DNA of 64,000 nt from an uncultured Methanoregulaceae archaeon (lineage in GTDB: Archaea > Halobacteriota > Methanomicrobia > Methanomicrobiales > Methanospirillaceae), in contig CAVTTL010000001.1 in assembly GCA_963737635.1 (NCBI GenBank), positions 44,999-108,998 of the forward strand, written 5' to 3'. The notes beneath the pieces are model-generated. The model made no database searches. It worked only from the letters and a program-made list of their open reading frames with translations, and was not told the origin of the DNA. The first letter of the stretch is position 1. Each line of letters begins with the position of its first letter. This document shows, piece by piece, positions 1 to 64,000 of the stretch. The position numbers and the translations under genes are program-made.

Positions 1-89
1 TGGTGGTAGAGTGCCCCGAGTTTGATCCCGGCCTCAAAGATGGCCCGTTCACGATCGGTCGGCTCTTCTTCTGTCTCTGGCTGTCTCAT
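1..89 (-). CDS. mptD: 5' part of archaeal dihydroneopterin aldolase (DUF381/MptD family); runs off window edge
   Basis: Not in the ORF track. Manual translation from ATG at 89 gives MRQPETEEEPTDRERAIFEAGIKLGALYH, the family N-terminal motif; a GGGGGTGA RBS precedes the ATG. Confidence 0.75.
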   Translation of the reverse strand, partial: MRQPETEEEPTDRERAIFEAGIKLGALYH

Positions 90-103
90 TACGTTCACCC
101 CCC

Positions 104-2226
104 TCATATTAACTGGATAATGCCCTGTTTTGGCTCCATTGCCTCGCCATGCCGCAGGAGCATCTCAATACCTTCCCGTACCTTATCGGTAGCAAATCCC
201 CGCGCAGAAACCGCTTCGATCACCTGCTCGACAGCAGCGCGCCTACCCTCACCGCCAATTTCCCGGATCGCATCCTTGATGACCCGGACTATGTCGCGTT
301 TTTCCTTCGATATACCGGTCGCCACCTTGTCAATATCAAAGGTGCCGGTCTTTGCGTCGTACGCGATCTGGCGCAGGCAGGCATCGACGATATGGATCAC
401 GCGCTCTGCGTCCCCGGCTTCGATCGTATTCGACAGCCGGATCCGGGCGCTCGCCTCTGCAAGCCTGACCAGTGCCTCGAGCTGCCGGGCAGTCACTGGC
501 ACTGCCTTATTCGGCTCAGCGATCCCCCTGAGTCTAAGATAGTAACCGACCAGGGCCTCTTTTGCCTCCGCTGAGAGGATAGGAAAACAGGTGCGTTTGG
601 AGTACGCAACGTACTTCCGGAAGAGTGCAGGTTCGATGTCCGGCATCACCGGCTTGAGCTGCTGGTCGATAAACTCCTGCGTGATTCCGGGAATAGGTGT
701 CTTCCGGTGCTGGGCAATAAGCTCCCCAATCCCATGCGCCTTGAGAATATGCTCGGCGATCGCGAGATCCCGTTTCTGCTCCGGCTGGTCGGTCATGATG
801 AAAATCAGGTCAAAGCGCGAGAGAAGCGAAGGAGGCATGTTGATCTGATCGGCAATGTCGCCGTACATGTCGAAGCGCCCGTACTTCGGGTTTGCCGCCC
901 CGAGAAGGGCGCACCGGGACTTGAGCGTTGCGGTAATCCCGGCCTTTGCGACGCTGATGGACTGTTGTTCCATCGCCTCGTGCAGGGCAGACCGGTCCTC
1001 CTTTTGCATCTTATCCATCTCATCGACCGCGGCAATGCCCATGTCCGCGAGTACAAGAGCCCCCGCTTCCAGCGTCCAGCGCCCTTCCCCAAATTCGTCC
1101 TTGACAGCAGTAGCGGTAAGGCCGGCTGACGTTGATGACTGACCACTCGTATAGATCGCGCGCGGGGAGCACTTTACGATATAGCGCAGCAGCTGGCTTT
1201 TTGCAATACCCGGGTCCCCGATCAAAAGGACATGGATGTCGCCCCGCAGGTGGCTCCCGTCCGGCATCTCTTTTGCGATGCCGCCGAAAAGCTGGAGAGT
1301 GATCGCTTCCTTGACATCCTCATTGCCGTAAATAGTCGGGGCAATCGAATGGGTGACCATCCGGTAGATCATCGGGTCGGCGGAGAGTTTTTTAATCTCG
1401 TCTTCTGCCTTCTCGTCGATCTCAACCTCTTCGAACTCTTTTTCGGCGATCTCGATCGAGTTGCATTCAAGGAAGATGTCAAAGACGGTACTCTTCTCTC
1501 CCTTCACGATCCGCTGCATGGAACGGAGGATACCGTTGATAATCACGCGGTCTCCCGGTGCGACCATACCGGAGAGATCATCGGTCACATCGATGTCAAG
1601 GGTCTGCGGCTGTTCGCCGCCCCGCAGCCCCTCAGGAGATTCCTGCACCCTGAGTTTCTGGGAATCGACAAATGTGGAGCGTTTGGGGATCATCTCCAGT
1701 TTCTTGAACGTACAGCCGTCGGTTGCGCACCCTTCCGGCTCGATAAACTTGCCGTACTTCTGCGTTTTCTTGGTAAAGTGGCCGCCGGGCACCTGAAAAC
1801 CGCTTCCACGATCCGGGGACGCACTTCGGTAGTCTTCCGGAGAATACCCTCGACCGAGAGAAACCGGTTTATATCGTCAGACCTGATCTCGCGGATAGCG
1901 GTCTTCTGAGGGAGGTTGGTAAAACGGATATTGACGCCTTTTGGCTCTTTGCCATCCTTGGTCCGGATCAGCTGGTTGTTTTTGATTGCGTCCCAGACAT
2001 CCTCGAGCACCTTTCCGGGGTTCTCTAAGAGTTCATCGGCGAGCGTGATGCCCACCTTACCGAACCGTTCGATCTGCCGGTAATCAATCAAAAGTGAGCG
2101 CTTGTGCGGGTAGAGACGTGAGATCTCGCCAAGCTCTTTCTTGTACCGGCTTTTAAGGAACTTTCCCCAGTCGTCGGCCCGGTCTCCCTGGTGCAGTTCG
2201 GGTGCTTTTTCCATGGTTCCTCTCAC
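104..2226 (-). CDS. mcm: MCM replicative helicase (apparent 1-nt frameshift at ~1786)
   Basis: ORFs 1690-2226 and 104-1792 join to give the Zn-finger FRCPGGH...C, Walker [10 protein letters not shown], Walker B AAVDEMDK and arginine finger SRFD. One extra base at CCGG 1785-1788 restores the frame. No intein. Confidence 0.96.
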
Positions 2227-3197
2227 CGGTTCTTCGTGCTCGCCAGAACGAACCGCGCAATCAGCGCCTCCATCTGGATGTCGCTGCTTGCCCCTTCCGA
2301 GAGCCGGAAATCGGTCTCCCCAAGGGCATCGATCAGTTCCACTTTAAGTGTCCGGTCCATCACGCGTTTTATGAGGGCACGGTAACACTGGTTGATCAGT
2401 TCGTTCGGCGAGATCCCCCGCTCACGCAGCAGGTGCGTAAGGAGAGATTCAGCCCCATCAAAATCACATTCCAGCGCTCGTTTCAGGAGATCCTCGATCT
2501 CGTCCGGCCGGGCATTGGAGGTGATTGCATAAACCCTAGAAGATTCGATCGTCGTACTAATGATTGCGGCACCCTGCAGGGCATTGATAGCTTTCCTCAT
2601 ATCGCCCTGCGCGATGTAGACTATCGCATCCATTGCATCGGGTGTCACCATCAGGTGTTCCTTTGCCGCGATCTTCGCGATCTCCTCTTTTATTGCGTCA
2701 GGTGCGAGCGGCCGGAACCGGTAGATCGCACACCGGCTCTGGATGGGGTCGATGATCTTCGACGAGTAATTACAAGAGAGGATAAACCGGCAGGTTCTTG
2801 CGTAGCTTTCCATAGTCCTGCGCAGCGCAGCCTGGGCGTCAGTCGTAAGCGCATCGGCCTCGTCCAGGAACAGGATCTTGAATGCCGCGTCCTCGGCAGG
2901 CCGGGTCCGGGCAAACTCCTTGATCTGGTTGCGCACCACATCGATACCCCGTTCATCGGACGCATTGAGTTCGCGGAAATTCATCTGCCACGAAGAACCG
3001 AAAAACTCCCGGGCAAGAGTACCCGCGGCAGTCGTTTTCCCTACCCCTGCGCTCCCGGTAAAAAGGAGATGGGGAAGGTTTCCCGATTTTACATAGGATG
3101 AGAGCCGTTCGACAATATCGTCCTGCCCGACAATATCGGCGAGTCTTGCCGGCCGGTATTTTTCTATCCAGATGGTGTGGGTCTCATCCATGCGCAT
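2223..3197 (-). CDS. rfcS: Replication factor C small subunit
   Basis: [30 protein letters not shown] and SRC motifs. Start at ATG 3197 or 3191 is more likely than the ORF-track start. 4-nt overlap with mcm. Confidence 0.96.
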
Positions 3198-3333
3198 CAA
3201 CCTGTGTTTAGATTGTCTTTTGGGTATGTTTGATTTTCCTGCCAAAAAATCCGGGCTGCCGGGTTGTATTCCCCAGCTCCAAAAAGATCCGGTAAGCAAT
3301 CACTAAAATGTCATAATCTTTATCATAAGCGTT

Positions 3334-4362
3334 TTGAAATTACTTTCCATGCTACCAAACCGAATTTCCCTTGTTTTTCTCCTGCTTGTATTTCTTATCA
3401 TGGGTCCTGTCCACGCAAGCCTGGCAAAGGTCGCTCCCAATGCACCGATATTTATTGGTGAACAAAATATCGACATCTCGGCGTGCCTGAACGGGCATAC
3501 GGTAATCGCATGGTGGCCGGCAGGCGCGGATCTGAGCACTAATCCATCCCAAACCATAACGATCTCCGGAAGTCCCACCTCGTTTTATGTCGATCCTGCC
3601 CTTTTTACCGGCTATACCGGCACCTGGTATTCCCACGATGCAAAACCGGACATTCCGGTCTTTGTCGTGTACCAGCCTCAGTTCAACCTCTCGATCTGGG
3701 ATGTAGACACGAATACGGATATCACCGGCCAATCGGTCCCGATGTCCACGAATATCACCTACCGGATCGATACAAACCTGTACATGGCGTTCAACTATAC
3801 GTTACGCCCGAATGCCAATCCTACAGACACCTTCTACACGGTTACTCTTACCTCACCATTAGGTGCAAGTATCACACAGATCCTGACCGGAAATATCGGG
3901 AACTCAAAAACCCAGTTCCTCCCGTTTGACGGCAATCCGACGATCACATCCTCACCGTACTTTTGGAAAAACGGGCAGGCATGGGACCATACTGCCATAG
4001 GCGCTGACGGTAACAGCATCTATCCGGCAGGCACCTATACGTTCGTCGCTTCGCAGAACCTTAACGGCATGAGTGGCAGTTATAGTGGTGCTGCCGCTGT
4101 CGGTAACGTGACCAGCGGGAACAGAACGATCACCTTTGTCGGCGCTGCCTACCCCACGCAAACAACGGTCGTGCCGAGTCTGACGGCGCCAACAATGACG
4201 ACAACAGAGGTCAAAACGGTGCAGACACCTGCTCAGGCAACCGTGCAACAAACGGCAACGGTCATACCTAAAAAGACGACCTATTCCCCGCTGCCTGAAG
4301 GAATTGCGGTCATGAGCGTCGGCATTGCGGCGTTGATTCTTGCAACGAGACGGAAGTATTAA
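3334..4362 (+). CDS. DUF3821-like secreted cell-surface glycoprotein with C-terminal anchor
   Basis: Signal peptide, IFIGEQNIDIS N-terminal motif, Thr-rich linker, SPL + hydrophobic helix + RRK tail, several N-x-S/T sequons. Confidence 0.7.
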   Translation: MKLLSMLPNRISLVFLLLVFLIMGPVHASLAKVAPNAPIFIGEQNIDISACLNGHTVIAWWPAGADLSTNPSQTITISGSPTSFYVDPALFTGYTGTWYSHDAKPDIPVFVVYQPQFNLSIWDVDTNTDITGQSVPMSTNITYRIDTNLYMAFNYTLRPNANPTDTFYTVTLTSPLGASITQILTGNIGNSKTQFLPFDGNPTITSSPYFWKNGQAWDHTAIGADGNSIYPAGTYTFVASQNLNGMSGSYSGAAAVGNVTSGNRTITFVGAAYPTQTTVVPSLTAPTMTTTEVKTVQTPAQATVQQTATVIPKKTTYSPLPEGIAVMSVGIAALILATRRKY

Positions 4363-4388
4363 TCTTCAAAATCTCCTCTTTTTAACAG

Positions 4389-4921
4389 ATGAGTAAGAAC
4401 AAAACCAAAAGCCGGAAACCTGACCGGAGAAAAAGAGGATCTCACGAAAAATCGTTATTGCGATCTGTGCCGTGCTTCTTGTCTGCATTGTTGCAACTGC
4501 GGGTTTCCTTCTTATAAGACAGGGCCCTCTTTCCCCGGCACCAGCGGGTAATGCCACGAACCCTGTTAACACCGCGGGAGAATATTATTGCATGAGCGTT
4601 GACCTCGCATACGCCGGGAATTATAGTGAAGCACTTCGGGACGCCGATTTTGCCCTCGCACAAAATGTGAGTTCGCTGACTCCCATCATCCAGTCGAATC
4701 GTGCAGGAATCCTTGTGGAACTTGGCCGCTACAATGATGCGATAGACGCAGCGGATGTAGCTATTAACGCCAACGGGAACCTGACAACCCTGAAAACTAT
4801 TGCATGGTACTGGAAGGCACGCGCACTTCAGGAACTAAACATGACGTCAGAGGCAACAGCCGCTTTTGCCAATGCATCGGCCCTCGATCCGATCCACAAG
4901 ATTATTCCCGACCATTTATAG
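4389..4921 (+). CDS. Membrane-anchored TPR protein (apparent frameshift at ~4425)
   Basis: ATG 4389 gives MSKNKTKSRKPD; adding one C at CCGG 4424-4427 joins it to PEKKRISRKIVIAICAVLL, then a TM helix and TPR-like repeats (YSEALRDADFAL, YNDAIDAADVAI, WYWKARALQEL). Confidence 0.7.
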
Positions 4922-5159
4922 TGAATGGGGCCAACGACATGGCACATACATCCGGAGATATGTCTCCGGGTGATCCATCGCCTGTCCTTTTTTCCCTGAT
5001 TCTGCCGGCTTTCATAAAAACATCAGATAATGAACGAGTGCTGTACCATTGTTGAGAATCCCTCTATCGCGTGCGGCACCGGCCCTGTTTGTCCATCTTC
5101 GGCCGTTTATCAACGCCTATACCTTGAATACCTCTCTTTTGTAAGTACTACTCACAACC

Positions 5160-5933
5160 ATGGAAGGTGCAGCCCGCGTTTTTGCCGGAGATTTTGCCGG
5201 CTCGACCCTTACCGAGCCCGATGAAAACTCAGGAAGTACGGCATGGGTAGTGACCCCGGGCGGGACATGGTGCCGATCGGTCTACCTGTGCGGGGTACTT
5301 ACCGAAGTTAACGAGATCGCAGATGTCCTATACTGTCGGCTCGCCGATCCAACCGGTGCATTCGACCTTGTCGCAGGGACCAAGCGGGGACCGGTCGCGG
5401 AACAGATCCGTGGCCTCCCGGTCCCGTCCTTTGTAGCCGTTACGGGTACAGCCCGGCTGGACCGGAAGAACGGGGGCTGGGCGATGTGGGTCAGGCCTGA
5501 ATATATCCAGGAAATCGACAAGGCAAGCCGCGACCGGTGGATCATTTCGACTGCGGATATGACCATTGCCCGGCTTGAACTGCTCCTTGCAGCCCTTGAA
5601 GGACAATCAGACGATGAACGGGCACACCGCGTTGTCCGACACTACGGTCTTACCCGGGCAGGGATCCGATCTATGGTCGCGATGATCGAGGGTGCGCTTG
5701 CCGGCGTCCGTACTATTCCGGAAGCACCGCCGGTTGCTGAAACCGATATAAGCGGAACGATCATGGAGATTATCAGCACAAAAAGCGGCCCCCGGGGTGT
5801 GGCCGTACAGGACGTTATCGATGAAGCGGCTTGCCGAGGGTATACCCAGGCAGCAGTTCTCACCGCTATCGAAACCCTCATCACCAACGACGATTGTTAC
5901 CAACCCCAGAAAGGATATGTAAAACCGTTATGA
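5160..5933 (+). CDS. RPA-associated OB-fold protein (COG3390-like) with C-terminal winged helix
   Basis: ARVFAGDF, VVTPGG, RLADPTGAF and VRPE motifs typical of the euryarchaeal RPA-associated family. Confidence 0.75.
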   Translation: MEGAARVFAGDFAGSTLTEPDENSGSTAWVVTPGGTWCRSVYLCGVLTEVNEIADVLYCRLADPTGAFDLVAGTKRGPVAEQIRGLPVPSFVAVTGTARLDRKNGGWAMWVRPEYIQEIDKASRDRWIISTADMTIARLELLLAALEGQSDDERAHRVVRHYGLTRAGIRSMVAMIEGALAGVRTIPEAPPVAETDISGTIMEIISTKSGPRGVAVQDVIDEAACRGYTQAAVLTAIETLITNDDCYQPQKGYVKPL

Positions 5934-6715
5934 GAATGGAGTTTATCAGGGACGGCCCGGCGCTTATAATAGAGAACACCGAGCGGCTGCTCATCGTTGC
6001 CGATCTCCATTTCGGGATTGAAGCCGATCTGGCTGCACACGGTATGCATTTCCGGAGCCACAGCACCCAACGGCTCGCCCGGCTTATGCAGACCCTGGAG
6101 GCAACAAAGCCGGACCGGCTTGTCCTCCTTGGTGACGTCAAACACAGCATCCCTTCGCTCACCAGGCAGGAATGGGCGGAGATCCCAGGAATCCTCGATA
6201 CCATCCGGCACCGGATCCCGATCCTTGTCTTCCCGGGAAACCACGATATCGGTATCGAGCGGTTTCTTCTCAAAGGCGAGCTCCAGCCAAAAGAGGGGGC
6301 GGTCATTGACGGCGTTGCGTATTTCCACGGCCATACCTACCCTGCCCCGGAGCTTGGCGGCCATCTCCTCGTCACCGGTCATCACCACCCGCAGGTCAGC
6401 CTGCACGATCAGGTAGGGTGCTCTCTCCAGGCTCCGGCATATTTGCGGGCGACCATTGACGCAGCGGCGCTCGGCCTCAAAACACCGGAAGAAAACAGTA
6501 CTCCCCGGGCCCTGTTCGTGCCCGCGTTCAACGAGATTGCCGGCTACGATATCGTCCGGATCGCCCGCGATCCTTTCTCGCCCATCTCCCGGTGCATGAA
6601 GATGGAGGATGCCGAGGTCATCCTTGCCGATGGTTCATACATAGGGCCGCTTTCATTGCTGCTCGAAGACGATAATACGGACGAGAGACCGGGGAAGGGT
6701 CGCCATGGTGCTTGA
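5930..6715 (+). CDS. Calcineurin-like metallophosphoesterase (COG1407-like)
   Basis: VADLHFG, LLGDVKH, PGNHD, FHGH and GHHHP metal-binding motifs. Start at ATG 5930 overlaps the previous stop (ATGA). Confidence 0.9.
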   Translation: MRMEFIRDGPALIIENTERLLIVADLHFGIEADLAAHGMHFRSHSTQRLARLMQTLEATKPDRLVLLGDVKHSIPSLTRQEWAEIPGILDTIRHRIPILVFPGNHDIGIERFLLKGELQPKEGAVIDGVAYFHGHTYPAPELGGHLLVTGHHHPQVSLHDQVGCSLQAPAYLRATIDAAALGLKTPEENSTPRALFVPAFNEIAGYDIVRIARDPFSPISRCMKMEDAEVILADGSYIGPLSLLLEDDNTDERPGKGRHGA

Positions 6716-9398
6716 GCTCCTTCACGAACAGGTCCGCGATGGCATCGGGAAGCGAGGATTCTCACAGCTCTCCCCGGCACAGGAGCAGGCAATCCCCCTT
6801 ATCCTCGAAGAGAAAAACCTCGTCCTGATCGCACCAACCGGCACCGGCAAGACCGAGAGCGCAATGTTCCCGGTCTTTGACGCGCTCCTGAAGATGCCGC
6901 CGGGCGGGGGGTTCAAGGCACTGTACGTGACCCCCCTGCGCTCCCTTAACCGGGACATCCTCGCCCGGATGGAGTGGTGGTGTCGCGAGCTCGGCCTCAC
7001 CGTTGGTGTCCGCCACGGGGACACCCCGCTCAACGAACGCCGGAAACAGGCGCTCTCCCCGCCCGATCTTCTCATCACCACCCCGGAGACGCTCCAGGCG
7101 ATCTTTATGGGGAAAAGGCTCCGCCAGCATCTCAAACACGTGCGATTTGTGATCATTGACGAAATCCACGAGATGGCCGCAAGCAAGCGGGGCGCACAGC
7201 TGGCAGTGGCGCTCGAACGCATTGTAGAATACGCCGGCGAATTCCAGCGCATCGGGCTTTCGGCGACCGTCGGCAACCCGGAGACCATCGCCCGGTTCCT
7301 CTGTGGTACACGTTCCTGCGAGATCGTGCAGGTTCCGGTGGCAAAACAACTGGATATTTCCGTCAGTTTCGTCGGCGATGATTTCAAATACCAGGTACAG
7401 GCACTCGAACGGGCGCTCGATCGGGAAGGTTCAACGCTGGTCTTTGTCAACACCCGGGTGACTGCGGAAGCGCTCGGCCATGCCCTGTTCTCCCGGGGGG
7501 ACGTTGAAGTCCATCATGGTTCACTCTCCAAAGAAATCCGGATCGACGCTGAGGAGAGGTTCAAGAAAGGCGAGATCCGCACGCTCATCTGCACGTCGTC
7601 CATGGAACTCGGCATCGACATCGGCAGGGTCGACCACGTGATCCAGTTCGGTTCACCCCGCGAGGTGGCTCGGTTGGTGCAGCGTGTAGGACGGGCCGGT
7701 CATCAGCTCAACACCATCTCGCGCGGCACGATCCTTGCCACCGGTTTTGACGATCTGTTGGAGTCGCTCGTGATCACCCGGCGGGCGCAGGCAAACGAGA
7801 TCGAGCCGGTGGTGCCGGAAGCCCAGGCAGCAGATGTGCTGGCAAACCAGGTCGCGGCGATGGCCGTAGAGTACGGCGAGATCGAACGCTCCCGGATCCG
7901 GACGATTACCGGGCGCACATCCCTTTTTGCCAGCGCTGACCAGCTCCTCGACGACGTCTGTTCCCAACTCGAAGAGCACCGGCTTATCCGGATCGACGGT
8001 ACCCGGATCGTCACCACTTCACGCGCCCGGCGCTACCTCTCCAGCAACCTCTCGATGATCCATGATGAACGCAAGATCCCGGTCTACGATATGGTCTCGC
8101 GCCGGACCGTGGGAACGCTGGATGAATCGTTTGTCGTAGGCTGGGTGCATACCGGGGCGGTCTTCATCACCAAGGGCCAGCTCTGGCGGGTCCTGGACCT
8201 AAACGAGGGGCGGCTCACGGTCGAACCGGCGAAAAAAGCGATCGGTGAGCTCCCCTCGTGGGAGGGCGAACAGATACCAGTCCCGTTTGCCGTCGCCCGG
8301 GAAGCTGGTGCGATCCGGCGCGAACGCACTACCGGGCAGTACACCAAAGAAAAAGAGAGCATTGCGTTTGTTTCCCATGTCCTCTCCGAGATGGAGAAGA
8401 ACCGGTGCAGGATCCCGACAGACCGGCTCATCACGTTTGAGAATATCGACGATGGCGTGGTCTGCAATGTCTGCGCAGGCCACAAGGCTAACGAGGCGCT
8501 GGGCCGGGTGCTCTCGATTTTAATCTCGGCACGGTACGGGACAACCGTCGGGATCGAACTGGACGCATACCGGATCCTGCTGCGCCTGCCTTCCGCGGTC
8601 CGGGCCGCTGACGTCCGCGACTTCCTTTTATCCCTTGAACCCGCCCACATGCCCGGTATCCTCCGGCTCGCTCTCAAGCGCACGGCGCTCTTCAAGTGGA
8701 AACTGGTCCAGATCGCAAAAAAGTTTGGCGCGATTGACCCGGACGCTGATTACGAGAAGATCAGCATCCAGCGGCTGCTCGACTATTTCGATAATACCGT
8801 CGTCCAGCAAGAGGCATACCGCGAACTGCTTTCCGGGTATATGGATGTGGATGCCGCAGCACAGATCATAAGCCTCATCAAGACCGGCGAGATTGAAGTC
8901 GCCATCGGCCCTCACTCAATCATCGGCGCAGATGGCATCCTTTCTTCCCGGGATATGATCCCCCCGCCGACTGCAGACCAGGCCGTGCTTGCCACTCTGA
9001 AACGGCGGCTCGAGCAGGACGAAGTCATCCTTGCCTGCATGAACTGCCGGAGCTGGAAGAGCAAAACGGTTGTTTCCCGGGTGCCAGACGTCCCCCAGTG
9101 CCCCAAGTGCGGCGCCCGGCTGATCGCTGCCCTCAAACCGTACGAGGGGGATGCCTACGATATCGTCTCCAAGAAGAAAAAAACCGAGGAGGAAAAGGCC
9201 ATCGAACAACGCTTGTTTCGGAACGCGAACATCGTGCTTTCGAGCGGGAAAAAAGCAGTGATCGCGCTCTCGGCCCGGGGGGTAGGACCGGAGCATGCAT
9301 CCCGAATCCTTGCCACCCTTGCAGACGGCGATGCCTTTTACCGCGAGATCCTGAAAGCAGAGCGGACGTTCATCCAGACGCACCGGTACTGGGCATAA
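6705..9398 (+). CDS. lhr: Lhr-family SF2 helicase with C-terminal Cys-rich motif
   Basis: APTGTGKT, TTPETL, IIDEIHE, GLSAT, VHHGSL, SSMELGID and QRVGRAGH motifs; C-terminal CMNC...CPKC. Confidence 0.92.
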   Translation: MVLELLHEQVRDGIGKRGFSQLSPAQEQAIPLILEEKNLVLIAPTGTGKTESAMFPVFDALLKMPPGGGFKALYVTPLRSLNRDILARMEWWCRELGLTVGVRHGDTPLNERRKQALSPPDLLITTPETLQAIFMGKRLRQHLKHVRFVIIDEIHEMAASKRGAQLAVALERIVEYAGEFQRIGLSATVGNPETIARFLCGTRSCEIVQVPVAKQLDISVSFVGDDFKYQVQALERALDREGSTLVFVNTRVTAEALGHALFSRGDVEVHHGSLSKEIRIDAEERFKKGEIRTLICTSSMELGIDIGRVDHVIQFGSPREVARLVQRVGRAGHQLNTISRGTILATGFDDLLESLVITRRAQANEIEPVVPEAQAADVLANQVAAMAVEYGEIERSRIRTITGRTSLFASADQLLDDVCSQLEEHRLIRIDGTRIVTTSRARRYLSSNLSMIHDERKIPVYDMVSRRTVGTLDESFVVGWVHTGAVFITKGQLWRVLDLNEGRLTVEPAKKAIGELPSWEGEQIPVPFAVAREAGAIRRERTTGQYTKEKESIAFVSHVLSEMEKNRCRIPTDRLITFENIDDGVVCNVCAGHKANEALGRVLSILISARYGTTVGIELDAYRILLRLPSAVRAADVRDFLLSLEPAHMPGILRLALKRTALFKWKLVQIAKKFGAIDPDADYEKISIQRLLDYFDNTVVQQEAYRELLSGYMDVDAAAQIISLIKTGEIEVAIGPHSIIGADGILSSRDMIPPPTADQAVLATLKRRLEQDEVILACMNCRSWKSKTVVSRVPDVPQCPKCGARLIAALKPYEGDAYDIVSKKKKTEEEKAIEQRLFRNANIVLSSGKKAVIALSARGVGPEHASRILATLADGDAFYREILKAERTFIQTHRYWA

Positions 9399-9527
9399 GG
9401 TTTCCCGGACGGTGCTACCCCAATACGTTTTACCCGATAGTACTTCGTGAAAGGTCCACCGGGATAATCAGTGCAAAGGAAATTCGTAAAAAAAGAGATT
9501 CGTGGTGCAGGTACGCCGGCACCCGTA

Positions 9528-10082
9528 TTACATAATGCTTTCGAGTTTCTGTTCGAGGAAATCGAGGCCTTTCTTGATATCGTCGAGGTTCTTGCCACCG
9601 GTCAGGATAATCTTTCCCGAAGAGAAGAGGAGTGCGACAATTTTCGGGTCCTTGATCCGGTATACGAGGCCCGGGAACTGCTCTGGTTCATACTCGATGT
9701 TTTCGAGATTGAGAGTCACAACGACCTTGTTGAGGTTGATATATTTGCCAATGTCGTAGGAGCAGACGATATTGGTGATCGAAACCCGGGGCTTATCCAG
9801 CGTTTTCACCCCCGCCTGCTTCAGGGACTTGATGATGATGGCAAGCCCGTCTTTTAACGCCTTGTCGTCCCGGATACCGGTGAGCACAACTTTACCCGAG
9901 GAGAAGATCAGGGATGCGATCTTGGGATTCTCGATACGGTATACGGCACCGGGGAACCTCTTGGTATTGAGCTCGCAGCTCTTGATCTTGCTTGAAACCT
10001 CGTTGAGATCAATGGACTCGGCGATGACTCCTGAAGCCACGACATTCTCAATTTTTAATGAATCATACCGTTTGTCAGCCAT
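9528..10082 (-). CDS. tbp: TATA-box-binding protein
   Basis: Two direct repeats (IENVVAS...FPGAVYRI...IFSSGKVVLTG and ITNIVCS...YEPEQFPGLVYRI...LFSSGKIILTG). Confidence 0.97.
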   Translation of the reverse strand: MADKRYDSLKIENVVASGVIAESIDLNEVSSKIKSCELNTKRFPGAVYRIENPKIASLIFSSGKVVLTGIRDDKALKDGLAIIIKSLKQAGVKTLDKPRVSITNIVCSYDIGKYINLNKVVVTLNLENIEYEPEQFPGLVYRIKDPKIVALLFSSGKIILTGGKNLDDIKKGLDFLEQKLESIM

Positions 10083-10245
10083 CCTGTATACTATGAAGTG
10101 TGTCGAATCATAATACTAATGGGGAACCTTTATGTCCCCTACCTGTTCTCTGACGGGAGGCCGCAGCGGGAGCGAACGCCTGCACAAAAACTGCCCGGGA
10201 CCGCTCTTCTCAAAAGCTAAAGGACAGCATTGAAATGGAAATACC

Positions 10246-11946
10246 ATGAATATTTTCAATCATATTCGGGCTGATTCTATGGGCGAAGACCGGCACAACA
10301 TGGAAGATTACGAGCAGACAAAGGCGACGTTTAGCATCGAAGTTCCCGAGTACTACAACTTCGGCTTTGACGTCATCGATGCCTGGGCAAAAAAGGACCG
10401 GAACAAGCTTGCCATGATCTGGGCAAACCAGAACGGCGAGGAGAAGAAGTTCAGTTTCCTCGACATGTCCAACCTCTCCAACCAGGCAGCGAACGTTCTG
10501 TTGAAATACGGGATCAACAAGGGCGACCGCGTCTTCCTTATGCTCCCCCGGATCCCGGAGTGGTGGATCTTTGTGATCGCGCTTATCAAGCTCGGCGCTG
10601 TCTACTGCCCGGCCCCGACCATGCTCACCCCCCGGGACATCAAATACCGGATCAACAAAGGTAAATTCCGGATGGTCATTACCGATCTGGAAAATGCGGG
10701 CAAGATTGAGGAGATCTGCAACGAATGCCCGACACTCTCCTGCCGGTTTGTCGTGGATGCAGAGATCAAAGGCTGGGCAAGCTGGCCCTACGAGCTGCTG
10801 TACCCGGCTCCGGTCTCCCACCATTCTGTCAGTATTCCCGACGAACGGCGCACGAAAAGTACCGATCCGATGCTGATTTATTTCACCTCCGGTACCGTGG
10901 GGGAGCCAAAGATGGTGCTCCACAACCACGACCACCCGCTCGGCCAGATCGTCACCGCCCGGTTCTGGCAGGACATCAGGCACAACGACCTGCACTTTAC
11001 CGTCACCGATACCGGCTGGGCAAAATGCGGATGGGGAAAAATCTTCGGCCAGTGGATCGAAGGGGCCTGCCTCTTTGTCTATAACTTCACCGGGAAGTTC
11101 AACGCAACCGAGCTCCTCCCGCTCCTTGAGAAGTACCAGATCACCACGTTTTGCTGCCCGCCCACGATCTACCGGATGCTGATCCTCGCGGATCTCGATA
11201 AGTTCGATTTCTCATCATTACGCCACTGCACCAGTGCCGGCGAACCTCTCAATCCTGAAGTGATCCGGGTCTGGAAAGAAGGCACCGGCCTTGCCATCCG
11301 GGAAGGGTACGGCCAGAGCGAGACCTGCTGCTGTGTCGCCGAATTCCCGTGCCTCGAGCTCCGGCCCGGTTCCATGGGGAAACCCTCGCCGGGCTGGAAT
11401 GTGGCGATCCATGATGACGAGGGCCGGCCGGTCGGTGTCCGGGAAGAGGGCAGGATCGCGATCTCCGTTACTCCTCCGCCACCCGGTCTCTTTGTGGAGT
11501 ACCTGGATAACCCCGACGAGAACAAAAAATCGTTTGTCAAGGGCTGGTATTACACGGGAGACAAGGCGTACAAGGACGAAGACGGGTTCTACTGGTTCGT
11601 GGGCCGGGACGATGATGTGATAAAATCGTCCGGTTACCGGATCGGGCCGTTCGAGGTCGAGAGTGCGTTAATCGAGCACCCGGCCGTCAGGGAGGCTGCG
11701 GTCGTGGGTGCACCGGACCGGCTCCGGGGATTGATCGTGAAGGCGTTCGTTGTCCTCAACGAAGGGTACGAGCCCTCGGAGATGCTTGTCCGGGAGATCA
11801 AGACCTACGTGAAACGCACTACCGCACCCTACAAGTACCCCCGGGCCATCGAATTTGTCGACGATCTTCCCAAAACCCATTCCGGCAAGATCCGGCGCGC
11901 TGAGCTGCGCGAACGGGAACTCCGGAAATACCGGGAACTCAAGTAA
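10246..11946 (+). CDS. Medium-chain-type acyl-CoA synthetase (AMP-forming), copy 1
   Basis: [49 protein letters not shown] and PKTHSGKIRR motifs. Exact start uncertain. Confidence 0.92.
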   Translation: MNIFNHIRADSMGEDRHNMEDYEQTKATFSIEVPEYYNFGFDVIDAWAKKDRNKLAMIWANQNGEEKKFSFLDMSNLSNQAANVLLKYGINKGDRVFLMLPRIPEWWIFVIALIKLGAVYCPAPTMLTPRDIKYRINKGKFRMVITDLENAGKIEEICNECPTLSCRFVVDAEIKGWASWPYELLYPAPVSHHSVSIPDERRTKSTDPMLIYFTSGTVGEPKMVLHNHDHPLGQIVTARFWQDIRHNDLHFTVTDTGWAKCGWGKIFGQWIEGACLFVYNFTGKFNATELLPLLEKYQITTFCCPPTIYRMLILADLDKFDFSSLRHCTSAGEPLNPEVIRVWKEGTGLAIREGYGQSETCCCVAEFPCLELRPGSMGKPSPGWNVAIHDDEGRPVGVREEGRIAISVTPPPPGLFVEYLDNPDENKKSFVKGWYYTGDKAYKDEDGFYWFVGRDDDVIKSSGYRIGPFEVESALIEHPAVREAAVVGAPDRLRGLIVKAFVVLNEGYEPSEMLVREIKTYVKRTTAPYKYPRAIEFVDDLPKTHSGKIRRAELRERELRKYRELK

Positions 11947-12030
11947 CCCGAACTATCATCACCTTTATTTTTAGAAATTCCGCCGCTTTGTCCATATCCG
12001 GGCACCAAAAAAACATGAGCCCGGATATTT

Positions 12031-12071
12031 CTGGTGCACAAAAAAAGCAAAATCCTGATAAAGTGCACCAG
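12031..12071. promoter_or_regulatory. Perfect 9-bp inverted repeat CTGGTGCAC-N23-GTGCACCAG over the promoter of the RHH-ACS gene
   Basis: Arms at 12031-12039 and 12063-12071, ending 13 nt before ATG 12085. A related GGCACCA lies at 12001-12007. Confidence 0.6.
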
Positions 12072-12084
12072 CGAACCAACAAGT

Positions 12085-13915
12085 ATGGTGCGGTATTCAG
12101 TTTCCATGGACGATACGCTCACAGATAGTATCGATAAGGCCTGCGAACAACGGAAGATTTCGCGTTCCGACTGGATCGCAGAGGCCTGCAGCGGTCACCT
12201 GGCTAGTGCATCAACTCTTACCTGTACCCTTCCTCAACCAGGGTCAACCGGGCCGAATATGAACGATTACGATACCACCTACCGGGACTTCCGGATCGAT
12301 GTTCCGGAGTACTTTAACTTCGGCTTTGACGTGATCGACGCCTGGGCAAAGAAAGACCGGAACAAGCTTGCCATGATCTGGACGAACCAGAAGGGCGCCG
12401 AGAAGAAATTCACCTTCTGGGACCTGATGCGGCTTTCCAACCAGGTTGTGAACATGCTCATCAAGTACGGTGTGAGCAAGGGTGACCGGGTCCTTATCAT
12501 GCTGCCCCGGGTACCGGAGTGGTGGATCGCTACTATTGCTCTCATCAAGCGCGGCGCGGTCTATTGTCCCGCCCCGACCATGCTCACCGAACACGACCTG
12601 AAGTACCGGATCAATGCCGCAGAGATCAAGATGGTCATCACCTCCGAAGAGCATGCTGACAAGATCGATGCCATTGCCGGAGAATGCCCGTCCCTGAGCT
12701 GCCGCTTCCTTGTCGATGGTAAACGCGAAGGGTGGATCAGTTACCCGGTCGAACTCGATTACCCGGCGCCGGTCTCGGCAAAACTGGTCAACCTCCCCGG
12801 CATGAAAAAGACCAAAGCCACCGATCCGATGCTCATCTTCTTTACTTCCGGAACCACCGGGGAGGCAAAGATGGTGCTGCACAGCCAGAGCTACGCGCTC
12901 GGCCATATCGTGACCTCCCGGTTCTGGCACGACATCCGCCAAAACGACCTCCACTTCACGTTCTCTGACACCGGCTGGGGAAAGAGCGCATGGGGGAAAC
13001 TGTACGGCCCCTGGCTTGAGGGAGCTGCCATCTTTGTCTACGATATCCGGGGCCGGTTCAACGCGACCGAACTCCTGCCGCTGATCGAACATTATGGCAT
13101 ATCGACGTTCTGCTGCCCGCCCACGATCTACCGGATGCTGATCCTTGCCGATCTTGACAAGTTTGACTTTACCGAGCTCAGGCACTGCGTTAGTGCGGGT
13201 GAGCCGCTCAACCCCGAGGTCATCAAGGCCTGGAAGGATACGACCGGCCTGACTATCTACGAAGGCTACGGCCAGACCGAGACCGTGCTCTGCATCGGGA
13301 CGTTCCCCAGCATGGAGGCGCGCTTTGGGTCGATGGGCAAGCCCGCGCCCGGCTGGGTGATTGAGCTCCACGACGAGCGCGGGAACCCGGTAGGCGTTCA
13401 CGAGGAAGGAAGGATTGCGATCAAGGTCGATCCCCGGCCGGTCGGGATGTTCTTAGAATATCTCGATAATCCCGAAGAGAACAAGAAATCGTTTGTGAAC
13501 GGCTGGTATTACACGGGCGACAAGGCATACAAGGATGAGGACGGTTACTACTGGTTCATCGGCCGGGACGATGACGTGATCAAGGCCTCCGGATACCGGA
13601 TCGGGCCGTTTGAGGTAGAGAGCGCTCTTATTGAACATCCCTCTGTACCAGGAGGCAGCTGTCGTCGGTTCTCCGGATGATATCCGGGGGATGATTGTCA
13701 AGGCCTTTGTGATCCTGAAACCCGGGTTTGAGGCCTCGGATGCTCTTGTCCGGGATCTCCAGAGTCATGTGAAAAAAGTGACGGCGCCGTACAAGTATCC
13801 CCGGGCGATTGAGTTCGTTGAATCGTTGCCCAAGACCATTTCTGGCAAGATCCGGAGGATCGAATTGCGTGAGAAGGAACTCAAACGGTATTCAGGCAAC
13901 CAGAACAAGCATTGA
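12085..13915 (+). CDS. Acyl-CoA synthetase copy 2 with N-terminal ribbon-helix-helix domain (apparent +1 frameshift at ~13649)
   Basis: N-terminus [35 protein letters not shown] fits the RHH pattern and runs in frame into a paralog of 10246-11946. Removing one C from GTACCAG restores EHPSVQEAAVVG. Confidence 0.88.
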
Positions 13916-13942
13916 ATGCTGACAGGTCCCTTTTCCCTTATC

Positions 13943-13950
13943 TTTATTAA
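13943..13950 (+). promoter_or_regulatory. TATA box of tRNA-Leu
   Basis: TTTATTAA ending about 25 nt upstream of the tRNA 5' end. Confidence 0.6.
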
Positions 13951-13974
13951 ACCGGGAACATAATCTATACAGGC

Positions 13975-14059
13975 GCGAGGGTAGCCAAGCCAGGTCAACG
14001 GCGCCAGGTTCAGGGCCTGGTCTCGCAGGAGTTCTTGGGTTCGAATCCCATCCCTCGCA
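13975..14059 (+). tRNA. tRNA-Leu(CAG)
   Basis: Acceptor stem GCGAGGG/CCCTCGC, anticodon arm CCAGG-TT-CAG-GG-CCTGG, long variable arm, GTTCGAATC T-loop, discriminator A, no encoded CCA, T-rich tract downstream. Confidence 0.97.
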
Positions 14060-14125
14060 TCTTTTCTAAAAAAGGTCTCTCTTGAAACGGAATTGCATGA
14101 AAAAGTAAATAATCTAAAATCTCCC

Positions 14126-14230
14126 CTACGTAATTTCCCCCTTACTTCGGATCTGCTCCTCAATGAACTTGCGGATCTCCTCTTTTCCAGGAAGTGCTAT
14201 CTGGTATTTCGAGACAGACAACTGGTTCGA
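14126..14230 (-). pseudogene. Probable C-terminal remnant of a YhcG/DUF1016-family gene
   Basis: Translates to SNQLSVSKYQIALPGKEEIRKFIEEQIR, resembling the recalled YhcG C-terminus (NQLFxSKYQLxLPxxEEL). There is no room for the rest of the gene. Confidence 0.45.
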
Positions 14231-14302
14231 TTGCAACGAGCTCTTCAAAATGAGTATTGTTATCGGTACAGCTATACCTGAACAAAAGAAAGTAACAGAT
14301 GC

Positions 14303-14331
14303 TTTATATTGTAAACATCCATACATTTACA
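14303..14331 (+). promoter_or_regulatory. TATA box plus palindromic operator TGTAAA-N10-TTTACA, copy 1
   Basis: TTTATAT at 14303-14309, TGTAAA 14310-14315, TTTACA 14326-14331, ATG at 14333. Confidence 0.75.
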
Positions 14332-14332
14332 C

Positions 14333-14782
14333 ATGTTCTTACCCACGAATGAGAAACAGTTCACGTTCTGGAAGATGCGTCGCAGCGGGATGCAGAATGT
14401 CGCCATTGCAAACGAGCTCGGCCTCACACGACAGGGTGTCTCCCAGGCACTCCGTGCGATGGACGAGAAGATCGATACCTCGCTGCGGGAGATGGCCAAG
14501 GCAAACAGAATCCAGGTTGAGAAGATCGATGTGGAGCGGGGTGTCCTGTTCGGGAAGTCGATTCCGTTCCAGACTAATGCCTATATCTTCGTCTCGGAGA
14601 AGCACGGCATGCAGGTCTGGTACGAGCATGACGGGAATTGCATTTCCTGCGACGAGTTCACCAAATGCATTGAGTTCATCTGGGACTTCGCTGCCGAGCT
14701 TGGGATAAAACTTGAAAAGACCCAGGACCCGACAAAGATGGCAGAGGAACTGCTTGCAAAGATCCGGGAGGATCAGGTATGA
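14333..14782 (+). CDS. HTH transcription regulator with C-terminal HxxxCxxC(x5C) motif
   Basis: HTH-like NVAIANELGLTRQGVSQALR; C-terminal EHDGNCISCDEFTKC. Confidence 0.75.
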   Translation: MFLPTNEKQFTFWKMRRSGMQNVAIANELGLTRQGVSQALRAMDEKIDTSLREMAKANRIQVEKIDVERGVLFGKSIPFQTNAYIFVSEKHGMQVWYEHDGNCISCDEFTKCIEFIWDFAAELGIKLEKTQDPTKMAEELLAKIREDQV

Positions 14783-15870
14783 CCCGCATATCTGAAATTA
14801 CCGAACACTGGTTCGGCCTGTGCCGGAAACCACCGGCAGTACATGCACTGCAGACAGGTATCGGTATCCCGCCGGAATCCGCCTATGAGGGACTCCCGGA
14901 TGGCGGGGGCGGAGGATCGGGAACGATCCGTAGGGGGATCGGCGCAGCCCTCTTGGGGATGAGGACATTGAACCGGAACCGGTAGCTCCTCTGGTTTACG
15001 CTCCTTGCCGGGCTTGTGCTGGCGGGGAACACCCTCGGCCAGGCAGCACTCTACGCCATCGACTGGACCTGGACCACGCAACCTGTCATTGTATGGCATG
15101 TCCTGAACTTTTTAATCGAGTTTGCAACACTGTTCTCTCTGGTGTTCTTACTGGCGGGCCTTGTCTTGGGCGTCTCGTCAAAGAAAAAAGGTTCTGCCTC
15201 GTTTTTCGGTGAGCCTGCAAGGGCAAAAAAATACCTTAAAGCAATCTTCTTGTGGTCTTTTGTTCTGGCACTCGCGGGCATACTGCTCGACATTATGTTC
15301 TATTATGTGCCCGTCTGGTTCCAGCACGAGCTCGGGTTCCTCTATGGCTTTGGGCATTTGGATTCTTTCCTTACCGGCATGTTCCTCCAGTTCCCCTTCA
15401 ACCTGACGCTCTATCCGATGAAAACCATTGGCGATCCGGTGGTCGGGCTGGCATGGATATATCCCTATGGGTTCATGCAGGCCCTGATCTTCTTGGCGAT
15501 CAACCTGCTCCTGCTTATCCTGACCCCGTTTGTCGTGCCCTCTATCGTTCTCGAGCAAAAGACCCTCAGGGAGGCAGTCGCGGGATCGTTTGCCATGATG
15601 AAAAAAACCTGGGCTGAGGTAGCCGCCTGCGCCGTCTTCCTTGGCGTTGTCGCATTCGGTGTGTTCCTGACGTATTATCTCGTCCAGGCAGCACACGGGA
15701 TGCTCACTCCACCCGTGTTTGTCTACTCGCGTCCCACCGACATGTGGTTTGCTCTTGGCGTCCTCTATGATCTCGCACTGTTTGGCGTTGCATTTGTGGT
15801 GGCAACAGTCGGAGGCATCGCAGTGCTTGACCTCTACAGGAATGCGAAGATCCGGGAGAGTGCGGCATGA
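14779..15870 (+). CDS. Polytopic membrane protein with N-terminal WxGLC motif, copy 1 (in-frame TAG at 14983)
   Basis: ORFs 14779-14985 and 15016-15870 share a frame, separated only by TAG where the paralog has Gln (NRNR*LLWF vs IHNPQLLWF). ATGA coupling to the regulator. Confidence 0.75.
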
Positions 15871-17275
15871 CTCTCCTCTCAACGGTTTCAGACTATTGGC
15901 TCGGCCTGTGCCGGAGACCACCAGCAGTACATGCCCTCCAGACAGGTATTGGTATCCCGGAACCAGTCCATGAGGGCAGCCCGGATGGTGGGGGCGGCGG
16001 ACCGGGAACGATCCGACGGGGAACCGGGGCCGCCCTTTCAGGAATGAAAACCCTTATCCATAACCCGCAACTCCTCTGGTTCTCGCTCCTGGCCGGACTT
16101 GTGCTGGCCATACATTCCATCGCCCAGTGCTGGCTCATCGTATTCCCCTCATCATCAGAGTGGCGGTTTTTCTTTGACCCCGACTCTGTCCGTTTACTCC
16201 CATCACTTGCCCTCACTTTTGTGGCCGGGCTCGTGACGGTGTTCTGCCTGGGGTTCTTACTGGCGGGCCTTGCCTTAAGCATCTCATCAAAGAAAGACCG
16301 TCCTGTCTCATTCTTCCAGGGACTCAACACGGCAAAAAAATACCTGACACCTCTTACCGGGGGGTCCGTGGTTGTGGCACTCGCAGGGATCCAGCTCTTC
16401 GTTCATCCCTTCATCGTCCAAGGGGCGCTCTTCGTTCGCAACCCCCGGTGGCTGCTCTTCATCGATCCCTACTATGCCGGTTTACTCACATCGCTTGTCC
16501 TGACATTTGTGATCGAGCTCCTGACGGTGTTCTGCCAGGTATTCTTACTGGCGGCCCTTATCCTGAGCATTTCTTCAAAGGAAAGCGGTCCGGTCCCAGT
16601 CTTCCAAGGGCTTAACAAGGCAAAAAAATATTTGAAGCCTCTTACCGGGTGGTCCGTGGTTGTGGCACTCGCCGGCAGTCTGCTCTTCATCGCTGGCGAA
16701 TATTCTTATCTGATGAGCTCGGTCATCTGGCAATCCCTGATCAATGTGCTCAACCAGTTCCCCTTCACCTTTATCCTGAACTACCTTCTCCCGCGGCCCC
16801 CTTCATCGCCCTCCTGCCACCAAACCTGTGGTGGGGATTTAGCAGTGCACTCGTGGATACCCTGATCCTTTCAGCAATCAACGTACTCCTGTTCGCCTTG
16901 ACCTTGTTTGTAGTACCCCTGCTCGTGCTTGGGAGGAAGAGCCTGAAGGAGGCGGTTTTGGGATCATTTACCCTGATGAAGAAGATCTGGGGTGAAGTGG
17001 CAGCCTGCATTCTCGGCCTTGGAATGGTAGTATTTGTTGCCTCGCTCATGTTCCTGCTCTTCCCGTTTTCCGGGGTTGATCATATGTGGCGGGATGCCGG
17101 CCAACTGTACACTTCGTACACACCCCCCGGTGTTGAGTGGATCGCTCTCGGCTTCCTGTATGTACTTGCCCTGTCCAGCCTTGTGCTAGTCGTGGCAACA
17201 GTCGGGGGAATTGCAACACTGGATCTCTACACATTTGCAAAGACGGGGCAAATGTCCGGACCCGCTGAAACGTAA
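15867..17275 (+). CDS. Polytopic membrane protein paralog, copy 2, with internal duplication (apparent frameshift at ~16793)
   Basis: N-terminus nearly identical to copy 1. The block LTFV..LxTVFC..FLLAxLxLSISSK...FQGLNxAKKYLxPLTGxSVVVALAG occurs twice. One added base restores LLPAAPFIALLPP. Confidence 0.75.
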
Positions 17276-17405
17276 AACTCCCCGCATACCTATTTTTTAC
17301 CCCTGAACGCCGATTCTGCAGACATGCGATCCAGATAGCAAATATCTGCAAACCATTCAGTTCCGGTGAGTGGGTTACCAGATAAAAAAATAAATGGAGG
17401 ATAAC

Positions 17406-17435
17406 TTTTATATTGTAAATATGCATACATTTACA
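17406..17435 (+). promoter_or_regulatory. TATA box plus palindromic operator TGTAAA-N10-TTTACA, copy 2
   Basis: TTTTATAT 17406-17413, TGTAAA 17414-17419, TTTACA 17430-17435, ATG at 17437; same geometry as copy 1. Confidence 0.75.
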
Positions 17436-17436
17436 T

Positions 17437-18483
17437 ATGTCCATACAAACCAGCCACAACCCGTCCGGGTTCTGTATATTGATCCTGCTGCTTATCATAT
17501 CAGGTGCAGCAGTACTGTTGATATCTCCCGTATCAGCAGATCCACCATTTGTAACTATTGTCGCGAGAGGGGGTCAGTCTTTTTATCTCGGGGAAGAAGT
17601 AGTTTTTTCCGGTGTGAATAACGATTCAAATTCCACGTACCTCTTTATAACCGGACCCAACCTTCCGGATAATGGAGGAAAACTAACATCACCATCTCAA
17701 AAAGCGGTCAGCGGAGATCCTGGCTCATTCACTGTCGTAAAAACAAATCCGGATAATACGTGGGACTATCCCTGGTACACATCCGGTCTCAGGCTGGATG
17801 CCGGATCGTATACCCTTTATGCGGTGAGCGAGCCAAAAACAGAAGACCAGTTGGCAGGGGCACCATATGGTACGACCAGCATAATAATCAAAGCACCCTA
17901 CATAACCGCAAATATCTCTTCTTTGCATGTTGTAAAGGGGCAGCCATTTACGGTCACCGGCATTGCGGAAGGAAATCCCCCGGCAATCCAGATATGGATT
18001 TTCGGAGATAACTACGCGTTTAATACCACAACCCCGGTAAATCCTGATGCATCATTTACTTTTACTGGCGATACGCAACTATCAGGAAAACTTCCCGAAG
18101 GGCAAAATTATCTCATCGTGCAGCACCCGATGGCAGATAACCAGTTCGACATCGTTGTCAGCGGTGATTATGTCCGCGACCTGAAACTGAACAACGGTAC
18201 GAACCTCTTCAAGCTCACCGGCCCGGGAAGCCTGCAGGGCAGCGATGCAGCAGACGCACTCACCACCGCGTTTCATGACCGCATGGCCAATGATGACACC
18301 TTAACCAATGACACGTTTACCATAGTCCCGTTCCATGTCGCTGATGTAGGAAGTCCGATGCCCCAGGCAACAGCTGCTACAACCGCTCCGGTCCAGGGAA
18401 CAACCCAGCACGCCCCGCTCCAGTACGCCCTGCTCGGGGCAATCGTCGTGGCAGCGGGAATTGTAATCTGGAAGAGGCATTAA
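17437..18483 (+). CDS. Secreted S-layer-like module protein with C-terminal APL-TM-basic anchor
   Basis: Signal peptide; FYLGEEVVFSG...TYLFITGPNLP motif recalled from Methanomicrobiales surface proteins; tail TTQHAPLQYALLGAIVVAAGIVIWKRH. Confidence 0.7.
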   Translation: MSIQTSHNPSGFCILILLLIISGAAVLLISPVSADPPFVTIVARGGQSFYLGEEVVFSGVNNDSNSTYLFITGPNLPDNGGKLTSPSQKAVSGDPGSFTVVKTNPDNTWDYPWYTSGLRLDAGSYTLYAVSEPKTEDQLAGAPYGTTSIIIKAPYITANISSLHVVKGQPFTVTGIAEGNPPAIQIWIFGDNYAFNTTTPVNPDASFTFTGDTQLSGKLPEGQNYLIVQHPMADNQFDIVVSGDYVRDLKLNNGTNLFKLTGPGSLQGSDAADALTTAFHDRMANDDTLTNDTFTIVPFHVADVGSPMPQATAATTAPVQGTTQHAPLQYALLGAIVVAAGIVIWKRH

Positions 18484-18705
18484 GATCATTTTTGAACGGA
18501 TGACGCTGTCATCCTTTTTTTTATACATGTCACGCAGGCCGCGGACCTGCCGGTATCCGAAAAAACGATACGATGACATCAGTTCATAGGCTGAAGCATT
18601 CGCTCTTTAATGTTATATTATAAGATGACCGATTCGGTTTTCCTTTTATTTACATAAAAACGACGTTAGTACTCAAAAAATGTGATCAGTTTCCTTTAAT
18701 TCCTA

Positions 18706-19642
18706 TTAAAGGAACGAGGCATGCCAGACGACAGACTCCAGTTTGTGCATCGATGCCAACAACACCCCCCTCATCAAATCCGTTTTTGTCTGTTCGGGTT
18801 AAGGAAAAATTCCATGTCAGATACTGTTTATCACGAGAAATTAATCCACCGGACATCAATTCGCTCTGCTGAACATCTGAAATTCCTGTACTTTCAAAGT
18901 ACAACACAGCGGACATCCTTGCCAGGTCTTCTGGTATGGTTGCTGTTACGTTCGGAAGGGTTTCAGAGGGTTCATACTGCTCATAATATTGCGTTACATG
19001 CCCGGTATAAGGGCTGATTTCGATAGTAACTGAATTCAAACCGGGTATTTCTGCCTGCGGAACCGTTTCGTTATCGGGATTGTAGAAAACTTCCTGCCAT
19101 GTATATACAAAAACCTCATCGTCTCCTCGGGTATCTGTTTTTTGTATTTGCTTTATTCCCCGTTCCTCGGTCACATTCCATAGTTCCGGATATTTCTCTT
19201 TTGCATAAGGTTCCGCGATTTTTAATCCCTGATCGAGATCGATTATCTCTTTCTGGTTCTGGTATCCACCCTCATACCGTAAAGCAGCCTGAACCCTTCC
19301 GGTGAGATCGTTTACCCAAAATGAGGAATTCCCGGATTTAAACTCATAAACATCGGCGAACGATTCATTAATAACGCTTGTGAATGTCAGGTTTTGATCA
19401 GTAATATTTGTAAATTTTCGGATTATCTCTTCGGATTTTGTAATGATTGGATAATCGAGATTATTTCCCTGAACAGAAGGAACTGTGGTAGAGACGATGG
19501 GTGGAATTGAGGATAATGTTACAACCGTGGTATTCGTTTGATTTTCATTAATAATTTGATGATCGCCCATACACCCGGTAATAAAAACGAATAAAATGCC
19601 TATTAGTAATACCAAAAAAAATTGTTTTCGAATCAGAAACAT
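18706..19642 (-). CDS. Lipoprotein paralogous to the C-terminal (PepSY-like) region of the upstream protein (apparent frameshift at ~18735)
   Basis: Lipobox FITGC. Shares IIDLDxGxxIAExYAKEKYPELWNV and TWxFxL...GxVGIDA with 19656-22376. Removing one base (AG[T]CT on the coding strand) restores GAVVWHASFL*, matching GEVVWHASIT*. Confidence 0.7.
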
Positions 19643-19655
19643 TTTTTTATCATCT

Positions 19656-22376
19656 TTATGTGATCGATGCGTGCCATACTACCTCTCCATTATGAGCGTC
19701 GATACCCACAAATCCGCTTTTATCTAAGTTAGATGCATCTTTTTGGTCTAATTCAAAAGACCACGTCAGATGCTGTTGGTTATTCTCATCAACTGCTATA
19801 TTCAAGCCAGGAGATGAAATATTATCTGGATTGATATTCTCAAATCCTGCTACCTGGAAGTACGATTCAGCATAACGCATCGCATCATCTTCTGTCAATG
19901 AAGGGGTTAAATTTAGAGTGGCGTCATTTGGAACATACCATTCATGATATTGGATAACCTCGCCTGTGTAGGGATTGACCGTTATAGTCACTAAATTCGG
20001 TCCAGGAATTACTGTATTTTCCGAAGAATTTAATCCGGGAGGATAGAAGATTTCCTGCCATGAATATTCGAAAGTTTGGCCCGATTCGAGATCGTTTGTC
20101 CTTTTTACAATCTGTTTGATCCCTTTTCCGTCGCTCACATTCCATAATTCCGGATATTTCTCTTTTGCATAGGACTCTGCAATTCTCGATCCCTCATCAA
20201 GATCGATAATTCGGGTCGTTGTTTCCGATCCGTTCCTCGAAACGGTCATTGATTGCACTCTTCCATTGTTTGCATTCACCCAATAGGTGGAATCGTCGGT
20301 TTTGACTTGGTATAAATCGGCATAAGGCTGATGAATTATATCCTGATATTCAATATTATTAACGGGTTTTTCTGCGAATGTTGATACGGAATTAATAATC
20401 TGATTTTTTCTGTCACTTGATAATGAGGACATTGTTTGTGTCGTTGTATTAACATTATTTGCACTAACCATCTGACTCGCTAGTCCGTTTGGAAGAGGTT
20501 GTGAACACCCATCATTATTTTCTGCATAATGCACTTTTGTCAGGTTACATGCGGCATCCCATACGCCAGGCCATGTCTTATATACCTCTTGGCAATCCAG
20601 ATTAGATTCTGCAGCGCCTACCCCCTCATCATATGCATTTAAGATGGGATCTCCATCCTGAACCCTATTCCAAAATGTAGCGCTCCAGTCATTAACGCCA
20701 CCCCAATCTAAAAGATTCTCTGTCCAGCCAATCGCACATGAACCACCTTTTGATGCGATTATATCGACGATATTACCATAAGTGGGACTTGTCCCTCCCG
20801 CCTTGCATGCCAATAATACCGCTAGGTTCATGTTGCTATAGGAAGCGCTGGCTTCATCGAAACTATTCGCATTATTTGTCCCATAAAAGAGGGTCGCATC
20901 GGGAAAAGCTAAGGTATCATTAAGTTGAATTTCTCCTTCAAGTCCATGGCCAAAGAAAAAGAATATTTGATCATTTGGAAGTCTCGGTATTATATCCGAT
21001 TGTTTTGCAGGATAAAATATTGTAGGTTGGTAATTCATAAGTTGTTGTTGACTGGCAGCAGTAGCAACATCGGATTGATAGATAGATCGACCTGGAATAT
21101 CGGTTGCCTGATTCGACGGTGCAGGTGTCGAAGTAGGGGTAGGGGTCAAAGTCGGTGTTTCAGTTGGGGTCGAGGTCGGCGTTCCAGGTGGCATCACGGT
21201 CACATACCCAGTTTCCACCGCAATATTGCTTCCACCAGCATTTAATGCCATAAGACTCACCGTGTACGTTCCGGTCGAGTTATAGGTATAAGTCGGATTC
21301 TGTGCGCTTGATGTTCCACCATCGCCAAATAACCAGCTCCATGACGTTGGTGATCCTGTCGACGTGTCAGTGAATGATACAGTCAGTGGCGCGGTACCGG
21401 AGGTGGGAGTGCCGGTGAAACTGGCCACAGGTGCTGGTGGAAATGCCCGAATATAATTAGTCTGGGTCGATGAGTAGGACCCATAGGCGGTTGTGATAGT
21501 CAAAGAAACGGTAAAGTTCCCGGGAGTGGAATAGGTATACGAGGGATTTTGCAGCGTACTCCCTCCGGAACCGTCCCCGAAATTCCACTGCCAAGACACC
21601 GGCGGAGCTCCCATAGACGCATCGGTGAACTGGACAGCTAACGGGACTGTCCCGCTTGTCGGAGAACCGGTAAATGAGGCTGTAGTCGGAACCCATTGAA
21701 TGGTACCGATAGGCAGTGTGAACATCGCATTCGTCCAGAATACGGCCTGATAATACAGGAAATTCGGATTATGTTCTGTATAGTAGGGTAAATATGCGTA
21801 ACCGTTTTGGTCTGTGTAACCGTCACCTATTACTTCCCATGTACTGCCGTCTACAGACTTCTGGAACTGGTAATAAACGCCCGGGATCCCTTGCCCGGTA
21901 TAATAGTTGTATATCTGGCTGGTAATCGAGATGGGTTCGTCGCAATAAAAATAATAGTCCGCCTCTTCCTCTTGTTGGTTGGCTATTGCTTTCATTGCTT
22001 GGACCTGACTCTTTGCTGGAGTCACGTTCCCTTTTGCCACGACAGACACCTTTGACCGGATCTGCGCCGCCGCCACTTGGGTGGTTGGTACTTTCGTCGC
22101 CTGCGCAGCAGGGGTTGAATTACCGGATACACTCACAGACATCTGCGACTGATTCTGCTGATCTGCCAGTGCAATCACCGGGATGAGCAAGCCTGCAAAG
22201 AGAATTATCAAAAGAAATACTGTGACATTCTTCTGAATCCTTGGAAACGCTCCAGAGCCTATGCTTTTTCCTCGGTCGAATTTGTTCTTGGCAGATAACC
22301 GGCATTTTCCTCGCACTTCTACATCATCATTTTTTTCCAATCTCCGTCTGGGAGAAACCTGGATCTTTGGAACCAT
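19656..22376 (-). CDS. Large secreted protein: two PKD domains, a putative clan CD-like peptidase domain and a PepSY-like C-terminus
   Basis: Signal peptide; two PKD repeats (VQFTDAS..SWQWNFGDG, VSFTDTS..SWSWLFGDG); Thr/Pro linker; IFFFFGHG and LAVLLAC motifs; TTTATATA about 25 nt upstream of ATG 22376. Confidence 0.7.
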   Translation of the reverse strand: MVPKIQVSPRRRLEKNDDVEVRGKCRLSAKNKFDRGKSIGSGAFPRIQKNVTVFLLIILFAGLLIPVIALADQQNQSQMSVSVSGNSTPAAQATKVPTTQVAAAQIRSKVSVVAKGNVTPAKSQVQAMKAIANQQEEEADYYFYCDEPISITSQIYNYYTGQGIPGVYYQFQKSVDGSTWEVIGDGYTDQNGYAYLPYYTEHNPNFLYYQAVFWTNAMFTLPIGTIQWVPTTASFTGSPTSGTVPLAVQFTDASMGAPPVSWQWNFGDGSGGSTLQNPSYTYSTPGNFTVSLTITTAYGSYSSTQTNYIRAFPPAPVASFTGTPTSGTAPLTVSFTDTSTGSPTSWSWLFGDGGTSSAQNPTYTYNSTGTYTVSLMALNAGGSNIAVETGYVTVMPPGTPTSTPTETPTLTPTPTSTPAPSNQATDIPGRSIYQSDVATAASQQQLMNYQPTIFYPAKQSDIIPRLPNDQIFFFFGHGLEGEIQLNDTLAFPDATLFYGTNNANSFDEASASYSNMNLAVLLACKAGGTSPTYGNIVDIIASKGGSCAIGWTENLLDWGGVNDWSATFWNRVQDGDPILNAYDEGVGAAESNLDCQEVYKTWPGVWDAACNLTKVHYAENNDGCSQPLPNGLASQMVSANNVNTTTQTMSSLSSDRKNQIINSVSTFAEKPVNNIEYQDIIHQPYADLYQVKTDDSTYWVNANNGRVQSMTVSRNGSETTTRIIDLDEGSRIAESYAKEKYPELWNVSDGKGIKQIVKRTNDLESGQTFEYSWQEIFYPPGLNSSENTVIPGPNLVTITVNPYTGEVIQYHEWYVPNDATLNLTPSLTEDDAMRYAESYFQVAGFENINPDNISSPGLNIAVDENNQQHLTWSFELDQKDASNLDKSGFVGIDAHNGEVVWHASIT

Positions 22377-22650
22377 GCGGAGCTCTATAGTTATTCAAAT
22401 ATATAAAGTACAACGATTTAAAAATATATATTCAAATTGAGTATGAACAAAAAAATTACTTGGATCGCAGTCTTTTCATACGAAAGGATTTAACTAGAAT
22501 TTTGTTTTCGAGGAAACGTGGTTTCCCTTGCTTTTTTGTTGGGCTCTGTGATTCTGGTGCCCTGCCGTGACTCTTTGAAAGGTTCTGATAGGTTAACGGG
22601 ACTTCGTTGGAAAAAAACGGATAAATGATGAGTTTTCACGACGTAATAAA

Positions 22651-24363
22651 CTATAGAAAATCCTTCAAGTCCCGAGAATCTATCGGCACCGAACGTCCCA
22701 TCCGTTTCCGGCCGGTAATATCGCGGACAAACGCGAAGCTGTATTCATTGTTTTCCTTTCGGACATACGATGACATAATCTCCACATCAATGATCGTGCC
22801 ATCCTTCCGTCGGTGCCGGGATGTAATGAAACGCTTTTTCATTTCTCTTAAGTCAGCAACGGATCGCTCCCAGATTTCAGGAGTATAATCCGGGTCCAGA
22901 TTGAAGATCTTCATGCCATGAAGTTCTTCCCTGGAATAGCGAGTCGTACGGCAAGCCGCTTCGTTCACATACAGGATAGTGCCTTCGAAATCCAACCAGA
23001 AAACTTCATCATAGGCCTGGTCGACGGAGGTTTTGAGGAGTAAGAGCTGGTCTTCCAGCTGTTTGTGTTCGGTGATATCGCGGGCGCAGCCCTCACCACC
23101 GATAATTACACCGGTGTCGTTGCGTAAGGGAACAGCATTCGTGCTATGCCAGCACCAGGACCCGTTGGCATGTCGGACACGATATTCTACACCAGTCTTT
23201 CCCTGTCCCGTAGTGATCACCGATCGAAGGACGCCCATGCACAGAGGAATATCGTCAGGATGGACGAATTGTTTGAATGATTTCCCCAGTACCTGACTTG
23301 CCGGGTGGCCAAGAAGGATAGTCCACGCGGGTGAAACGAACGTAAACACTCCTTCTGTATTGAGGGTATAAATGATATCGTGGGTATTCTCAACTAACAG
23401 ACGAAACTTTTCTTCACTTTCCCGTAACAATTCCAATGCCTGCTTCCGTTCAGTGATGTCCGTGATCATGCCAAATGATCCTTGGAACGAACCGGCCTCG
23501 CCAGGGATGGGCGAACCTGAGATCAGGCACCAGATGGCTCTTCCGTCCCGGTGCCTGAGTCTGCATTCATAGCAGCTTTTAATCCCTTTCATTCGGGCGA
23601 TAAATTGGGCCTCGAAAACAGCATGGTCATCGCTGATGACCACATCCAGAACATTCCGTCCGACCATTCCCTCACGGGTATACCCGAGCATATCAGCAAA
23701 ACGCTGGTTAGTAAAGAGGGTATCGAGGTTCCGGTCCAGGATCCATACGCCTTCATTCGCAGTCTCAACGATGAGGCGGTATTTCTCCTCGCTCATCTGT
23801 ATCCGCTTCTCGTCCTCTTTTTGCCGGGTAATGTCTTCAAGGACAACGGATACCCCTTTCTTCCCGTTGTCAAACACGGTTGGAGCGATCCGGCAGGTAA
23901 ACGTGGTCCCCCGCGATCTGATGGAGAGTTCCCCCCTCCACTCGACTCCCTTAACACCTCTTTTTACCTGTTCCAGGAAGGATCCAAAAAGGTCATCGAG
24001 AACCGGCTCCACCACGGAGTATTGAATATTTTTTCCAATAAGATCTTCCGGGGTGGTACCCAGAAATCCGACGAAGGGCTCATTGGCGTATATAATCCTG
24101 AGATGGCTATCCAACTGCATAATAAGTTCCGAAGAGATCGAGAGGAGAGAGGAAACGGGGACCCGATGCGAGAGGGTATAGATCTTGGCCATGCCAAAAA
24201 GGCGCATATCCACCTGTCCGGACGCGAGAAGGGTTTCAAGATACCTCCCCGCAGTACTCCGGCTGATCTTCACTTCCTCGACTATTCCGGTGATGTTGAG
24301 ACCCTGCGGATTCTTCTGTAAAACGTCTTTGATCTTCGCAGTAACCTTCTGGCTCAAAACCAT
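22651..24363 (-). CDS. Winged-HTH plus four PAS/PAC domains; one-component regulator
   Basis: N-terminal GLNITGIVEEVKISRSTAGRYLETL; PAS repeats (YANEPF, FTNQRFADMLGY, FVSPAWTILLGH, YVNEAACRTTRY); no kinase domain. Confidence 0.85.
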   Translation of the reverse strand: MVLSQKVTAKIKDVLQKNPQGLNITGIVEEVKISRSTAGRYLETLLASGQVDMRLFGMAKIYTLSHRVPVSSLLSISSELIMQLDSHLRIIYANEPFVGFLGTTPEDLIGKNIQYSVVEPVLDDLFGSFLEQVKRGVKGVEWRGELSIRSRGTTFTCRIAPTVFDNGKKGVSVVLEDITRQKEDEKRIQMSEEKYRLIVETANEGVWILDRNLDTLFTNQRFADMLGYTREGMVGRNVLDVVISDDHAVFEAQFIARMKGIKSCYECRLRHRDGRAIWCLISGSPIPGEAGSFQGSFGMITDITERKQALELLRESEEKFRLLVENTHDIIYTLNTEGVFTFVSPAWTILLGHPASQVLGKSFKQFVHPDDIPLCMGVLRSVITTGQGKTGVEYRVRHANGSWCWHSTNAVPLRNDTGVIIGGEGCARDITEHKQLEDQLLLLKTSVDQAYDEVFWLDFEGTILYVNEAACRTTRYSREELHGMKIFNLDPDYTPEIWERSVADLREMKKRFITSRHRRKDGTIIDVEIMSSYVRKENNEYSFAFVRDITGRKRMGRSVPIDSRDLKDFL

Positions 24364-24707
24364 AAACTGACTAATATTAGCATAGGAAGATATAATGATT
24401 CAGCTCCGCACCTGATATCTTCAATGGCATGAGAGGGCAGAATCTCTGAAGGGGGTTTCAAATAATGCCGTTTTATAAAACGAAATAAAGCACCCTATTC
24501 AAGCGATGCGGGAATTCGTTAGGATTCTCTTTTTAGGAGGTGGAAAACCAGAAAGTAGGAAAAGAACGGGATCATCCGCGGTACCTGGTATCTCCCGTTT
24601 GAGTGCATACCCGACCGCTTTCCAAGCTAACGTTTATTGAATCGTGAATCTATTCATAGTTTGATCGCAGTTTAAACACATCTTCATACCAAAAGATTCT
24701 GAATTAC

Positions 24708-26128
24708 ATGACTCGGTATTCACCCTTTTTATCGTATTTTCTGTTCCTGTTCCTTGCATCAGTTGTACTATGGTGCCATCCGGTTTCTGCGGTCGAATTA
24801 CCGGTCGCAGATTTTTCAATCACACCGGTATCAGGCACCGTACCACTGGATGTAACGATGACCGATATATCAAAAGGACCCCATGCAGCGTGGTTCTGGA
24901 CGTTTGGCGACGGCGCATTTTCCTCCAGCCAAGAACCGGGACATACCTATACAGAACCTGGTTCCTATACCGTTAGTCTGTTCATTACCGATAATCAGGG
25001 ACATACCAGTGTCAAAAAAAGATATGTTACGGTCGGATCCTGGTGGTGGACACATCTGGGGAGCGTAGTATCGAACCTCTTTCTCAAACCCGCCCCACCT
25101 CTGGCACCTGTTGAACCAGCTGATAACGGGCTTTTTCACGGCCATTTTGAAGATCTGCCATCTATAAATGAGATGCCGGTCTCCCCGCTCATGCAACGTT
25201 TCCTCACTGACGGATATACGGTCACCTTTAAACAATCAGGACTGCCAACGGGTTTGAACTGGTCGGTTGTCCTTGTTAACAACAACGGAACCCGGCTGGA
25301 GAGAACGTCATCTGCACCTGAAATCCGTTTTTCAGATATTCATGGATCGTATACCTATGCAATACCGCTGGTGAAATTTGGGAAAAGACAGGTAAATATT
25401 TCTGCAATACCGTCTTCGGGCCCGGTTGACAGAGATAGTATTGATATTCAATTCTCTCATTTCGAGCCTTCCTGGGCGGGATATATAATGGCAGCAAATG
25501 TGACCGATCCCGGCCGGTTGTGACATCGGTAGCAGGATCATGGATTGTTCCGGAACTTTCGGGTACTACTGCAGATATGACGTCGGCATTTCAATGGATA
25601 GGAATCGGGGGATTTTTTCCGGGAGATGCCAGTAACCTGATCCAGACAGGAACTGCATCCAGTCTCGGCGGAATGTATCCTATGCAATATAATTATGGCT
25701 GGATCGAACTTCTCCCGGGTCGTTCCGAACCGATCCCACCGGATTTCGTTATTTTTCCGGGTGATACCATGCAGGCAAAGATACAGACAGAAAAGCCGGG
25801 GAGATGGAATATAACCCTGAGAGACCTCACGCAAAACTGGCAATACGAGAGAACCTTTCTTTACCATTCCTCTATGGATAGCGCAGAATGGGTACTGGAA
25901 AACCCCTCTTATGCAGGAGAAACGTATGATCTTGCCACGTTCGGGGTTGCGAATTTCGGAACACCATCGTCAGATGATGATAATGCGACCATTGATGCAG
26001 TGACCGGCCCACTGGGTACATTCCCTGGTTTCTCAATAACGATGGTATACAACAATACTTCACGGGCAATGCCATCACCATTATCGTCTGAAGGCAATTT
26101 CACTATCAAGGGATATAGTGCGAATTAA
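24708..26128 (+). CDS. Secreted PKD-domain protein with C-terminal family G1 (eqolisin-type) glutamic peptidase domain (apparent frameshift at ~25511)
   Basis: Signal peptide and PKD (WFWTFGDG), then SWAGY, WIVP, QWIGIGG, LIQTGT, WIELLP and SAEWVLENP. One added base at CCGG fuses the two ORFs (TDPRPVVTSVAGSW). Confidence 0.75.
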
Positions 26129-26321
26129 TGGTTAAAGGGTTCTGGTGCATCTTCGAGACTCGTTACCTACCGGGCCCGCTTCGATATCGACAACGTCATT
26201 TTCTTTGCGTCACGACACCGCACCGGAACCTAAGGAAAATATCGTACGAAAGAAGGTCACCCGGGGGAATGTTCCTGCACCGGTTCCGGATGTAGTGCGG
26301 CAGACAATTCTTTCAGTGCCC

Positions 26322-26412
26322 CCGGGGGTTCATGTACCGGGCAATCCGGGTGAGATCCCCCTTTCCTGCCGCATCCCAACCCTCGTACAGGATGATGAGC
26401 GGGATCTTGCGT
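26322..26412 (-). repeat. Diverged ~90-bp copy of part of the ppk2/pap gene (27876-27969)
   Basis: Translates to RKIPLIILYEGWDAAGKGDLTRIARYMNPRG* versus RKIPLIILYEGWDAAGKGGNITRIARYMNPRSY in pap; same orientation. Confidence 0.85.
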
Positions 26413-26551
26413 CGATCCGCTGGGTATTACATTGCCTCTGGTGACAGCGGTGTCATCGCGGGCGGCCGCCCGAATAACCGCGATGCTTACGAGACCCAGA
26501 AAAGTAAATGTGTATGTTGTTGCCGGTTTCACCTGCGAACGGGAAAAAGGA

Positions 26552-27187
26552 TTAATCGATCTCGGCCTGTTCAGGGTAATACATTAAATCGGCATTTGGC
26601 TGCTCGTTCATATTGGCACCGATCAGATCAGTCTCATAAGAGCTCACAATCTGAGCCGGCACCGTTATCCCCGGGAATCGTGGATCTTGGTGAGCCGGCA
26701 CCAATGTGTACTGCCGGATGATTTGCGCCCCGGTCTGTCCGGTGGGGAGTATCTTAATTAAGTATGTCATATTCCCAACCGGAGTCCATGTGCCCGTCTC
26801 TTCAGAATAAGGATATGTGGTGTCTATCACGATATTGCTTGACATCTGTTTCGTGGTGCCCTCCCGGTAATCCACGGATCCATCCGGATAGAACTTGAAC
26901 TCATACCCGGTCGATTGTGCTGCCGTTGGATCGCCGTACTGCCAGATCCACCGGTGAAGGATCGGATCTGTTGGTGGGGCAGTTGTAACCACAGTTGTGA
27001 CCGCAGTTGTTGAGAGGGTCGGGACAGGGGTCACCTGCGAGGTCGGTACTATTGTGACTGCGGTAGTGACCAGGGCTGGAGTGGTCACCGTGGTGATCGT
27101 TGCCGGATTACTGGAAGTGCTGGTGCACCCGGTGACTAACACTGTAACGATACATGCCACTATCAGGAAAAAGAAAGACTTCCGCAT
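26552..27187 (-). CDS. Lipoprotein of unknown function with Thr-rich linker
   Basis: Start at ATG 27187 (MRKSFFFLIVACIVTVLVTGC, lipobox), Thr/Val-rich linker, globular C-terminal domain (PILHRWIW..YEFKFYPDG). Confidence 0.75.
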   Translation of the reverse strand: MRKSFFFLIVACIVTVLVTGCTSTSSNPATITTVTTPALVTTAVTIVPTSQVTPVPTLSTTAVTTVVTTAPPTDPILHRWIWQYGDPTAAQSTGYEFKFYPDGSVDYREGTTKQMSSNIVIDTTYPYSEETGTWTPVGNMTYLIKILPTGQTGAQIIRQYTLVPAHQDPRFPGITVPAQIVSSYETDLIGANMNEQPNADLMYYPEQAEID

Positions 27188-27365
27188 ATCCCTCCGATTA
27201 TGTTCTGACACGATAATTATTTCTCTTAACTCTTGGGGCCACCCGGAAACAATGAACGTGAAAAGAGAGGGGCGACAAGGGAGGTCTGTGAAGCATCTCA
27301 TCTACCTTTCTGGGAAATGTTTTTCGATGCTGATCGTTTGGCATCAGCTTTCCACGGTATTCTCC

Positions 27366-28904
27366 TCACTCCAGCAGTTTCCGGCAATACGATGTAACCT
27401 CTTCGATTGTCTGTACCCGGGCTGCCCATTTATCATCGGATCCGATCACCGTCCACGGAGCGATCTTCGTATTGGTCCGGGCCAGCATCTCATCGACCGC
27501 TTCATCATACTGTTGCCATTTTTCCCGGTTTCTCCAGTCGTCTTCAGTGATCTTCCACTGCTTGAGCGGGTCGCTCTTGCGCTGGTTAAAGCGCTTGAGC
27601 TGCTCCTCTTTGCTGATCTCAAGCCAGAATTTTATAATCCCCCCGCCGTTTGAATAGATGAAATCCGCTTCCGTATCGTTGATCTCGCGGTATGCCCGCT
27701 GCCACTCATACGCTGTGCAATAACCCTCCACCCGTTCCACGAGGACACGGCCATACCAGCTCCGGTCAAAGATCGTAATGTGGCCGGCCTTTGGGAAATT
27801 CTCAATGAACCGCCAGAAATAATGGTGGCTTTGTTCCGTTGCGTCAGGAGCAGAGACCGGGATCACATCATAACTCCGGGGGTTCATGTACCGGGCAATC
27901 CGGGTGATATTGCCTCCCTTTCCTGCCGCGTCCCAGCCTTCGTACAGGATAATGAGCGGGATCTTACGCTTGAAAAGGAGTGACTGAAGCCGCAGCATCT
28001 CTCCCTCGAGACAGTCAAGGATCGGCATGCAGTCCTTTTTTACACAGGGAATATCCTGTGGCCGGTTCACGGTTCTCCTCTTCACCGGACGTTTTTTCGG
28101 GAGGAGGGGATCGCCGGATTTTATCATTTTTCCGAGAGCCAAAACATCCAGTGTTTTCTCCAGGGTCTTAACCAGTGTCGAATAAATCTCCAAGATCGCA
28201 TGGTTCTCATTGGTCGCGTCGATCACGTGCCATGGTCCGGATGGCGTGTCCGTCTTTTCAAGAAGGTTATCGATCACCGGGAACGAAAGATCGTACGCGT
28301 TATGCAGACCCCAGAGAGCAGGAGTCACGAGCCATGCGCTCAGGGGATCGTTTTCCCGGGCTTCAAAGCGCTGTTTCTGCTCATCCTTGTCGATATGCAG
28401 GAAGAACTTCAGGATGATCGTCCCGTCATCGGCCAGCTGGCGCTCGAAGTTGTTGATCGAGATGATCCTCCCGTCTAAGGATTTTGTCCAGCTGGTTCTC
28501 TGCATCTCAGCAGAGATAGCACGGCTGTACCAGCTCCGGGCAAAGAGCGCGATACGCCCTTTGGCCGGGATCCGGGTCCAGAACCGCCACATAAAGGGCC
28601 GGACTCTTTCTTCATCTGTAGGCTGCTCGATCGTGTGGAGAGTGAACCCTCGGGGATCAAGTGCCTGGATCACCATTTTGGTCGAGCGGGTGATCCCTGC
28701 TGCGTCCCACCCCTCCATTACGATGATGACCGGTATCCGGGCTTCACGCAGGGATCGCTGAAGGATACCAAGGGTTTCCTCAAGCGGGGCGATCTTTTTG
28801 ACAAACGTCTTTTTGTCGATTCGGTTCTGCGGATTGAGGACATTTTTCAGCATCGTGGGGGACTCCAGGCTCGGGGATTTGGACTTTTTCATGTCTCTAT
28901 TCAT
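27366..28904 (-). CDS. pap: Polyphosphate:AMP phosphotransferase (two-domain PPK2)
   Basis: Tandem PPK2 domains: N-domain EGWDAAGITRS (degenerate Walker A) with RSWY; C-domain EGWDAAGKGG, FDRSWYGRVLVERV, WKITEDDWRNR. Confidence 0.92.
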   Translation of the reverse strand: MNRDMKKSKSPSLESPTMLKNVLNPQNRIDKKTFVKKIAPLEETLGILQRSLREARIPVIIVMEGWDAAGITRSTKMVIQALDPRGFTLHTIEQPTDEERVRPFMWRFWTRIPAKGRIALFARSWYSRAISAEMQRTSWTKSLDGRIISINNFERQLADDGTIILKFFLHIDKDEQKQRFEARENDPLSAWLVTPALWGLHNAYDLSFPVIDNLLEKTDTPSGPWHVIDATNENHAILEIYSTLVKTLEKTLDVLALGKMIKSGDPLLPKKRPVKRRTVNRPQDIPCVKKDCMPILDCLEGEMLRLQSLLFKRKIPLIILYEGWDAAGKGGNITRIARYMNPRSYDVIPVSAPDATEQSHHYFWRFIENFPKAGHITIFDRSWYGRVLVERVEGYCTAYEWQRAYREINDTEADFIYSNGGGIIKFWLEISKEEQLKRFNQRKSDPLKQWKITEDDWRNREKWQQYDEAVDEMLARTNTKIAPWTVIGSDDKWAARVQTIEEVTSYCRKLLE

Positions 28905-29117
28905 TTGCCGGGGGATAAAAATATTGAAACCCTATATTCAACAATACCGGTCAGGATCGAGAAATAGAATCGGGAAAATCTGGATTTAACTAGGGTATGA
29001 TATACCATTATTGAGATTTCAGGATACACCAGAGGAAATGCCACAAGGACAAGAGAAAGAACATAAGGAAGGACAGGAGAATTACAGGTAGTAATAGAAC
29101 GAGAGGAGGATTTTTGT

Positions 29118-29613
29118 ATGGATCTCTATATTCTCCGCCATGGGAAGGCAGGACAATCGTTCAATCGTCCCGGGGATAGTGACCGGAAAGCTTACCTCTG
29201 AGGGCAGGAGCGAGATGCGAAAGGTCGCGCGATGGATACGATCAAAAAAAATCCGGTTCGAAGTTATTGCCACAAGCCCCCTCACCCGCGCCCACGAAAC
29301 AGCGGAGATTGTTGCCCGGGCGCTCAAACAGAAAGACCGGCTTGAAGTCTGGGACGAACTTTCACCTGGTGGCGATCCCGATACGATATTCTCTCATGCC
29401 GCGCAGTATGACAAGAATGCTGCCGTGATCCTTATCGGGCATGAACCCGTATTGTCCGGTCTTATCGGGAGAATCATCACCGGCGGAGACAGCGCCTCCA
29501 TTAGCCTCGCCAAAGGCGGCATGGCAAAGATCCGGGACTATAGTTTTAACAGCACGCCGTCCGGTGATCTCCAGTGGTTGCTGACGCCCCGACAGATGGC
29601 GGAGATGCAATAA
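29118..29613 (+). CDS. sixA: SixA-family phosphohistidine phosphatase (apparent +1 frameshift at ~29188)
   Basis: ATG 29118 gives MDLYILRHGKA (RHG motif, missed by the ORF track). Removing one A in CCGGAAAGCTT joins it to KLTSEG...TSPLTRAHETA...LIGHEP. Confidence 0.9.
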
Positions 29614-29634
29614 AAGATACCGGTTTTTCCTTAT

Positions 29635-31239
29635 TTACTGACCCTTTTTATATCCCCACCCGCGCAGCTGATCGATAAGTTCCACGGGTTTTTTGGTCAC
29701 CGTATTAATACGCCCTGCATAAACCCGGCCGCTCGGGCCGTCAAGGGTGATATAATCACTTTCATACAGGTCCCCGGCCGGAAAAGGTGCACATCCGGCG
29801 GGTAAGATCGATTTTGAGGTCTTCACAGCTGACGATGCAGACTTTGCCCATCTGCCGCGCCACAACAGCTGCGTGGGACGTCCGTGCCCCCCGGATGGTG
29901 AGGATACCGGCAGAGGCAGCGATGCCACTAATGTCATCCGGGGTCGCTGTTTCCCGGACCAGGATAACCGGTGAGGTTTTGGCAAGCTCGACCGCACGTT
30001 CGCTCGTAAAAGCGATCTTTCCCGAGGCGACGCCGAGAGATGCAGAAATCCCGGTCGCGAGAGGACTTTCTGTGGTCTCGAGGGTCTGGATGGTAATAGC
30101 ATCGATATCGATATTTTTGATCCGGTCGAGTGCCTCGTCTTTTCCAATGATATTCTCCCGGACAAGGTCGACGGCAATATGCAGGGCCGCAAGAGGGGCC
30201 CGTTTCCCGGACCTGCTCTGGAGGATGAAGAGTTTTCCTTCCTGAACCGTGAACTCGATGTCCTGCATGTCCCGGTACAGGTATTCAAGCCTTGTTGCCG
30301 CATAGGACAATTCTCGGGCTGCAAGGGGGATCCGTCCCGAAAACACATGGTGTGATACCACGCCCATCAGGCCAGAGACTATATCTTCGCCTTGTGCCCC
30401 AAACCTGAAATCGACGAGAAGTTCGTTTGAACCGGTCCATGGGTTCCGGGAGAAAGCAACGCCGGCCCCGGAAAGGGTACCAAGGTTCCCAAAGACCATC
30501 GCCTGCACCGTCACGCCGGTACCGCGTACACCGGGGCCGGGATTCATATTCCGGAAGGTTACGGCACGGGGGCTGTTCCATGACTGCAGGATTGCGGTCG
30601 TGGCCAGTTCGAGCTGCACAAAGACATCTTCAGGCAACCGTCTTCCGTTTGTCCGCGGGTACAGCTTTCGTACTCCTCTGCAATTGACCGAAGGGCTGAG
30701 AAATCGAGTGCGGCTTCTTCGGTGAGCCGTTCTTTTTCCATACTCTCCTGCACAATCTTCCGGTACTGGCCGGGGTCATGGGAAAAAACCACGGTGCCAA
30801 AATTTTCAAGGAACCGCCGGTACGAGTCCCAGGCAAATTTCGGGTTCCCCGTCTGTGCTATGAGCCCCCGCAGCGTATCCCGGTTCAGCCCGATATCGAG
30901 GATTGTCTCCATCGCACCGGGCATACTCGCCGGTGCCCCGGATCGTACCGAAACAAGGAGAGGCCGCCGGCCAGCACCGTAGAGCTGCCCGGTAGACCGC
31001 TCGATAAAAGCAAGCCCCTGGCGGAGAATCTCAGGCACATCGTCGGGGAGTACCTGGCCGTTCCGGTAATATTCCTCGCAGATATCGACGGAAAGGGCAA
31101 ACCCCGGGGGGACCGGGATGCCTTGTGCAGACATCTGGGTAAGAACAGAGGCTTTGTTCCCAAAATCCCCGGAGGTCACCTCATTCCTTACTTCAGGCCC
31201 AAAGAATACGATCCGGGGGGTTTTATCGGTCATAGGCAA
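29635..31239 (-). CDS. Short PPDK-like protein: ATP-grasp plus phosphohistidine swivel domain, no pyruvate/PEP domain (apparent frameshifts at ~30664 and ~29774)
   Basis: GNKASVL..IPVPPGF, PLLVSVRSGAPASMPGAMETIL, GEDIVSG, DIEFTVQEGKLFILQSR, GARTSHAAVVARQMG, ITLDGPSGRVYAG. About 530 codons, then a stop and the convergent sixA gene. Confidence 0.85.
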
Positions 31240-31248
31240 AAATCATCC

Positions 31249-33195
31249 CTAACGGTTCATGCTCTCAATCATGTTATCCCGGACAAGGAACGAGACTTTG
31301 AGGAGGGTGTTGGAAGCTTCCTCCAGCGTCCGGGCAATTTCCAGGTATAACTGGAATTCCTTAAAGTCGGTACATTGCTGGAAAATGATCCGGGCTGTCC
31401 TTCGTAAGGATTCATCGCACAGTCGTTCAATCGAGAAGACTTCATCAACAGCGGTCAGGAGATCTTTCATGTCCTCGCGCTGGCTGGTGCGGTGAAATTC
31501 CTCTGCGGCCATGAGGATCTTCAGGTACCCCCGGCATCCTTTCAGGTCGAGCTCGGCAAGGTTCCTGAGCTCGAAGAGGATATCTTTTGAGTCACCCTGC
31601 TCCGGAACAAGAGTAATAAAAAAACCGGCTTCTTCGAGATAATCCGCAATATCATCCGCGGTCGCGATAAGGGAGATGAAAAAGCCGGGGTTCTGGATCC
31701 TCTGGGAAAGGTTTCTCATCCGGTTGACGAGATCGTCTGCCTTGTGCTCCCATTCCTTTGCCCGGGCGGCATTCCGGGTTACCGCTGCAAGATCGCGCTG
31801 GTCGGATACCGCCCACAAGGATTCCAGGACAATCGACGCGATCTCGATCGAGAACGAGGCATGTTCCTGGCAGAGGTCCAGCATCCCTTCGTGCGCGGAC
31901 CGGAAATACCGGAGTAGTTCGGCGCGGATCTCGTTCTGGAGCAGGAACCGGGACGTGTTTGCAAGAAGTCCTTTTGATGCGGTCCGGAGCACGAACAGGA
32001 GATATTCCATGGTCTGCTCCTTCCCGAGGATTTCGTGCAGCGGCTCACCGTACTGAAGGGGAATGCTCGAGGCCAGTTCAAGCGCTTCATAGATAAGCCG
32101 TTCGCCTCCCAGTTCAAGGAAGGCAATGTGCCCGATCTCTTCATTGGCTGCCCGGGAGAGCACTTCAATGGCGTCTGCATTGGGGACGAAATTGCGCAGC
32201 CTCTTGCGTGCCCGGTTCCAGTCGATCAAAAAAACGACCCGTGAGCCGGTGTGCGCGAGAAAATCCTGTGCATCTTTTTCATCGTGGGCATGGTAGGTGC
32301 CGATAGAGAGGTGAAAGACCGGAACCTCGAATTTCTTCCCGGGCGTCCGGGAGATGGTGTCGCTCCATTGTACCGGGAACGGATGAAAGAGATCCTGGAA
32401 AAAGTGGAGCCGGGGGAGGTGGATATCGGTATAGGTAATGGTAATCGTCAGGTCCCTGACTTTTACCACGAGAACATGTGCATCGGTCAGGCCGATATCG
32501 TTCTGAATAATCAGCTCATCCCCGGACCGGGTCGCAATCGTCCCGAGACCCGGGTGACCGAATTTCAGAGGAGCGGTCCGGTTGACCCCGGACATAAAGG
32601 CCCGGACCATCCCGCGATCCGGATCGGTCAGGAGATAACAGAGGGCACCATCGATATCCTCGTTCGAGATCTGTGTCTGAAGGGCATTTACCGCTTTATG
32701 GAGATCCATGACCAGCAGGTGGATACTATCTGCACCGGAATCCTTGTCACCCCGTGTAATGGTATCGATGAGATCCCCGGTTATTGGCCCGTCCCCGGGT
32801 GAGGCGAGGGATGTCCGGAGACTGGCGAACCGATCCCCAAACGGTTTCGCTTCTGCGGGATCCTGCGATGCAAGCGGGGTTATCATTTCCTCTACTGCGG
32901 TCGCCAGCTCAGAAAAGATCCGGCTTATCAGGGGAATCGCATACCCGTTTTTATCCATCCGGGTCGCACCACCGACAACCGTGTCAAGATCGGGATCCGG
33001 TATCCCGACCGATTCGCGCTCGGCCCGGAGATTTGAGTGGTTCTGGCCGGGATCATCCGCATGGTTCCGGGCTGCCTGGATGAGCGTGAAATAATATTTG
33101 ATCCGGTCGTTTGCCCTCAGGGCGGCATTGACAAGAGCAGGGAGAAGAAGTTTCTCTTCCCCGAGTTCTTCGAGGATCTCGTATTTTTCGACCAT
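31249..33195 (-). CDS. DUF47/PhoU-like phosphate transport regulator fused to a ~400-aa N-terminal domain of unknown function
   Basis: C-terminal EWEHKADD, DDIADYLEEA and IERLCDE motifs of DUF47. Its stop lies 9 nt before the PPDK-like start. Confidence 0.75.
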   Translation of the reverse strand: MVEKYEILEELGEEKLLLPALVNAALRANDRIKYYFTLIQAARNHADDPGQNHSNLRAERESVGIPDPDLDTVVGGATRMDKNGYAIPLISRIFSELATAVEEMITPLASQDPAEAKPFGDRFASLRTSLASPGDGPITGDLIDTITRGDKDSGADSIHLLVMDLHKAVNALQTQISNEDIDGALCYLLTDPDRGMVRAFMSGVNRTAPLKFGHPGLGTIATRSGDELIIQNDIGLTDAHVLVVKVRDLTITITYTDIHLPRLHFFQDLFHPFPVQWSDTISRTPGKKFEVPVFHLSIGTYHAHDEKDAQDFLAHTGSRVVFLIDWNRARKRLRNFVPNADAIEVLSRAANEEIGHIAFLELGGERLIYEALELASSIPLQYGEPLHEILGKEQTMEYLLFVLRTASKGLLANTSRFLLQNEIRAELLRYFRSAHEGMLDLCQEHASFSIEIASIVLESLWAVSDQRDLAAVTRNAARAKEWEHKADDLVNRMRNLSQRIQNPGFFISLIATADDIADYLEEAGFFITLVPEQGDSKDILFELRNLAELDLKGCRGYLKILMAAEEFHRTSQREDMKDLLTAVDEVFSIERLCDESLRRTARIIFQQCTDFKEFQLYLEIARTLEEASNTLLKVSFLVRDNMIESMNR

Positions 33196-33346
33196 TATTC
33201 CACATCACATTATATCAGGAAATTTTATTCCTACAAGCGAGATAACGGAACCTTATACCCTTATGACCCAAAAAGAGTTTCGATGATGCAGTCCTGGTAC
33301 CGGAATAAAACAGGATGTGCCAGTACAAACCAAAACGCCCGTTGAG

Positions 33347-34699
33347 TTATGCACCGCGCTTGATCCGTTCGCGTTCCCGGGCTATCTGGACATGACCAGG
33401 GTTGATCGCAAGAACCTGGTCGTACGCCGCGATCGCTTCGGTATCCCGTTGTGTTTTTTTCAGGATGAATCCCTTATAGATCCAAGCGTCAACAGAAGCC
33501 GCGTCAAGCGCGATTGCCTTGTTGCACGAGGTTAGTGCCTCTTCATATTCCTCGAGCATGACCAGGGTCTTTGCCCGATTGATCCAGACACCGATGTTTG
33601 CCGGATCGAGTTCGAGGGATCGATCATAGGCGGACAGCGATTCATCATAGAGCCCGGCTTTTTTCCGTACATCCCCAAGAGCCCGCCACGCATCCGGATT
33701 GCCGGGGTTTGTCTCTGCATAGCGTTCAAACATCGCCGCTGCATCCTTAAATTTCCCTGTTTTGCTATAGAGATTGCCAAGAATATACCAACGGTCCGGG
33801 ACGGGAACCTTTTCCGGGTGCCGGTCTATTTCTACGATGAGTTCTTCATAGGTACTGCACCGGGGCGCGGCAGATGCCGGGACCGGTTCGGAAGCGGGTT
33901 GTTCCTTTTCCGGGAATATTCCCGGTGGCACGGAGACTTCGGGGGGGTCGCTTTGGACCGGCCTGACTGGGATGGCCCTCTCAATAATAATCCGGGCGAC
34001 CTGTTCAGCACCGACGTGCCCCTTCTGGTTTTTGACGGAATCCTGTTTCAGTGCTGGCAATTCCGGGGCTGTTCTGATGAGAGAAGAGGGTGTATCGGCT
34101 ACAGGAAGCGGCTGTACGATCGGCCCGGGGGGGGTCCGACCGGATTTTTCCGGGAGATGTTCTTTTGGATGTTTTAGGAGAGAGGGTTCCGGGCGGCCGG
34201 TCTCCTTAGTCTTTTTTCGGGCAACACTGATTCCTATTAACGCATCCATGTGCCGTGGATCGAGGCTCAGGACCTGTTCGTACGCGAGAATAGACGCGTC
34301 ATATTTTTCCTGAATTGCAAGGGTCAGTCCTTTTGCATACCAAGCTTGTACAAAAGTCGGGTGTATCGCAAGGGCGCGGTCGTAGAGGTCAAGCGCAAGG
34401 GAATGCTTACCAAGATTGGAATAGATAAGACCTTTATAAACAAGGGCGTCAGGAAGATCGGGATCAATTCCGAGCGCCCGGTCAAAATATTGCAGCGCTT
34501 CCTCAAAGGATCCCAGCTGGTACAGGGCATAGCCCTTGAGCTGGGAGGCACGTGCACGGCCCGGTTCAGCAGCCTGAACTTTTTCAAGGAGATCGATGGC
34601 ATCGGCATAATATCCCTGTCGACACAGGACTTCTCCCCTGTCGAAGAGTGAATCCGGATCCGCTGCCGTATTTTTCAGGAGTTTTTCCATGATGCCCAT
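33347..34699 (-). CDS. TPR repeat protein with central Pro-rich linker
   Basis: Repeated TPR consensus (KGYALYQLGSFEEALQYFDRAL, AWYAKGLTL, VWINRAKTL). Confidence 0.85.
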   Translation of the reverse strand: MGIMEKLLKNTAADPDSLFDRGEVLCRQGYYADAIDLLEKVQAAEPGRARASQLKGYALYQLGSFEEALQYFDRALGIDPDLPDALVYKGLIYSNLGKHSLALDLYDRALAIHPTFVQAWYAKGLTLAIQEKYDASILAYEQVLSLDPRHMDALIGISVARKKTKETGRPEPSLLKHPKEHLPEKSGRTPPGPIVQPLPVADTPSSLIRTAPELPALKQDSVKNQKGHVGAEQVARIIIERAIPVRPVQSDPPEVSVPPGIFPEKEQPASEPVPASAAPRCSTYEELIVEIDRHPEKVPVPDRWYILGNLYSKTGKFKDAAAMFERYAETNPGNPDAWRALGDVRKKAGLYDESLSAYDRSLELDPANIGVWINRAKTLVMLEEYEEALTSCNKAIALDAASVDAWIYKGFILKKTQRDTEAIAAYDQVLAINPGHVQIARERERIKRGA

Positions 34700-34781
34700 T
34701 TACTGAAACCCCGGATCGTTTTCGGTTCACATAGATTTTTCTTTTGGATAAAGGAAAACGCGACAATATATAGATTAACAT

Positions 34782-34823
34782 ATCAGAAATATATATTTTT
34801 CAATCAGAAATTTATATACTTCA
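34782..34823 (+). repeat. Two tandem 21-bp units (18/21 identical); the second reads as BRE plus TATA
   Basis: ATCAGAAATATATATTTTTCA / ATCAGAAATTTATATACTTCA. Confidence 0.7.
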
Positions 34824-35069
34824 ACAATTATTTATTATAAGCCAAAAAATACTAAAGATGATAATCTAATATACTTCCTGATTTTTATCTGTACGGCGGG
34901 CCAGTCCTTATTCTCCTCCAGTTGATTCCGGTGGTGACCATTATGCGGGGAACAAGACCCGGGCAAAAGAGTCTGGATTGAACGTACCGAAGTAACCGAA
35001 TTTTCTCCAGCCCCCAATTACAAACCTTTAATATAAAACCTCTTTAAAGGAATTTAGTGTGGTGTACGG

Positions 35070-35813
35070 GTGAACCCAAAATTTTTCGGCGATGCCAAAG
35101 ACCTGTTTAAATACGATCTTATCACGACGATAATGAAAGGGGTCGGGGAGAGCATTGACCGGATTGTCATCGTGCCGATGCTTACAAAATATGATCCCAA
35201 ATTCCGGGGAAACCCGGGCTGCCGGAACACAAACCTGATAGCCTGTTTCCGACGCTTGAGGCGGACAGAAGAAGTCGATCACTATTATGACGAGTTAAAG
35301 GATTATTTAAAAGAACTCAAAAAAGATCTCCAGAAAGACAAGGTTCGGGTGAGAATTGAGAAAAAGGAGATCTTTTCCCAGCAGACACGCGACCATTATT
35401 TTAAGAGTTTTTATGATAATTTCCCCGGGAACAGCCTGATCTTTATTGATCCGGATACCGGGATCAAGGAAAAGAATTTTACGGAAAAACACTTCTCGTT
35501 CCAAGAGTTAAAGCAGGCTCATGACCTTCTCGACCAGAACTCCATTCTGATGGTATACCAGCACTATCTCCGTCGGAGACAACCGGGCCTCAATGATGCG
35601 GAGAAGAAAAGCAGGGAGATAAAAGAACTGACCGGGACAGCACCTCTGGTTATTGCCGATAACACGGTGATGTTTATTTTCCTTACACGGAACCGGGAAC
35701 TGAGGGAGACCCTGGCTAAGATCCTAAGAAATTATGCCCGGGTAGAGCAGGCGGCAGCAAGAAAGAAAAATACCCTTCGCTCCATAGATGTCATAGATCC
35801 CGAATGGTCCTGA
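35070..35813 (+). CDS. Hypothetical protein, possibly a methyltransferase-like Rossmann fold
   Basis: 247-aa ORF with its own TATA-like element (~35027); FFGDAKDLFKY and LIFIDPDTG motifs. Confidence 0.6.
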   Translation: MNPKFFGDAKDLFKYDLITTIMKGVGESIDRIVIVPMLTKYDPKFRGNPGCRNTNLIACFRRLRRTEEVDHYYDELKDYLKELKKDLQKDKVRVRIEKKEIFSQQTRDHYFKSFYDNFPGNSLIFIDPDTGIKEKNFTEKHFSFQELKQAHDLLDQNSILMVYQHYLRRRQPGLNDAEKKSREIKELTGTAPLVIADNTVMFIFLTRNRELRETLAKILRNYARVEQAAARKKNTLRSIDVIDPEWS

Positions 35814-36006
35814 AATCCTAAGGAACAAGATCTTCTCTGTCGGCCCGTTATGGGGAATGTTTTCTTTTTGTCATAATAGCGCTGACGTTTTTTTGTGGTG
35901 TATTCTCTCCCTATTTCTAAGGAGATAAGGAATAGGATCTTGAGATTGTCACAACCACAGGAACCATATCATAGGCAGGACAAAAACTCTATAGGATTAT
36001 TCCCTT

Positions 36007-36909
36007 ATGGCACGAGCTCCAGCATTTCACTCACAGCGCGAACAATTCGAGGATCTCAGTACTGACCAGATTTTCAAGCTGTTTGAATCTTCGTGTAAGA
36101 CCAAAAAATCTTCCTTATCCTCCAAGGATCTTGCCGACGCATGGGGAGTTCTTTTCTCCGGCGTATGCCTCTCTGCCGAGGAACTGGTAAACGGGATGCT
36201 GACCGGGCAGCATCCGCTTAATACAGACCGGGAAAAGATCCTCTGCGAGTTTATCCGAAATGACTGCAAAAGTGGCGGGGGTTTTGTCCTTGAAGTGGCC
36301 CGGAGCGGGGGGAAGATCGACCGTGCAGCATTAATCATGATCGGTGACCCGGAAAATCTTGCGGGTGTCGAACATCATGGCTCAACTGCACTTCACATTC
36401 TTGCTGAAGCATGCGACCGCGCAATGAGGCCTGCCCTTATCAGCCGGGCAGGAAAAAAAGCACTCACCGAGCTGTACGATACGCGGGGGATGCCCCTCCT
36501 TTTTACCATATTTGGGTTAAAAGACCTTGCGCGTGACGATCTCACGGCAATCGGGAAAATGTTTACACGAGATGAGCTGCGAAAGGCGAAGGTCAGGAAC
36601 CGGACCGGAAAAACCGGGCTTGAGCTGTATTCCGAGGCAAGCCGGCGACTGAACGGCCGTGAACCTGATGAACGCAATTCATTTGCGGCACCTGGTGCCG
36701 TAAAAAACACAAACCTCCGGGGCCAGTTCGGATCGCGGTCCCATTCGGGCGGGCGTGACACGCACCTCTCAGGCACCGATGTAATGGGGGAGAACCGGAG
36801 AGGGGATGAAGGGACCGGAATATCGAGTTCGGAGCGGTACGATGACCTGATGAGGAATCCACTTGACAATTTCCAAGGGATGGTTCATCGGAAAAACGGG
36901 CCGAAATAG
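36007..36909 (+). CDS. Hypothetical protein with degenerate ankyrin-like repeats
   Basis: GSTALHILA, GMPLLFTIF and GKTGLELY are spaced roughly like ankyrin repeats; low-complexity C-tail. Confidence 0.55.
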   Translation: MARAPAFHSQREQFEDLSTDQIFKLFESSCKTKKSSLSSKDLADAWGVLFSGVCLSAEELVNGMLTGQHPLNTDREKILCEFIRNDCKSGGGFVLEVARSGGKIDRAALIMIGDPENLAGVEHHGSTALHILAEACDRAMRPALISRAGKKALTELYDTRGMPLLFTIFGLKDLARDDLTAIGKMFTRDELRKAKVRNRTGKTGLELYSEASRRLNGREPDERNSFAAPGAVKNTNLRGQFGSRSHSGGRDTHLSGTDVMGENRRGDEGTGISSSERYDDLMRNPLDNFQGMVHRKNGPK

Positions 36910-37039
36910 AATTTTCGCTAAAACACGGATTTCCAGAAAAGATTTCCTCCCACACTTTTTTATTATGGTGCAAATGGCGGGGGTCAATTATAATCCCGAC
37001 CGGCACAAAGACAGGAATAACAACAAGGGGTAATGGCAA

Positions 37040-37594
37040 ATGCAGAACAATGAGCAGAAAAACACCAGCGCATCCGTACCGTTCCGGACGGTTGCCCATT
37101 TCTATGACCCGGATGACCCGGCACCCGAGAATCACCGGGAGTTGTCGGACCGGGCCGAGAAAGCGATCTTCCGCAGGGTGCTGGAGGGACAGAAAGGGAG
37201 GCATGAAGCGCTGTGCAACCATCTGGAAATTCTTCTCCCGGCACCCGAGCTGACACCAGACCGTACAGCCGCAATTACTTCAGCGATCCGGTCCCATTTC
37301 CGGCTTCGGGCGGATGAGGTAGGAAGGGACATGAAGCTGACGCAGAATGTCGGTCTCCGGGAGTTCCGGCTTACCATCGCCGTGTGGATTCCCTCATTCA
37401 TCGGTATTGCCGTCTGTTCCCAGTTCAAAGGGAACCCGATCGGCGAGGTTGCAGAGAACGTTCTGGTGATCTTGTGTTGGGTGACCCTCTGGCAGCCGTT
37501 CCAGGTTCTGGTCTTTGACCGGTGGACGCAATCGGAAACTGCAAAAGTGTACCGGAAGATCGCGGAGATGGAGATCGGGGTCCGGGCAGCCTGA
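37040..37594 (+). CDS. Hypothetical membrane protein with two C-terminal TM helices
   Basis: 184-aa ORF with hydrophobic segments and WVTLWQPF..FDRW. Confidence 0.7.
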   Translation: MQNNEQKNTSASVPFRTVAHFYDPDDPAPENHRELSDRAEKAIFRRVLEGQKGRHEALCNHLEILLPAPELTPDRTAAITSAIRSHFRLRADEVGRDMKLTQNVGLREFRLTIAVWIPSFIGIAVCSQFKGNPIGEVAENVLVILCWVTLWQPFQVLVFDRWTQSETAKVYRKIAEMEIGVRAA

Positions 37595-37638
37595 TCCGTC
37601 AGCGGTCCGCCGGGGAACCAACCATTAACTAAACCGCA

Positions 37639-39406
37639 ATGAAAATATCCCTTATCATGACACCCGGTTCGTGGCGGGATAGGCCCCCAGCCAAGATCCA
37701 GATCCTCGCGGGGTTCTGCGTTCTCTGTATTCTCATACTTGCACTGGTTTTACTCTCAGGGTATCTTACCTGGCCCGTCCCGGTACCGCACGCGAACGTC
37801 ACGGTCCATGTAAAAATTCTTGAGGTAAACGATTTCCATGGGCACATGGCCACGGGACAGATCCTGAATAACCGGCCAGTCGGGGGTGCGCCGGTCCTTG
37901 CTTCCTATCTCAAATCGGCGATGGTGTCCGGGAATGCAGATGGCACCATCATTGCCCTGCCCGGGGATGTGATCGGGTCAGCGCCACCTGTTTCCGGGCT
38001 GCTCCTTGACGAGCCGACCATGCTGTTTTTCAACAGTTTTGCAAACCAGTACTGTACCATCGGATCGAACTCCCCAAGCGTTTCCTGTAATATGGTTGCA
38101 ACGCTCGGCAACCAGGAGTTCAATAATGGTGTACCGGAACTGCTGAGAATGATTAACGGCGGGGATGGAACAACAAATATCACACACGTCGTCGATCCGT
38201 ACCCGGGCACGAAAATCGATTATGTCTGCGCAAATGTGGTCTGGACCGCGAACAACACCCCTGTCCTGCCACCTTATACCCTGCGAACTGTTGACGGTGT
38301 GACCATTGCATTCATTGGCGCAGATACGATAAAGACTCCCACGCTTACGACCCCTGCCAACGTTGAAGGCCTGACCTTTTTGGATGAAGCCGATTCCATA
38401 AACCGGTATATCCCGGAGATCCAGAAACAGGGTGTACATGCAATCGTGGTCCTCCTTCACGAAGGCGGGAACCAGACTCCCTATGAGGGCCCCACGCAGG
38501 TGAACGCGACCATGCAGAACGATGGGCGGGTAGTCGGGATTGTTTCCCGGCTTGACCCGGCTGTTGATGTTGTTTTGTCCGCCCATACCCATGAGTTTAC
38601 GAACATCTATCTGCCCAACTCTGTTGGAAAACCCGTGCTCGTGACACAGGCGTACATGTACAGTAGGGGGTATGGCGATATCGATCTCACGATCGACAAA
38701 GAGACCGGGGAGATCGTGGGGAAATCCGCACAGATTATCCCGACCTATGCAGATCAGGCTCCCGGCACCAGCCCGGATCCTGCTACCTCAGCGCTCCTTA
38801 ACGAGGCCCAAAACGCCGTTGCTCCGGTTGAGAACCAGGTAATCGGCGTAGTCTGCGGGGAATATTACCCTGACACAGGACGGTGCCGGGGAATCGGCGA
38901 TGGGAGATCTGGTGGCAGACGGGGAGCGGGCCGCGATGAAAACAGATGTGGGATTTGATACATCCGGTGACGTTTTTGCAAATATCTCCAAAGGAAATAT
39001 TACCTGGATGGACCTGTACAATGTCCAGCCTTCTGCAGGGACGCTCATGTCAATGACCATGTCAGGCAAACAGGTCAAGCAAACTCTTGAACAGCAGTGG
39101 CAGGCGCCGCTCCCTTCAAGCAATCTCATTGTCTCGGGACTTTCCTATACTTATGATGCTGCGAAACCTGCCGGAAGTAAAGTGATTTCAGTTTCGATAA
39201 ACGGCGTTCCTCTCAACCTGAATACGAGTTATACCGTTTCAACAGTCGACACCGTAACCTTGGGCTATGACGGGTATACGACGTTTGGGCAGGGATCGAA
39301 TATGACCTACGGGCCGACCGATATCGATGCACTTGTTAACTACGTGGGATCATTGCCTCAACCGGTGAACGTGACAATTGACGGGAGGATACGGAGGATC
39401 AACTGA
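37639..39406 (+). CDS. Membrane-anchored 5'-nucleotidase / 2',3'-cyclic phosphodiesterase family protein (apparent +1 frameshift at ~38852)
   Basis: EVNDFHG, PGDVIG, TLGNQEF, LLHEGG, VLSAHTH, GESAMGDLVAD and VSGLSYTYD motifs. Removing T from AGTCT restores VIGVAAGNIT. Confidence 0.88.
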
Positions 39407-39613
39407 CAGGGCTGATGCACACCTCCCCAGATACGCTGTAGGCGGATAGGAACCACGGGAGATCCGCTAAGCTGTTCTGTCCAGCCGGTGCTGGTGCATT
39501 AGCAGTTTAGTAACTCATACTCTACCTCATTAAAATATTCAAATCAACCGCCACTCGCAACCAGTACCCTCAAAACACATATCAGAGTCCGGAGGCGAAT
39601 TGTACCGGTACTC

Positions 39614-40352
39614 ATGAGCGGCACGGTGCGGTATCCCGAAATCGACCTCTTCCGGGGTATCGCCATCGTGATGATGATCCTCTTTCACACCATCTTCGAT
39701 CTCACGTTTTTTCGGATCGTTCCGTTCGATGTAACAGATGGGTTCTGGCGGTATTTTGCCTACGCCACTGCCTCGCTTTTCCTGCTCATTGTAGGAATAT
39801 CACTTTCGATTAGCCATGCCCGCGCTGTATCCCACCTCAATGGTTGGGCACGGGTAAAAAAATTCATCCTGAGAGAGCGGCATTTTCTGCTGCGGGCTTC
39901 TGGTAACTCTTGCAACCTGGTGGTACCTTCAGGAGGGATATGTCATATTCGGTATCCTGCACCTGATCGGGGTTGCGGTTATGCTCTCGCCGCTTTTCTT
40001 CCGGTTCCGCACCTGGAATGCGGTGATCGGGATCGTCTTTATTGCCCTCGGGTGGATCCTTGCCACTATCCCGGGCCCTATGGGGCTTTTGGTCTTCGGC
40101 ATTCACCCGCTCATGTTCCAGAGTGTCGATTATACCCCGGTGTTTCCGTGGATGGGACTCGTTTTGATCGGCCTTGCCGTTGGGGAGTTCGCCTACCCCG
40201 GGGGAGAGCGGAGGTGGACACTTCCCAAGATCCCTGAACGGGAGATCGCCCCACTTTCTTTTCTTGGCAGGCATTCGCTCATTATTTACCTCGTGCACCA
40301 GCCGGTAATCCTCCTGATAATACACTTTGTAACAGGCGCACCGATTCTCTGA
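39614..40352 (+). CDS. DUF1624 / HGSNAT-like membrane acyltransferase-family protein (apparent frameshift at ~39877)
   Basis: EIDLFRGIAIVMMILFH, FGILHLIG, DYTPVFPW and FLGRHSLIIYLVHQP motifs across two frames. Confidence 0.85.
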
Positions 40353-40429
40353 GAACACGCGGCATTGCTGGACCGATTTTCGGTAGATATACCGTATTCA
40401 ACAAACTACAGAAGGGAGCACGTTATTTT

Positions 40430-41578
40430 CTATTTTTTTGCCGGCTCCTTTATAGTGAATGTCCTGAGGATCTCAAGAGAGATCTTTGTCCCAAGCGAGG
40501 GCTGGAGCGACTCGATCCATAAGAAAAACCCGACGCGTGACGGTGTCGGCCGCTCGAACCGGAAGTGGCCATCCTTTGTTTGCACCATCTTGAGGTACTC
40601 TTTTTTCTCTCTGGAACGGAGGTACAGGATCAATTCAAAGCCGGGGAGATCCGTCGCGAGGATTGCCTTTGAGAAATACCCGAAGAAATCAGCGTATTCA
40701 ATACGTTTGCCCTTGACCACTAAGCCGTACTGATCGCAGACCGCCTTTATCGCATGAGGGTACAGCGCCCCATACAAGATCTTTTTTACTAATGCCTCGG
40801 TATCGGTAGAAGGTACGAGATCTTTTTTTCCCCGGCCTTTCGTGATATCGGAGAAGATCCGGTTCCTGAACTCGTCATGGAACTTCCGGTAATCGATCGG
40901 GTGGGGAAGCGGGATATCGGTGGCGCGGATCAGCTTAGGATGGTTAGTAGGTTTTGTGTACAGGATGCGGGGCCGGTAATGCTTGACCAACGCTTTGATC
41001 TGCTCGCAGGAGCTGGTGTGGATGATCGCGTTATCGGGATCCTTTGCGAGCCGTTTTACGACTGAATAGTTAGAGATGTCAAAAGAAGAGACGAGGACAA
41101 ACGAGACGTGTTCCTGACCGTAAAGGTACCCGAGCAGCCGTTTTTTGAAGGCAATCTCGACCTCAAATTCCTTGAGGTCTGCCGGTGAGGTCACCACTTC
41201 GCCAAACGCTACCTGATCCCTGGAATCCACAAGGATAAGGTCAAACTCCGCAAGATCCTGCCCGTTTCCCCGGAAGGTAATATCCCCGTACTTGGAATAA
41301 AAAATGCCATTCTGGCCCAGGTATGCCTGTGCACCGGCACGAGGTGCATCGGCCCCTTTACGTGCAAGATATTTTATCTGGTTGGATTTCTGCGAGATCT
41401 CAAGGAACATTTCGTATACAATCGCCTCGAACCAGCGCCCTTCGGCTGTCCGCATGGGTTCGATATCGGGAGAGAACAGTTTCTTGCGTTCTGTCGTATT
41501 CATGTGCCGCGTAGCATTGAGCGCAATTGCTGCCGTGGGCTTAAAATTTCTAAAATTGGAGTTCAGCCACGGGATCAT
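40430..41578 (-). CDS. Hypothetical protein with possible PD-(D/E)xK-like N-terminal fold
   Basis: 382-aa ORF; GRWFEAIVYE...AEFDLILVD..VAFGEV. Confidence 0.6.
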   Translation of the reverse strand: MIPWLNSNFRNFKPTAAIALNATRHMNTTERKKLFSPDIEPMRTAEGRWFEAIVYEMFLEISQKSNQIKYLARKGADAPRAGAQAYLGQNGIFYSKYGDITFRGNGQDLAEFDLILVDSRDQVAFGEVVTSPADLKEFEVEIAFKKRLLGYLYGQEHVSFVLVSSFDISNYSVVKRLAKDPDNAIIHTSSCEQIKALVKHYRPRILYTKPTNHPKLIRATDIPLPHPIDYRKFHDEFRNRIFSDITKGRGKKDLVPSTDTEALVKKILYGALYPHAIKAVCDQYGLVVKGKRIEYADFFGYFSKAILATDLPGFELILYLRSREKKEYLKMVQTKDGHFRFERPTPSRVGFFLWIESLQPSLGTKISLEILRTFTIKEPAKK

Positions 41579-41748
41579 GATAGATTACCTATATTTTTCA
41601 CCGGCAGGCTAAATAATCTGCGAAAGAACCGCCCGGATAGGCCCAGGATTAGTAGATAGAAGCTAGGTATATATATAAAAGAAATATATTTCCACCATAT
41701 CTTCCGGTAACTGATTACCGGGAGGTTGAGGGGAGGGGGTAAAAATAG

Positions 41749-42110
41749 ATGATTCGCGAAAAAATGACTTCCGGTAAGGAACCGCTGCCTCGGTACACCA
41801 TGGCAGATGGATCCGCACCGGAATACGAAGCGATCCTTCAGCAGATCCAGAACTATCACATATCAATGATCGGCAGGTCATTCTATTACATCCATGCAGG
41901 ACAGACGGATGAACTGAGCCTGTGCAGGATCATCCCCAGTGGCGGCAAGATTTATTTCCATGAGATTGTCGATCACCGGAAATTCGGGATATCGGACGAT
42001 GATATGGAAGAAGCGTCGAAATTTACCACGGGTGTCTTTACTGTCCGGGGCATTTTCCTATCACGCCTCCCATCGAAAAGAAGCTGCGGGCGATTCTTAA
42101 CGCGAAATAA
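41749..42110 (+). CDS. Hypothetical protein (probable frameshift at ~42046)
   Basis: Adding one C at GTCCGGGG gives a natural-looking end FTVPGHFPITPPIEKKLRAILNAK*. Start uncertain. Confidence 0.55.
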
Positions 42111-42266
42111 ATAAAATCCCGGCCCGTTATTCCTGTCGATGTGACAGGAATAGAGGCCGGTGAACTTTTTTTTTACGGGAGGCCAAGGTAAAATTACCCT
42201 ACATCCCGGAGACACGATTACTGGCACCTTCTGACTTGACGGTATGCCTGCGTTTTAACCGTGTTT

Positions 42267-42620
<354 letters not shown>

Positions 42621-43829
42621 TCAAGCCCGCTCCCCATGCTGGGAGATATCGAGCCCGACGTATTCTTCTTCCTCGGTCACACGCAGCCCTATCGTTTTGT
42701 CTACGACAGTGGCAAGGATGTATGTGACCACGAACGCATAGATAACTGCCGATCCTGCACCAACAATCTGAGCGATGAACTGGTGGACATTGCCCTCGAT
42801 CAGACCTGATGCGCCATTAACGGCCGCGGATGCAAAGATACCGGTAGCAAGTGCGCCCCACAGGCCGCCCATACCGTGAACTGCCCATGCATCGAGACTC
42901 TCATCGATCCCCCTGCCCTGTCGCCAGAGCATGATAAAGTAGCACATTACGCCGGCTACTGCACCAATCGCGATCGATGCCATCGGCGTCACATACCCGG
43001 CAGCCGGTGTAATGGCAACAAGTCCTGCCACCGCGCCGGAAACAAACCCAAGCGAGCTTGGTTTGCCACCGTGTGCCCAGGAAACGAGCAGCCAGGCCAT
43101 TGCGGCGACAGCTGTCGCGGTGTTAGTCGTTACAAAGGCGTTGACCGCAAGACCGTTTGCGGCGACAGCACTTCCCGCGTTGAACCCGAACCAGCCAAAC
43201 CACAAGAGCACGGCACCGAGGATCGACCACGGGATATTAGCAGGTTCCATCGAGTATTTCCCATACCCGACCCGTTTGCCAATGACAAGCGCAAGGGCAA
43301 GCGCCGCAAAACCCGAGCTAATGTGGACAACGGTCCCGCCGGCAAAATCGATAGCACCGAACTGGGATGTCCAGCCGCCGCCCCACACCCAGTGGGCAAG
43401 TGGGTCGTAGACAATAGTCGTCCAGATCGCCGCAAAGATCAAGTACGAACTGAACTTTATACGCTCGGCGAAACCCGAAGTGACGATCGCCATGGTAACG
43501 GTGGCAAACACGAGCTGGAATACCATATACAGCATTCCCGGTACCACCGTGCTGTAGGGGCCGGGATCATTCATGCTCACACCGGTTAGGCCAAGGTTAC
43601 TCAGGTTGCCTACAAATCCACCGATGTCCGGGCCAAAGGCAAGCGAATACCCGATCAGTACCCACTGGATGCTTACGAGTGCGAAGGCCACAAATGACAG
43701 CGTTATCATATCAATAAAGTTTTTCTTCCTTACGAGACCGCCGTAGAAGAACCCGACCCCCGGCGTCATGATCATGACGAGCGCCGTCGAAGCGAGCACC
43801 CATGCAATTGCTCCAGAATCCAAAGCCAT
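42621..43829 (-). CDS. amtB: Ammonium transporter, canonical twin-His type
   Basis: [32 protein letters not shown] and EEYVGLD motifs. Confidence 0.96.
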
Positions 43830-44021
43830 TCAATTCACCTGTTTACTTGTAAATGGATCACACATGCCGCGAACCATTCCGACATGGTAACGAGACTCCC
43901 AAGACAGGGGCACAACAAGATGCCCGTGACAAGATCCGGAGAGAAAGTCCGGTATCACATTTGCATTCTGCTTGCCCTCCATCAACAAGATCCTCTTTAT
44001 ACCTAACAAAGATTGTAGGAA

Positions 44022-44047
44022 GGAAATTCTATTCCCATGATTATAAA
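44022..44047 (-). promoter_or_regulatory. amtB-glnK promoter: TATA plus NrpR-type operator GGAA-N6-TTCC
   Basis: GGAA-ATTCTA-TTCC at 44022-44035; minus-strand TTTATAA at 44047-44041. Confidence 0.8.
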
Positions 44048-44139
44048 TTTTACTATTTTCTTGGGTTTCGTGTGAAATTCTGACTCGGAGATACCAATCT
44101 GGATTACTACAATAAACAATATCAAAAAAAGGAATGGAG

Positions 44140-45336
44140 TTATGCCCGTTCGCCGTGATGGCAGATGTCAAGTCCGACGTACTCTTCGTCAGGTGTGACC
44201 CGCAGTCCTATGATACGATCGATAAGGACTGCGACTATATAGGTCGCGACGAAGGCATAGACCACGGCGGCACCCGCACCCAGCGCATTGATCAGGAACT
44301 GGTGCACATTTCCTTCAAAGAGCCCGGAGAATCCTGCAACAGCTGCTGCCGCAAAAAGGCCTGTAGCAAGGGTGCCCCATACGCCACCCATGCCATGAAT
44401 TGCCCATGCATCCAGGCTCTCATCGAGCTGTTTGCTGATCCGCAGGAGCATCATACCAAAACAGAGTACACCTGCTACGGCACCGATAAAGATCGCAACA
44501 AGCGGCGTGACAAACCCGGCGGCAGGAGTAATCGCAACCATCCCGGCGATCGCACCACTTACCATCCCAAGGGAACTGGGTTTGCCATTGTACCAGCTGG
44601 CAAACATCCACGCAAGTGCACCAGTGGCGGCAGCTGTATTCGTGTTCACAAAGGCGGTAACTGCACTTGCATTCACGGCGAGAGCGCTGCCGGCATTGAA
44701 CCCGAACCACCCGAACCAGAGCAAGGCTGCGCCCAGAAGCGCGATTGGGATATTGTGAGGTTCTAGCGAGTATTCGCCAAAGCCGGCCCGTTTACCGATC
44801 ACAAGCGCAAGGGCGAGCGCGGCAAACCCTGAACAGATCTCGACAACGGTCCCACCGGCAAAATCAATAAGCCCCATCTGCTGTGCCCAACCGCCACCCC
44901 ATGCCCAATGTGCGAGCGGACAGTAAACAACGGTCAGCCAGATGAGCGCAAAAACAATAAACGACGTTAGCTTGACCCTCTCTGCTACTGCTGAGGTCAC
45001 GATAGTCAACGTAACTGAGGCAAAGAAAAGCTGGAAGGCCATGTAAACAAGCGGCGGATAGGCCGCAGTGCCCGCACTTGCACTTACCCCGTTCAGCCCC
45101 AGGTACTGAAGATTGCCAATGAATCCTCCTATATCAGAGCCAAAAGCAAGCGAGTACCCTATCAGGATCCATTGGACACTGGTAAGCGCAAGCACCAGGA
45201 ACGAGAGCGCGATCATCGAGATAAAATTCTTCTTTCGGACAAGTCCGCCATAAAAAAACCCGACCCCCGGGGTCATCAGCATAACAAGAAGCGCCGAGAC
45301 CATGAGCCAAGTTGTAACACCGGTATCCAGAGCCAT
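44140..45336 (-). CDS. amt: Second ammonium transporter, Glu-His variant
   Basis: [13 protein letters not shown] (Glu at the first pore-His position), [19 protein letters not shown]. Confidence 0.95.
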   Translation of the reverse strand: MALDTGVTTWLMVSALLVMLMTPGVGFFYGGLVRKKNFISMIALSFLVLALTSVQWILIGYSLAFGSDIGGFIGNLQYLGLNGVSASAGTAAYPPLVYMAFQLFFASVTLTIVTSAVAERVKLTSFIVFALIWLTVVYCPLAHWAWGGGWAQQMGLIDFAGGTVVEICSGFAALALALVIGKRAGFGEYSLEPHNIPIALLGAALLWFGWFGFNAGSALAVNASAVTAFVNTNTAAATGALAWMFASWYNGKPSSLGMVSGAIAGMVAITPAAGFVTPLVAIFIGAVAGVLCFGMMLLRISKQLDESLDAWAIHGMGGVWGTLATGLFAAAAVAGFSGLFEGNVHQFLINALGAGAAVVYAFVATYIVAVLIDRIIGLRVTPDEEYVGLDICHHGERA

Positions 45337-45645
45337 AATAATCTCCTGTAACTTTTACGTGGCCATCACGGATCCAAAAGAAAAAAACAGGCAGAGCCTA
45401 TGCTGGATACGGGGAATACACATCCGTCGTGTATCTATGCACACGACCGTGCACTCCCTCTATCCCCTATCTTTTCTTTATCCAACGGCCAACGGGCAGT
45501 TACCGGATAAAAAGTCCAGCCTGTCCTGACTGTGCGGGAAAATTTAGAGATTAGGTAGTGAGGTGGCAGCCCGGTCTCCACGATGAATCGCGAAACGGAA
45601 GGCACCGGCCCCAATCGTCTTGAGAACCTTTACTGCCAACATACT

Positions 45646-45680
45646 GGAACTAATTTTCCAACCAATTACATTTATATTTT
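45646..45680. promoter_or_regulatory. Divergent amt2/glutamate synthase promoter region with NrpR-type operator
   Basis: GGAA-CTAATT-TTCC at 45646-45659; TTTATATTTT at 45671-45680 is TATA-like on both strands. Confidence 0.75.
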
Positions 45681-45804
45681 CTGAACTAACCTTGAAGAGA
45701 ATGCTTACATTCAATTCAGTGAACGTGTCAATACTATACGTTTCAATTTCTGGCTGGGCTCTGGCCGGCCGGGAACTAACCAGACATCCCGATTGTGATA
45801 GAAA

Positions 45805-46854
45805 ATGTGTGGAATTATTGGTGTCATAGATAAACGCCGCCAGTTAATGGACGGTAGTAAGATACGTGCATCGCTCGCGATGATGAACGAGCGGGGAAAT
45901 GGCGAAGGAGCCGGTTATGCTGCCTATGGTATTTACCCGGACTTTAAGGACGCCTACGCCCTCCATGTCTTCCTTGACAACGTAAAAGAGAATAAACCGG
46001 CACTCGTGAAGGAGCTTGAATCGTGGGGTACGATCATCCACGACGAACCTATACCAACCTACGAAGCCGGGATAAAAAAAGTCCATACCCCGTGGCGGTT
46101 TTTTTATACACCTGACATGAGCCGGGCACAGGAGCCTCGCACAACGGCTGATGATATGATCACCTCGCTTATCATGCGGGTAAATACTATGCATAAAGGC
46201 ACCCTGATATTCTCATCGGGAAAGAACATGGGCGTCTTCAAGGCTTCGGGATGGCCTGAGCAGGTTGCCGATCTCTACCACATCGAAAACTACAAGGGAT
46301 ACCTCTGGCTTGCCCATAATCGGTACCCGACGAACACCGCCGGCTGGTGGGGCGGGGCACATCCTTTTAACCTCCTTGACTGGAGCGTAGTCCATAATGG
46401 TGAGATTACCTCATACGGGACAAACCGGCGTTATATCGAGAGTTATGGGTACGAATGTACGATGTTTACCGACACCGAAGTCGTGGCGTACCTGGTTGAT
46501 CTTCTGGTTAGGAAGCATGGTCTCTCCGAGAAACTGGCGATGCGTGCTCTTGCCCCGCCGTTTTGGGACGAGATTGATGTGATGCCTGAAAAAGAACAGG
46601 AGCTCAACCGGGCGCTCCGTCTTACCTACGGCCCGGCGCTCATGAACGGCCCGTTTGCGATCTGCGTAGCAACTTCTGATATGCTGCTCGGGTTCACCGA
46701 CCGGATCAAGCTGCGCCCCTTGGTCACCGGTGAGCATGGCGACCGGCTTTATATCTCCAGCGAAGAGGCAGCAATCCGGAGGATCGAACCGGAGATTAGA
46801 GACGTCAGTATGCCAAAGGCTGGCGAACCCGTCATCGGGAGGGTTGTCGCATGA
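45805..46854 (+). CDS. gltB1: Glutamate synthase, glutamine amidotransferase subunit
   Basis: N-terminal MCGI (Ntn Cys), ERGNGEGAG, AHNRYPTNT, HPF, VHNGEI, DTEV. Confidence 0.9.
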   Translation: MCGIIGVIDKRRQLMDGSKIRASLAMMNERGNGEGAGYAAYGIYPDFKDAYALHVFLDNVKENKPALVKELESWGTIIHDEPIPTYEAGIKKVHTPWRFFYTPDMSRAQEPRTTADDMITSLIMRVNTMHKGTLIFSSGKNMGVFKASGWPEQVADLYHIENYKGYLWLAHNRYPTNTAGWWGGAHPFNLLDWSVVHNGEITSYGTNRRYIESYGYECTMFTDTEVVAYLVDLLVRKHGLSEKLAMRALAPPFWDEIDVMPEKEQELNRALRLTYGPALMNGPFAICVATSDMLLGFTDRIKLRPLVTGEHGDRLYISSEEAAIRRIEPEIRDVSMPKAGEPVIGRVVA

Positions 46855-48363
46855 GCATCGGCAGCATCCCCCTCAGGTTCAAGGTCGAATTGGACACAGA
46901 GCGTTGCATGAACTGCGGCCGCTGCATCGAGAACTGCTCGTATGGCGTGTTCCGGAGAGAGAATGACAAGATTGTCATTAATTCCCGCAACTGCGTGGCC
47001 TGTCACCGCTGTCTTGCGTTCTGCCCACGCGATGCACTCAGCATCTACGAGAAACCCACGGATTACCGGAGCCACCCTGTCTGGACCCGGGAGATTCGCG
47101 AAGCGGTTTTCAATCAGGCAAAAACAGGCAAGATTATTCTTGCCGGGATGGGAAACGTCCTTCCCTACCCGATGATCTTTGACCGGCTCGTGCTTGATGC
47201 ATGTCAGGTTACCAACCCCTCGATCGACCCGCTTCGCGAACCCATGGAGCTGCGGACGTATATCGGGAAAAAACCTACGGCGCTCTCAGTGAAAGAGTAC
47301 CCGAATGGCGATACCGATCTCCTCACCAAACTCGCACCAAACCTCAAACTCGAGACGCCAATTATGATTGGCCATATGAGTTATGGTGCGATCAGCCTGA
47401 ATGCCCAGACCGCACTTGCAAAAGCAGTAACGAAGGTAGGGACGTTCATGGGTACTGGTGAAGGAGGACTCCACGAGTCGCTCTACCCGTACCAGAGTAA
47501 TATAATAGTTCAGGTTGCTTCGGGCAGGTTCGGCGTCGACATCAACTATCTCGAACGCGGAGCTGCCATCGAGATCAAAATCGGCCAGGGCGCAAAGCCG
47601 GGGATTGGCGGCCACCTGCCGGGTGAAAAAGTATGCGCCGATGTTTCCTGTACCAGGATGATTCCTGAGGGAAGCGATGCAATCAGCCCGGCCCCGCACC
47701 ATGACATTTACAGTATCGAGGATCTCAAACAACTCGTGCACAGTCTCAAGGAAGCAACCGAGTGGAAGAAACCGGTATTTGTGAAAATCGCGGCAGTCCA
47801 TAATTCTGCGGCGATCGCGGCCGGAATCGCCCGGTCAGGAGCCGATGCGGTAGTAGTCGACGGTTTCCGTGGCGGTACTGGTGCGGCGCCCCGGGTCTTC
47901 CGCGACCATGTGGGCATCCCGATTGAGGCGGCAGTTGCAAGTGTCGATGCGAAGCTGCGCTCCCAGGGTATCAGGAACGAGGTCTCGATCATTGCAAGTG
48001 GCGGGATCCGGGAGAGTGCAGACATCGCAAAGATCATCTGCCTCGGCGCCGACGCCGTTTACATCGGTACCTCGGCTCTCGTCGCGATGGGCTGCCGGGT
48101 CTGTGGTACCTGTAACCGGGGCACCTGCGCATGGGGGATTGCAACCCAGAAACCGGAACTCGACTAAGAGACTCGATCCGGAGACAAACGCGGTGCAGGT
48201 TGCAAACCTGATCCATGCGTGGACTGACGAGATCGCAGAACTCATGGGCGCCGCCGGTATCAACAGTATCGAGAGCCTGCGGGGGAACCGCGACCGGCTC
48301 CGGGGCTACATGCTGGATGAGGGGCTCCTCAAAGTGCTAGACGTAAAATCTGTGGGGGCATAA
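46851..48363 (+). CDS. gltB2: Glutamate synthase FMN-binding subunit with N-terminal 2x[4Fe-4S] domain (apparent +1 frameshift at ~48163)
   Basis: CMNCGRCIENC and CVACHRCLAFC, MSYGAIS, TGEGG, QVASGRFG, EIKIGQGAKPGIGGHLPG, HHDIYSIEDL. The second frame continues KRLDPETNA...RGNRDRL. Confidence 0.92.
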
Positions 48364-48368
48364 AACCG

Positions 48369-49112
48369 ATGTCAGCATTACATATCGATGCATGCAACCT
48401 GCACTATACTCCTCTTAACCAGCAGATCCGGAAAGCCATCAGCGAAGGTGCAAAGGAGATCGTGATCGACAACGTGCTGGGCCAGCGGTTCATCGGGGAC
48501 GGGCTCAAAGGGGATGACGTGAAGATCACGGTCAACGGTGTCCCAGGCGGCGATCTCGCGATGTTCATGAGCGGCCCGACCATCATCGTCCATGGGAACG
48601 CGGATCATGCTCCCGGCAACACCATGAACCAGGGAAACGTGATTATCCACGGGAGCGCTGGTGATGCGACTGCCCACAGTATGCGGGGCGGCAGGGTTTA
48701 TGTAAAAAACAATATCGGGTACCGGGGCGGCATCCATATGAAGCAGTACATGGAAAAGCGCCCGATTCTCGTGGTGGGAGGTTCTGCCCGCGCATTTCTC
48801 GGTGAGTACATGGCAGGAGGGCTCCTGATTGTCCTCGGTTTAAACGGCCAGGCACCAGTCGCTGAGCGCGGCGTGGGGAGCGGCATCCACGGCGGCGAGA
48901 TCTTTGTCCGGGGGATAGTCGAAGACAAATACCTCGGTGTCGGCGCCCGGCAACTGCCGGCAACTGCGGAACAGATGGCAATGATACGACCTGTTATCGA
49001 AGATTTTGCACACTCGTTCGGGATCGATCCGGCACCGTTGCTTTCCGCACCTTATTCCCGGATTGCTGCTTCAAGTGCACGACCGTTTGCAAGCAAGTAT
49101 ACACCGGAGTGA
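48369..49112 (+). CDS. gltB3: Glutamate synthase GXGXG (domain 3) subunit
   Basis: GQRFIGDG, GVPGGDLAMFMSG, GDATAHSMRGG, FLGEYMAGG. Confidence 0.9.
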   Translation: MSALHIDACNLHYTPLNQQIRKAISEGAKEIVIDNVLGQRFIGDGLKGDDVKITVNGVPGGDLAMFMSGPTIIVHGNADHAPGNTMNQGNVIIHGSAGDATAHSMRGGRVYVKNNIGYRGGIHMKQYMEKRPILVVGGSARAFLGEYMAGGLLIVLGLNGQAPVAERGVGSGIHGGEIFVRGIVEDKYLGVGARQLPATAEQMAMIRPVIEDFAHSFGIDPAPLLSAPYSRIAASSARPFASKYTPE

Positions 49113-50137
49113 TGGCGATGGCAGATAAGAGTTATCTTGATTTGAAAAGCGAGGTCTGGGACACAAAAAAATGTTCGGGCTGCGGTGCCTGTGTAGCCGT
49201 CTGCCCGGCCGACGCCCTCTCCTTTGCAGAAGGAGAGATGGTGGCAACCCCGAGAAGCAATGGGTACTGTAAGCAGGCGACCGACAACGTTCCCTGTGGG
49301 GCGTGTTACGCCGTCTGCCCCAGGACCAGCGACCAGCAGAATGATACGCTTGGCGCATACCTCGAATTATTCTCAGCAAAATCAACCTTTGAGATCCCGC
49401 ACCGGCAGAGTGGCGGGGCAGTAACGGCAATTCTTGCAAATGCCCTTGATGCAGGCCTAATCGATGCCGTGGTAACCGTAACCGAAGACCCCTGGACGCT
49501 CCAGCCTTCTTCTGCGATCATTACGAAGTCCGAGATCCTTATCCGGGAAGCCGGCAGCCGGTACAGCTGGTGGGTGCCACTCCTTGCAGCACTCAAAGAC
49601 GCTGCGATAACCAGGAAGTATACGAAAATTGCAGTAATCGGTGTTCCCTGCGCAGTCCAGGCCGCTGCCCGGATCCGGGCGAGTGAGAACGATCTCCTGC
49701 GTCCCTATGCTAAGGCGATCCGGCTCGTCATCGGCCTTTTCTGCACTGAGACCTTCGATTATGCGAGCCTCGTGCATGGCAAGCTCGAAAAGAAATACAA
49801 GATTGCACCGCACGAGATACGAAAACTGGACGTTAAAGGCAGACTCGATATCTTAAAACAGGACGGGGCACATCTCTCTGTCCCACTTGCCGATCTTGAG
49901 GACACGATCCGACCTGGGTGCCGGATCTGCACGGACTTTTCCTCACTCGGTGCCGACATTTCAGCCGGGGCGGTCGGAAGCCCGGCGGGATATACAACAC
50001 TGGTCATCCGCACTGCAACAGGCAAGGGGTTTATTGAGAGTGCGGTGCGGAATAAAAGATTAGTCACTGAGCTCGGTGTTGACACTGCAGCGATAGAGAA
50101 ACTGGCTACATCCAAGATCAAGAAAAATTCCCGGTAA
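49112..50137 (+). CDS. Coenzyme F420 hydrogenase/dehydrogenase beta-subunit (FrhB-like) protein with ferredoxin domain
   Basis: CSGCGACVAVCP, QSGGAVTAIL, AGSRY, IGVPC, IGLFCTETF, CRICTDF, ADISAGAVGS; start overlaps the gltB3 stop. Confidence 0.88.
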   Translation: MAMADKSYLDLKSEVWDTKKCSGCGACVAVCPADALSFAEGEMVATPRSNGYCKQATDNVPCGACYAVCPRTSDQQNDTLGAYLELFSAKSTFEIPHRQSGGAVTAILANALDAGLIDAVVTVTEDPWTLQPSSAIITKSEILIREAGSRYSWWVPLLAALKDAAITRKYTKIAVIGVPCAVQAAARIRASENDLLRPYAKAIRLVIGLFCTETFDYASLVHGKLEKKYKIAPHEIRKLDVKGRLDILKQDGAHLSVPLADLEDTIRPGCRICTDFSSLGADISAGAVGSPAGYTTLVIRTATGKGFIESAVRNKRLVTELGVDTAAIEKLATSKIKKNSR

Positions 50138-50501
50138 ATCTTTTTTAATCAGATAGTTTTTGTTCAGGGATAGATTCTCGTCACCTGGTCTACAACCCCA
50201 GAATAGAGATGCTGTTGCATTGATAGTTGATTTGAATATTTTACGAGACGAAAATTGGTCACCAACCATACATCAGAAATTAACGAGATATGAGTTTAGG
50301 TATTATTCTTAATCAATCCCTGGTAAAATTCTCCTGTCGGTGTGAGAATGCCGACCCGGATATTTGCCGCCGCGATCGTGTTTTCAGCATCTGCCCGGCC
50401 ACTATAGTTCAAAGCGTCGATAGCCGGAGAATAATCGGTATAGCCGAATGGTCTAAAAAGGATCCTCCAGAGCTCATGACAAAATAAGTAACCGGCTGTC
50501 G

Positions 50502-51245
50502 TTATCTTCTCTTTTCGCCCAATACGATAATCACAGTTCCTGTTGCTGCGATGACAATGACCGCAGAAAGTGGGGTCTCCGTGGGCGGTGTTTTCGCAGG
50601 ACTACCGACAGAGGTGAGAACGAGTATCGGCAGCGATGTTGAATTAATCACCGGCACCGGTATGGTCGTGATTGTTGTCGTCGGCAAAGAAGTCGCGAGG
50701 GCATGGGGTGGGGATAACGTTACTATCGGGGTTGGAACCTGAGTAGGTGTGCCCAGCGCAACACTGACTTCCTGGCTGGGTGCTGCCGGGTTCTGGGCTA
50801 CAATAGAGAATGACTGTGCTGCGGTGGCTTGCGAGGTTCGAAATGCAACGACGCCAATTCCGTTCGAATCCGTGGTTACCTGGGCATAGTAACTGGTATT
50901 CGAGATCGTTGATGACGATGGAGCGACGTCGTCGAGGATCGTACGGCCGCCGCCACCATAATACTGGTAGGATCCAATAGTGTAGGGGCCGTCTGGAGGA
51001 TCCTGCACGATATTTAACTGGTTGGATACGATAACCGGTGGCTGTTGACCCGGTTCCCCACTAAGTGAAAAGGTCCCTTTCAACCAGACATAATAGACCG
51101 TATTCGGTATTCCCGCGATTGTGACCGTGAATGTCTGGCTCCGGGTAACGGAACCTTCGCTTTGGGCACCGGCTGGCGGCAGGATAACGGCAATGAGAAG
51201 GAGGATCAACAAAATCACTCCCGCATATGCACATTTTCTTAACAT
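50502..51245 (-). CDS. Secreted S-layer-like module protein with C-terminal TPL-TM-basic anchor
   Basis: Signal peptide, FTVTIAGIPNTVYYVWLKG, Thr/Pro linker, tail TETPLSAVIVIAATGTVIIVLGEKRR. Confidence 0.7.
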   Translation of the reverse strand: MLRKCAYAGVILLILLLIAVILPPAGAQSEGSVTRSQTFTVTIAGIPNTVYYVWLKGTFSLSGEPGQQPPVIVSNQLNIVQDPPDGPYTIGSYQYYGGGGRTILDDVAPSSSTISNTSYYAQVTTDSNGIGVVAFRTSQATAAQSFSIVAQNPAAPSQEVSVALGTPTQVPTPIVTLSPPHALATSLPTTTITTIPVPVINSTSLPILVLTSVGSPAKTPPTETPLSAVIVIAATGTVIIVLGEKRR

Positions 51246-51428
51246 ACAAACCTCTCGGAGTGAGCGGTGCTCAAGGGAGAATAAAGCCAGTTTTGGATAA
51301 AAGCATATGCCTCGTTACATAAAAAGACAAGGAGAGTTGCAGGAACTTTGTCTTATCCGAGGAAGATACAGGGGCAGAAATGGTTCCGAGAACTATTTTT
51401 ACTGCATTAGAGATTGTTTAAGAGAAAA

Positions 51429-52808
51429 TTAGCTTCTCCGCTCGATTCTAACCAACGGTGAGCGCCGGGCGAAAAACCCGGCAATAAAGGCTGCAAACTC
51501 CTCCTGCCAGCAGTCCGTACCTTCGAGCACGCACCAGTCTTTCCCCAGCGACTCCCTGACGTGCCGGCCAACACCGACATTTAAGAGGGCCGGGGAGCTG
51601 AGAAGGTCAGCGGCCCGGGTAAACTCCCGGGGCACTTCTGTAACATACCGCCCATTCTCGATGAACGGCCCGGGGAGGGAAGAGGCATGGTACTTCTCCC
51701 GGAACTTGTCCGCGTTTGCCCGGTTCCAGACCGGTGGCCCCTCGTGACGTCGAACCGGCGGAAGCTCATCGATAAGTAACTCGAAGAGCAGCATGCACCG
51801 CTCATTTCCCATATGGTAATGGGCGTGATGAACGACAAAACCGTTCCGGACGAGCAGATCGCAGATCGCGCCGGTGCTCCTTTTCAGCTGGGGTACGACA
51901 ATCTCCTCAATGAAGGGCGGGGTGTTAAACATAACGGCATATAGGGCAGTGACACGGGATTCCAGAAGTGCAGAAAGATCTTCCTGACTGCCGGGACATT
52001 CTCTTGAGAGCGCAAAGAACACTTCCGACGGCGCCTCCTGGTAGCCTCGAGCCAGTTCGACAAACTCGGCCATCCGGTCCAGCGAGACTGCCGCCGCTAC
52101 ATTTCTTCGGGGATCGACCGGATCGATCACGATCAGGGGCTCGCAGAACTCTTTTGCCGCATGCTGCTCGATATCGATCACGGCAGGCGGACGCCATTCT
52201 GCCGCCGCGGCAAGGAGCGGGCCAAATCCACCGTAAAAGAGGATAAGAAGCTCACAAAGATAACCTGAGAACCCCTCGGTCATCTGATCGGAGCCATAGA
52301 TTCCCCCGGCCTTTGCGAACTGCTTGAGGAGAAGAACGTCGTCAGTAAGTCCGTTGATCTTCTCTGTTATATACCGGGTATGGAACGGGGTCCTGTCGAC
52401 CGCACTCTGAATACAAGAGGCACTTGGGACATTGTAGCACGGCACGAGGTCCACATCAATCGAATCGATCGTGGCATTAATGTAAGGGTGTTCAGCGTAC
52501 TTCTCACGGAATGTTTTGGTGAACTTCCGCGCTATGCTGCGGGCAAGAGCGAGTCCCACTCCTTCGAGAGTCTCACGGGGCAAATACGGGGGGAAAAGCA
52601 GGAATACGTCAAGGTCCCGGTCTCCTCTGACCCATGTGTTCCGCGCAATGGAGCCGACCACCATCCCCTCTGCCTTCCCACTCTCGGCAATCGCGGCAAG
52701 CAGACGGCCTGCAACACCAGCAACAAACTCGCGCTCCTCTGCAGACGGCCTGAGCTGCTCTGCTAGAATACGCTCTTCAAGCGGCAGGTGCCCGGTCCCA
52801 CTCACCAT
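51429..52808 (-). CDS. cca: Archaeal CCA-adding enzyme
   Basis: VGSIARNTW...DLDVFL, YAEHPY, DVDLVPC, AVDRTPFH, LLKQF, YGSD...GFSGYLCELL, IDPVDPRRNVAAA. Confidence 0.95.
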   Translation of the reverse strand: MVSGTGHLPLEERILAEQLRPSAEEREFVAGVAGRLLAAIAESGKAEGMVVGSIARNTWVRGDRDLDVFLLFPPYLPRETLEGVGLALARSIARKFTKTFREKYAEHPYINATIDSIDVDLVPCYNVPSASCIQSAVDRTPFHTRYITEKINGLTDDVLLLKQFAKAGGIYGSDQMTEGFSGYLCELLILFYGGFGPLLAAAAEWRPPAVIDIEQHAAKEFCEPLIVIDPVDPRRNVAAAVSLDRMAEFVELARGYQEAPSEVFFALSRECPGSQEDLSALLESRVTALYAVMFNTPPFIEEIVVPQLKRSTGAICDLLVRNGFVVHHAHYHMGNERCMLLFELLIDELPPVRRHEGPPVWNRANADKFREKYHASSLPGPFIENGRYVTEVPREFTRAADLLSSPALLNVGVGRHVRESLGKDWCVLEGTDCWQEEFAAFIAGFFARRSPLVRIERRS

Positions 52809-53353
52809 ACCACCTCACAAAGATCCTCGTACACCGGGCCGCGGCGTGTGAGTGTGCTCTTCTTAAGTTTCAGGCCGGTAATCATGCAGCTGCCAAATGT
52901 CGCATTTTTCAGTTCGTCAAGGCATCGGGAGAGCGAAGGATCCGCCTCCTTCATACGGGCAAGTGTGGCATGAGGGGTAAAACCCCGCTTTTCGTAGGGA
53001 ACACCGAGCGGTGCCAGAGCTGTTTCCACTGCAGAAAAAACCTCCCCCCCTCTTCCGGCGTCATCTATCGCGCACCAGACGGTGTGGGGTCGTGTCGGAT
53101 TATTGACTGTGATCCTGCCGCTCTTGATGGGAAAAGATTCTGTCCGCAGAGATCGAAGCGCCGCAGCCACATCTGGGATCTTCTTTTCGTCCACCTCACC
53201 GAGGAACTTCACCGTGATATGGATAAGTGCAGGATCGACGAACGTGAGCCGGGCTGTGCTTTTCTTCAGTACGGTCTGCGCCACCGCCAGTTGCTGTCTC
53301 ATTTCCGGTGACACTTCGAATGCCACAAACGCCCTGACCATCACGGTACTCAT
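52802..53353 (-). CDS. thpR: RNA 2',3'-cyclic phosphodiesterase (2H family)
   Basis: RAFVA, HITVKFLGE and FTPHATLAR (two HxT motifs), STLTRRGPVY. Confidence 0.93.
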   Translation of the reverse strand: MSTVMVRAFVAFEVSPEMRQQLAVAQTVLKKSTARLTFVDPALIHITVKFLGEVDEKKIPDVAAALRSLRTESFPIKSGRITVNNPTRPHTVWCAIDDAGRGGEVFSAVETALAPLGVPYEKRGFTPHATLARMKEADPSLSRCLDELKNATFGSCMITGLKLKKSTLTRRGPVYEDLCEVVW

Positions 53354-53482
53354 TATTCATCCATCTACAAATGGTGATCGCTGGAGGGGTGCAAGCATAG
53401 AAGTGTCATGCAAAGGTGTTAAACCACGATTCTTTTATTTCCAAAATGCGTAGTGCTAGATAGATAACTAAGGGTGTTTTTT

Positions 53483-53752
53483 ATGCCGAAAACCGTGCCG
53501 TTGATCGTCTATTCCTTGGAAACCTGCCCGCACTGTGTAATACTTAAGAATTCTTTAAAGAAGGGCGGATACGCATTTTCCGAGCGCGACCTGTCAACTG
53601 CTGAGGCCCTCACTGAGCTTAGGGTAAACGGCGTCTTTGTTAACGAAGCGCCTGTTCTCCAGCGGGGCGACGATTTCTACACGACCGATGACCTTTTCTC
53701 TGGCGGGATGTTGGACGAAAAGAAACTCAGCGCGATACTCTCGGGGGCATAA
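53483..53752 (+). CDS. nrdH: NrdH-like glutaredoxin
   Basis: YSLETCPHC (CxxC) and APVL; TAATG overlap with nrdD. Confidence 0.85.
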   Translation: MPKTVPLIVYSLETCPHCVILKNSLKKGGYAFSERDLSTAEALTELRVNGVFVNEAPVLQRGDDFYTTDDLFSGGMLDEKKLSAILSGA

Positions 53753-55935
53753 TGGCGCGACGGGAGACCCTGCAGCAGACTCTTGACGGCAGCTTTTCCC
53801 CGGCCCTCCCTTTTGTCCGGACAACCGATGGCCACATCATTGAGTGGGACCGGAACCGGATTGCCGAACAGATTATAAAAGAGACGAAGCTCGTCGAGAC
53901 GTTCTATGGGTACAAGGGCGCGGACCATGCGACTGCCCAGGAAATCGCCCGGCTGGTCGAGCAGCGCATCTTTGCTCTGGGCTTAAAATCGCTCTCGGGC
54001 CCGCTCATCCGGGAGATTATGAACATCACTCTCCTCGAGAAAGGCATGGTACAGGTACAGGAACGTCTGCACCCGGGTCGGTACACCGGTCTACGACGCG
54101 CACCAGATCGATGTAGGTAAGGGATTCGAATCTCACGAGAACGCAAACCTCCAGGAAAATGCCGAAACCTCGCATAAAAAGAAGGCTGACAAGATCTCAA
54201 AGGAGCAATACCTCCTCCAGCTTCCTCCGGATCTAGCCGACCATCATCTCTGTGGCGAGATGCATATCCACGATCTTGAATATTTCGGGACACGCCCGTT
54301 CTGTCAGGACTGGGATCTTCGGTACTTTTTCTACTACGGTCTCATGCCGGACGGTAACGGGACGAAGGCCTCTGTCGCTGGCCCGGCAAAAAGGGCGGAG
54401 GTTGCAATCCTCCATGCCGTAAAAGCGCTTGGCAGCGCCCAGACAAACTTTGCCGGTGGGCAGGGTTATTACAATTTCCTGACTTTCCTCGCACCGTATA
54501 TGGAGGGCATGGGGTATGAAGAGATCCGGCAGAACATGCAGATGTTTGTCTATGAGATGACACAGATGATGGTCGCACGGGGGGGCCAGCTCGTATTTTC
54601 TTCGGTACAGCTCTCCCCGGGTGTCCCGGCGCTCTGGCAGGATAAACCCTGCATCTATAAAGGGAAAGTCTGGGACGGGAAGCAAGCGCCACGCCGCACC
54701 TACGGCGAATTCGAGCGGGAAGTCCGCATGCTCTTTAAAGCACTCATGGAGGTGATGATTGAAGGAGATTACTGGGGCAAGCCGTTCAATTTCCCAAAAC
54801 CCGAGATCAGCATCGAGCCGGACTTCATGAACGAACGCGAAGCGTTCAACCGTGCCTACCCGGACCTCCCGACCTACCGGGATCTGTATCTTATGACCTT
54901 CGAACTTGCGTCCAAGTTCGGAACGCCATACTACGACAACCAGCTCCCGGCATACCGGGGAGCGGGAAAAGGCATCTCATGTTACCAGTGCTGTGCCTAC
55001 CAGTTTTCCGCTGTAGCCGACAAAGACTCAGATTTTGACAAAAAACTGTTCTTCGAGGATGGCCGGCACTTTTCGATGGGTTCATGGCAGGTGGTCTCGG
55101 TGAACTGCCCACGTGCCGCATACAAGGCAGAAGGAAACGATGATCGGCTCTTCGCCGAACTTCGGTCCCTTATGGATGTGGCTATCGAGCTCTTCCGGAT
55201 CAAGCGCCGGTGGATGGACATAATCCGGGCAAACGGCCGGATGCCGTTTGCAATGCAGCGCCCAAAAGACCCCAATACCGGGGATTGTGGGGCTATCGCA
55301 GTCGATCTCGAAGGTCTTGTGTACACGATCGGTGTTGTCGGCGTAAACGAGATGGTCCAGCACCACATCGGTAAACAGACCCATGAGTCAAAGGCTGCAT
55401 TCAAGCTGGCCGTCCGCGCAATGACCGAGATGGAGCTCTACGCCCGCACCCTCTCTGAGAAAAACCATATGACGATTGCCCTTGCCCGGACCCGGCAGAG
55501 ACGACCGGGCAGCGGTTTGCTGTTGCAGATCTTATCGACCGGCGCTACCACGATGCTGCTGCAAAAGTGATTAAGGGCGACCTCGAGTACGCACTCGAAA
55601 ACCTCGGAAAGACCCGGGATCTCCCCATCTACTACACGAACGGGACACATGTTGCGCCGGGCGCCGATGTCCCGCTCACGAAACGTATGGAAATCGAGAA
55701 TGTCTTTTTCCCAATCGTTGACGGGGGGAATATCTTCCATATATGGCTCGGCGAGGCCCGACCGGATCCCCGCGGTCTCATGGACATGGCGATGAACCTC
55801 TGCCGGAACACGCAGATCGGCTACTTCGCATTCACCCGGGATCTCACCGTTTCGCTCAGGCAGTTCCGCGAAGACCGGCATGGCAGGAAAACAATCGAAG
55901 CGGGGACACCTTCAGACATCCCGGTTAAAGCATAA
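53752..55935 (+). CDS. nrdD: Class III ribonucleotide reductase NrdD homolog lacking the C-terminal Zn ribbon and glycyl-radical loop (apparent frameshifts at ~54055 and ~55492)
   Basis: ATP-cone-like N-terminus, HIHDLEY, GGQG, FNFPKP, YQCC, VSVNCPR, TIGVVGVNEMV, TPAET, YYTNGTH, GGNIFH, GYFAFTRDLTV. It then ends SLRQFREDRHG...VKA* with no CxxC or RxxGY. Confidence 0.88.
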
Positions 55936-56009
55936 TCCTAGTATTTGCTTCTGGAAAAACCTGCGATAAAAAATTGCAGAAGAGAATATTCATTAACCAT
56001 GACGGCTTT

Positions 56010-56813
56010 TCACGGAACCGTTGCAGGTGTACGGGATCGGACAGCGCAATCGGTAGGTATCGCTGACGGAATCCTAGTAAGGCAGATACCGATACAGTCC
56101 GCGGCCTCGCCCGTCAGTGCATAACGGGAATACCGCCCATCTTTTCTCACCCGGAGAATCCCATCGCAGATCAACCGTTTCACATGCCAGGTAATTGTCG
56201 GTCCTGAAACTGCAAGCGCCTGTTCGAGATCCGTTCGGGTACTCTCTGGTGCAGCGACAATCAGGCTGATGATCTTCTTTTCCATATCGTGACCGAGGTG
56301 ATGGAGGACTTTCTGTTCAATCTCGTCGTACCGGCCATTGTTCTCAAAATAACTGGTCCTCCCTTTTACCTTATGTGCAACGATCTTTCTCTGGGCGCAA
56401 AGAAGTGCGAGGTGATAGGTCAGTGCACCCCGGGAAAGTGAAAGCTGTTGCTGCAGGGCCGGGAAACTGATCCCCGGGAACCCGATAATGACCTGGTAGA
56501 TTCCACACCGTGCACCTTGCTCAAGTATATTGCTTCTTAAAATCCGCCGGAATCCCAGAAATGCGTATATTTTACATGCAAAAAAAACTTCAAGCGGGAT
56601 GACACAGATGGGGCATAGGAAAAGTGCCACGACAATTGCCATCTCCTGCAACGAGAGATCCCAGAAACTGATCGGCACGAGATCGGAAGCAGATGTCCCG
56701 GTCGACCCATATGCCGGTGTGACGCTGTATTCTCCAGACAACGCTGCAGCAGGAACACCTAAAGAGAGCACCAGTATAAGAAAAACACTGGCAACAATGA
56801 ATGCCTGCTTCAT
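56010..56813 (-). CDS. Membrane-tethered double winged-HTH regulator
   Basis: Signal peptide, second hydrophobic segment, then FPGISFPALQQQLSLSRGALTYHL and STRTDLEQALAVSGPTITWHVKRL. Confidence 0.8.
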   Translation of the reverse strand: MKQAFIVASVFLILVLSLGVPAAALSGEYSVTPAYGSTGTSASDLVPISFWDLSLQEMAIVVALFLCPICVIPLEVFFACKIYAFLGFRRILRSNILEQGARCGIYQVIIGFPGISFPALQQQLSLSRGALTYHLALLCAQRKIVAHKVKGRTSYFENNGRYDEIEQKVLHHLGHDMEKKIISLIVAAPESTRTDLEQALAVSGPTITWHVKRLICDGILRVRKDGRYSRYALTGEAADCIGICLTRIPSAIPTDCAVRSRTPATVP

Positions 56814-56835
56814 TATGCCCGGAATTTTCTTTTAT

Positions 56836-57339
56836 TCAATTATCAGGCTTGTGGTCGAACAAACTTGCGTTACTCCATGGATACTGTCCGGCACTCCCGA
56901 TCTCGATCGTCCGGTTACTATGAGCAATAAATTTCCAGCGACCGGGGGTCAGATTGTCATGCCCGTCGATCCTCAGGTAAATCCTGCCGTCAAGTTTCCC
57001 ATCGGAAATATCGGTATAAGGACCAAATACCCGGTCTGGCGTTATGATCGATAGGGAGAGTGAATCGGCCGGATCCCCGCTGTTAAGATCCACCAGAATA
57101 TATGGCGTATCCGGTGACACGTTTATCGCAAAGATTGAGGTATGTCCTCCAAATGGCAGGGATGTCCCAAAAAAATCCGGATCGCCGATGCGGATTCCCG
57201 TATCTGCCGGCGCGGAGGGCCGATCAAAAGGTACTAAAATTAGCGTAGCAACGATACCGGCCATGAGTATTATCCCCAATAAATAAAGGATCATGGATCT
57301 CCGGGTACGTTTCATGAAATGAACTTTTCCTGATCTCAT
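56836..57339 (-). CDS. Membrane-anchored or secreted beta-sandwich protein
   Basis: N-terminal TM, then SLSLSIITPD, GPYTDISDGKLDGRIYLRI and LTPGRWKF; co-oriented with the HTH gene. Confidence 0.7.
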   Translation of the reverse strand: MRSGKVHFMKRTRRSMILYLLGIILMAGIVATLILVPFDRPSAPADTGIRIGDPDFFGTSLPFGGHTSIFAINVSPDTPYILVDLNSGDPADSLSLSIITPDRVFGPYTDISDGKLDGRIYLRIDGHDNLTPGRWKFIAHSNRTIEIGSAGQYPWSNASLFDHKPDN

Positions 57340-57495
57340 ATTAGTGTTTCTTTTTATTTGTCAGGCCGACACAAAGATTTTTCAAAATACAACATGTAGA
57401 GGAATTGCCCATAAATCGTTTAAATAGCCGAATCGATGCTCCGGGCAACTAGAGTGTGTCAGCCGCAGACTGCACACTATTGTTGGTGAACAAAC

Positions 57496-58038
57496 ATGAC
57501 AGGAGACAGGAACAGTAAAATGAGACAAAAACCATGGGGAGCAGTCGTGGTCGGCATCGGAATTATCTGTGTCGTCATTGTAGTGCTCTTCCTTTCCGGC
57601 ATAGGTTCAGAAATTCTGAAAAACGGCAGCGGGACTCCCGATGTGTCATCGGTGACATCCCCAGCGATGCAAAATCAGCAACCGGTCACTCAGGCAGTGC
57701 CAAATTCGCAGTCAACGGCCGTAAATCCATCTGCTACGATAATTCCACCACCGACACCAGTACCGGTGCCGGGAACCGGTGTCTATGTCTGGGTCGGGTA
57801 CTTTGGGGAATATACAGGGAGTTATACGGCAAATGGCGTTACCCAGGAAATTAAAAGTTCGGGATTCCATATTTATTCCATCGATCAACCATCCGGGACC
57901 ATAACGGCCTCGTTTGAAAAATCAGACAATACAATTAAGCACAATCTGACTGTTGAGATCTGGAAAAACGGCGTGGACCTTGCCTCAAACGTGACATACG
58001 CCCCCTTCGGGACGGTGAGCGTCAGTGCAAACGTGTGA
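57496..58038 (+). CDS. Hypothetical membrane-anchored protein
   Basis: N-terminal TM, Pro/Thr linker, beta-rich C-terminal domain. Confidence 0.7.
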   Translation: MTGDRNSKMRQKPWGAVVVGIGIICVVIVVLFLSGIGSEILKNGSGTPDVSSVTSPAMQNQQPVTQAVPNSQSTAVNPSATIIPPPTPVPVPGTGVYVWVGYFGEYTGSYTANGVTQEIKSSGFHIYSIDQPSGTITASFEKSDNTIKHNLTVEIWKNGVDLASNVTYAPFGTVSVSANV

Positions 58039-58303
58039 CAGGTTTATCTCTTAATTATGCTCATGACAATTCCAAGTGATCGCCTAAGGACTGGGTCGTA
58101 TATCTATTTCTGACGTTATGCCGACAGGAAATCTTTAAAGCATCATATAAAACACAAAAGACTATACAGATCGTGGAGGCACTTTCGTAGCACCGATTGA
58201 TTTTACCGATCTTCGGAGTGAAAATAACAGAAGAGAGATCCTCTCTGTCCCGGTGCTTTCATCATCTGGCAGAACAAGAATAATCCATCAATTAAGTACC
58301 TCT

Positions 58304-59290
58304 ATGGATGCAGAAATTACTCTCCTGACAGACCAGGCAAAGGAATATGCCCGAACGCTGGATACTCTCCGCAACGAGATGAAAACGGTGATCGTCGGCC
58401 AAAGCGATGTGATCGATCGCCTCCTGATCGCGCTCTGTGCCAATGGCCACGTGCTCCTCGAAGGGGTACCCGGAATCGCAAAGACACTGACGATAAAAAC
58501 CCTCTCGCAGTGCATTGACTGCAGTTTTGTACGGATCCAGTTCACCCCGGATCTTCTCCCTGCCGACATCATGGGGACAAAGATCTACAACCAGAAAGAT
58601 TCGACATTTTCCACCATCAAAGGACCGGTCTTTGCCCATTTCGTGCTTGCCGATGAGATCAACCGGGCCCCGCCCAAAGTCCAGTCGGCGCTGCTCGAGG
58701 CGATGCAGGAGCGGCAGGTGACCATCCAAGGTGAAACCCATATCCTTGCCCGGCCGTTCTTTGTGCTGGCAACCGAAAATCCGATCGAGTCTGAAGGTAC
58801 CTACCCGCTTCCGGAGGCTCAGGTCGACCGTTTTATGTTCAAAGTGCTCATGACCTATCCAAGTAAGGACGAAGAGATCATGGTGCTCGACCGGTTCACC
58901 CAGGGAACCGAAATCATCCCACGAAAAGTGGTCACCACCGAGAAGATCAATGAGATTCAGGAATTCACGCAGAAGATATATGCGGATGCTGCGATCAAAC
59001 GCTATGCCTGCGAACTGGTGGATGCAACCCGGCATCCGGACATCTGCGGCATCGAAGAAGCCAGGTACGTAGCGCTCGGTGCTTCACCCCGCGCATCTAT
59101 CTTTCTGATCCTTGGCGGCAAGGCATATGCCCTGCTTAACGGCCGCGGCTATGTGATCCCCGAAGACATTAAGGCTGTGGCCCATGAGGTCCTTCGTCAC
59201 CGGATTCTCCGGACGTACGAAGGAGAAGCCGATGGGATCACGACCGATGCAATCATCGACCGTATTCTCGATGTTGTGAAAATTCCGTGA
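58304..59290 (+). CDS. moxR: MoxR-family AAA+ ATPase
   Basis: HVLLEGVPGIAKT, RIQFTPDLLPADI, LADEINRAPPKVQSALLEAMQE, YPLPEAQVDRF, GASPRA. Confidence 0.95.
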   Translation: MDAEITLLTDQAKEYARTLDTLRNEMKTVIVGQSDVIDRLLIALCANGHVLLEGVPGIAKTLTIKTLSQCIDCSFVRIQFTPDLLPADIMGTKIYNQKDSTFSTIKGPVFAHFVLADEINRAPPKVQSALLEAMQERQVTIQGETHILARPFFVLATENPIESEGTYPLPEAQVDRFMFKVLMTYPSKDEEIMVLDRFTQGTEIIPRKVVTTEKINEIQEFTQKIYADAAIKRYACELVDATRHPDICGIEEARYVALGASPRASIFLILGGKAYALLNGRGYVIPEDIKAVAHEVLRHRILRTYEGEADGITTDAIIDRILDVVKIP

Positions 59291-59359
59291 TTGCCATGGC
59301 GCATGCAAAGCGAGGCAGACCTTTCACGATAGAAGTCCGGCCAGTAAGAGACTCCAAAA

Positions 59360-60271
59360 ATGCCGGTGATACTCATGGATAATCGCGCAGAATTGATCCG
59401 CCAGATCAAAAAGATCGATCTCGCAACCGGTTTCCTGGTGGAAGGGCTCCAGGCAGGACTTCACCATTCCGTCTTTAAAGGACAGGGAATCGAATTTACT
59501 GAGATCCGGGAATATGTTCCCGGGGATGATATCCGGTCGATCGACTGGAAGGTAACAGCACGGTACAACCACCCGTTCATCAAGGAATTTACCGAGGAAC
59601 GGGACCAGACCTTCTATTTTGTCATCGATATCTCCGGTTCTTCCGGCTTTGGTTCGACCGTAACCAAACAGATAAAGATTCTCGAAGTGACGGCGAGTCT
59701 TGCATTTGCTGCAATCAGGAATAATGACCGGGTCGGTCTTATGCTCTTCTCCGATCAGGTGGAAAAATTTATCCCGGCAAAACGGGGCAGGAAACACTTG
59801 GCCGGGCTTTTCAACGAGATGATCGATCACAAGGCGGCCTCGAAAAAGACCGATCTCGCTGTCGCGGCAAGGTATCTCGCAAATATCCTTTCCCGCCGGA
59901 CCTCAGTCATCATTCTCTCTGATTTTGCTTCTCCTTCATTCTTTTTGCCGCTGCGAATCCTGCAGCGCCGGCATGAGGTTATAGCGATCAGGGTCGTCGA
60001 CCCGCGCGAACAGGACCTGCCTGATGTAGGCCTTATCGAACTCGAAGACCCTGAGACCGGAGAACAGGTGCTTGTTGATACATCGGACCCGGTTTTCCGG
60101 CAGCGGTACCGTGAACTGGTGGCTGAATCCGACAAGAGACTACATGCAGATTTTGCACGGAACCGGATTGAGGAAGTTACGCTTTCAACTGATGAGCCTT
60201 ACGATGTTCCCTTAAAAGAGTTTTTCAGGGGTGTTTCAAAAAGGAGGCGGGATCATGCCAGGATTGTATGA
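59360..60271 (+). CDS. DUF58 protein
   Basis: GIEFTEIREYVPGDDIRSIDWKVTAR, DISGS, VIILSDF, DPRE. Confidence 0.93.
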   Translation: MPVILMDNRAELIRQIKKIDLATGFLVEGLQAGLHHSVFKGQGIEFTEIREYVPGDDIRSIDWKVTARYNHPFIKEFTEERDQTFYFVIDISGSSGFGSTVTKQIKILEVTASLAFAAIRNNDRVGLMLFSDQVEKFIPAKRGRKHLAGLFNEMIDHKAASKKTDLAVAARYLANILSRRTSVIILSDFASPSFFLPLRILQRRHEVIAIRVVDPREQDLPDVGLIELEDPETGEQVLVDTSDPVFRQRYRELVAESDKRLHADFARNRIEEVTLSTDEPYDVPLKEFFRGVSKRRRDHARIV

Positions 60272-61204
60272 GCCGATCTGGCTCCTTGTGCTGCTGGTGA
60301 TCCCGGTCCTCGCCGGGCTCTATTACTACATTATCCGGAAAAAGAAGAAGGAAGCGATCGCATTTTCCCGGGTTGCGTTTGCGAAGTCAGCCCTTGGGGA
60401 TGCACAGAGATCAAAACGTTCGCACATCCTCTTTGTAGTGGCTCTTGCAACCATCGCTCTTCTGGTAATCGGCCTTGCCGATCCCCACATCCCGCTTGCA
60501 CAGACAAAAGAAGGAACGAACGTGATCCTCGTGATCGATGATTCCGGGAGCATGCAGGCCACCGATTATCAGCCGTCCCGTATCGAAGCAGCAAAGAGCC
60601 AGCCGAACAGCTTGTTGGAAATCTCGGCCCGGAGGACGCGGCCGGTGTCATTCTCTTTGACACCGGCGCGACCACGGTCGCGTACCTGAGCCAAGACAAA
60701 ACGCGGGTTGAAGAAAAGATTGCCGGTATTGCTCCCAGTCCTGGCTCGACCGCAATCGGTGACGGCCTTGCTCTTGCCGTCGACATGGCCCAGTCGGCAC
60801 CGGATAAGAAAAGCGTCATTATCCTGCTTTCGGACGGGGTTAACAATGCGGGCCTGATCACACCTGATGAGGCAACTGCGCTTGCAAAATCCGCCGGCAT
60901 CCAGGTTGACACGATCGGCATTGGGACTACCACACAGACCGTCCTCGGCTACGACTGGGTGGGCAACCCGGAATATGCTGGTCTCAACGAATCTGCCCTT
61001 GAGTCCATCGCAGATCAGACCGGGGGCAAATACTACAAATCGGTCGATGCGCAGACCTTAAAAGAAATCTATACCAACCTGAAGCCGGGTACTGAACCTG
61101 TAGCTGAAGAGACCAGTATCAAGGACTGGTTCATTTTTGCTGCGCTCGTCCTGCTCTGCGCAGAATTCTGGCTCCGTTACGGCGGAGGGAGGATTATCCA
61201 GTGA
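60255..61204 (+). CDS. BatA-like vWA domain membrane protein (apparent frameshift at ~60599)
   Basis: N-terminal TM, MIDAS DDSGSM, STAIGDGL, LLSDG, GIQVDTIGIG, IADQTGGKYY and a C-terminal TM. One added base joins the frames. Confidence 0.88.
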
Positions 61205-62788
61205 AGGCTCGCTATGCGGGAGTACTCATTCTCCTCTTTGCCGCACTGCTCCTTCCACCTGCCACTGCCGCCGGCGTGAAGATCACGTCAGACCAGACCG
61301 AGTATTATTTTGCACTGGGACAGATCGCCCAGCTCTCACTTCCCGTATCGAATACATACTCCTCACCTATAGAGGGAACACTCCGCTTTACTACGATCCA
61401 GCAGCTCCAGAATGCCGGGAATACCCTGACGATCACGAAAAACCAGATCTATCCAACTGCGTTCCCGGCCGGAAACTCCTTCCTCAACGTCAGCGCCGGC
61501 ACATCCAACGTTTCCCAAACGATCAAGATCCAGATAGCTTACCAGTACACGGATTCCGCACCTGTCCTCATCACTTTGCCGGAAATCCGTATCCATTTCG
61601 TACAGGATCTCTCTCAGGTACACAAACCAATCGAGCATTCCCGTTTCCAGTACCAGCGGTGCCGGCCTGCCCGGTGGACTGGGCAACAGTTCTGTCCAGC
61701 TTGCGCAACAGGCTGTCTCTGCCCAGCAACAGGCTGGCGTGGATACAGGATCAACCTCTTTGCAATCATCCGCGTCTTCCTCTCAGAACGGTCAGATGTT
61801 CCAGAATACTTCAGTACTTAAAGCGCAGATCCAGCAGGCTGCTGCACAAATGGATGCGGCACGGAATACTTTTAACCAAGCACTTGCTGCAGACCCCTTA
61901 CTCCGGCAGGTCAACAAGACCCTCACGGTGGACGGATTTTTTCGACAATCCGTGACCACGAACCCCTCAAGCGGCGACAACGGTACCTTTGCGATGATCT
62001 ACCAGGATCGCACCGGGGAACAGGTAAACCTGCAGGGCGCTCTTATAAACGGGACTGTTTACTCGGTACTTGAACAATCGGCGGCAGCACTCAACGTGAC
62101 CACATCGCTTGGCACCAACGCGACCTACCAATCATTTACGAACGATCTCATTCATTCAGAATTCCAGAGAAACCGGACGCTCATGAATGTAACCCTTACC
62201 GGCACGACAGTCAACGTCACCTATCTCTCTAGGCAGGGAGCGAGAGCATACATCCATGCCAAGATCGATAATGGAAATGTGACGTTGGTGTCGCTTGATA
62301 GAGAAAGTACAGATATAACCTCCCTCCTTCTCGGGATTATCTGTGCAATCTTCATTGCAGTCGGTGCAGGAATGATGTACCGACACGTCAAAGTACAAAA
62401 AAAGGTGGCTTCTGCCGCATTCCCCCGGCAATCGGCTGTACCACCAGACTACCAAAGCGAAGTTCTGAGCCTGCTTGCCGAAGCGGAAGCAGCATTTGCC
62501 AACCGGAACTACAAAAACGCATACGGTTTTGTCGGCCAGGCCACAAGGGTCTATTTCTCCTGCGAGCAGGGAGAGCGCCGCGAACTCACCAATGGCGAAC
62601 TTGTGCACCTTCTTGCAGCATCACGGCATGCAAAAGACCTCGCTGATATCATTGCTCTCCTGGAACGATGCAGCGACGTGGAGTTTGCAAAAGGCATGCC
62701 TGACACCGATGAATTCGCTGCTATGATCCGGCAGGTACGGGCATTTGTCTCACCGGATCTTCTTCAACCAGGGATAAAATCCCGGTGA
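61201..62788 (+). CDS. Secreted/membrane protein of the MoxR operon with C-terminal DUF4129-like helical domain (apparent +1 frameshift at ~61617)
   Basis: Signal peptide; removing G from CAGGTAC gives QDLSQYTNQSSIPVSSTS, which reads into the 61739-62788 frame; late TM then ELTNGEL..CSDVEFAK. Confidence 0.7.
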
Positions 62789-62854
62789 CGATAATGCCGG
62801 CTGTAAGCCTGCTCGCAGCCGGTGGAGGCACATGAATTTGTGCGGGAAAAAAGG

Positions 62855-63274
62855 TTACCGGTAATCCGGAATCTTCCGGAGCGTGATATCCATCACGCCA
62901 CGGTGCACCCGGTACGTGCTGTGGATGATATCAATTGGCTTATCGAGCTCGACAGTTGTAGAGCGGTCATCGACACAGATCCGGACTGAATTTGGCTGGA
63001 TATCCGCGAAGGGAGCATGCTCGGCTTCGGGCGGGATCGCAGCGGTTATGAAGATCTGGGTATCGGACTCCTGTACCTCGTACGGGATGTCGTCGTCATC
63101 GCTGTTTATTCCCCCGGTGAAGACCCCGGGTTCACCAGGTACATGCCTAGTCACGATAGTATACCCGATAACGCGGGCATGTTCTGCCTCGGGCATGGTT
63201 CGGACAATCTCCTCGACAATCTTGGAGAGGTTGCCAAACACTTCATCGTAAGGGTTATTGGGATTCGTCTGCAT
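62855..63274 (-). CDS. Hsp20/CS-domain small heat-shock-like protein
   Basis: Start at ATG 63274 after AGAGGAG; IPYEVQE..IFITAAIP...STYRVHRGVMDITLRK. Confidence 0.75.
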   Translation of the reverse strand: MQTNPNNPYDEVFGNLSKIVEEIVRTMPEAEHARVIGYTIVTRHVPGEPGVFTGGINSDDDDIPYEVQESDTQIFITAAIPPEAEHAPFADIQPNSVRICVDDRSTTVELDKPIDIIHSTYRVHRGVMDITLRKIPDYR

Positions 63275-63896
63275 GGACTCCTCTGAGTATAATCCGGTTC
63301 TTTGTTCTGGACACAATGCCCCTCTTTACGAATTCCGCAAGGACCGGCGCCAGTTCGTCCGGGGTATACCCGGTGACTTCCGAGAGTTCGTCCTCTGTCA
63401 GGGGTTCGTGTGATAGGGCAACTGCTATAGATAGTTCTCGCTCGCTCCTGAATAAATCGTTATGGTTCCGGGCAAGATCGGTAAGTTTCGTATCGATGTC
63501 GTGGTTGAGCTGTTCGAGGTGGGCAACCAGCTGGTCATGTGCCTGGACCATTTTTGCAAGCATGACAACTGCCTGCCGGGTCCGCTCGTCTTCAGCATTC
63601 TTTCCTGCGTTGTCCGGTTTCCCGATAGTACTCTGCAGGCTTCGCAGGGTGACATCCACGAGAATGTCGTTTGCGAGGTAATAGTACTTGCGTCGGCGAT
63701 CATCCATCTGGCAGGAGAGGATCTCCTCCCGCTCCATAAGCTGGAGATGTTCGATCACCGCTTTAGGTGAGATCATCAGCGTCTCCGATATTTCGGTGAC
63801 AAAGCATGGTTTCTGCCGCAGCAACCCTATGATACGCCGCCGGTTCCGGTTCCCGAGGATATCGAGCAACCGGGCAAATTCCGCGAGATCCTCCAT
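63255..63896 (-). CDS. ArsR-family regulator (HSR1/Phr-like heat-shock regulator)
   Basis: LLDILGNRNRRRIIGLL..PCFVTEISETLMISPKAVIEHLQLME; second HTH at the C-terminus; overlaps the hsp20-like gene. Confidence 0.85.
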   Translation of the reverse strand: MEDLAEFARLLDILGNRNRRRIIGLLRQKPCFVTEISETLMISPKAVIEHLQLMEREEILSCQMDDRRRKYYYLANDILVDVTLRSLQSTIGKPDNAGKNAEDERTRQAVVMLAKMVQAHDQLVAHLEQLNHDIDTKLTDLARNHNDLFRSERELSIAVALSHEPLTEDELSEVTGYTPDELAPVLAEFVKRGIVSRTKNRIILRGVHADESQ

Positions 63897-64000
63897 TTTT
63901 ACTTAATGCTAACGCTTCATATGTATAAAGGGATTGAGTAGACCCCGCGTGCCTTTCCAGGATTTCCATCAGGTTACATTGAAGAGCAGCACAGCCGACG

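Follow-up and report, generated by a model that had tools for sequence, protein, structure and literature searches.

Gene-breaking consensus errors at AGCT, GTAC and CCGG-type sites suggest a cytosine methylation footprint in the genome assembly of an uncultured Methanoregulaceae archaeon

Introduction

In nanopore assemblies of R10.4.1 chemistry, error-prone sites coincide with methylation motifs (Hammerhead, PMC11610603; 'ambiguous positions', PMC11610573). Such errors are systematic, limited to short motifs and persistent through assembly and polishing. Most confuse one purine with the other; short reads remove them, and modification motifs can be deduced from their positions. The motifs amplify G-to-A and A-to-G errors (bioRxiv 10.64898/2026.01.14.699587). 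In the published cases, which were characterised with raw signal or amplified controls in cultured bacteria, most errors are substitutions and the motifs carry 6mA or 5mC. Work cited in PMC11610573 describes Dam- and Dcm-related errors of older nanopore chemistry, in which miscalls recur at a given motif because one of its bases is modified and for which in-silico or demodification fixes exist. Long-read assemblies also contain homopolymer indels, one-base errors that split open reading frames into false pseudogenes and whose fragments inflate the gene count.

Methyltransferases producing N4-methylcytosine (m4C) have been catalogued in the Methanomicrobiales. Methanospirillum hungatei has M.MhuII (GTAC) and M.MhuIV (AGCT), while M.Mbo6A8ORF469P of Methanoregula boonei is predicted to form m4C in CCGG; MjaV and MjaVI of M. 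jannaschii are further precedent (PMC11033074). For these REBASE entries the genes are identified, and the specificities were assigned from SMRT kinetics or predicted from sequence (PMC11033074).

Here we describe errors in a 64,000-nucleotide stretch of the assembly of an uncultured Methanoregulaceae archaeon (GCA_963737635.1, CAVTTL010000001.1:44999-108998), hereafter the window. They share the listed properties of the R10.4.1 motif errors, but half are one-base indels, many of them gene-breaking, the motifs are cytosine palindromes, the host is an uncultured archaeon, and the errors were recognised from sequence alone. They resemble the Dam/Dcm errors in kind and differ from them in motifs, organism and chemistry generation. 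Like homopolymer indels they are one-base changes that split genes and inflate the gene count, although most lie within or beside non-repetitive 4-mers. The three sequences affected are the same as the recognition sequences of the m4C enzymes above, from the same order or genus; unlike the REBASE assignments, they are read here from errors alone.

Results

Illumina-derived Logan contigs from independent soil metagenomes were aligned across the whole window (1-64000). The contigs come from six runs (X1, X2, X3, X4, X6 and X7) of four studies (P1-P4); adapter remnants at contig ends, Nextera in X6 and TruSeq in X7, mark both of these as Illumina. The alignments revealed 38 consensus differences, namely 20 one-base indels and 18 substitutions, which make up 34 events at a density of about one difference per 1.7 kb. 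At each of the 38 positions every covering short-read contig has the alternative base or length, and outside them the contigs are 99.95-100% identical to the window. An NCBI metagenome contig (L081) equals the window over 10,840 bases save for five of the error positions. The gene breaks in the window are thus consensus errors of the assembly and not biology.

The original prediction had placed small indels or stops in about 18 conserved genes and held these genes to be intact. Frame-restoring sequence was found in independent short-read and NCBI metagenome contigs at 17 of the 18 sites, and the predicted positions of these sites lie 0-4 bases from a consensus difference. The breaks are real errors, but 18 approximates the number of breaks; the genes with indels number about 15, of which 11 are cut into long pieces. 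Correction makes MCM (707 aa), NrdD (727 aa), a GltB-like protein (503 aa) and eight more split genes whole, the fused reading frames giving full-length proteins with complete Pfam domains. The corrected lengths match gene calls on independent contigs for NrdD, the GltB-like protein and a 528-aa protein, and the corrected proteins are colinear with their orthologues in Illumina metagenome-assembled genomes (MAGs), where no frameshift was found.

At GTAC, a surplus G just 5' of the motif (CAG[G]TAC) is found at 54054, the first of two breaks in nrdD (anaerobic ribonucleotide reductase), and at 61617, in the gene of the 528-aa membrane-anchored protein (206+349 aa). The mirrored form, a surplus C just 3' of GTAC, splits the gene of an AMP-binding enzyme at 13648 (548+94 aa, corrected to 626 aa). 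The short reads agree with all three, as predicted.

At AGCT, a surplus base within the motif recurs. AG[A]CT at 18735, which reads AG[T]CT in coding orientation, gives a PepSY-like protein a changed C-terminus (318 aa, 311 aa on correction) and AG[T]CT at 38852 splits a 5'-nucleotidase gene (439+168 aa, corrected to 588 aa), while a surplus A just 5' of AGCT at 29187 costs a histidine-phosphatase-family protein its N-terminal part (157 aa, 164 aa on correction); these forms too had been foreseen and are borne out by short reads. Two further indels had been missed by frame-reading: A[C]GCT at 39434, which is intergenic, and AGC[C]T at 62808 (short reads), 19 bases 3' of the stop of the 528-aa gene. 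Two sites proposed as possible AGCT cases prove to be so. The T of AGCT is missing after 60599 (60599..60600; true AGAGCTCAG) in a BatA/VWA gene (152+139 aa, corrected to 324 aa), and a T just 3' of AGCT (true AGCTTTT) is missing after 30665 (30665..30666). The latter is the second break in a PPDK_N/PEP-utilizers gene, the first being a surplus C at 29772 (true TCCCGGCCGG); the corrected reading frame has 534 aa. A break proposed at 48163 as a partial fit was correctly called an error. The true sequence (GGAGCTCACT) contains AGCT in full, which looked partial because a second error at 48158 masks it: the window has A>G at 48158 and a surplus G at 48162 (48158..48162), which together break the GltB-like glutamate-synthase-domain gene (438+164 aa, corrected to 503 aa).

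Among the other indels, a G missing after 1783 (1783..1784; true GGCCGGCCGGG, short reads) cuts mcm into pieces of 562 and 178 aa, which are joined on correction into a 707-aa protein with the domains MCM_OB, MCM and MCM_lid. A G>C change at 4422 with a G missing after 4423 (4422..4423; true CTCAGCCGGAG, short reads) shortens a TPR protein at its N-terminal end (149 aa, 177 aa on correction). A C is missing after 16793 (16793..16794; true CGCCGGCC) in the gene of a DUF6159 protein (332+208 aa, corrected to 469 aa). One C of CCCC is missing after 25508 (25508..25509; true CCCCGGCCGG) in a PKD/peptidase A4 protein gene (271+202 aa, corrected to 473 aa) and after 55490 (55490..55491; true ACCCCGGCA), the second break in nrdD, whose corrected length of 727 aa is that found on independent contigs L080 and L081. 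A G missing after 39874 and a C missing after 39877 (39874..39878; true GGAGCCGGCA) break an HGSNAT_cat acyltransferase gene (207+123 aa, corrected to 246 aa), and a G missing after 42044 (42044..42045; true TGTGCCGGGG) alters the end of a small unannotated reading frame.

Substitution errors, all missed by the original prediction, are about as numerous as the indels and are invisible to frame-reading. Silent errors are found at 938 in mcm (window C, reads G; true TGCCGGCC), at 12513 in an acyl-CoA synthetase gene (A, reads G; true GTGCCGGAG), at 22298 (A, reads G; true AGCCGGCA), at 27229 (A, reads G; true TTAGCTC, AGCT position 2), at 42345 in a P-II gene (C, reads G; true TTGCCGGTC), at 48953 (A, reads G; true GCAGCTGCC, AGCT position 2) and at 57822 (T, reads C; true GAGCTAT, AGCT position 3). 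Intergenic errors lie at 10190 (A, reads G; true AAAAGCTG, AGCT position 2), at 39607 on the base 5' of GTAC (G, reads A; true CCAGTACT) and at 42118 (C, reads G; true ATGCCGGCC). Residues are changed at 15215 (L67P; window C, reads T; true GAGCTTG, AGCT position 4), at 26944 (R120W; A, reads G; true TGCCGGAT), at 41797 on the base 3' of GTAC in a small reading frame (A17T; A, reads G; true GGTACGCC), at 49842..49843 by two substitutions in an FrhB/FdhB-like protein (K245R; window AGACT, true AAGCT) and at 58295 on the base 5' of GTAC in a MoxR-like ATPase (G15S; A, reads G; true TAGGTACC).

That the indels and stops are genuine, reflecting a strain with pseudogene decay or programmed frameshifting, is scarcely credible. 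All 20 indels are contradicted by every covering Illumina contig, from several studies; the essential single-copy genes mcm and nrdD would be dead; the variant words, erroneous 31-mers around 39874-39877, were found in no indexed run; and mutation would not keep to three palindromes, at intergenic sites too. Since the genes are intact in independent Illumina data and the errors are tied to motifs, all these frameshifts, those of mcm and nrdD included, are artefacts. One change does favour a genuine origin. The in-frame stop TAG at 14983..14985 (+), in the gene of a DUF6159-like membrane-protein paralogue, had been taken for a CAG>TAG error and aligns to a Gln of the neighbouring paralogue. It was rejected as an assembly error, as the T is retained in Illumina contigs of three runs (X1, X2 and X4), C being found only in a divergent X7 contig; this stop is real.

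To see how the 34 events are distributed, every 4-mer of the corrected sequence was scanned without preselection, counting each motif with one base on either side; an enrichment check for each 4-mer had been proposed originally. AGCT, CCGG and GTAC are enriched: AGCT has 14 events in 1.7% of positions (159 sites, p=2e-16), CCGG 14 in 9.3% (856 sites, p=8e-7) and GTAC six in 2.5% (231 sites, p=2e-4). Jointly, 33 of the 34 events lie at most one base from one of the three motifs, which occupy 13% of the sequence (p=3e-28), and all 34 lie inside or at most two bases from one. Other palindromes in the same scan, among them GATC (609 sites), TCGA (374) and TGCA (312), have no events. Errors affect 9% of AGCT sites, 2.6% of GTAC sites and about 4% of GCCGG half-sites, and they recur in form: surplus G 5' of GTAC three times, AG[A/T]CT three times, AGCT G2>A five times and GCCGG G>A/C five times, G-to-A or A-to-G kinds making up 12 of the 18 substitutions. 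CCGG had been named as an error motif, which its 14 events support, but plain CCGG is too broad: all 14 fall on the 328 of 856 sites with a 5' G or 3' C (GCCGG/CCGGC) and none on the other 528 (0.383^14, ~1.5e-6). This limit also sets the footprint apart from the CCGG specificity predicted for M.Mbo6A8ORF469P.

The restriction of the errors to the AGCT, GTAC and CCGG types of site is thus far above chance expectation. Random or low-coverage long-read errors, arising in homopolymers or thin coverage and falling near frequent motifs by chance, would profit from the abundance of CCGG, with 9% of positions at most one base away. They are nevertheless a very improbable source: the infrequent AGCT and GTAC carry 20 of the 34 events, the same forms repeat, the CCGG events keep to those 38% of sites that are flanked by G/C, and runs of at least three bases hold only 4-5 of the 20 indels, most being in runs of 1-2.

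Observed/expected abundances of 0.99, 1.08 and 1.38 reveal no avoidance of the three motifs, so no cognate restriction enzyme is indicated, a point that speaks against methylation as the source of the errors.

Several observations strongly suggest that the window comes from a long-read, probably nanopore, assembly, although none of the listed runs is labelled nanopore. A gene of the window was also found on a contig of more than 1 Mb. Compared with the corrected proteins, about 39 frameshifts were found in 13 loci from Microflora Danica long-read MAGs, which are Nanopore-only and were made with Flye and one Medaka round (PMC12313526), as against two in some 60 further loci, most of them from short reads. 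In the nanopore-only sister MAG L049, comparison with Illumina gave 10 robust indels in 20 kb, three at AGCT and seven at CCCGG(G). The spectra differ: the window has many substitutions and GCCGG errors, which L049 does not share, while L049 has indels only and errs at 5-6 of 26 CCCGGG sites, against 0 of 63 in the window. Such a congener-specific CCGG sub-context is explained more easily by genome-specific modification than by plain sequence context.

Discussion

The motifs match Methanomicrobiales m4C specificities, which strongly suggests that methylation lies behind the errors. Our reading, to which we give a probability of roughly 0.8, is that this is a long-read MAG of an uncultured Methanoregula in which cytosine methylation at AGCT, GTAC and G/C-flanked CCGG causes consensus errors. 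The organism would methylate cytosines in the three motifs, most likely as N4-methylcytosine like its relatives. The modified base would shift the pore current, and a basecaller untrained on the modification would miscall a neighbouring base, most commonly the G just 5' of the modified C, called A or C, or alternatively would gain or lose a base within or beside the motif. With both strands of a palindrome modified the error would be systematic, and at a few per cent of motif sites it would win the consensus and outlast polishing. Against this reading, no DNA methyltransferase gene was found within the 64-kb window.

The main competitor is a context bias of basecaller or polisher without methylation, in which certain k-mers (G before CCGG, AGCT, CAGTACA and C-runs before GG) would be hard in any genome. 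C-runs of 3-4 are error-prone in long reads even without modification, and C-run length errors account for three CCGG-type indels of the window and for every one of the eight such events in L049; nanopore G/A confusion is general, even on amplified DNA (bioRxiv 10.64898/2026.01.14.699587); and differences in basecaller, polisher or pipeline could explain the spectra of the window and L049. We nevertheless consider this explanation unlikely. Exactly three 4-base palindromes are affected, all documented m4C targets in the same archaeal order (PMC11033074), whereas the comparably common GATC, TCGA and TGCA are error-free; CCCGGG errs at about 20% of its sites in L049 and at none in the window; the indels are mostly in short runs; and comparison of native with amplified DNA has tied consensus-level errors to methylated motifs (10.64898/2026.01.14.699587; PMC11610603; PMC11610573).

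The phenomenon itself is already published, and the present case is a correct, useful and ordinary recognition of an artefact. If methylation is indeed the cause, the error positions would be an indirect print of the methylome of this archaeon.

Short-read verification of the gene breaks

The gene breaks in the window are consensus artefacts, probably of a long-read assembly, at three palindromic motifs, AGCT, GTAC and CCGG. Logan contigs of soil-metagenome runs from different studies, each run holding 50–94% of the window 31-mers, were aligned across the whole window, and the layout for 1–20 kb was repeated cleanly. The contigs of one run (X6) end in the Nextera adapter and those of another (X7) in the TruSeq adapter, which identifies them as short-read data. 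All covering Illumina runs contradict the window, and they do so at the same 38 positions: 20 indels of one base each and 18 substitutions, which group into 34 events. A few strain variants that occur in one run only were left out. The consensus error rate in the window is about 1 per 1.7 kb, and as the contigs of no single run cover the window without gaps, a few more errors may have been missed.

The original prediction listed 18 break sites from the reading frames and held that the genes concerned are intact. Seventeen of these sites match short-read differences within 0–4 bases, and there the short-read contigs carry the frame-restoring sequence; the exception is the stop at 14983, where the reads keep the T. 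Two indels, at 39434 and 62808, are additional to those sites; both are intergenic and thus beyond the reach of frame-reading, as are the substitutions. In an alignment of 10,840 bases, the NCBI metagenome contig L081 departs from the window at just five places (54054, 55490, 57822, 58295 and 60599), all of which are among the 38 positions. The erroneous 31-mers at 39846–39906 (errors at 39874–39877) were present in none of the indexed runs listed, and a 247-aa protein (50505–51245) is encoded on eight contigs of public assemblies, one of which exceeds 1 Mb. Broken frames could also mark genuine pseudogenes or programmed frameshifts; these were rejected since the frameshifted sequence is absent from all covering runs, with the TAG at 14983 as the sole exception.

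Several features of the contig alignments concern strain variation and repeats. The NCBI metagenome contig L080 and the window are nearly the same except at 46044–46623; here the GATase_2 (glutamate synthase subunit) gene has a cluster of about 100 differences, mostly at third codon positions, which suggests a recombined or strain-variant segment. The joints at which the contig layout goes back are due to a 41-base repeat (19167–19207 and 20131–20171; 39/41 identical) common to two neighbouring genes on the minus strand whose products are secreted proteins of the PepSY type. In every short-read run the contigs break at the tRNA-Leu(CAG) 3′ end (13975–14059), beyond which they run on into several distinct sequences. 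In the stretch that follows, at 16–28 kb, the G+C content is 0.47 compared with 0.54, and the genes include those for PKD/PepSY surface proteins and a PAS sensor; 14060–28000 looks like a strain-variable island adjoining the tRNA gene.

Genes restored by the correction

Replacing the 38 differences with the short-read bases rejoined 11 falsely split genes, mcm and nrdD included. MCM (562 and 178 aa in the window) becomes a 707-aa protein that contains the OB, P-loop and lid domains, while NrdD (727 aa) and a PPDK_N/PEP-utilizers protein (534 aa) are each recovered from three pieces. The remaining products are an AMP-binding enzyme (548 and 94 joined to 626 aa), a DUF6159 protein (332 and 208 to 469 aa), a PKD/peptidase A4 protein (271 and 202 to 473 aa), a 5′-nucleotidase (439 and 168 to 588 aa), an HGSNAT-type acyltransferase (207 and 123 to 246 aa), a GltB-like protein (438 and 164 to 503 aa), a BatA/VWA protein (152 and 139 to 324 aa) and a 528-aa protein (from 206 and 349 aa). 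In three further genes the change is limited to a terminus, and a small ORF is ambiguous. NrdD (727 aa), a glutamate-synthase-domain protein (503 aa) and the 528-aa protein, as called on L080 and L081, have exactly the corrected lengths, and orthologues from short-read MAGs have no frameshift and are colinear with the corrected proteins. Eight of the 18 substitutions are silent, four are intergenic and about six introduce false amino-acid changes, which are undetectable by frame inspection.

The window has a G+C content of about 52% and contains mcm and the genes for the RFC small subunit and TBP (archaeal replication genes), together with one tRNA-Leu. When its Lhr-type helicase (6705–9398) was compared with one genome per species, the closest homologues were from Methanoregula and Methanoregulaceae MAGs, the top amino-acid identities being 92% (MFD02138.bin.c.1) and 91% (an Illumina MAG); no identical helicase was found among these species representatives. 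Two AMP-binding (acyl-CoA synthetase-type) genes are tandem paralogues (10246–13915); the longest ORF of the second extends far at its N-terminus, probably through an over-called start. Two ammonium-transporter genes also form a tandem pair, with one P-II (glnK) gene (42267–45336); the ORF in the 340-base stretch between the transporters matches no family and does not read like a protein, and this stretch is therefore probably non-coding.

The stop at 14983

The TAG at 14983–14985 lies in frame in a gene for a DUF6159-like membrane protein (about 14770–15870, + strand), and the original prediction counted it as another AGCT-linked error. This was rejected: the short-read contigs of X1, X2 and X4 carry the TAG, and the C that would give CAG is found only in a divergent X7 contig or strain. 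The codon aligns to a Gln in the adjacent intact tandem paralogue (15867–17275). As the short reads keep the T the stop is real, and it is either a natural nonsense variant or part of a shortened gene that restarts at the GTG at 15016.

Motif association of the errors

When read in the corrected sequence, all 34 events are in or beside AGCT, GTAC or CCGG contexts. AGCT accounts for 14 events, including five G-to-A changes at its second base (counting the mirrored C-to-T at the third) and three insertions between G and C (AG[A]CT or the complement AG[T]CT); the others are insertions or deletions within the motif or directly flanking it. In three of the six GTAC events a surplus G immediately precedes the motif (once as a mirrored extra C), and in the other three the flanking base is substituted. 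All 14 CCGG events involve sites flanked by G on the 5′ side or by C on the 3′ side; the usual forms are a miscall of the preceding G as A or C, loss of a G or C from GCCGGC, and a miscounted C-run ahead of CCGG.

An unbiased scan of all 4-mers in the corrected sequence, using the 34 events, confirmed that the breaks concentrate at these motifs. AGCT (159 sites) ranked first, with 14/34 events although it covers 1.7% of positions (p = 2e-16), and CCGG second (p = 8e-7), with GTAC (231 sites) at p = 2e-4; combined, the three motifs with a 1-base margin contain 33/34 events in 13% of positions (p = 3e-28) and with a 2-base margin all 34. The original prediction cautioned that CCGG is very common. 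It is indeed frequent and strongly over-represented in the window (856 sites, observed/expected 1.38; GATC is also frequent, with 609 sites), but frequency does not explain the signal: errors occur at 0/528 sites with no G/C flank, 8/285 with one and 6/43 GCCGGC sites. The CCGG signal is therefore real but narrower than CCGG. Neither RCCGGY nor GCCGGC is the exact motif, as GCCGGA, GCCGGG and GCCGGT sites also err. Homopolymer-length errors, typical of runs of at least 4, were another candidate explanation of the indels; four of the 20 affect runs of 4 and one affects a run of 3, but 15–16 are in runs of 1–2, which sets them apart from classic homopolymer errors.

Long-read relatives and the sister genome

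Among the indexed runs listed, no nanopore-labelled run contained window sequence; the presence of the gene for the 247-aa protein on a soil-metagenome contig of more than 1 Mb points to long reads. The corrected proteins were compared by tblastn with the homologous loci (20 kb) in 79 relatives, counting frame changes only and ignoring in-frame 'stop' signals, which are mostly artefacts of over-long ORF starts. About 39 frame changes were found in 13 loci of long-read MAGs from Microflora Danica, which were built from Nanopore reads alone using Flye and one round of Medaka polishing (PMC12313526), compared with 2 in the approximately 60 others, mostly short-read. In the 12 long-read loci other than the sister Methanoregula locus L049, the frameshift junctions with AGCT numbered 7 against 1.8 expected (p about 0.002) and CCGG was weakly enriched; enrichment of GTAC at these junctions was not reproduced.

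L049 (MFD02138.bin.c.1, OY969564.1, 1–20000), documented as Nanopore-only, was checked with four Nextera runs. Ten indels in the 20 kb are backed by three or four runs, 3 at AGCT and 7 being C-run length errors in CCCGG(G); there is also one CCCGGG case in a single run and one plain T-run error. All three tblastn frame changes in L049 coincide with read-supported indels, which validates the screen. The error spectra differ: L049 has indels only, with no shared substitution, whereas the window has both indels and substitutions, and the GCCGG-type substitutions are confined to the window. CCCGGG is in error at 5–6/26 sites in L049 compared with 0/63 in the window.

Methylation as the probable cause

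Methylation is the most probable cause of the motif errors (probability about 0.8), judging from the motifs, the published mechanism and the enzymes of relatives. In native-DNA nanopore assemblies the error-prone sites fall on modification motifs, which can be discovered from them (PMC11610603), the purine/purine ambiguity is gone in PCR-amplified DNA (PMC11610573), and PacBio-verified motifs concentrate G-to-A and A-to-G errors (bioRxiv 10.64898/2026.01.14.699587). G/A confusions make up 12/18 of the window substitutions. The three motifs are known cytosine-methylation targets of the lineage: Methanospirillum hungatei has M.MhuII (GTAC, m4C) and M.MhuIV (AGCT, m4C), both from SMRT data, and a candidate CCCGGG m4C enzyme, and a CCGG m4C enzyme is predicted in Methanoregula boonei 6A8; the same review of archaeal restriction-modification includes MjaV and MjaVI of M. 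jannaschii (PMC11033074). The modification may be m4C or 5mC, and the CCGG-type motif may be either CCGG, with miscalls that depend on context, or the narrower GCCGG.

Genome-specific modification would account for the differing CCGG sub-contexts of the window and L049. A fixed weakness in certain sequence contexts, by contrast, fails on this difference, unless the two assemblies used different software. The interpretation in the original prediction is essentially right, modified bases being the probable cause of these errors.

No methyltransferase gene was found among the ORFs of the 64-kb window by motif scan, Pfam or gene calls. The motif regex gave three DPPF/SPPW matches, one in a 348-aa ORF with no Pfam match and two in small or overlapping ORFs. 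The low-G+C stretch at 16–28 kb contains the PKD/PepSY surface proteins, the PAS sensor and PPK2 rather than a restriction-modification system. AGCT, GTAC and CCGG are not avoided in the window (observed/expected 0.99, 1.08 and 1.38, respectively), so nothing points to active cognate endonucleases; the only depleted motif is CTAG (18 sites, 0.43).

Implications

Methylation-linked nanopore consensus error is an already known kind of artefact. As errors of this class are common in the related long-read MAGs examined, they bias pseudogene counts, completeness estimates, protein catalogues and SNP comparisons in a motif-dependent manner; the remedy for such MAGs is short-read polishing or re-basecalling with methylation-aware models. 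It is doubtful that finished assemblies alone reveal species-level methylome differences (AGCT/GTAC/GCCGG-type in the window and AGCT/CCCGGG in the congener MFD02138.bin.c.1); if they do, nanopore-only MAG catalogues could be mined for the methylation motifs of uncultured archaea using the assemblies and no raw signal. The GCCGG-type site would possibly represent a specificity narrower than CCGG, with no named enzyme in the archaeal tables of PMC11033074. The errors provide a lead on the methylome of an uncultured Methanoregula, and suggest that the m4C-type methylation of AGCT, GTAC and CCGG described for cultured Methanomicrobiales is shared by uncultured members of the genus.

Follow-up and report, generated by a model that had tools for sequence, protein, structure and literature searches.

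The conserved unit at this methanogen locus is an operon of two genes (33195 to 29635, minus strand) and not a group of four. Its products, a headless PPDK homologue and a 648-aa partner protein, are widely conserved and probably act together in phosphate metabolism as a phosphoryl-transfer machine not described before. We estimate the probability at roughly 50% that the pair works in Pi/polyP homeostasis as a split dikinase or phosphohistidine-transfer unit.

All four genes of the original prediction (pap, sixA, the PPDK homologue and the gene for the 648-aa protein) were located where it had placed them in the window, that is, the whole stretch of 64,000 nucleotides analysed here. The pap gene (27366..28904, minus strand) encodes a predicted polyphosphate:AMP phosphotransferase with two tandem PPK2 domains, as judged from two PPK2 stretches and a TIGR03708 score of 572 bits (cut-off 547.65). 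It is divergent from sixA, and the 213 bp separating the two genes (28905..29117), A/T-rich when the sequence is read directly, presumably harbour a putative shared promoter. The sixA ORF was called at 29140-29613 on the plus strand, and its true start is 29118 (29118..29613). The corrected product of 164 aa begins with MDLYILRHGKA and thereby regains the catalytic RHG motif. Assignment to the SixA phosphohistidine phosphatase family is based on this N-terminal RHG (LRHGKA), present after correction at 29187, and on a score above the TIGR00249 cut-off (79.1 versus 74.5 bits). The PPDK gene (gene 2; 29635..31239, minus strand) converges on sixA with 21 bp between the stop codons, a distance so short that no space is left for a PEP/pyruvate domain. 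The gene for the 648-aa protein (gene 1; 31249..33195, minus strand) is an intact ORF.

Homopolymer errors of 1 nt each, at 30665 and 29772, break the PPDK homologue of the window into three ORFs; the first and last ORFs share a frame, so the two shifts compensate each other. The region 28086-34800 was compared with Logan contigs from the soil-metagenome runs X1-X5, and three homopolymer sites aside, zero differences were detected. At 29772 the contigs were one base shorter (CCCC to CCC, 3 runs), at 30665 they carried an additional T following this position (TTT to TTTT, 3 runs), and at 29187, in sixA, the window has one base too many, which was missing from the contigs in four of four runs. 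With the three corrections applied, the PPDK homologue became a single ORF of 534 aa, identical to the result of a homology-guided repair. Many intact proteins of 528-535 aa matched it over 99% of its length with 76-79% identity. All three frameshifts of the window, two in the PPDK gene and one in sixA, are homopolymer errors, and the PPDK gene is intact in the source population. The original prediction had taken the PPDK frameshifts to be artefacts, and contigs from three independent runs per site carry the exact corrections.

The headless PPDK consists of an ATP-grasp nucleotide domain and a swivelling phospho-His domain and ends where the PEP/pyruvate barrel would start. Pfam assigned PPDK_N and PEP-utilizers to it, the latter with 64 bits. 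It aligned with residues 19-516 of the solved PPDK (PDB 9pzl/1kbl) with E = 3e-117, an alignment that takes in the equivalents of K22, R92, E323, Q335 and R337 together with the TSH histidine. The corresponding ATP-grasp residues K29, R99, E329, Q341 and R343 are conserved in the family, as are T454/H456. The codon of the catalytic His456 lies at 29873..29875 (minus strand, coordinate verified) in the motif RGARTSHAAVVAR, whose aligned counterpart in the solved PPDK is GGMTSHAAVVAR, and at least 97% of the 59 family members compared keep this histidine. Intact orthologues, 525-540 aa long, number in the hundreds. The proposal that a short PPDK retains the ATP-grasp domain and the TSH histidine therefore holds, and it describes a real and intact family. 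Canonical PPDK (EC 2.7.9.1, TIGR01828) was rejected as an assignment; the barrel is absent, and the match covers only profile positions 16-515 of 865 with a score of 523.7 bits, below the cut-off of 843.45. The score with NF004531 (PRK05878), an NCBIfam model for a short "PPDK", was 422.5 bits (E = 2.4e-126) and likewise under the cut-off (456); the headless PPDK belongs to a related, separate lineage.

The 648-aa partner has more than 4000 homologues, the top match being 82% identical (Methanoregula), and its AF2 model has a mean pLDDT of 84. Residues about 431-648 (31249..31905, minus strand) are predicted to form a six-helix PhoU-like/DUF47 bundle. Foldseek matched this C-terminal part of the model to the DUF47/PhoU-like structures 3l39, 2olt and 2iiu; the probability was 1.0 and the target TM 0.80-0.85. 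The Pfam match to PF01865 (PhoU_div/DUF47) over residues 468-635 was weak (21.7 bits versus a cut-off of 24.4), and the cut-off was passed by the family members P0284 (26.4), P0288 (34.7) and P0299 (27.0). Invariant acidic motifs of the bundle are D487, D514/D518/E521 and E590/D594/R598. PhoU/DUF47 domains are not known outside regulatory or accessory proteins, a point against the split dikinase.

The N-terminal domain (residues 1-430; 31906..33195, minus strand) had no relative in Pfam, NCBIfam or PDB sequence searches, and the top Foldseek match was YbjN at just E = 0.05 and TM 0.42, with no recognisable catalytic fold. It carries most of the 55 residues of the protein that are invariant across 58 archaeal and bacterial sequences, among them H159, H166, H214, H240, H259, H356, D156, D233, D257 and D325 as well as N232, N327, R262, R330 and K331. 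The set looks like an active or metal site, and the domain is a candidate second reaction site or acceptor. Since no catalytic fold is recognisable, the argument for a second active site is one of conservation, and we regard a catalytic role of this domain as at least as likely as a signalling role. His240, in the motif QNDIGLTDAH (residues 231-240; His codon 32476..32478, minus strand, coordinate verified), is invariant in the 58 sequences, and so are six other histidines. The original prediction had named it as a speculative phospho-acceptor.

In 83 of 84 loci, drawn from numerous phyla of archaea and bacteria, a gene of the 648-aa type was followed directly downstream by that of the short PPDK, both on one strand; the sole exception was a contig end. 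A look-up starting from the PPDK side gave the identical pairing. The median intergenic gap was 2 nt, and overlaps of 4 nt were frequent. The archaeal loci belonged to Methanomicrobiales, Methanosarcinales, Methanoperedens, Methanomassiliicoccales and Thaumarchaeota, the bacterial ones to Beta- and Gammaproteobacteria, Geobacteraceae, Planctomycetota, Gemmatimonadales and Dormiibacterota. Natural single-chain fusions of about 1200 aa occurred in two protein clusters or lineages; they came from several independent sources, among which is a Solirubrobacteraceae genome, and have the order partner (residues 1-641), linker of about 45 aa and short PPDK (residues about 687-1190). Co-transcription of the short PPDK with the DUF47 fusion, proposed from the window, is thus borne out by the pairing, the narrow gap and the fusions, and it is very probable that both proteins form one functional unit.

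Genes of Pi/polyP metabolism (PPX, CHAD, PPK1, PPK3-like, Pst or PhoU) were present within 10 kb of the pair in 20 of 82 non-redundant loci, an enrichment judged against a base rate from general knowledge, and some of them share an operon with the pair. At about three quarters of the loci no phosphate gene lay within the available flanks. Same-strand clusters had the order PPK1-CHAD-phosphoesterase-pair in L038, TMK-like-CHAD-PPX-pair in L051 and L052, PPX-pair in L062 and L069, and PstS-pair in L033 and L037, and pst/phoU clusters adjoin the pair in L075, L085 and L087. In L051 and L052 the operon extends into genes of partner switching, which encode a SpoIIE-CBS phosphatase, a HATPase_c_2 kinase and STAS. 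The pair was found alongside PPK1, PPK2 or PPK3-like genes and not as their substitute, which, like the loci lacking phosphate genes, counts against the preferred reading. Pi/polyP genes were the sole function-specific neighbours recurring across phyla, and no catabolic or biosynthetic gene cluster accompanied the pair in the surveyed loci. The suspected link with phosphate and polyP genes is thus upheld, CHAD included, and a role of the pair in Pi/polyP metabolism is somewhat better than an even bet.

The same survey did not sustain the larger assembly. PPK2/PAP was found within 10 kb of the pair in none of the 82 other non-redundant loci, the closest relatives (81-82% identity) included, and no Pit gene was among the recurrent neighbours. 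SixA adjoins the pair in three of 82 loci only (L001, L005 and L006, all Methanoregulaceae, in both orientations), and in three further loci it lies several kb away within ppx clusters. The proximity of SixA to a PPK has been published as a generic feature of polyP clusters (PMC12995831), so SixA need not erase the His456 phosphate of the headless PPDK. The sixA and pap genes of the window are neighbours and not parts of a conserved module; they represent an ordinary polyP gene cluster of the kind that the module often adjoins.

The action of the pair may be depicted as follows. In the first half-reaction of PPDK, ATP phosphorylates the histidine, AMP is freed and the gamma-phosphate passes to Pi, giving PPi. 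From its retained catalytic residues, we infer that the headless PPDK would likewise autophosphorylate His456 from ATP with release of AMP, the gamma-phosphate and Pi forming PPi. The swivelling His domain would then dock onto the 430-aa N-terminal domain of the partner, which would provide the second reaction site in lieu of a pyruvate/PEP barrel. It is likely that His456 passes the phosphoryl group on to the partner or to a species that the partner binds. In the last and weakest step, the phosphoryl group would be handed to, or in reverse drawn from, an inorganic phosphate species, our best guess being a polyP chain end, or Pi, that the PhoU-like bundle would bind together with metal ions. 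Catalysis with such an inorganic acceptor is proposed tentatively; if true, it would link polyP to the ATP/AMP and Pi/PPi pools.

The main competitor of the split dikinase is signalling, the core of the original prediction, which saw in the module a possible Pi sensor in place of PhoR/PhoB. A partner residue such as H240 would be phosphorylated, and the PhoU-like domain would in turn control Pst/Pit transport or polyP enzymes, with SixA-type phosphatases perhaps acting as the reset. The signalling reading gains from VadK, a truncated PPDK that autophosphorylates and whose description as a regulatory histidine kinase favours signalling over a split dikinase, from the known regulatory function of PhoU-type domains together with the PhoU-like fold supported for the partner, from the partner-switching genes in the operon of L051 and L052, from SixA beside the pair in the three Methanoregulaceae loci and from the invariance of H240. 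However, the 55 residues shared by archaea and bacteria, mostly N-terminal, are more than a simple acceptor domain requires, the pair has no DNA-binding, membrane or other output domain, most loci lack an adjoining SixA, which is a generic polyP-cluster gene, and Pit is absent from the recurrent neighbours. We hold signalling to be possible, though rather unlikely. A third module for an organic small molecule, as in HpeHI, rifampin phosphotransferase or phenylphosphate synthase, would make the phosphate neighbours incidental. PPDK, rifampin phosphotransferase and HpeHI do phosphorylate an organic substrate at their third site and two-component versions exist, but the PhoU-like domain of the partner, the lack of an accompanying catabolic or biosynthetic cluster and the restriction of cross-phylum, function-specific neighbours to Pi/polyP genes make such a dikinase improbable.

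The dedicated, co-evolved circuit of the original prediction, with the headless PPDK as writer, SixA as eraser, PAP as AMP recycler and the DUF47 fusion as effector, was suggested by the contiguity of the four genes in the window and by their all belonging to phosphoryl-transfer or polyP families. It is largely refuted by the locus survey, given the missing PPK2, the three loci with adjoining SixA and the usual occurrence of SixA by PPK genes in polyP neighbourhoods (PMC12995831), and we consider it very improbable. Scarcely credible is a ppdK pseudogene, or a canonical PPDK split in two and completed by a separate pyruvate/PEP-domain gene. The two frameshifts in the window sequence as given spoke for it, but independent assemblies of the same population have neither, and decay of ppdK is contradicted by the read-supported corrections and the intact orthologues. 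Moreover, no PEP-utilizers_C gene was detected in the annotated flanks of L001, L003, L004, L085, L086 and L087, nor among the ten largest ORFs around the window cluster (19.6 to 41.6 kb), and the universal partner is the DUF47 fusion, which at times is fused to the PPDK itself.

The split dikinase or phosphohistidine-transfer unit preferred here resembles several known systems in part. It shares the ATP-grasp and swivelling phospho-His domains with PPDK (1kbl/9pzl), and differs in that the headless PPDK ends with the second linker, lacks the PEP/pyruvate TIM-barrel and has as its obligatory partner a separate protein whose fold is unrelated. Residues about 431-648 of the partner share the six-helix fold and the acidic motifs of PhoU/DUF47 proteins (PhoU_div, "Pit accessory protein"), whereas in the partner this bundle follows a domain of 430 aa on the same chain and is coupled to a kinase. 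Stand-alone DUF47 proteins have about 210 aa. In HpeHI (PMC12167813) and rifampin phosphotransferase (PMC4844700), as in the proposed unit, an ATP-grasp and a swivelling His serve a third site other than that of PPDK, and the two-component dikinase HpeHI is a precedent for parts on separate polypeptides (PMC12167813). HpeHI is split between ATP-grasp and swivel, whereas in the window pair only the third module is separate, and this module is unrelated and has a PhoU-like domain. Published polyP clusters combine PPK1, PPK2 or PPK3 with PPX, SixA, CHAD and PstS/C (PMC12995831), a neighbourhood matched by sixA-pap of the window and by the PPX, CHAD, PPK1, TMK-like and Pst genes beside the module, although the main-text neighbour list of that study does not name the pair of DUF47 fusion and short PPDK. 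The closest characterised relative is VadK (Rv1127c) of Mycobacterium tuberculosis, described in 2026 as a non-canonical histidine kinase (PMC13400623). VadK has the same two-domain truncation with the catalytic histidine retained, was found experimentally to autophosphorylate on it in an ATP- and Mg-dependent manner, and comes from a genome in which a pyruvate-domain gene is absent (PMC13400623). It is reported from Actinobacteria only, adjoins methylcitrate-cycle genes and interacts with those enzymes, and a DUF47/PhoU partner goes unmentioned for it (PMC13400623), whereas the context of the headless PPDK is the DUF47 fusion and polyP genes.

The two genes of the pair lie on the reverse strand of the window. 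The gene for the 648-aa protein (31249–33195, −), whose single family match is a sub-threshold one to PhoU_div/DUF47 at residues 468–635, is followed by the gene for the PPDK homologue (29635–31239, −), which shows as three overlapping ORFs in the window. The ATG of the latter is located 15 nt past the stop codon of the former and is preceded by a Shine-Dalgarno-like AGGGATGAT. Convergent with the PPDK gene, with the stop codons 21 bp apart, is sixA (+; true start 29118, end 29613; TIGR00249, 79.1 bits against a cut-off of 74.5), and divergent from sixA at a distance of 213 bp is pap (27366–28904, −), encoding a polyphosphate:AMP phosphotransferase (PAP) of 512 aa with two PPK2 domains (TIGR03708, 572 bits against a cut-off of 547.65). 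This four-gene region is flanked by unrelated genes for TPR, PKD, peptidase A4 and PAS proteins. The nearest relatives were found in Methanoregula and Methanoregulaceae genomes at 81–82% protein identity, and an exact look-up of the window's 648-aa protein found no record.

The first and third ORFs of the PPDK homologue share a frame from which the middle one is shifted, so that the two shifts compensate each other. Homology predicted that GAAAG near 30665 is short of one A and that CGGGGAC near 29772 carries one surplus G. Contigs independently assembled from public soil-metagenome runs (X1–X5) were aligned over 28086–34800 and were identical to the window apart from the error sites. An extra T after 30665 was present in runs X1, X2 and X3, and one base fewer at 29772 in X2, X3 and X5, the remaining run in each case having no contig there. 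A third error was detected in sixA, where the window reads AAA and the reads AA at 29187 (4 of 4 runs); the uncorrected sixA ORF is without its catalytic RHG motif, which is found upstream in another frame. All three error sites are homopolymers. The three read-supported edits alone yielded a single 534-aa PPDK homologue identical to the homology-guided repair, and a SixA of 164 aa with the N-terminus MDLYILRHGKA. Many intact proteins of 528–535 aa share 76–79% identity with the repaired PPDK homologue over 99% of its length. Since the independent assemblies lack the shifts and intact homologues exist, the reading of the gene as a pseudogene was rejected, and the original prediction that both PPDK frameshifts are artefacts was borne out. 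Because each of the three disruptions examined within these 6 kb proved to be an assembly error, the same may hold for other broken ORFs of the window, and its apparent pseudogenes are, given these homopolymer indel errors, untrustworthy without checking.

Apparent indels at 27910–27915 in pap are not real variants, because the contig end there belongs to a paralogous 99-nt PPK2 fragment (26316–26414, −), which also accounts for a spurious "goes back" joint in the contig placement. The fragment encodes 34 aa, 82% identical to residues 312–345 of the adjoining PPK2, and looks like what is left of a duplicated PPK2 domain. Near the 3′-end of pap (27400–27459) the X2 and X4 contigs carry a cluster of nine substitutions while X1 and X3 agree with the window, probably reflecting a second strain or haplotype in the population. 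Two ORFs at 24708–26128 (+), one with a PKD domain and one for a Peptidase_A4, lie in different frames with a 4-nt overlap and might be one gene split by another indel error or two coupled genes. The homologue of the 648-aa gene falls into two frames or ORFs in four long-read metagenome genomes (loci L035, L047, L050 and L053); these splits are indel errors of the window's kind.

When 185,579 species, each represented by one genome, were scanned with the 648-aa family, at least 498 matches were confirmed. Among 84 loci, 80 fetched from the scan and four from exact look-ups, the short PPDK was located directly downstream on the same strand in 83, and in the sole exception the contig ends 55 bases past the first gene. 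The original observation of a short PPDK behind a DUF47 fusion thus describes a conserved pair. Archaeal carriers belong to Methanomicrobiales, Methanosarcinales, Methanoperedens, Methanomassiliicoccales, Nitrososphaerales and Nitrosopumilales, and bacterial carriers to Beta- and Gammaproteobacteria (Accumulibacter, Thiobacillus, Azonexaceae), Geobacteraceae, Planctomycetota, Gemmatimonadales and Dormiibacterota. Gene spacing within the pair has a median of 2 nt, overlaps of 4 nt are frequent, and a look-up from the PPDK side led to the same partner. A full-library search with the N-terminal domain returned 1048 cluster representatives, nearly all of about 640–660 aa. The size exceptions include single chains of 1200–1205 aa in which the N-terminal domain, DUF47, PPDK_N and PEP-utilizers follow each other, the two halves being connected by a linker of about 45 residues; these fusions, MGO8905770.1 (P0391) being one, form clusters of 6 and 4 members from independent sources, including one Solirubrobacteraceae genome. 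Based on the strict adjacency, the translational coupling and the natural fusion, the two products very probably act as one functional unit.

The predicted structure of the 648-aa partner has a mean pLDDT of 84, and its last approximately 215 residues match the DUF47/PhoU-like crystal structures 3l39, 2olt and 2iiu with a target TM of 0.80–0.85. No relative of the first 430 residues turned up in Pfam or NCBIfam, nor in the PDB at the level of sequence or fold. Searches of PDB sequences with the whole protein and with an N-domain profile gave chance matches only (E ≥ 0.1), and Foldseek of a separate N-domain model returned nothing below E = 0.05; its best match, a YbjN-like sub-domain (E = 0.05, TM 0.42), was judged uninformative. 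Across 58 aligned archaeal and bacterial members (40–82% identity), 55 positions are invariant. These include seven histidines (H159, H166, H214, H240, H259, H356 and H445), among them that of QNDIGLTDAH (residues 231–240), together with D156, D233, D257, D325, N232, N327, R262, R330 and K331 and, in the PhoU-like part, the acidic motifs D514/D518/E521 and E590/D594/R598. One 700-aa protein (P0386), from a single JGI contig, joins an N-domain fragment (query residues 18–289) to a phosphate-selective porin O/P domain; it may mark another phosphate neighbour, or result from an artefact of gene calling or assembly.

The 534-aa protein aligned with residues 19–516 of solved PPDKs (E = 3e-117), spanning the whole of the ATP-grasp and swivelling histidine domains, including the catalytic histidine (RGARTSHAAVVAR against GGMTSHAAVVAR in the solved PPDKs), and stops where the PEP/pyruvate barrel would begin. 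None of the catalytic residues of the PPDK nucleotide site is missing, and the phospho-histidine is present as well. Conserved across 59 family members are the ATP-grasp residues, T454/H456 and, in the short C-terminal tail, one proline and one tryptophan. The protein missed the curated cut-off for full PPDK (523.7 against 843.45) and that of the short NCBIfam "PPDK" model NF004531 (422.5 against 456). Judged by its domain composition this kinase is not a PPDK, since the defining domain is absent.

The neighbours of the pair were counted by tblastn in 82 non-redundant loci, because a simple ORF caller gave antisense shadow ORFs in high-GC loci (cluster 3). The four-gene phosphate-sensing circuit first proposed, in which headless PPDK and DUF47 fusion act together with SixA and PAP, was not upheld by these counts: none of the 82 loci had PPK2 at 10 kb or less from the pair, and SixA was adjacent in three Methanoregulaceae loci only, in both orientations, and several kb off, within ppx clusters, in three others. 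A 2026 study of archaeal PPK3 gives SixA, PPX, CHAD and PstS/PstC as usual neighbours of PPK1/PPK2, and describes a ppx-sixA-PPK3-CHAD operon in Sulfolobus (PMC12995831); on that account the window's sixA and pap form an ordinary polyP cluster.

The proposed link to phosphate was supported in another way. When all flanking ORFs were clustered without bias, phosphate genes were the sole function-specific families recurring across phyla, their identities being confirmed with Pfam, and at least one phosphate or polyP gene was present in 20 of the 82 loci: PPX (n = 10), CHAD (n = 9), PhoU (n = 5), PstC/A (n = 5), SixA (n = 5), PstS (n = 4), thymidylate-kinase-like PPK3 candidates (n = 4) and PPK1 (n = 3). 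The density of 56 such genes per 1.04 Mb of flank was judged about ten-fold above the typical genome-wide rate, a base rate that is an estimate and not a measured control. Genes immediately preceding the pair on its strand were PPK1, CHAD and a phosphoesterase in Methanoperedens (L038), a thymidylate-kinase-like gene, CHAD and PPX in a Geobacteraceae and a Dongiaceae genome (L051, L052), and PPX in a Thiobacillus denitrificans and an unclassified proteobacterial genome (L069, L062). In Methanosarcinaceae (L033, L037) PstS was located directly upstream on the same strand and CYTH-CHAD followed the pair. Accumulibacter (L075), L085 and a close Methanoregula relative (L087) have pst/phoU clusters next to the pair. 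Two thaumarchaeal loci (L040:1-3275 and L068:822-5132) harboured two tandem thymidylate-kinase-like genes, PPX and one or two SixA genes at 5–8 kb from the pair. A small DUF498 protein with no obvious phosphate link recurred near the pair in several archaeal loci (L032:9284-9646, L035:9449-9796, L047:13591-13944, L086:5622-5969, L087:2328-2675 and L088:1296-1643). A Pho-box scan upstream of 36 bacterial loci was overall no better than background, with the exception of TGTCAYAAAnnTTTAATGnGATAGCCGTATCTT, conserved about 40–50 nt upstream of the 648-aa gene homologue in five Thiobacillus-like loci (L054, L056, L061, L064 and L069). The first half of this element resembles a Pho-box half-site and the second does not, a weak lead with a single good half-site.

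The function of the pair may be depicted as follows. VadK, the truncated PPDK of M. tuberculosis, autophosphorylates on the PPDK catalytic histidine with ATP and Mg (PMC13400623), and dikinases can be split into two proteins, as in HpeHI (PMC12167813). The swivel domain of the kinase would hand its phosphoryl group to the N-terminal domain of the partner, which would stand in for the missing barrel. That the pair is one phosphohistidine-transfer unit serving Pi/polyP homeostasis is the main reading, with a probability of roughly 0.5–0.6. How the partner uses the phosphoryl group may be read in two ways. Tentatively, we prefer a catalytic role. The many invariant His, Asp, Arg and Lys residues would then make up a second active site, and the PhoU-like bundle would hold, together with metal, an inorganic phosphate species serving as acceptor or donor; ATP/AMP and Pi/PPi would thereby be tied to polyP. 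The main rival, a signalling role in which the partner is itself the acceptor and its PhoU-like domain the output, is likewise somewhat doubtful and only slightly less probable; the VadK precedent and known PhoU biology argue for it, as do the genes following the pair on the same strand in L051 (8810-13094) and L052 (7693-11888), which encode an APH/PHP protein, a CBS-SpoIIE (PP2C) phosphatase, an HATPase_c_2 kinase and a STAS protein. The last three are a partner-switching regulatory set, and PhoU and PstB genes come after it. A more far-reaching form of the catalytic role, in which the pair would be an enzyme of inorganic phosphate energy metabolism not recognised before, a phosphohistidine dikinase reversibly linking ATP/AMP (and Pi/PPi) to polyP or pyrophosphate by a new catalytic domain guided by a PhoU-like metal-phosphate module, is improbable; an example reaction would be polyP(n) + AMP + PPi ↔ polyP(n−1) + ATP + Pi. 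If true, it would be a fourth mechanistic nucleotide–polyP route beside PPK1, PPK2 and PPK3, its carriers being methanogens, ammonia-oxidising archaea and bacteria that accumulate polyphosphate, such as Accumulibacter.

Literature searches found no description of the DUF47-fusion/short-PPDK pair, which we file as a putative dikinase or histidine kinase of the PEP-utilising family whose third module is new. To our knowledge, the molecular mechanism of PhoU/DUF47 is still unclear, and its biology here gains a concrete and testable biochemical partner. For methanogens, ammonia-oxidising archaea and wastewater phosphate-accumulating bacteria the pair is a candidate component of polyP metabolism, and it is an interesting target for biochemistry. 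It was not until 2026, with VadK (PMC13400623), that truncated PPDKs gained recognition as functional phosphohistidine kinases, and then only in Actinobacteria. The lineage described here is far wider, with its matches in both prokaryotic domains, and always travels with one dedicated partner, repeatedly inside polyphosphate or phosphate-uptake gene clusters. Compared with known systems, the layout of the published PPK3 polyP operon is matched by the clusters of L040 and L068, and the partner has the PhoU/DUF47 fold at its C-terminus, whereas its N-terminus is unclassified. The kinase is architecturally similar to VadK but differs from it in its gene context and in its obligatory partner.

Follow-up and report, generated by a model that had tools for sequence, protein, structure and literature searches.

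A class III ribonucleotide reductase core without its glycyl-radical domain, probably one component of a natively split enzyme in Methanomicrobiales

To our knowledge, glycyl-radical enzymes have been described as single chains with their own radical domain, and the only known free radical domains are those of GrcA/YfiD, which serve pyruvate formate-lyase as optional parts for repair. A Methanosarcina barkeri-type class III ribonucleotide reductase (RNR), NrdD3, which works with an NrdH-like redoxin and ferredoxin:disulfide reductase, was reportedly described by Wei et al. in 2015. The NrdD3 subtype has an extra Cys in the finger loop and an NrdH-like partner, and lacks both a Met in the loop motif and an active-site Glu (PMC4493059, PMC9669993). 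According to a 2026 review, spare-part proteins are known for no glycyl-radical enzymes other than those of the formate lyase class (PMC13450708). Other split RNRs appear in passages of PMC3045599 and PMC9669993, namely the class II NrdJa/NrdJb of P. aeruginosa and phage nrdA fragments that are joined via interaction domains. No description of an NrdD lacking the glycyl-radical domain (GRD), or of a free NrdD-type GRD, was found in the full-text literature searched.

The DNA analysed here (the window) is a 64-kb stretch from an uncultured Methanoregulaceae archaeon, in which two overlapping genes encode an NrdH-like redoxin and the catalytic subunit of a class III RNR that has neither Zn ribbon nor GRD. 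The redoxin gene (53483..53752, + strand) specifies, from its ATG, a protein of 89 aa with a glutaredoxin fold and a CPHC motif at 53525-53536. Its stop shares a single base with the nrdD start (TAATG), which bears out the coupled, CPHC-bearing nrdH of the original prediction. The product matches Pfam Glutaredoxin above the cut-off (E = 3e-5, 24.6 bits), and among NCBIfam models it gives only weak matches to NrdH/YruB. An 89-aa gene is annotated at the same position on a near-identical contig, L081, and a CP(N/H)C redoxin lies immediately 5' of the GRD-less core in 68 of 82 related loci. The convergent gene ending at 56010, 3' of the nrdD core, had also been seen earlier, and is an HTH gene.

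The nrdD core (53752..55935, + strand), with a true product of 727 aa, shows homology to NrdD from 53752 through GYFAFTRDLTV. It matches Pfam NRDD (PF13597; E = 1.6e-102 and 3.6e-22) over model positions 1-510 of 562, and the middle one of the three frame pieces described below is enough to score 362.6 bits with TIGR02487, above the NrdD cut-off of 326.35, though this model is matched up to position 529 of 581 only. In the alignment with GRD-bearing relatives (TVCLGC), the Ser of TVSLRQF falls on the first Cys of their Zn ribbon, and the TAA stop (55933-55935) comes 27 residues beyond this Ser, in good agreement with the original prediction, which had an NrdD-like chain through GYFAFTRDLTV, a Ser for the first Zn-ribbon Cys and a chain end about 28 residues past that Ser. 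The new C-terminus IGYFAFTRDLTVSLRQFRE (55816..55872, + strand) is conserved and stands where GRD-bearing relatives run on into the Zn ribbon (TVCLGC...); it is followed by a variable, poorly conserved tail of 20 residues plus the stop codon (55873..55935, + strand; dN/dS 0.50). Two features of NrdD membership, the C-terminal Cys4 Zn ribbon and the glycyl-radical motif, are missing from the core chain. CxxC and RxxGY are absent from all frames between 55850 and 56010, as had been claimed, and there is no GRD-like ORF or RVxGY glycyl-radical motif anywhere in the 64-kb window.

The core reads RPFCQDW, and C185 of this motif, invariant in 22 orthologues, is presumed to be the strand-βA active-site Cys. 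Its codon (54302-54304) lies in the segment RPFCQDWDLRYFF (54293..54331, + strand), which aligns with TCVQH of P. copri NrdD 8p23. The finger-loop segment GISCYQCCAYQFS (54971..55009, + strand), where the YQCC of the original prediction is found, reads SCYQCC with the double Cys at 54989-54994, and C411, C414 and C415 are invariant in the same number of orthologues (22). An ATP-cone-like N-terminal region (53812..54057, + strand; dN/dS 0.17) had been proposed as well, and PF03477 (ATP-cone) is a precomputed match in many core orthologues, although the fragment in the window reaches only 20.3 bits (E = 8.5e-4) against a Pfam threshold of 25.8. A PDB sequence search with the core gave weak partial matches only, to NrdD 8p23 and 9d3x, and modelling of the core with AF2 from 22 orthologues (84-93% identity) gave a mean pLDDT of 42.7, too low for use.

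In the window, the core is broken into three frame pieces (53752-54120, ~54053-55570 and ~55492-55935), and the breaks at 54055 and 55490-55493, taken together with the lost C-terminal domain, could be read as the marks of a pseudogene decaying in this strain. The first break is an extra G (54055, + strand; frame +1) that is absent from contigs L081 and L082 and from the contigs of four sequencing runs (X1-X4); core orthologues read LLEKGM(V/I)QYRNV across this site. The second is a C missing from a C-run (55490..55493, + strand; frame -1), which is CCCC in L081-L084 and in runs X1-X4 and lies where core orthologues read ALARTPAETTGQRF. Identity to the window is 99.94% for L081-L084, and the intact 727-aa form occurs in independent short-read assemblies of all four runs, from three studies; at 99.9% identity to the window, none of these contigs carries the indels. 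Two other genes within 8 kb are broken in the same way, by single-base indels at 60599 and 61617, and an exact look-up of the frameshifted 436-aa ORF of the window returned no record, consistent with an artefact. Given that both indels are missing from four independent assemblies and that similar indels are present in two nearby genes, the frameshifts in the window are errors of assembly and no sign of decay. The original prediction had held that no frameshift lies behind the loss of the GRD. It was right in that no GRD frame is hidden 3' of the gene, but it had overlooked the two artefactual frameshifts within it.

The loss of the GRD is conserved and not specific to one strain. Core orthologues are 726-732 aa long in the best 120 protein clusters, and 82 related loci from Methanoregula, Methanolinea, Methanospirillum and Methanomicrobiaceae all end in ...GYFAFTRDLTVSL(R/K)QF.E followed by a variable tail. 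The same GRD-less ending is present in more than 120 protein clusters and in at least 80 species-level Methanomicrobiales genomes, all of them alike, so that the orthologues are not full length. Selection on the core, for its part, is not relaxed but strongly purifying (dN/dS 0.076 over the core as a whole, with 0.059 for the barrel and 0.052 for the junction, residues 689-707); conservation of the truncation under purifying selection in Methanomicrobiales, which the original prediction had put forward as a check, is thus what we find. As the GRD-less form is order-wide and constrained to this degree, a decaying pseudogene is very improbable. In a crude neighbour-joining tree, too weak for counting events, GRD-less cores are interspersed with GRD-bearing ones at four or more positions.

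Methanomicrobiales, Methanoregula included, have a conserved stand-alone protein of ~120 aa that is made up of Zn ribbons plus ...SRVTGYLQDVSGWNAGKQQELKDR. This free GRD protein combines an N-terminal helix with three Cys/His metal-site motifs and the glycine loop SRVTGYLQDVSGWN, with SRVTGY as the glycyl-radical motif, and C71, C74, C79 and C82 of its Zn-ribbon motif are invariant. All models that it matches are those of NrdD (PF13597 and, from NCBIfam, several more), and the portions matched complement those found in the core: positions 506-562 of Pfam NRDD (PF13597), where the core stops at 510, and positions 541-580 of TIGR02487, where the core stops at 529. The protein has a dN/dS of 0.06, and the NrdD glycine loop is kept exactly (dN/dS 0.04). 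Small NRDD-bearing proteins form 286 clusters of about 98-187 aa, with members named in Methanofollis, Methanolacinia, Methanoregula and Methanoregulaceae. All free GRDs share the N-terminal extension, which argues for a common origin. An AF2 model of the free GRD protein reached a pLDDT of 72 but stayed under 50 in the glycine loop, and a Foldseek search of this model against the PDB returned generic Zn ribbons only, with nothing at E < 0.9.

A trans-spliced protein joined by a split intein was considered and rejected. Neither the core in the window nor the small GRD protein contains an intein domain, and the tail of the core consists of 20 variable residues. Inteins do occur in relatives, inside the barrel and away from the core/GRD junction.

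In Methanomicrobiales, the free GRD gene is located between pyrF and a cbiZ-like gene. Its stop overlaps the start of the latter (CbiZ+zf-like), which is the next gene 3' of the GRD gene in 61 of the 67 loci with enough downstream sequence. The genes for core, GRD and NrdG2 occupy three separate loci in these archaea, and the GRD gene is coupled to neither nrdD nor nrdG but to the cbiZ-like gene. In 84 loci, the 10 kb on either side of the core held no GRD-like ORF, and 2.3 Mb of the loci analysed contained no NrdG-like radical-SAM ORF. The window itself has no radical-SAM CxxxCxxC in ORFs of at least 120 aa, in keeping with the earlier remark that nrdG is not nearby. A 300-aa radical-SAM enzyme on contig L085 was dismissed as a candidate NrdG, being unrelated and, at 28.7 bits with TIGR02495, far below the cut-off. 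Matches to NrdG2 that exceed the cut-off do occur in Methanoregulaceae, Methanospirillum and other Methanomicrobiales.

A different arrangement is seen on virus-like or mobile-element contigs (L088/L089, L090 and L175), where the gene order is GRD–nrdH–nrdD core and cbiZ is absent from the modules. The split module on L175 has an NrdG2 nearby (137.3 bits, cut-off 131.15). Both components also occur together in one MAG, Methanoregula sp. 7_bin.123, with the GRD on JBDKTL010000016.1 and the GRD-less core on JBDKTL010000008.1. In run X1, a 16.3-kb contig that is ~81% identical to the GRD/cbiZ-like locus has a depth of 10.6, compared with 10.4 for the window's own contig, and it is this matching coverage only that places a GRD gene in the genome from which the window derives.

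Could the core draw its radical from elsewhere? It might use another source, adenosyl-corrinoid-based or other, or have turned into a non-radical protein with another role. The coupling of the CbiZ+zf-like gene to the GRD gene in those 61 of 67 loci gives a hint of corrinoid chemistry, and nrdG adjoins neither the core nor the GRD gene in Methanomicrobiales. However, the mobile GRD–nrdH–core modules do without cbiZ, one of them has NrdG2, and NrdG2 is found in the family; the free GRD retains the exact NrdD glycine loop under strong constraint and the catalytic cysteines of the core are invariant, all of which makes this explanation quite unlikely. We also consider it unlikely that the core heterodimerises with a full-length NrdD and borrows its radical domain, with the small GRD serving as a spare part in the manner of GrcA/YfiD. 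GRD-bearing NrdDs that are 70-72% identical to the core and have the same SCYQCCAYQF loop do exist (P0122-P0124), and the formate lyases offer a precedent for spare parts (PMC13450708). Yet no GRD-bearing copy was found among the 120 closest clusters or the 80 species-level genomes, the mobile elements carry core and small GRD only, and the searches made returned no full-length NrdD named for Methanoregula.

Both alternatives had been listed in the original prediction; neither has gained support, and neither is needed. The option at the head of its list, an RNR that is natively split and receives its radical domain in trans, is favoured because the domains of GRD and core are complementary, both proteins are conserved, their genes are adjacent on mobile elements and co-occur in one MAG, and NrdG2 is present in the family. 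Judged from these sequence comparisons, the locus probably encodes the catalytic core of such a split class III RNR together with its NrdH-type redoxin.

In the split enzyme, the core would contribute the barrel, the βA Cys and the double-Cys finger loop, and the GRD would be provided as the separate ~120-aa protein from another locus. NrdG2, a radical-SAM activase encoded at a third locus, would generate the glycyl radical in the small protein, which would then dock on the core, with its glycine loop reaching the finger-loop Cys. A thiyl radical at that Cys would start nucleotide reduction, and the NrdH-like redoxin would re-reduce the active-site cysteines, as in the methanogen NrdD3 type. 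It is highly improbable that the cbiZ-like partner, which resembles adenosylcobinamide amidohydrolase and has a Cys-rich zf-like domain, helps to make, repair or regulate the GRD radical. If it did, adenosyl-corrinoid chemistry would be tied to a glycyl-radical enzyme, between class II and class III RNR.

It appears that an entire methanogen order, along with some virus-like elements of archaea, uses class III RNR as an obligate two-piece enzyme. If the split is confirmed, production, activation, labelling or replacement of the radical carrier could be carried out apart from the 80-kDa catalytic subunit. Damage by O2 could then be repaired by replacing only a 13-kDa protein, which would be relevant to methanogens at oxic–anoxic boundaries in peat and soil. 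The parallel to class I RNRs would bear on how radical storage parted from catalysis in RNR evolution. There is also a consequence for annotation: the 727-aa cores are currently named as complete NrdD, and their 120-aa partners go under varied names (oxidoreductase, Spt4/RPABC4, CHY zinc finger or NrdD).

Among known systems, NrdD3 shares with this locus the NrdD barrel, a double-Cys finger loop without Met (QCCA here, where Gln replaces Met), an NrdH-like redoxin in the operon and a methanogen host. Unlike NrdD3, which has Zn ribbon and GRD on the same chain, the system described here has them on a separate 120-aa protein. GrcA/YfiD resembles the free GRD protein in being a small protein with a free glycyl-radical loop that serves a large catalytic subunit in trans (a putative role here), with activation by the cognate radical-SAM activase, which for the small protein would presumably be NrdG2. 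However, YfiD rescues O2-damaged pyruvate formate-lyase that normally has its own domain, whereas the catalytic subunit here never has one and the small protein would be obligatory. The small protein is, moreover, NrdD-like, has an additional helix at its N-terminus as well as the three Cys/His metal-site motifs, and does not belong to the YfiD family. As in NrdJa/NrdJb and the phage nrdA fragments, an RNR catalytic polypeptide would come from two genes whose products must assemble; those enzymes belong to class II and class I, and their split lies inside the barrel or past it, whereas here the radical-storing domain itself is split off and the genes are unlinked in Methanomicrobiales. The likeness to class I RNR (α + β), in which a stable protein radical is held by a small separate subunit that has to dock for catalysis to start, is one of functional analogy only: β is ferritin-like, with a tyrosyl/metal radical, and is not homologous to the Zn-ribbon GRD, and the two systems differ in their chemistry and in their relations to oxygen.

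A glutaredoxin-fold, nrdH-like protein of 89 amino acids with a CPHC motif is encoded on the forward strand at 53483-53752 (above threshold for Pfam Glutaredoxin, with weak NrdH/YruB matches in the family-model search), and the last base of its TAA stop is also the first base of the ATG of an nrdD homologue, which extends on the same strand to a TAA at 55933-55935. This homologue of the class III ribonucleotide reductase (RNR) catalytic subunit, hereafter the core, matches PF13597 (NRDD) with an E value of 1.6e-102 up to model position 510 of 562, and TIGR02487 with 362.6 bits (cut-off 326.35) up to position 529 of 581. Its C-terminus reads GYFAFTRDLTV, then SLRQFREDRHGRKTIEAGTPSDIPVKA, then stop, and neither CxxC nor RxxGY is encoded in the three forward frames downstream of it to 56010. 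Within the 64-kb window, no ORF of at least 120 amino acids has the radical-SAM motif CxxxCxxC, and no ORF resembling the glycyl-radical domain (GRD) was found. The original prediction of a GRD-less NrdD coupled to a CPHC-type nrdH, with no nrdG nearby, is borne out in the window. The convergent gene at 56010-56813 (reverse strand) encodes a membrane-anchored HTH regulator of 267 amino acids, which has membrane segments predicted at its N-terminus and two winged-helix domains (HVO_0163_N plus HTH_24/ArsR-like); homologues are encoded downstream of the core in 51 related loci.

In the window, the core is broken into three frame pieces (53752-54120, approximately 54053-55570 and approximately 55492-55935), raising the possibility of a decaying pseudogene. 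Four metagenome contigs found via the neighboring HTH protein (L081-L084) share 99.94% identity with the window, and in them nrdD is intact at 727 amino acids, contradicting this explanation. By comparison, an additional G at 54055 (forward strand, context GTACAG-G-TACAGG) causes the first break, and the lack of one C in the C-run at 55490-55492 (forward strand) the second; both corrections are seen in assemblies of four runs from three studies, at depths of 5-10. Two further single-base indels relative to L081, at 60599 and 61617, each split another gene: a BatA/VWA gene (60231-60689 and 60785-61204) and the gene next to it (61201-61821 and 61739-62788). Given four such indels in 10.8 kb, or about one per 2-3 kb, all absent from the short-read assemblies, the window appears to be an unpolished long-read assembly, and its other broken ORFs are therefore suspect. 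The nrdD gene is intact in the organism itself and the frameshifts are artefactual; the original prediction was right that the GRD loss is real, having overlooked both frame breaks.

With the repaired core as query, about 1,980 homologues were retrieved, the best 120 clusters of which (84-94% identity, 726-732 amino acids, 100% coverage) come from Methanoregula and other Methanomicrobiales, including M. boonei 6A8. A survey of GTDB species, each represented by a single genome, gave 590 stretches that code for relatives of the core. The 80 best of them belong to Methanoregula, Methanolinea, Methanospirillum and Methanomicrobiaceae, and 79 of these end in IGYFAFT(R/K)D(L/I)TV(S/A)L(R/K)QF.E plus approximately 20 variable residues. 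The sole exception is L050, a Methanoregulaceae MAG chromosome (OY970061.1; 10001-12127 of the locus), where the frame changes about 30 residues before the usual end. Its 708-amino-acid ORF ends out of frame (...MDMAMKSAGLPRSGTLPSPG...), which looks like one more frameshift caused by a single base, close to the 3' end and perhaps again due to assembly. No full-length NrdD occurs among the closest 120 clusters or the best 80 species-level loci, which argues against a heterodimer of the core with a full-length NrdD. Across 75 genes, dN/dS is 0.076 for the whole gene, 0.059 for the barrel, 0.052 for the new C-terminus (residues 689-707) and 0.50 for the last 20 residues; there is no variation at the presumed βA cysteine (RPFCQDW) or at the cysteines of the finger loop (SCYQCC). 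The core is a working gene: the full-length orthologs and relaxed selection that the original prediction had named as counting against it were not what we observed. In 68 of 82 loci the gene upstream is nrdH-like and encodes a CP(N/H)C motif; the other conserved neighbors are divergent LigT and CCA-adding enzyme genes and the convergent HTH regulator gene, with no radical generator among them.

A candidate for the missing part came from the loci of GRD-less relatives, on contigs L088/L089, L090 and L175, which look like viruses or mobile elements and encode Prim-Pol, helicases, PolB and dCMP deaminase. Each carries a split class III RNR module in the order small NRDD-matching ORF, glutaredoxin, GRD-less nrdD. 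The small ORFs (99-130 amino acids) are free-standing Zn-ribbon and glycyl-radical domains, for example ...CPICGGHHVEVISRVTGYLSPVDSWNNGKKQELKDRVRYNV. Together with L091, which has core and glutaredoxin and no GRD within its 15.7 kb, these virus-like contigs also encode SNF2/DEAD helicases, an N6/N4 methyltransferase and IS605 OrfB. Searching with the small proteins yielded 286 clusters with a typical length of 120 amino acids, from Methanofollis fontis, Methanolacinia petrolearia, Methanoregulaceae and Methanoregula sp. among others, with the consensus M.W..EQ..LA.KY..L.DIP..ERRYKCHTCH.VV...PCP.CGE..LEIMCPLDHCHC.HEI..GIEYCPLCG.AVCPECGSHDV.QISRVTGYLQDVSGWNAGKQQELKDRVRY.VA. Ten cysteines are invariant and two histidines nearly so, making three four-ligand motifs. 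The matches cover PF13597 positions 506-562 and TIGR02487 positions 541-580, exactly the part that the core lacks, and dN/dS is 0.06. The mobile-element and Methanomicrobiales proteins share an N-terminal extension, which points to a single origin of the free GRDs. Some are already annotated "anaerobic ribonucleoside-triphosphate reductase" because of the Pfam match.

A cbiZ-like gene for about 300 amino acids (CbiZ, adenosylcobinamide amidohydrolase, plus a Cys-rich zf-like region) lies after the free GRD gene in 61 of the 67 loci that extend far enough, as at L092:8360-9265 in Methanolacinia petrolearia (CP002117.1) and likewise in L094-L174 and L178-L180. Where genes were called, the end of the GRD gene and the start of the cbiZ-like gene share 4 nucleotides, and the conserved block comprises deoxyhypusine synthase, pyrF, GRD, cbiZ-like, DUF1858 and RPA-like genes. 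This coupling is the sole hint of a different radical source for the core, or of a non-radical role; however, the mobile-element modules are without the cbiZ-like gene and one of them, L175, carries the radical-SAM activase NrdG2 (137.3 bits, curated cut-off 131.15). We treat the linkage as conserved synteny, which may or may not reflect a functional link. NrdG2 also exceeds the cut-off in Methanoregulaceae (154.9 bits), Methanospirillum purgamenti (146.7) and another Methanomicrobiales MAG (159.2); its neighborhood, inspected in a single Methanoregulaceae MAG (L176), contains no nrdD and no GRD gene. Core and free GRD occur together in at least one Methanoregula MAG, isolate 7_bin.123 (GCA_039698055.1; core on JBDKTL010000008.1, GRD protein P0407 on JBDKTL010000016.1). 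For the window's own organism the indication is indirect: in run X1 its contig has a depth of 10.4, and a 16.3-kb contig about 81% identical to the GRD/cbiZ-like locus has 10.6, with a like pairing in run X2 (10.5 and 11.5).

Among 1.8 billion representative proteins scanned without a profile, two kinds of close relatives of the core emerged: NrdDs with a GRD, at up to 70-72% identity, whose chain goes on as ...TVCLGC...CPNCGS..V.HISRITGYLQAVSGWN.AK.QEL.DR.RY, and further GRD-less forms down to 52%. In a crude neighbor-joining tree of intein-free cores, the GRD-less forms are scattered over at least four positions among the GRD-bearing NrdDs, and the break is in every case at the same junction, just before the first Zn-ribbon cysteine; repeated fission, re-fusion, or transfer with recombination could account for this. 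Many relatives of both kinds (P0121-P0151) contain one to four inteins at recurring barrel sites, one inside the finger loop (...GISCYQC / intein / CAYQF); several have homing-endonuclease domains, and P0125 reaches 2288 amino acids. Downstream of the gene for P0122, the closest relative with a GRD (72% identical), lies a 58-amino-acid 2x[4Fe-4S] ferredoxin gene (L085:11772-11948), and upstream of it are two small ORFs of 121 and 113 amino acids without family match (L085:6840-7545); these may be electron-delivery partners of P0122. No nrdG adjoins its gene on L085.

Given the domain-boundary complementarity, purifying selection on both parts, mobile-element adjacency, MAG co-occurrence and an activase in the family, a natively split class III RNR whose radical-bearing subunit is a separate protein is quite probable, and comparative sequence evidence places this putative enzyme across Methanomicrobiales and archaeal mobile elements. 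The comparison favors the reading listed first in the original prediction, a radical domain supplied in trans. NrdG2 would abstract the glycine Cα hydrogen of the free 13-kDa protein, which would dock on the core, probably through contacts between the helix at its own N-terminus and the conserved TVSLRQF.E terminus of the core. The finger loop would acquire its thiyl radical once the glycine loop of the small protein has entered the barrel. The cysteines of the core would be re-reduced by NrdH, as reportedly happens in the M. barkeri NrdD3 system (Wei and colleagues, 2015).

Split RNRs include class II NrdJa/b and one phage class I enzyme; we know of no split class III RNR. Full-text searches of literature outside subscription journals turned up no account of one with a free GRD, and an earlier description is possible. 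The core has every barrel feature of the NrdD family and looks like the NrdD3 type, whereas the Zn ribbon and glycyl motif are absent in cis and would be supplied in trans. For pyruvate formate-lyase (PFL), the glycine of the spare part YfiD is activated by the PFL activase (PMC8683613, PMC13450708). The small GRD protein probably works likewise, but it is not a member of the GrcA/YfiD family, because it belongs to the NrdD type, has many metal-site motifs and appears to be obligatory.
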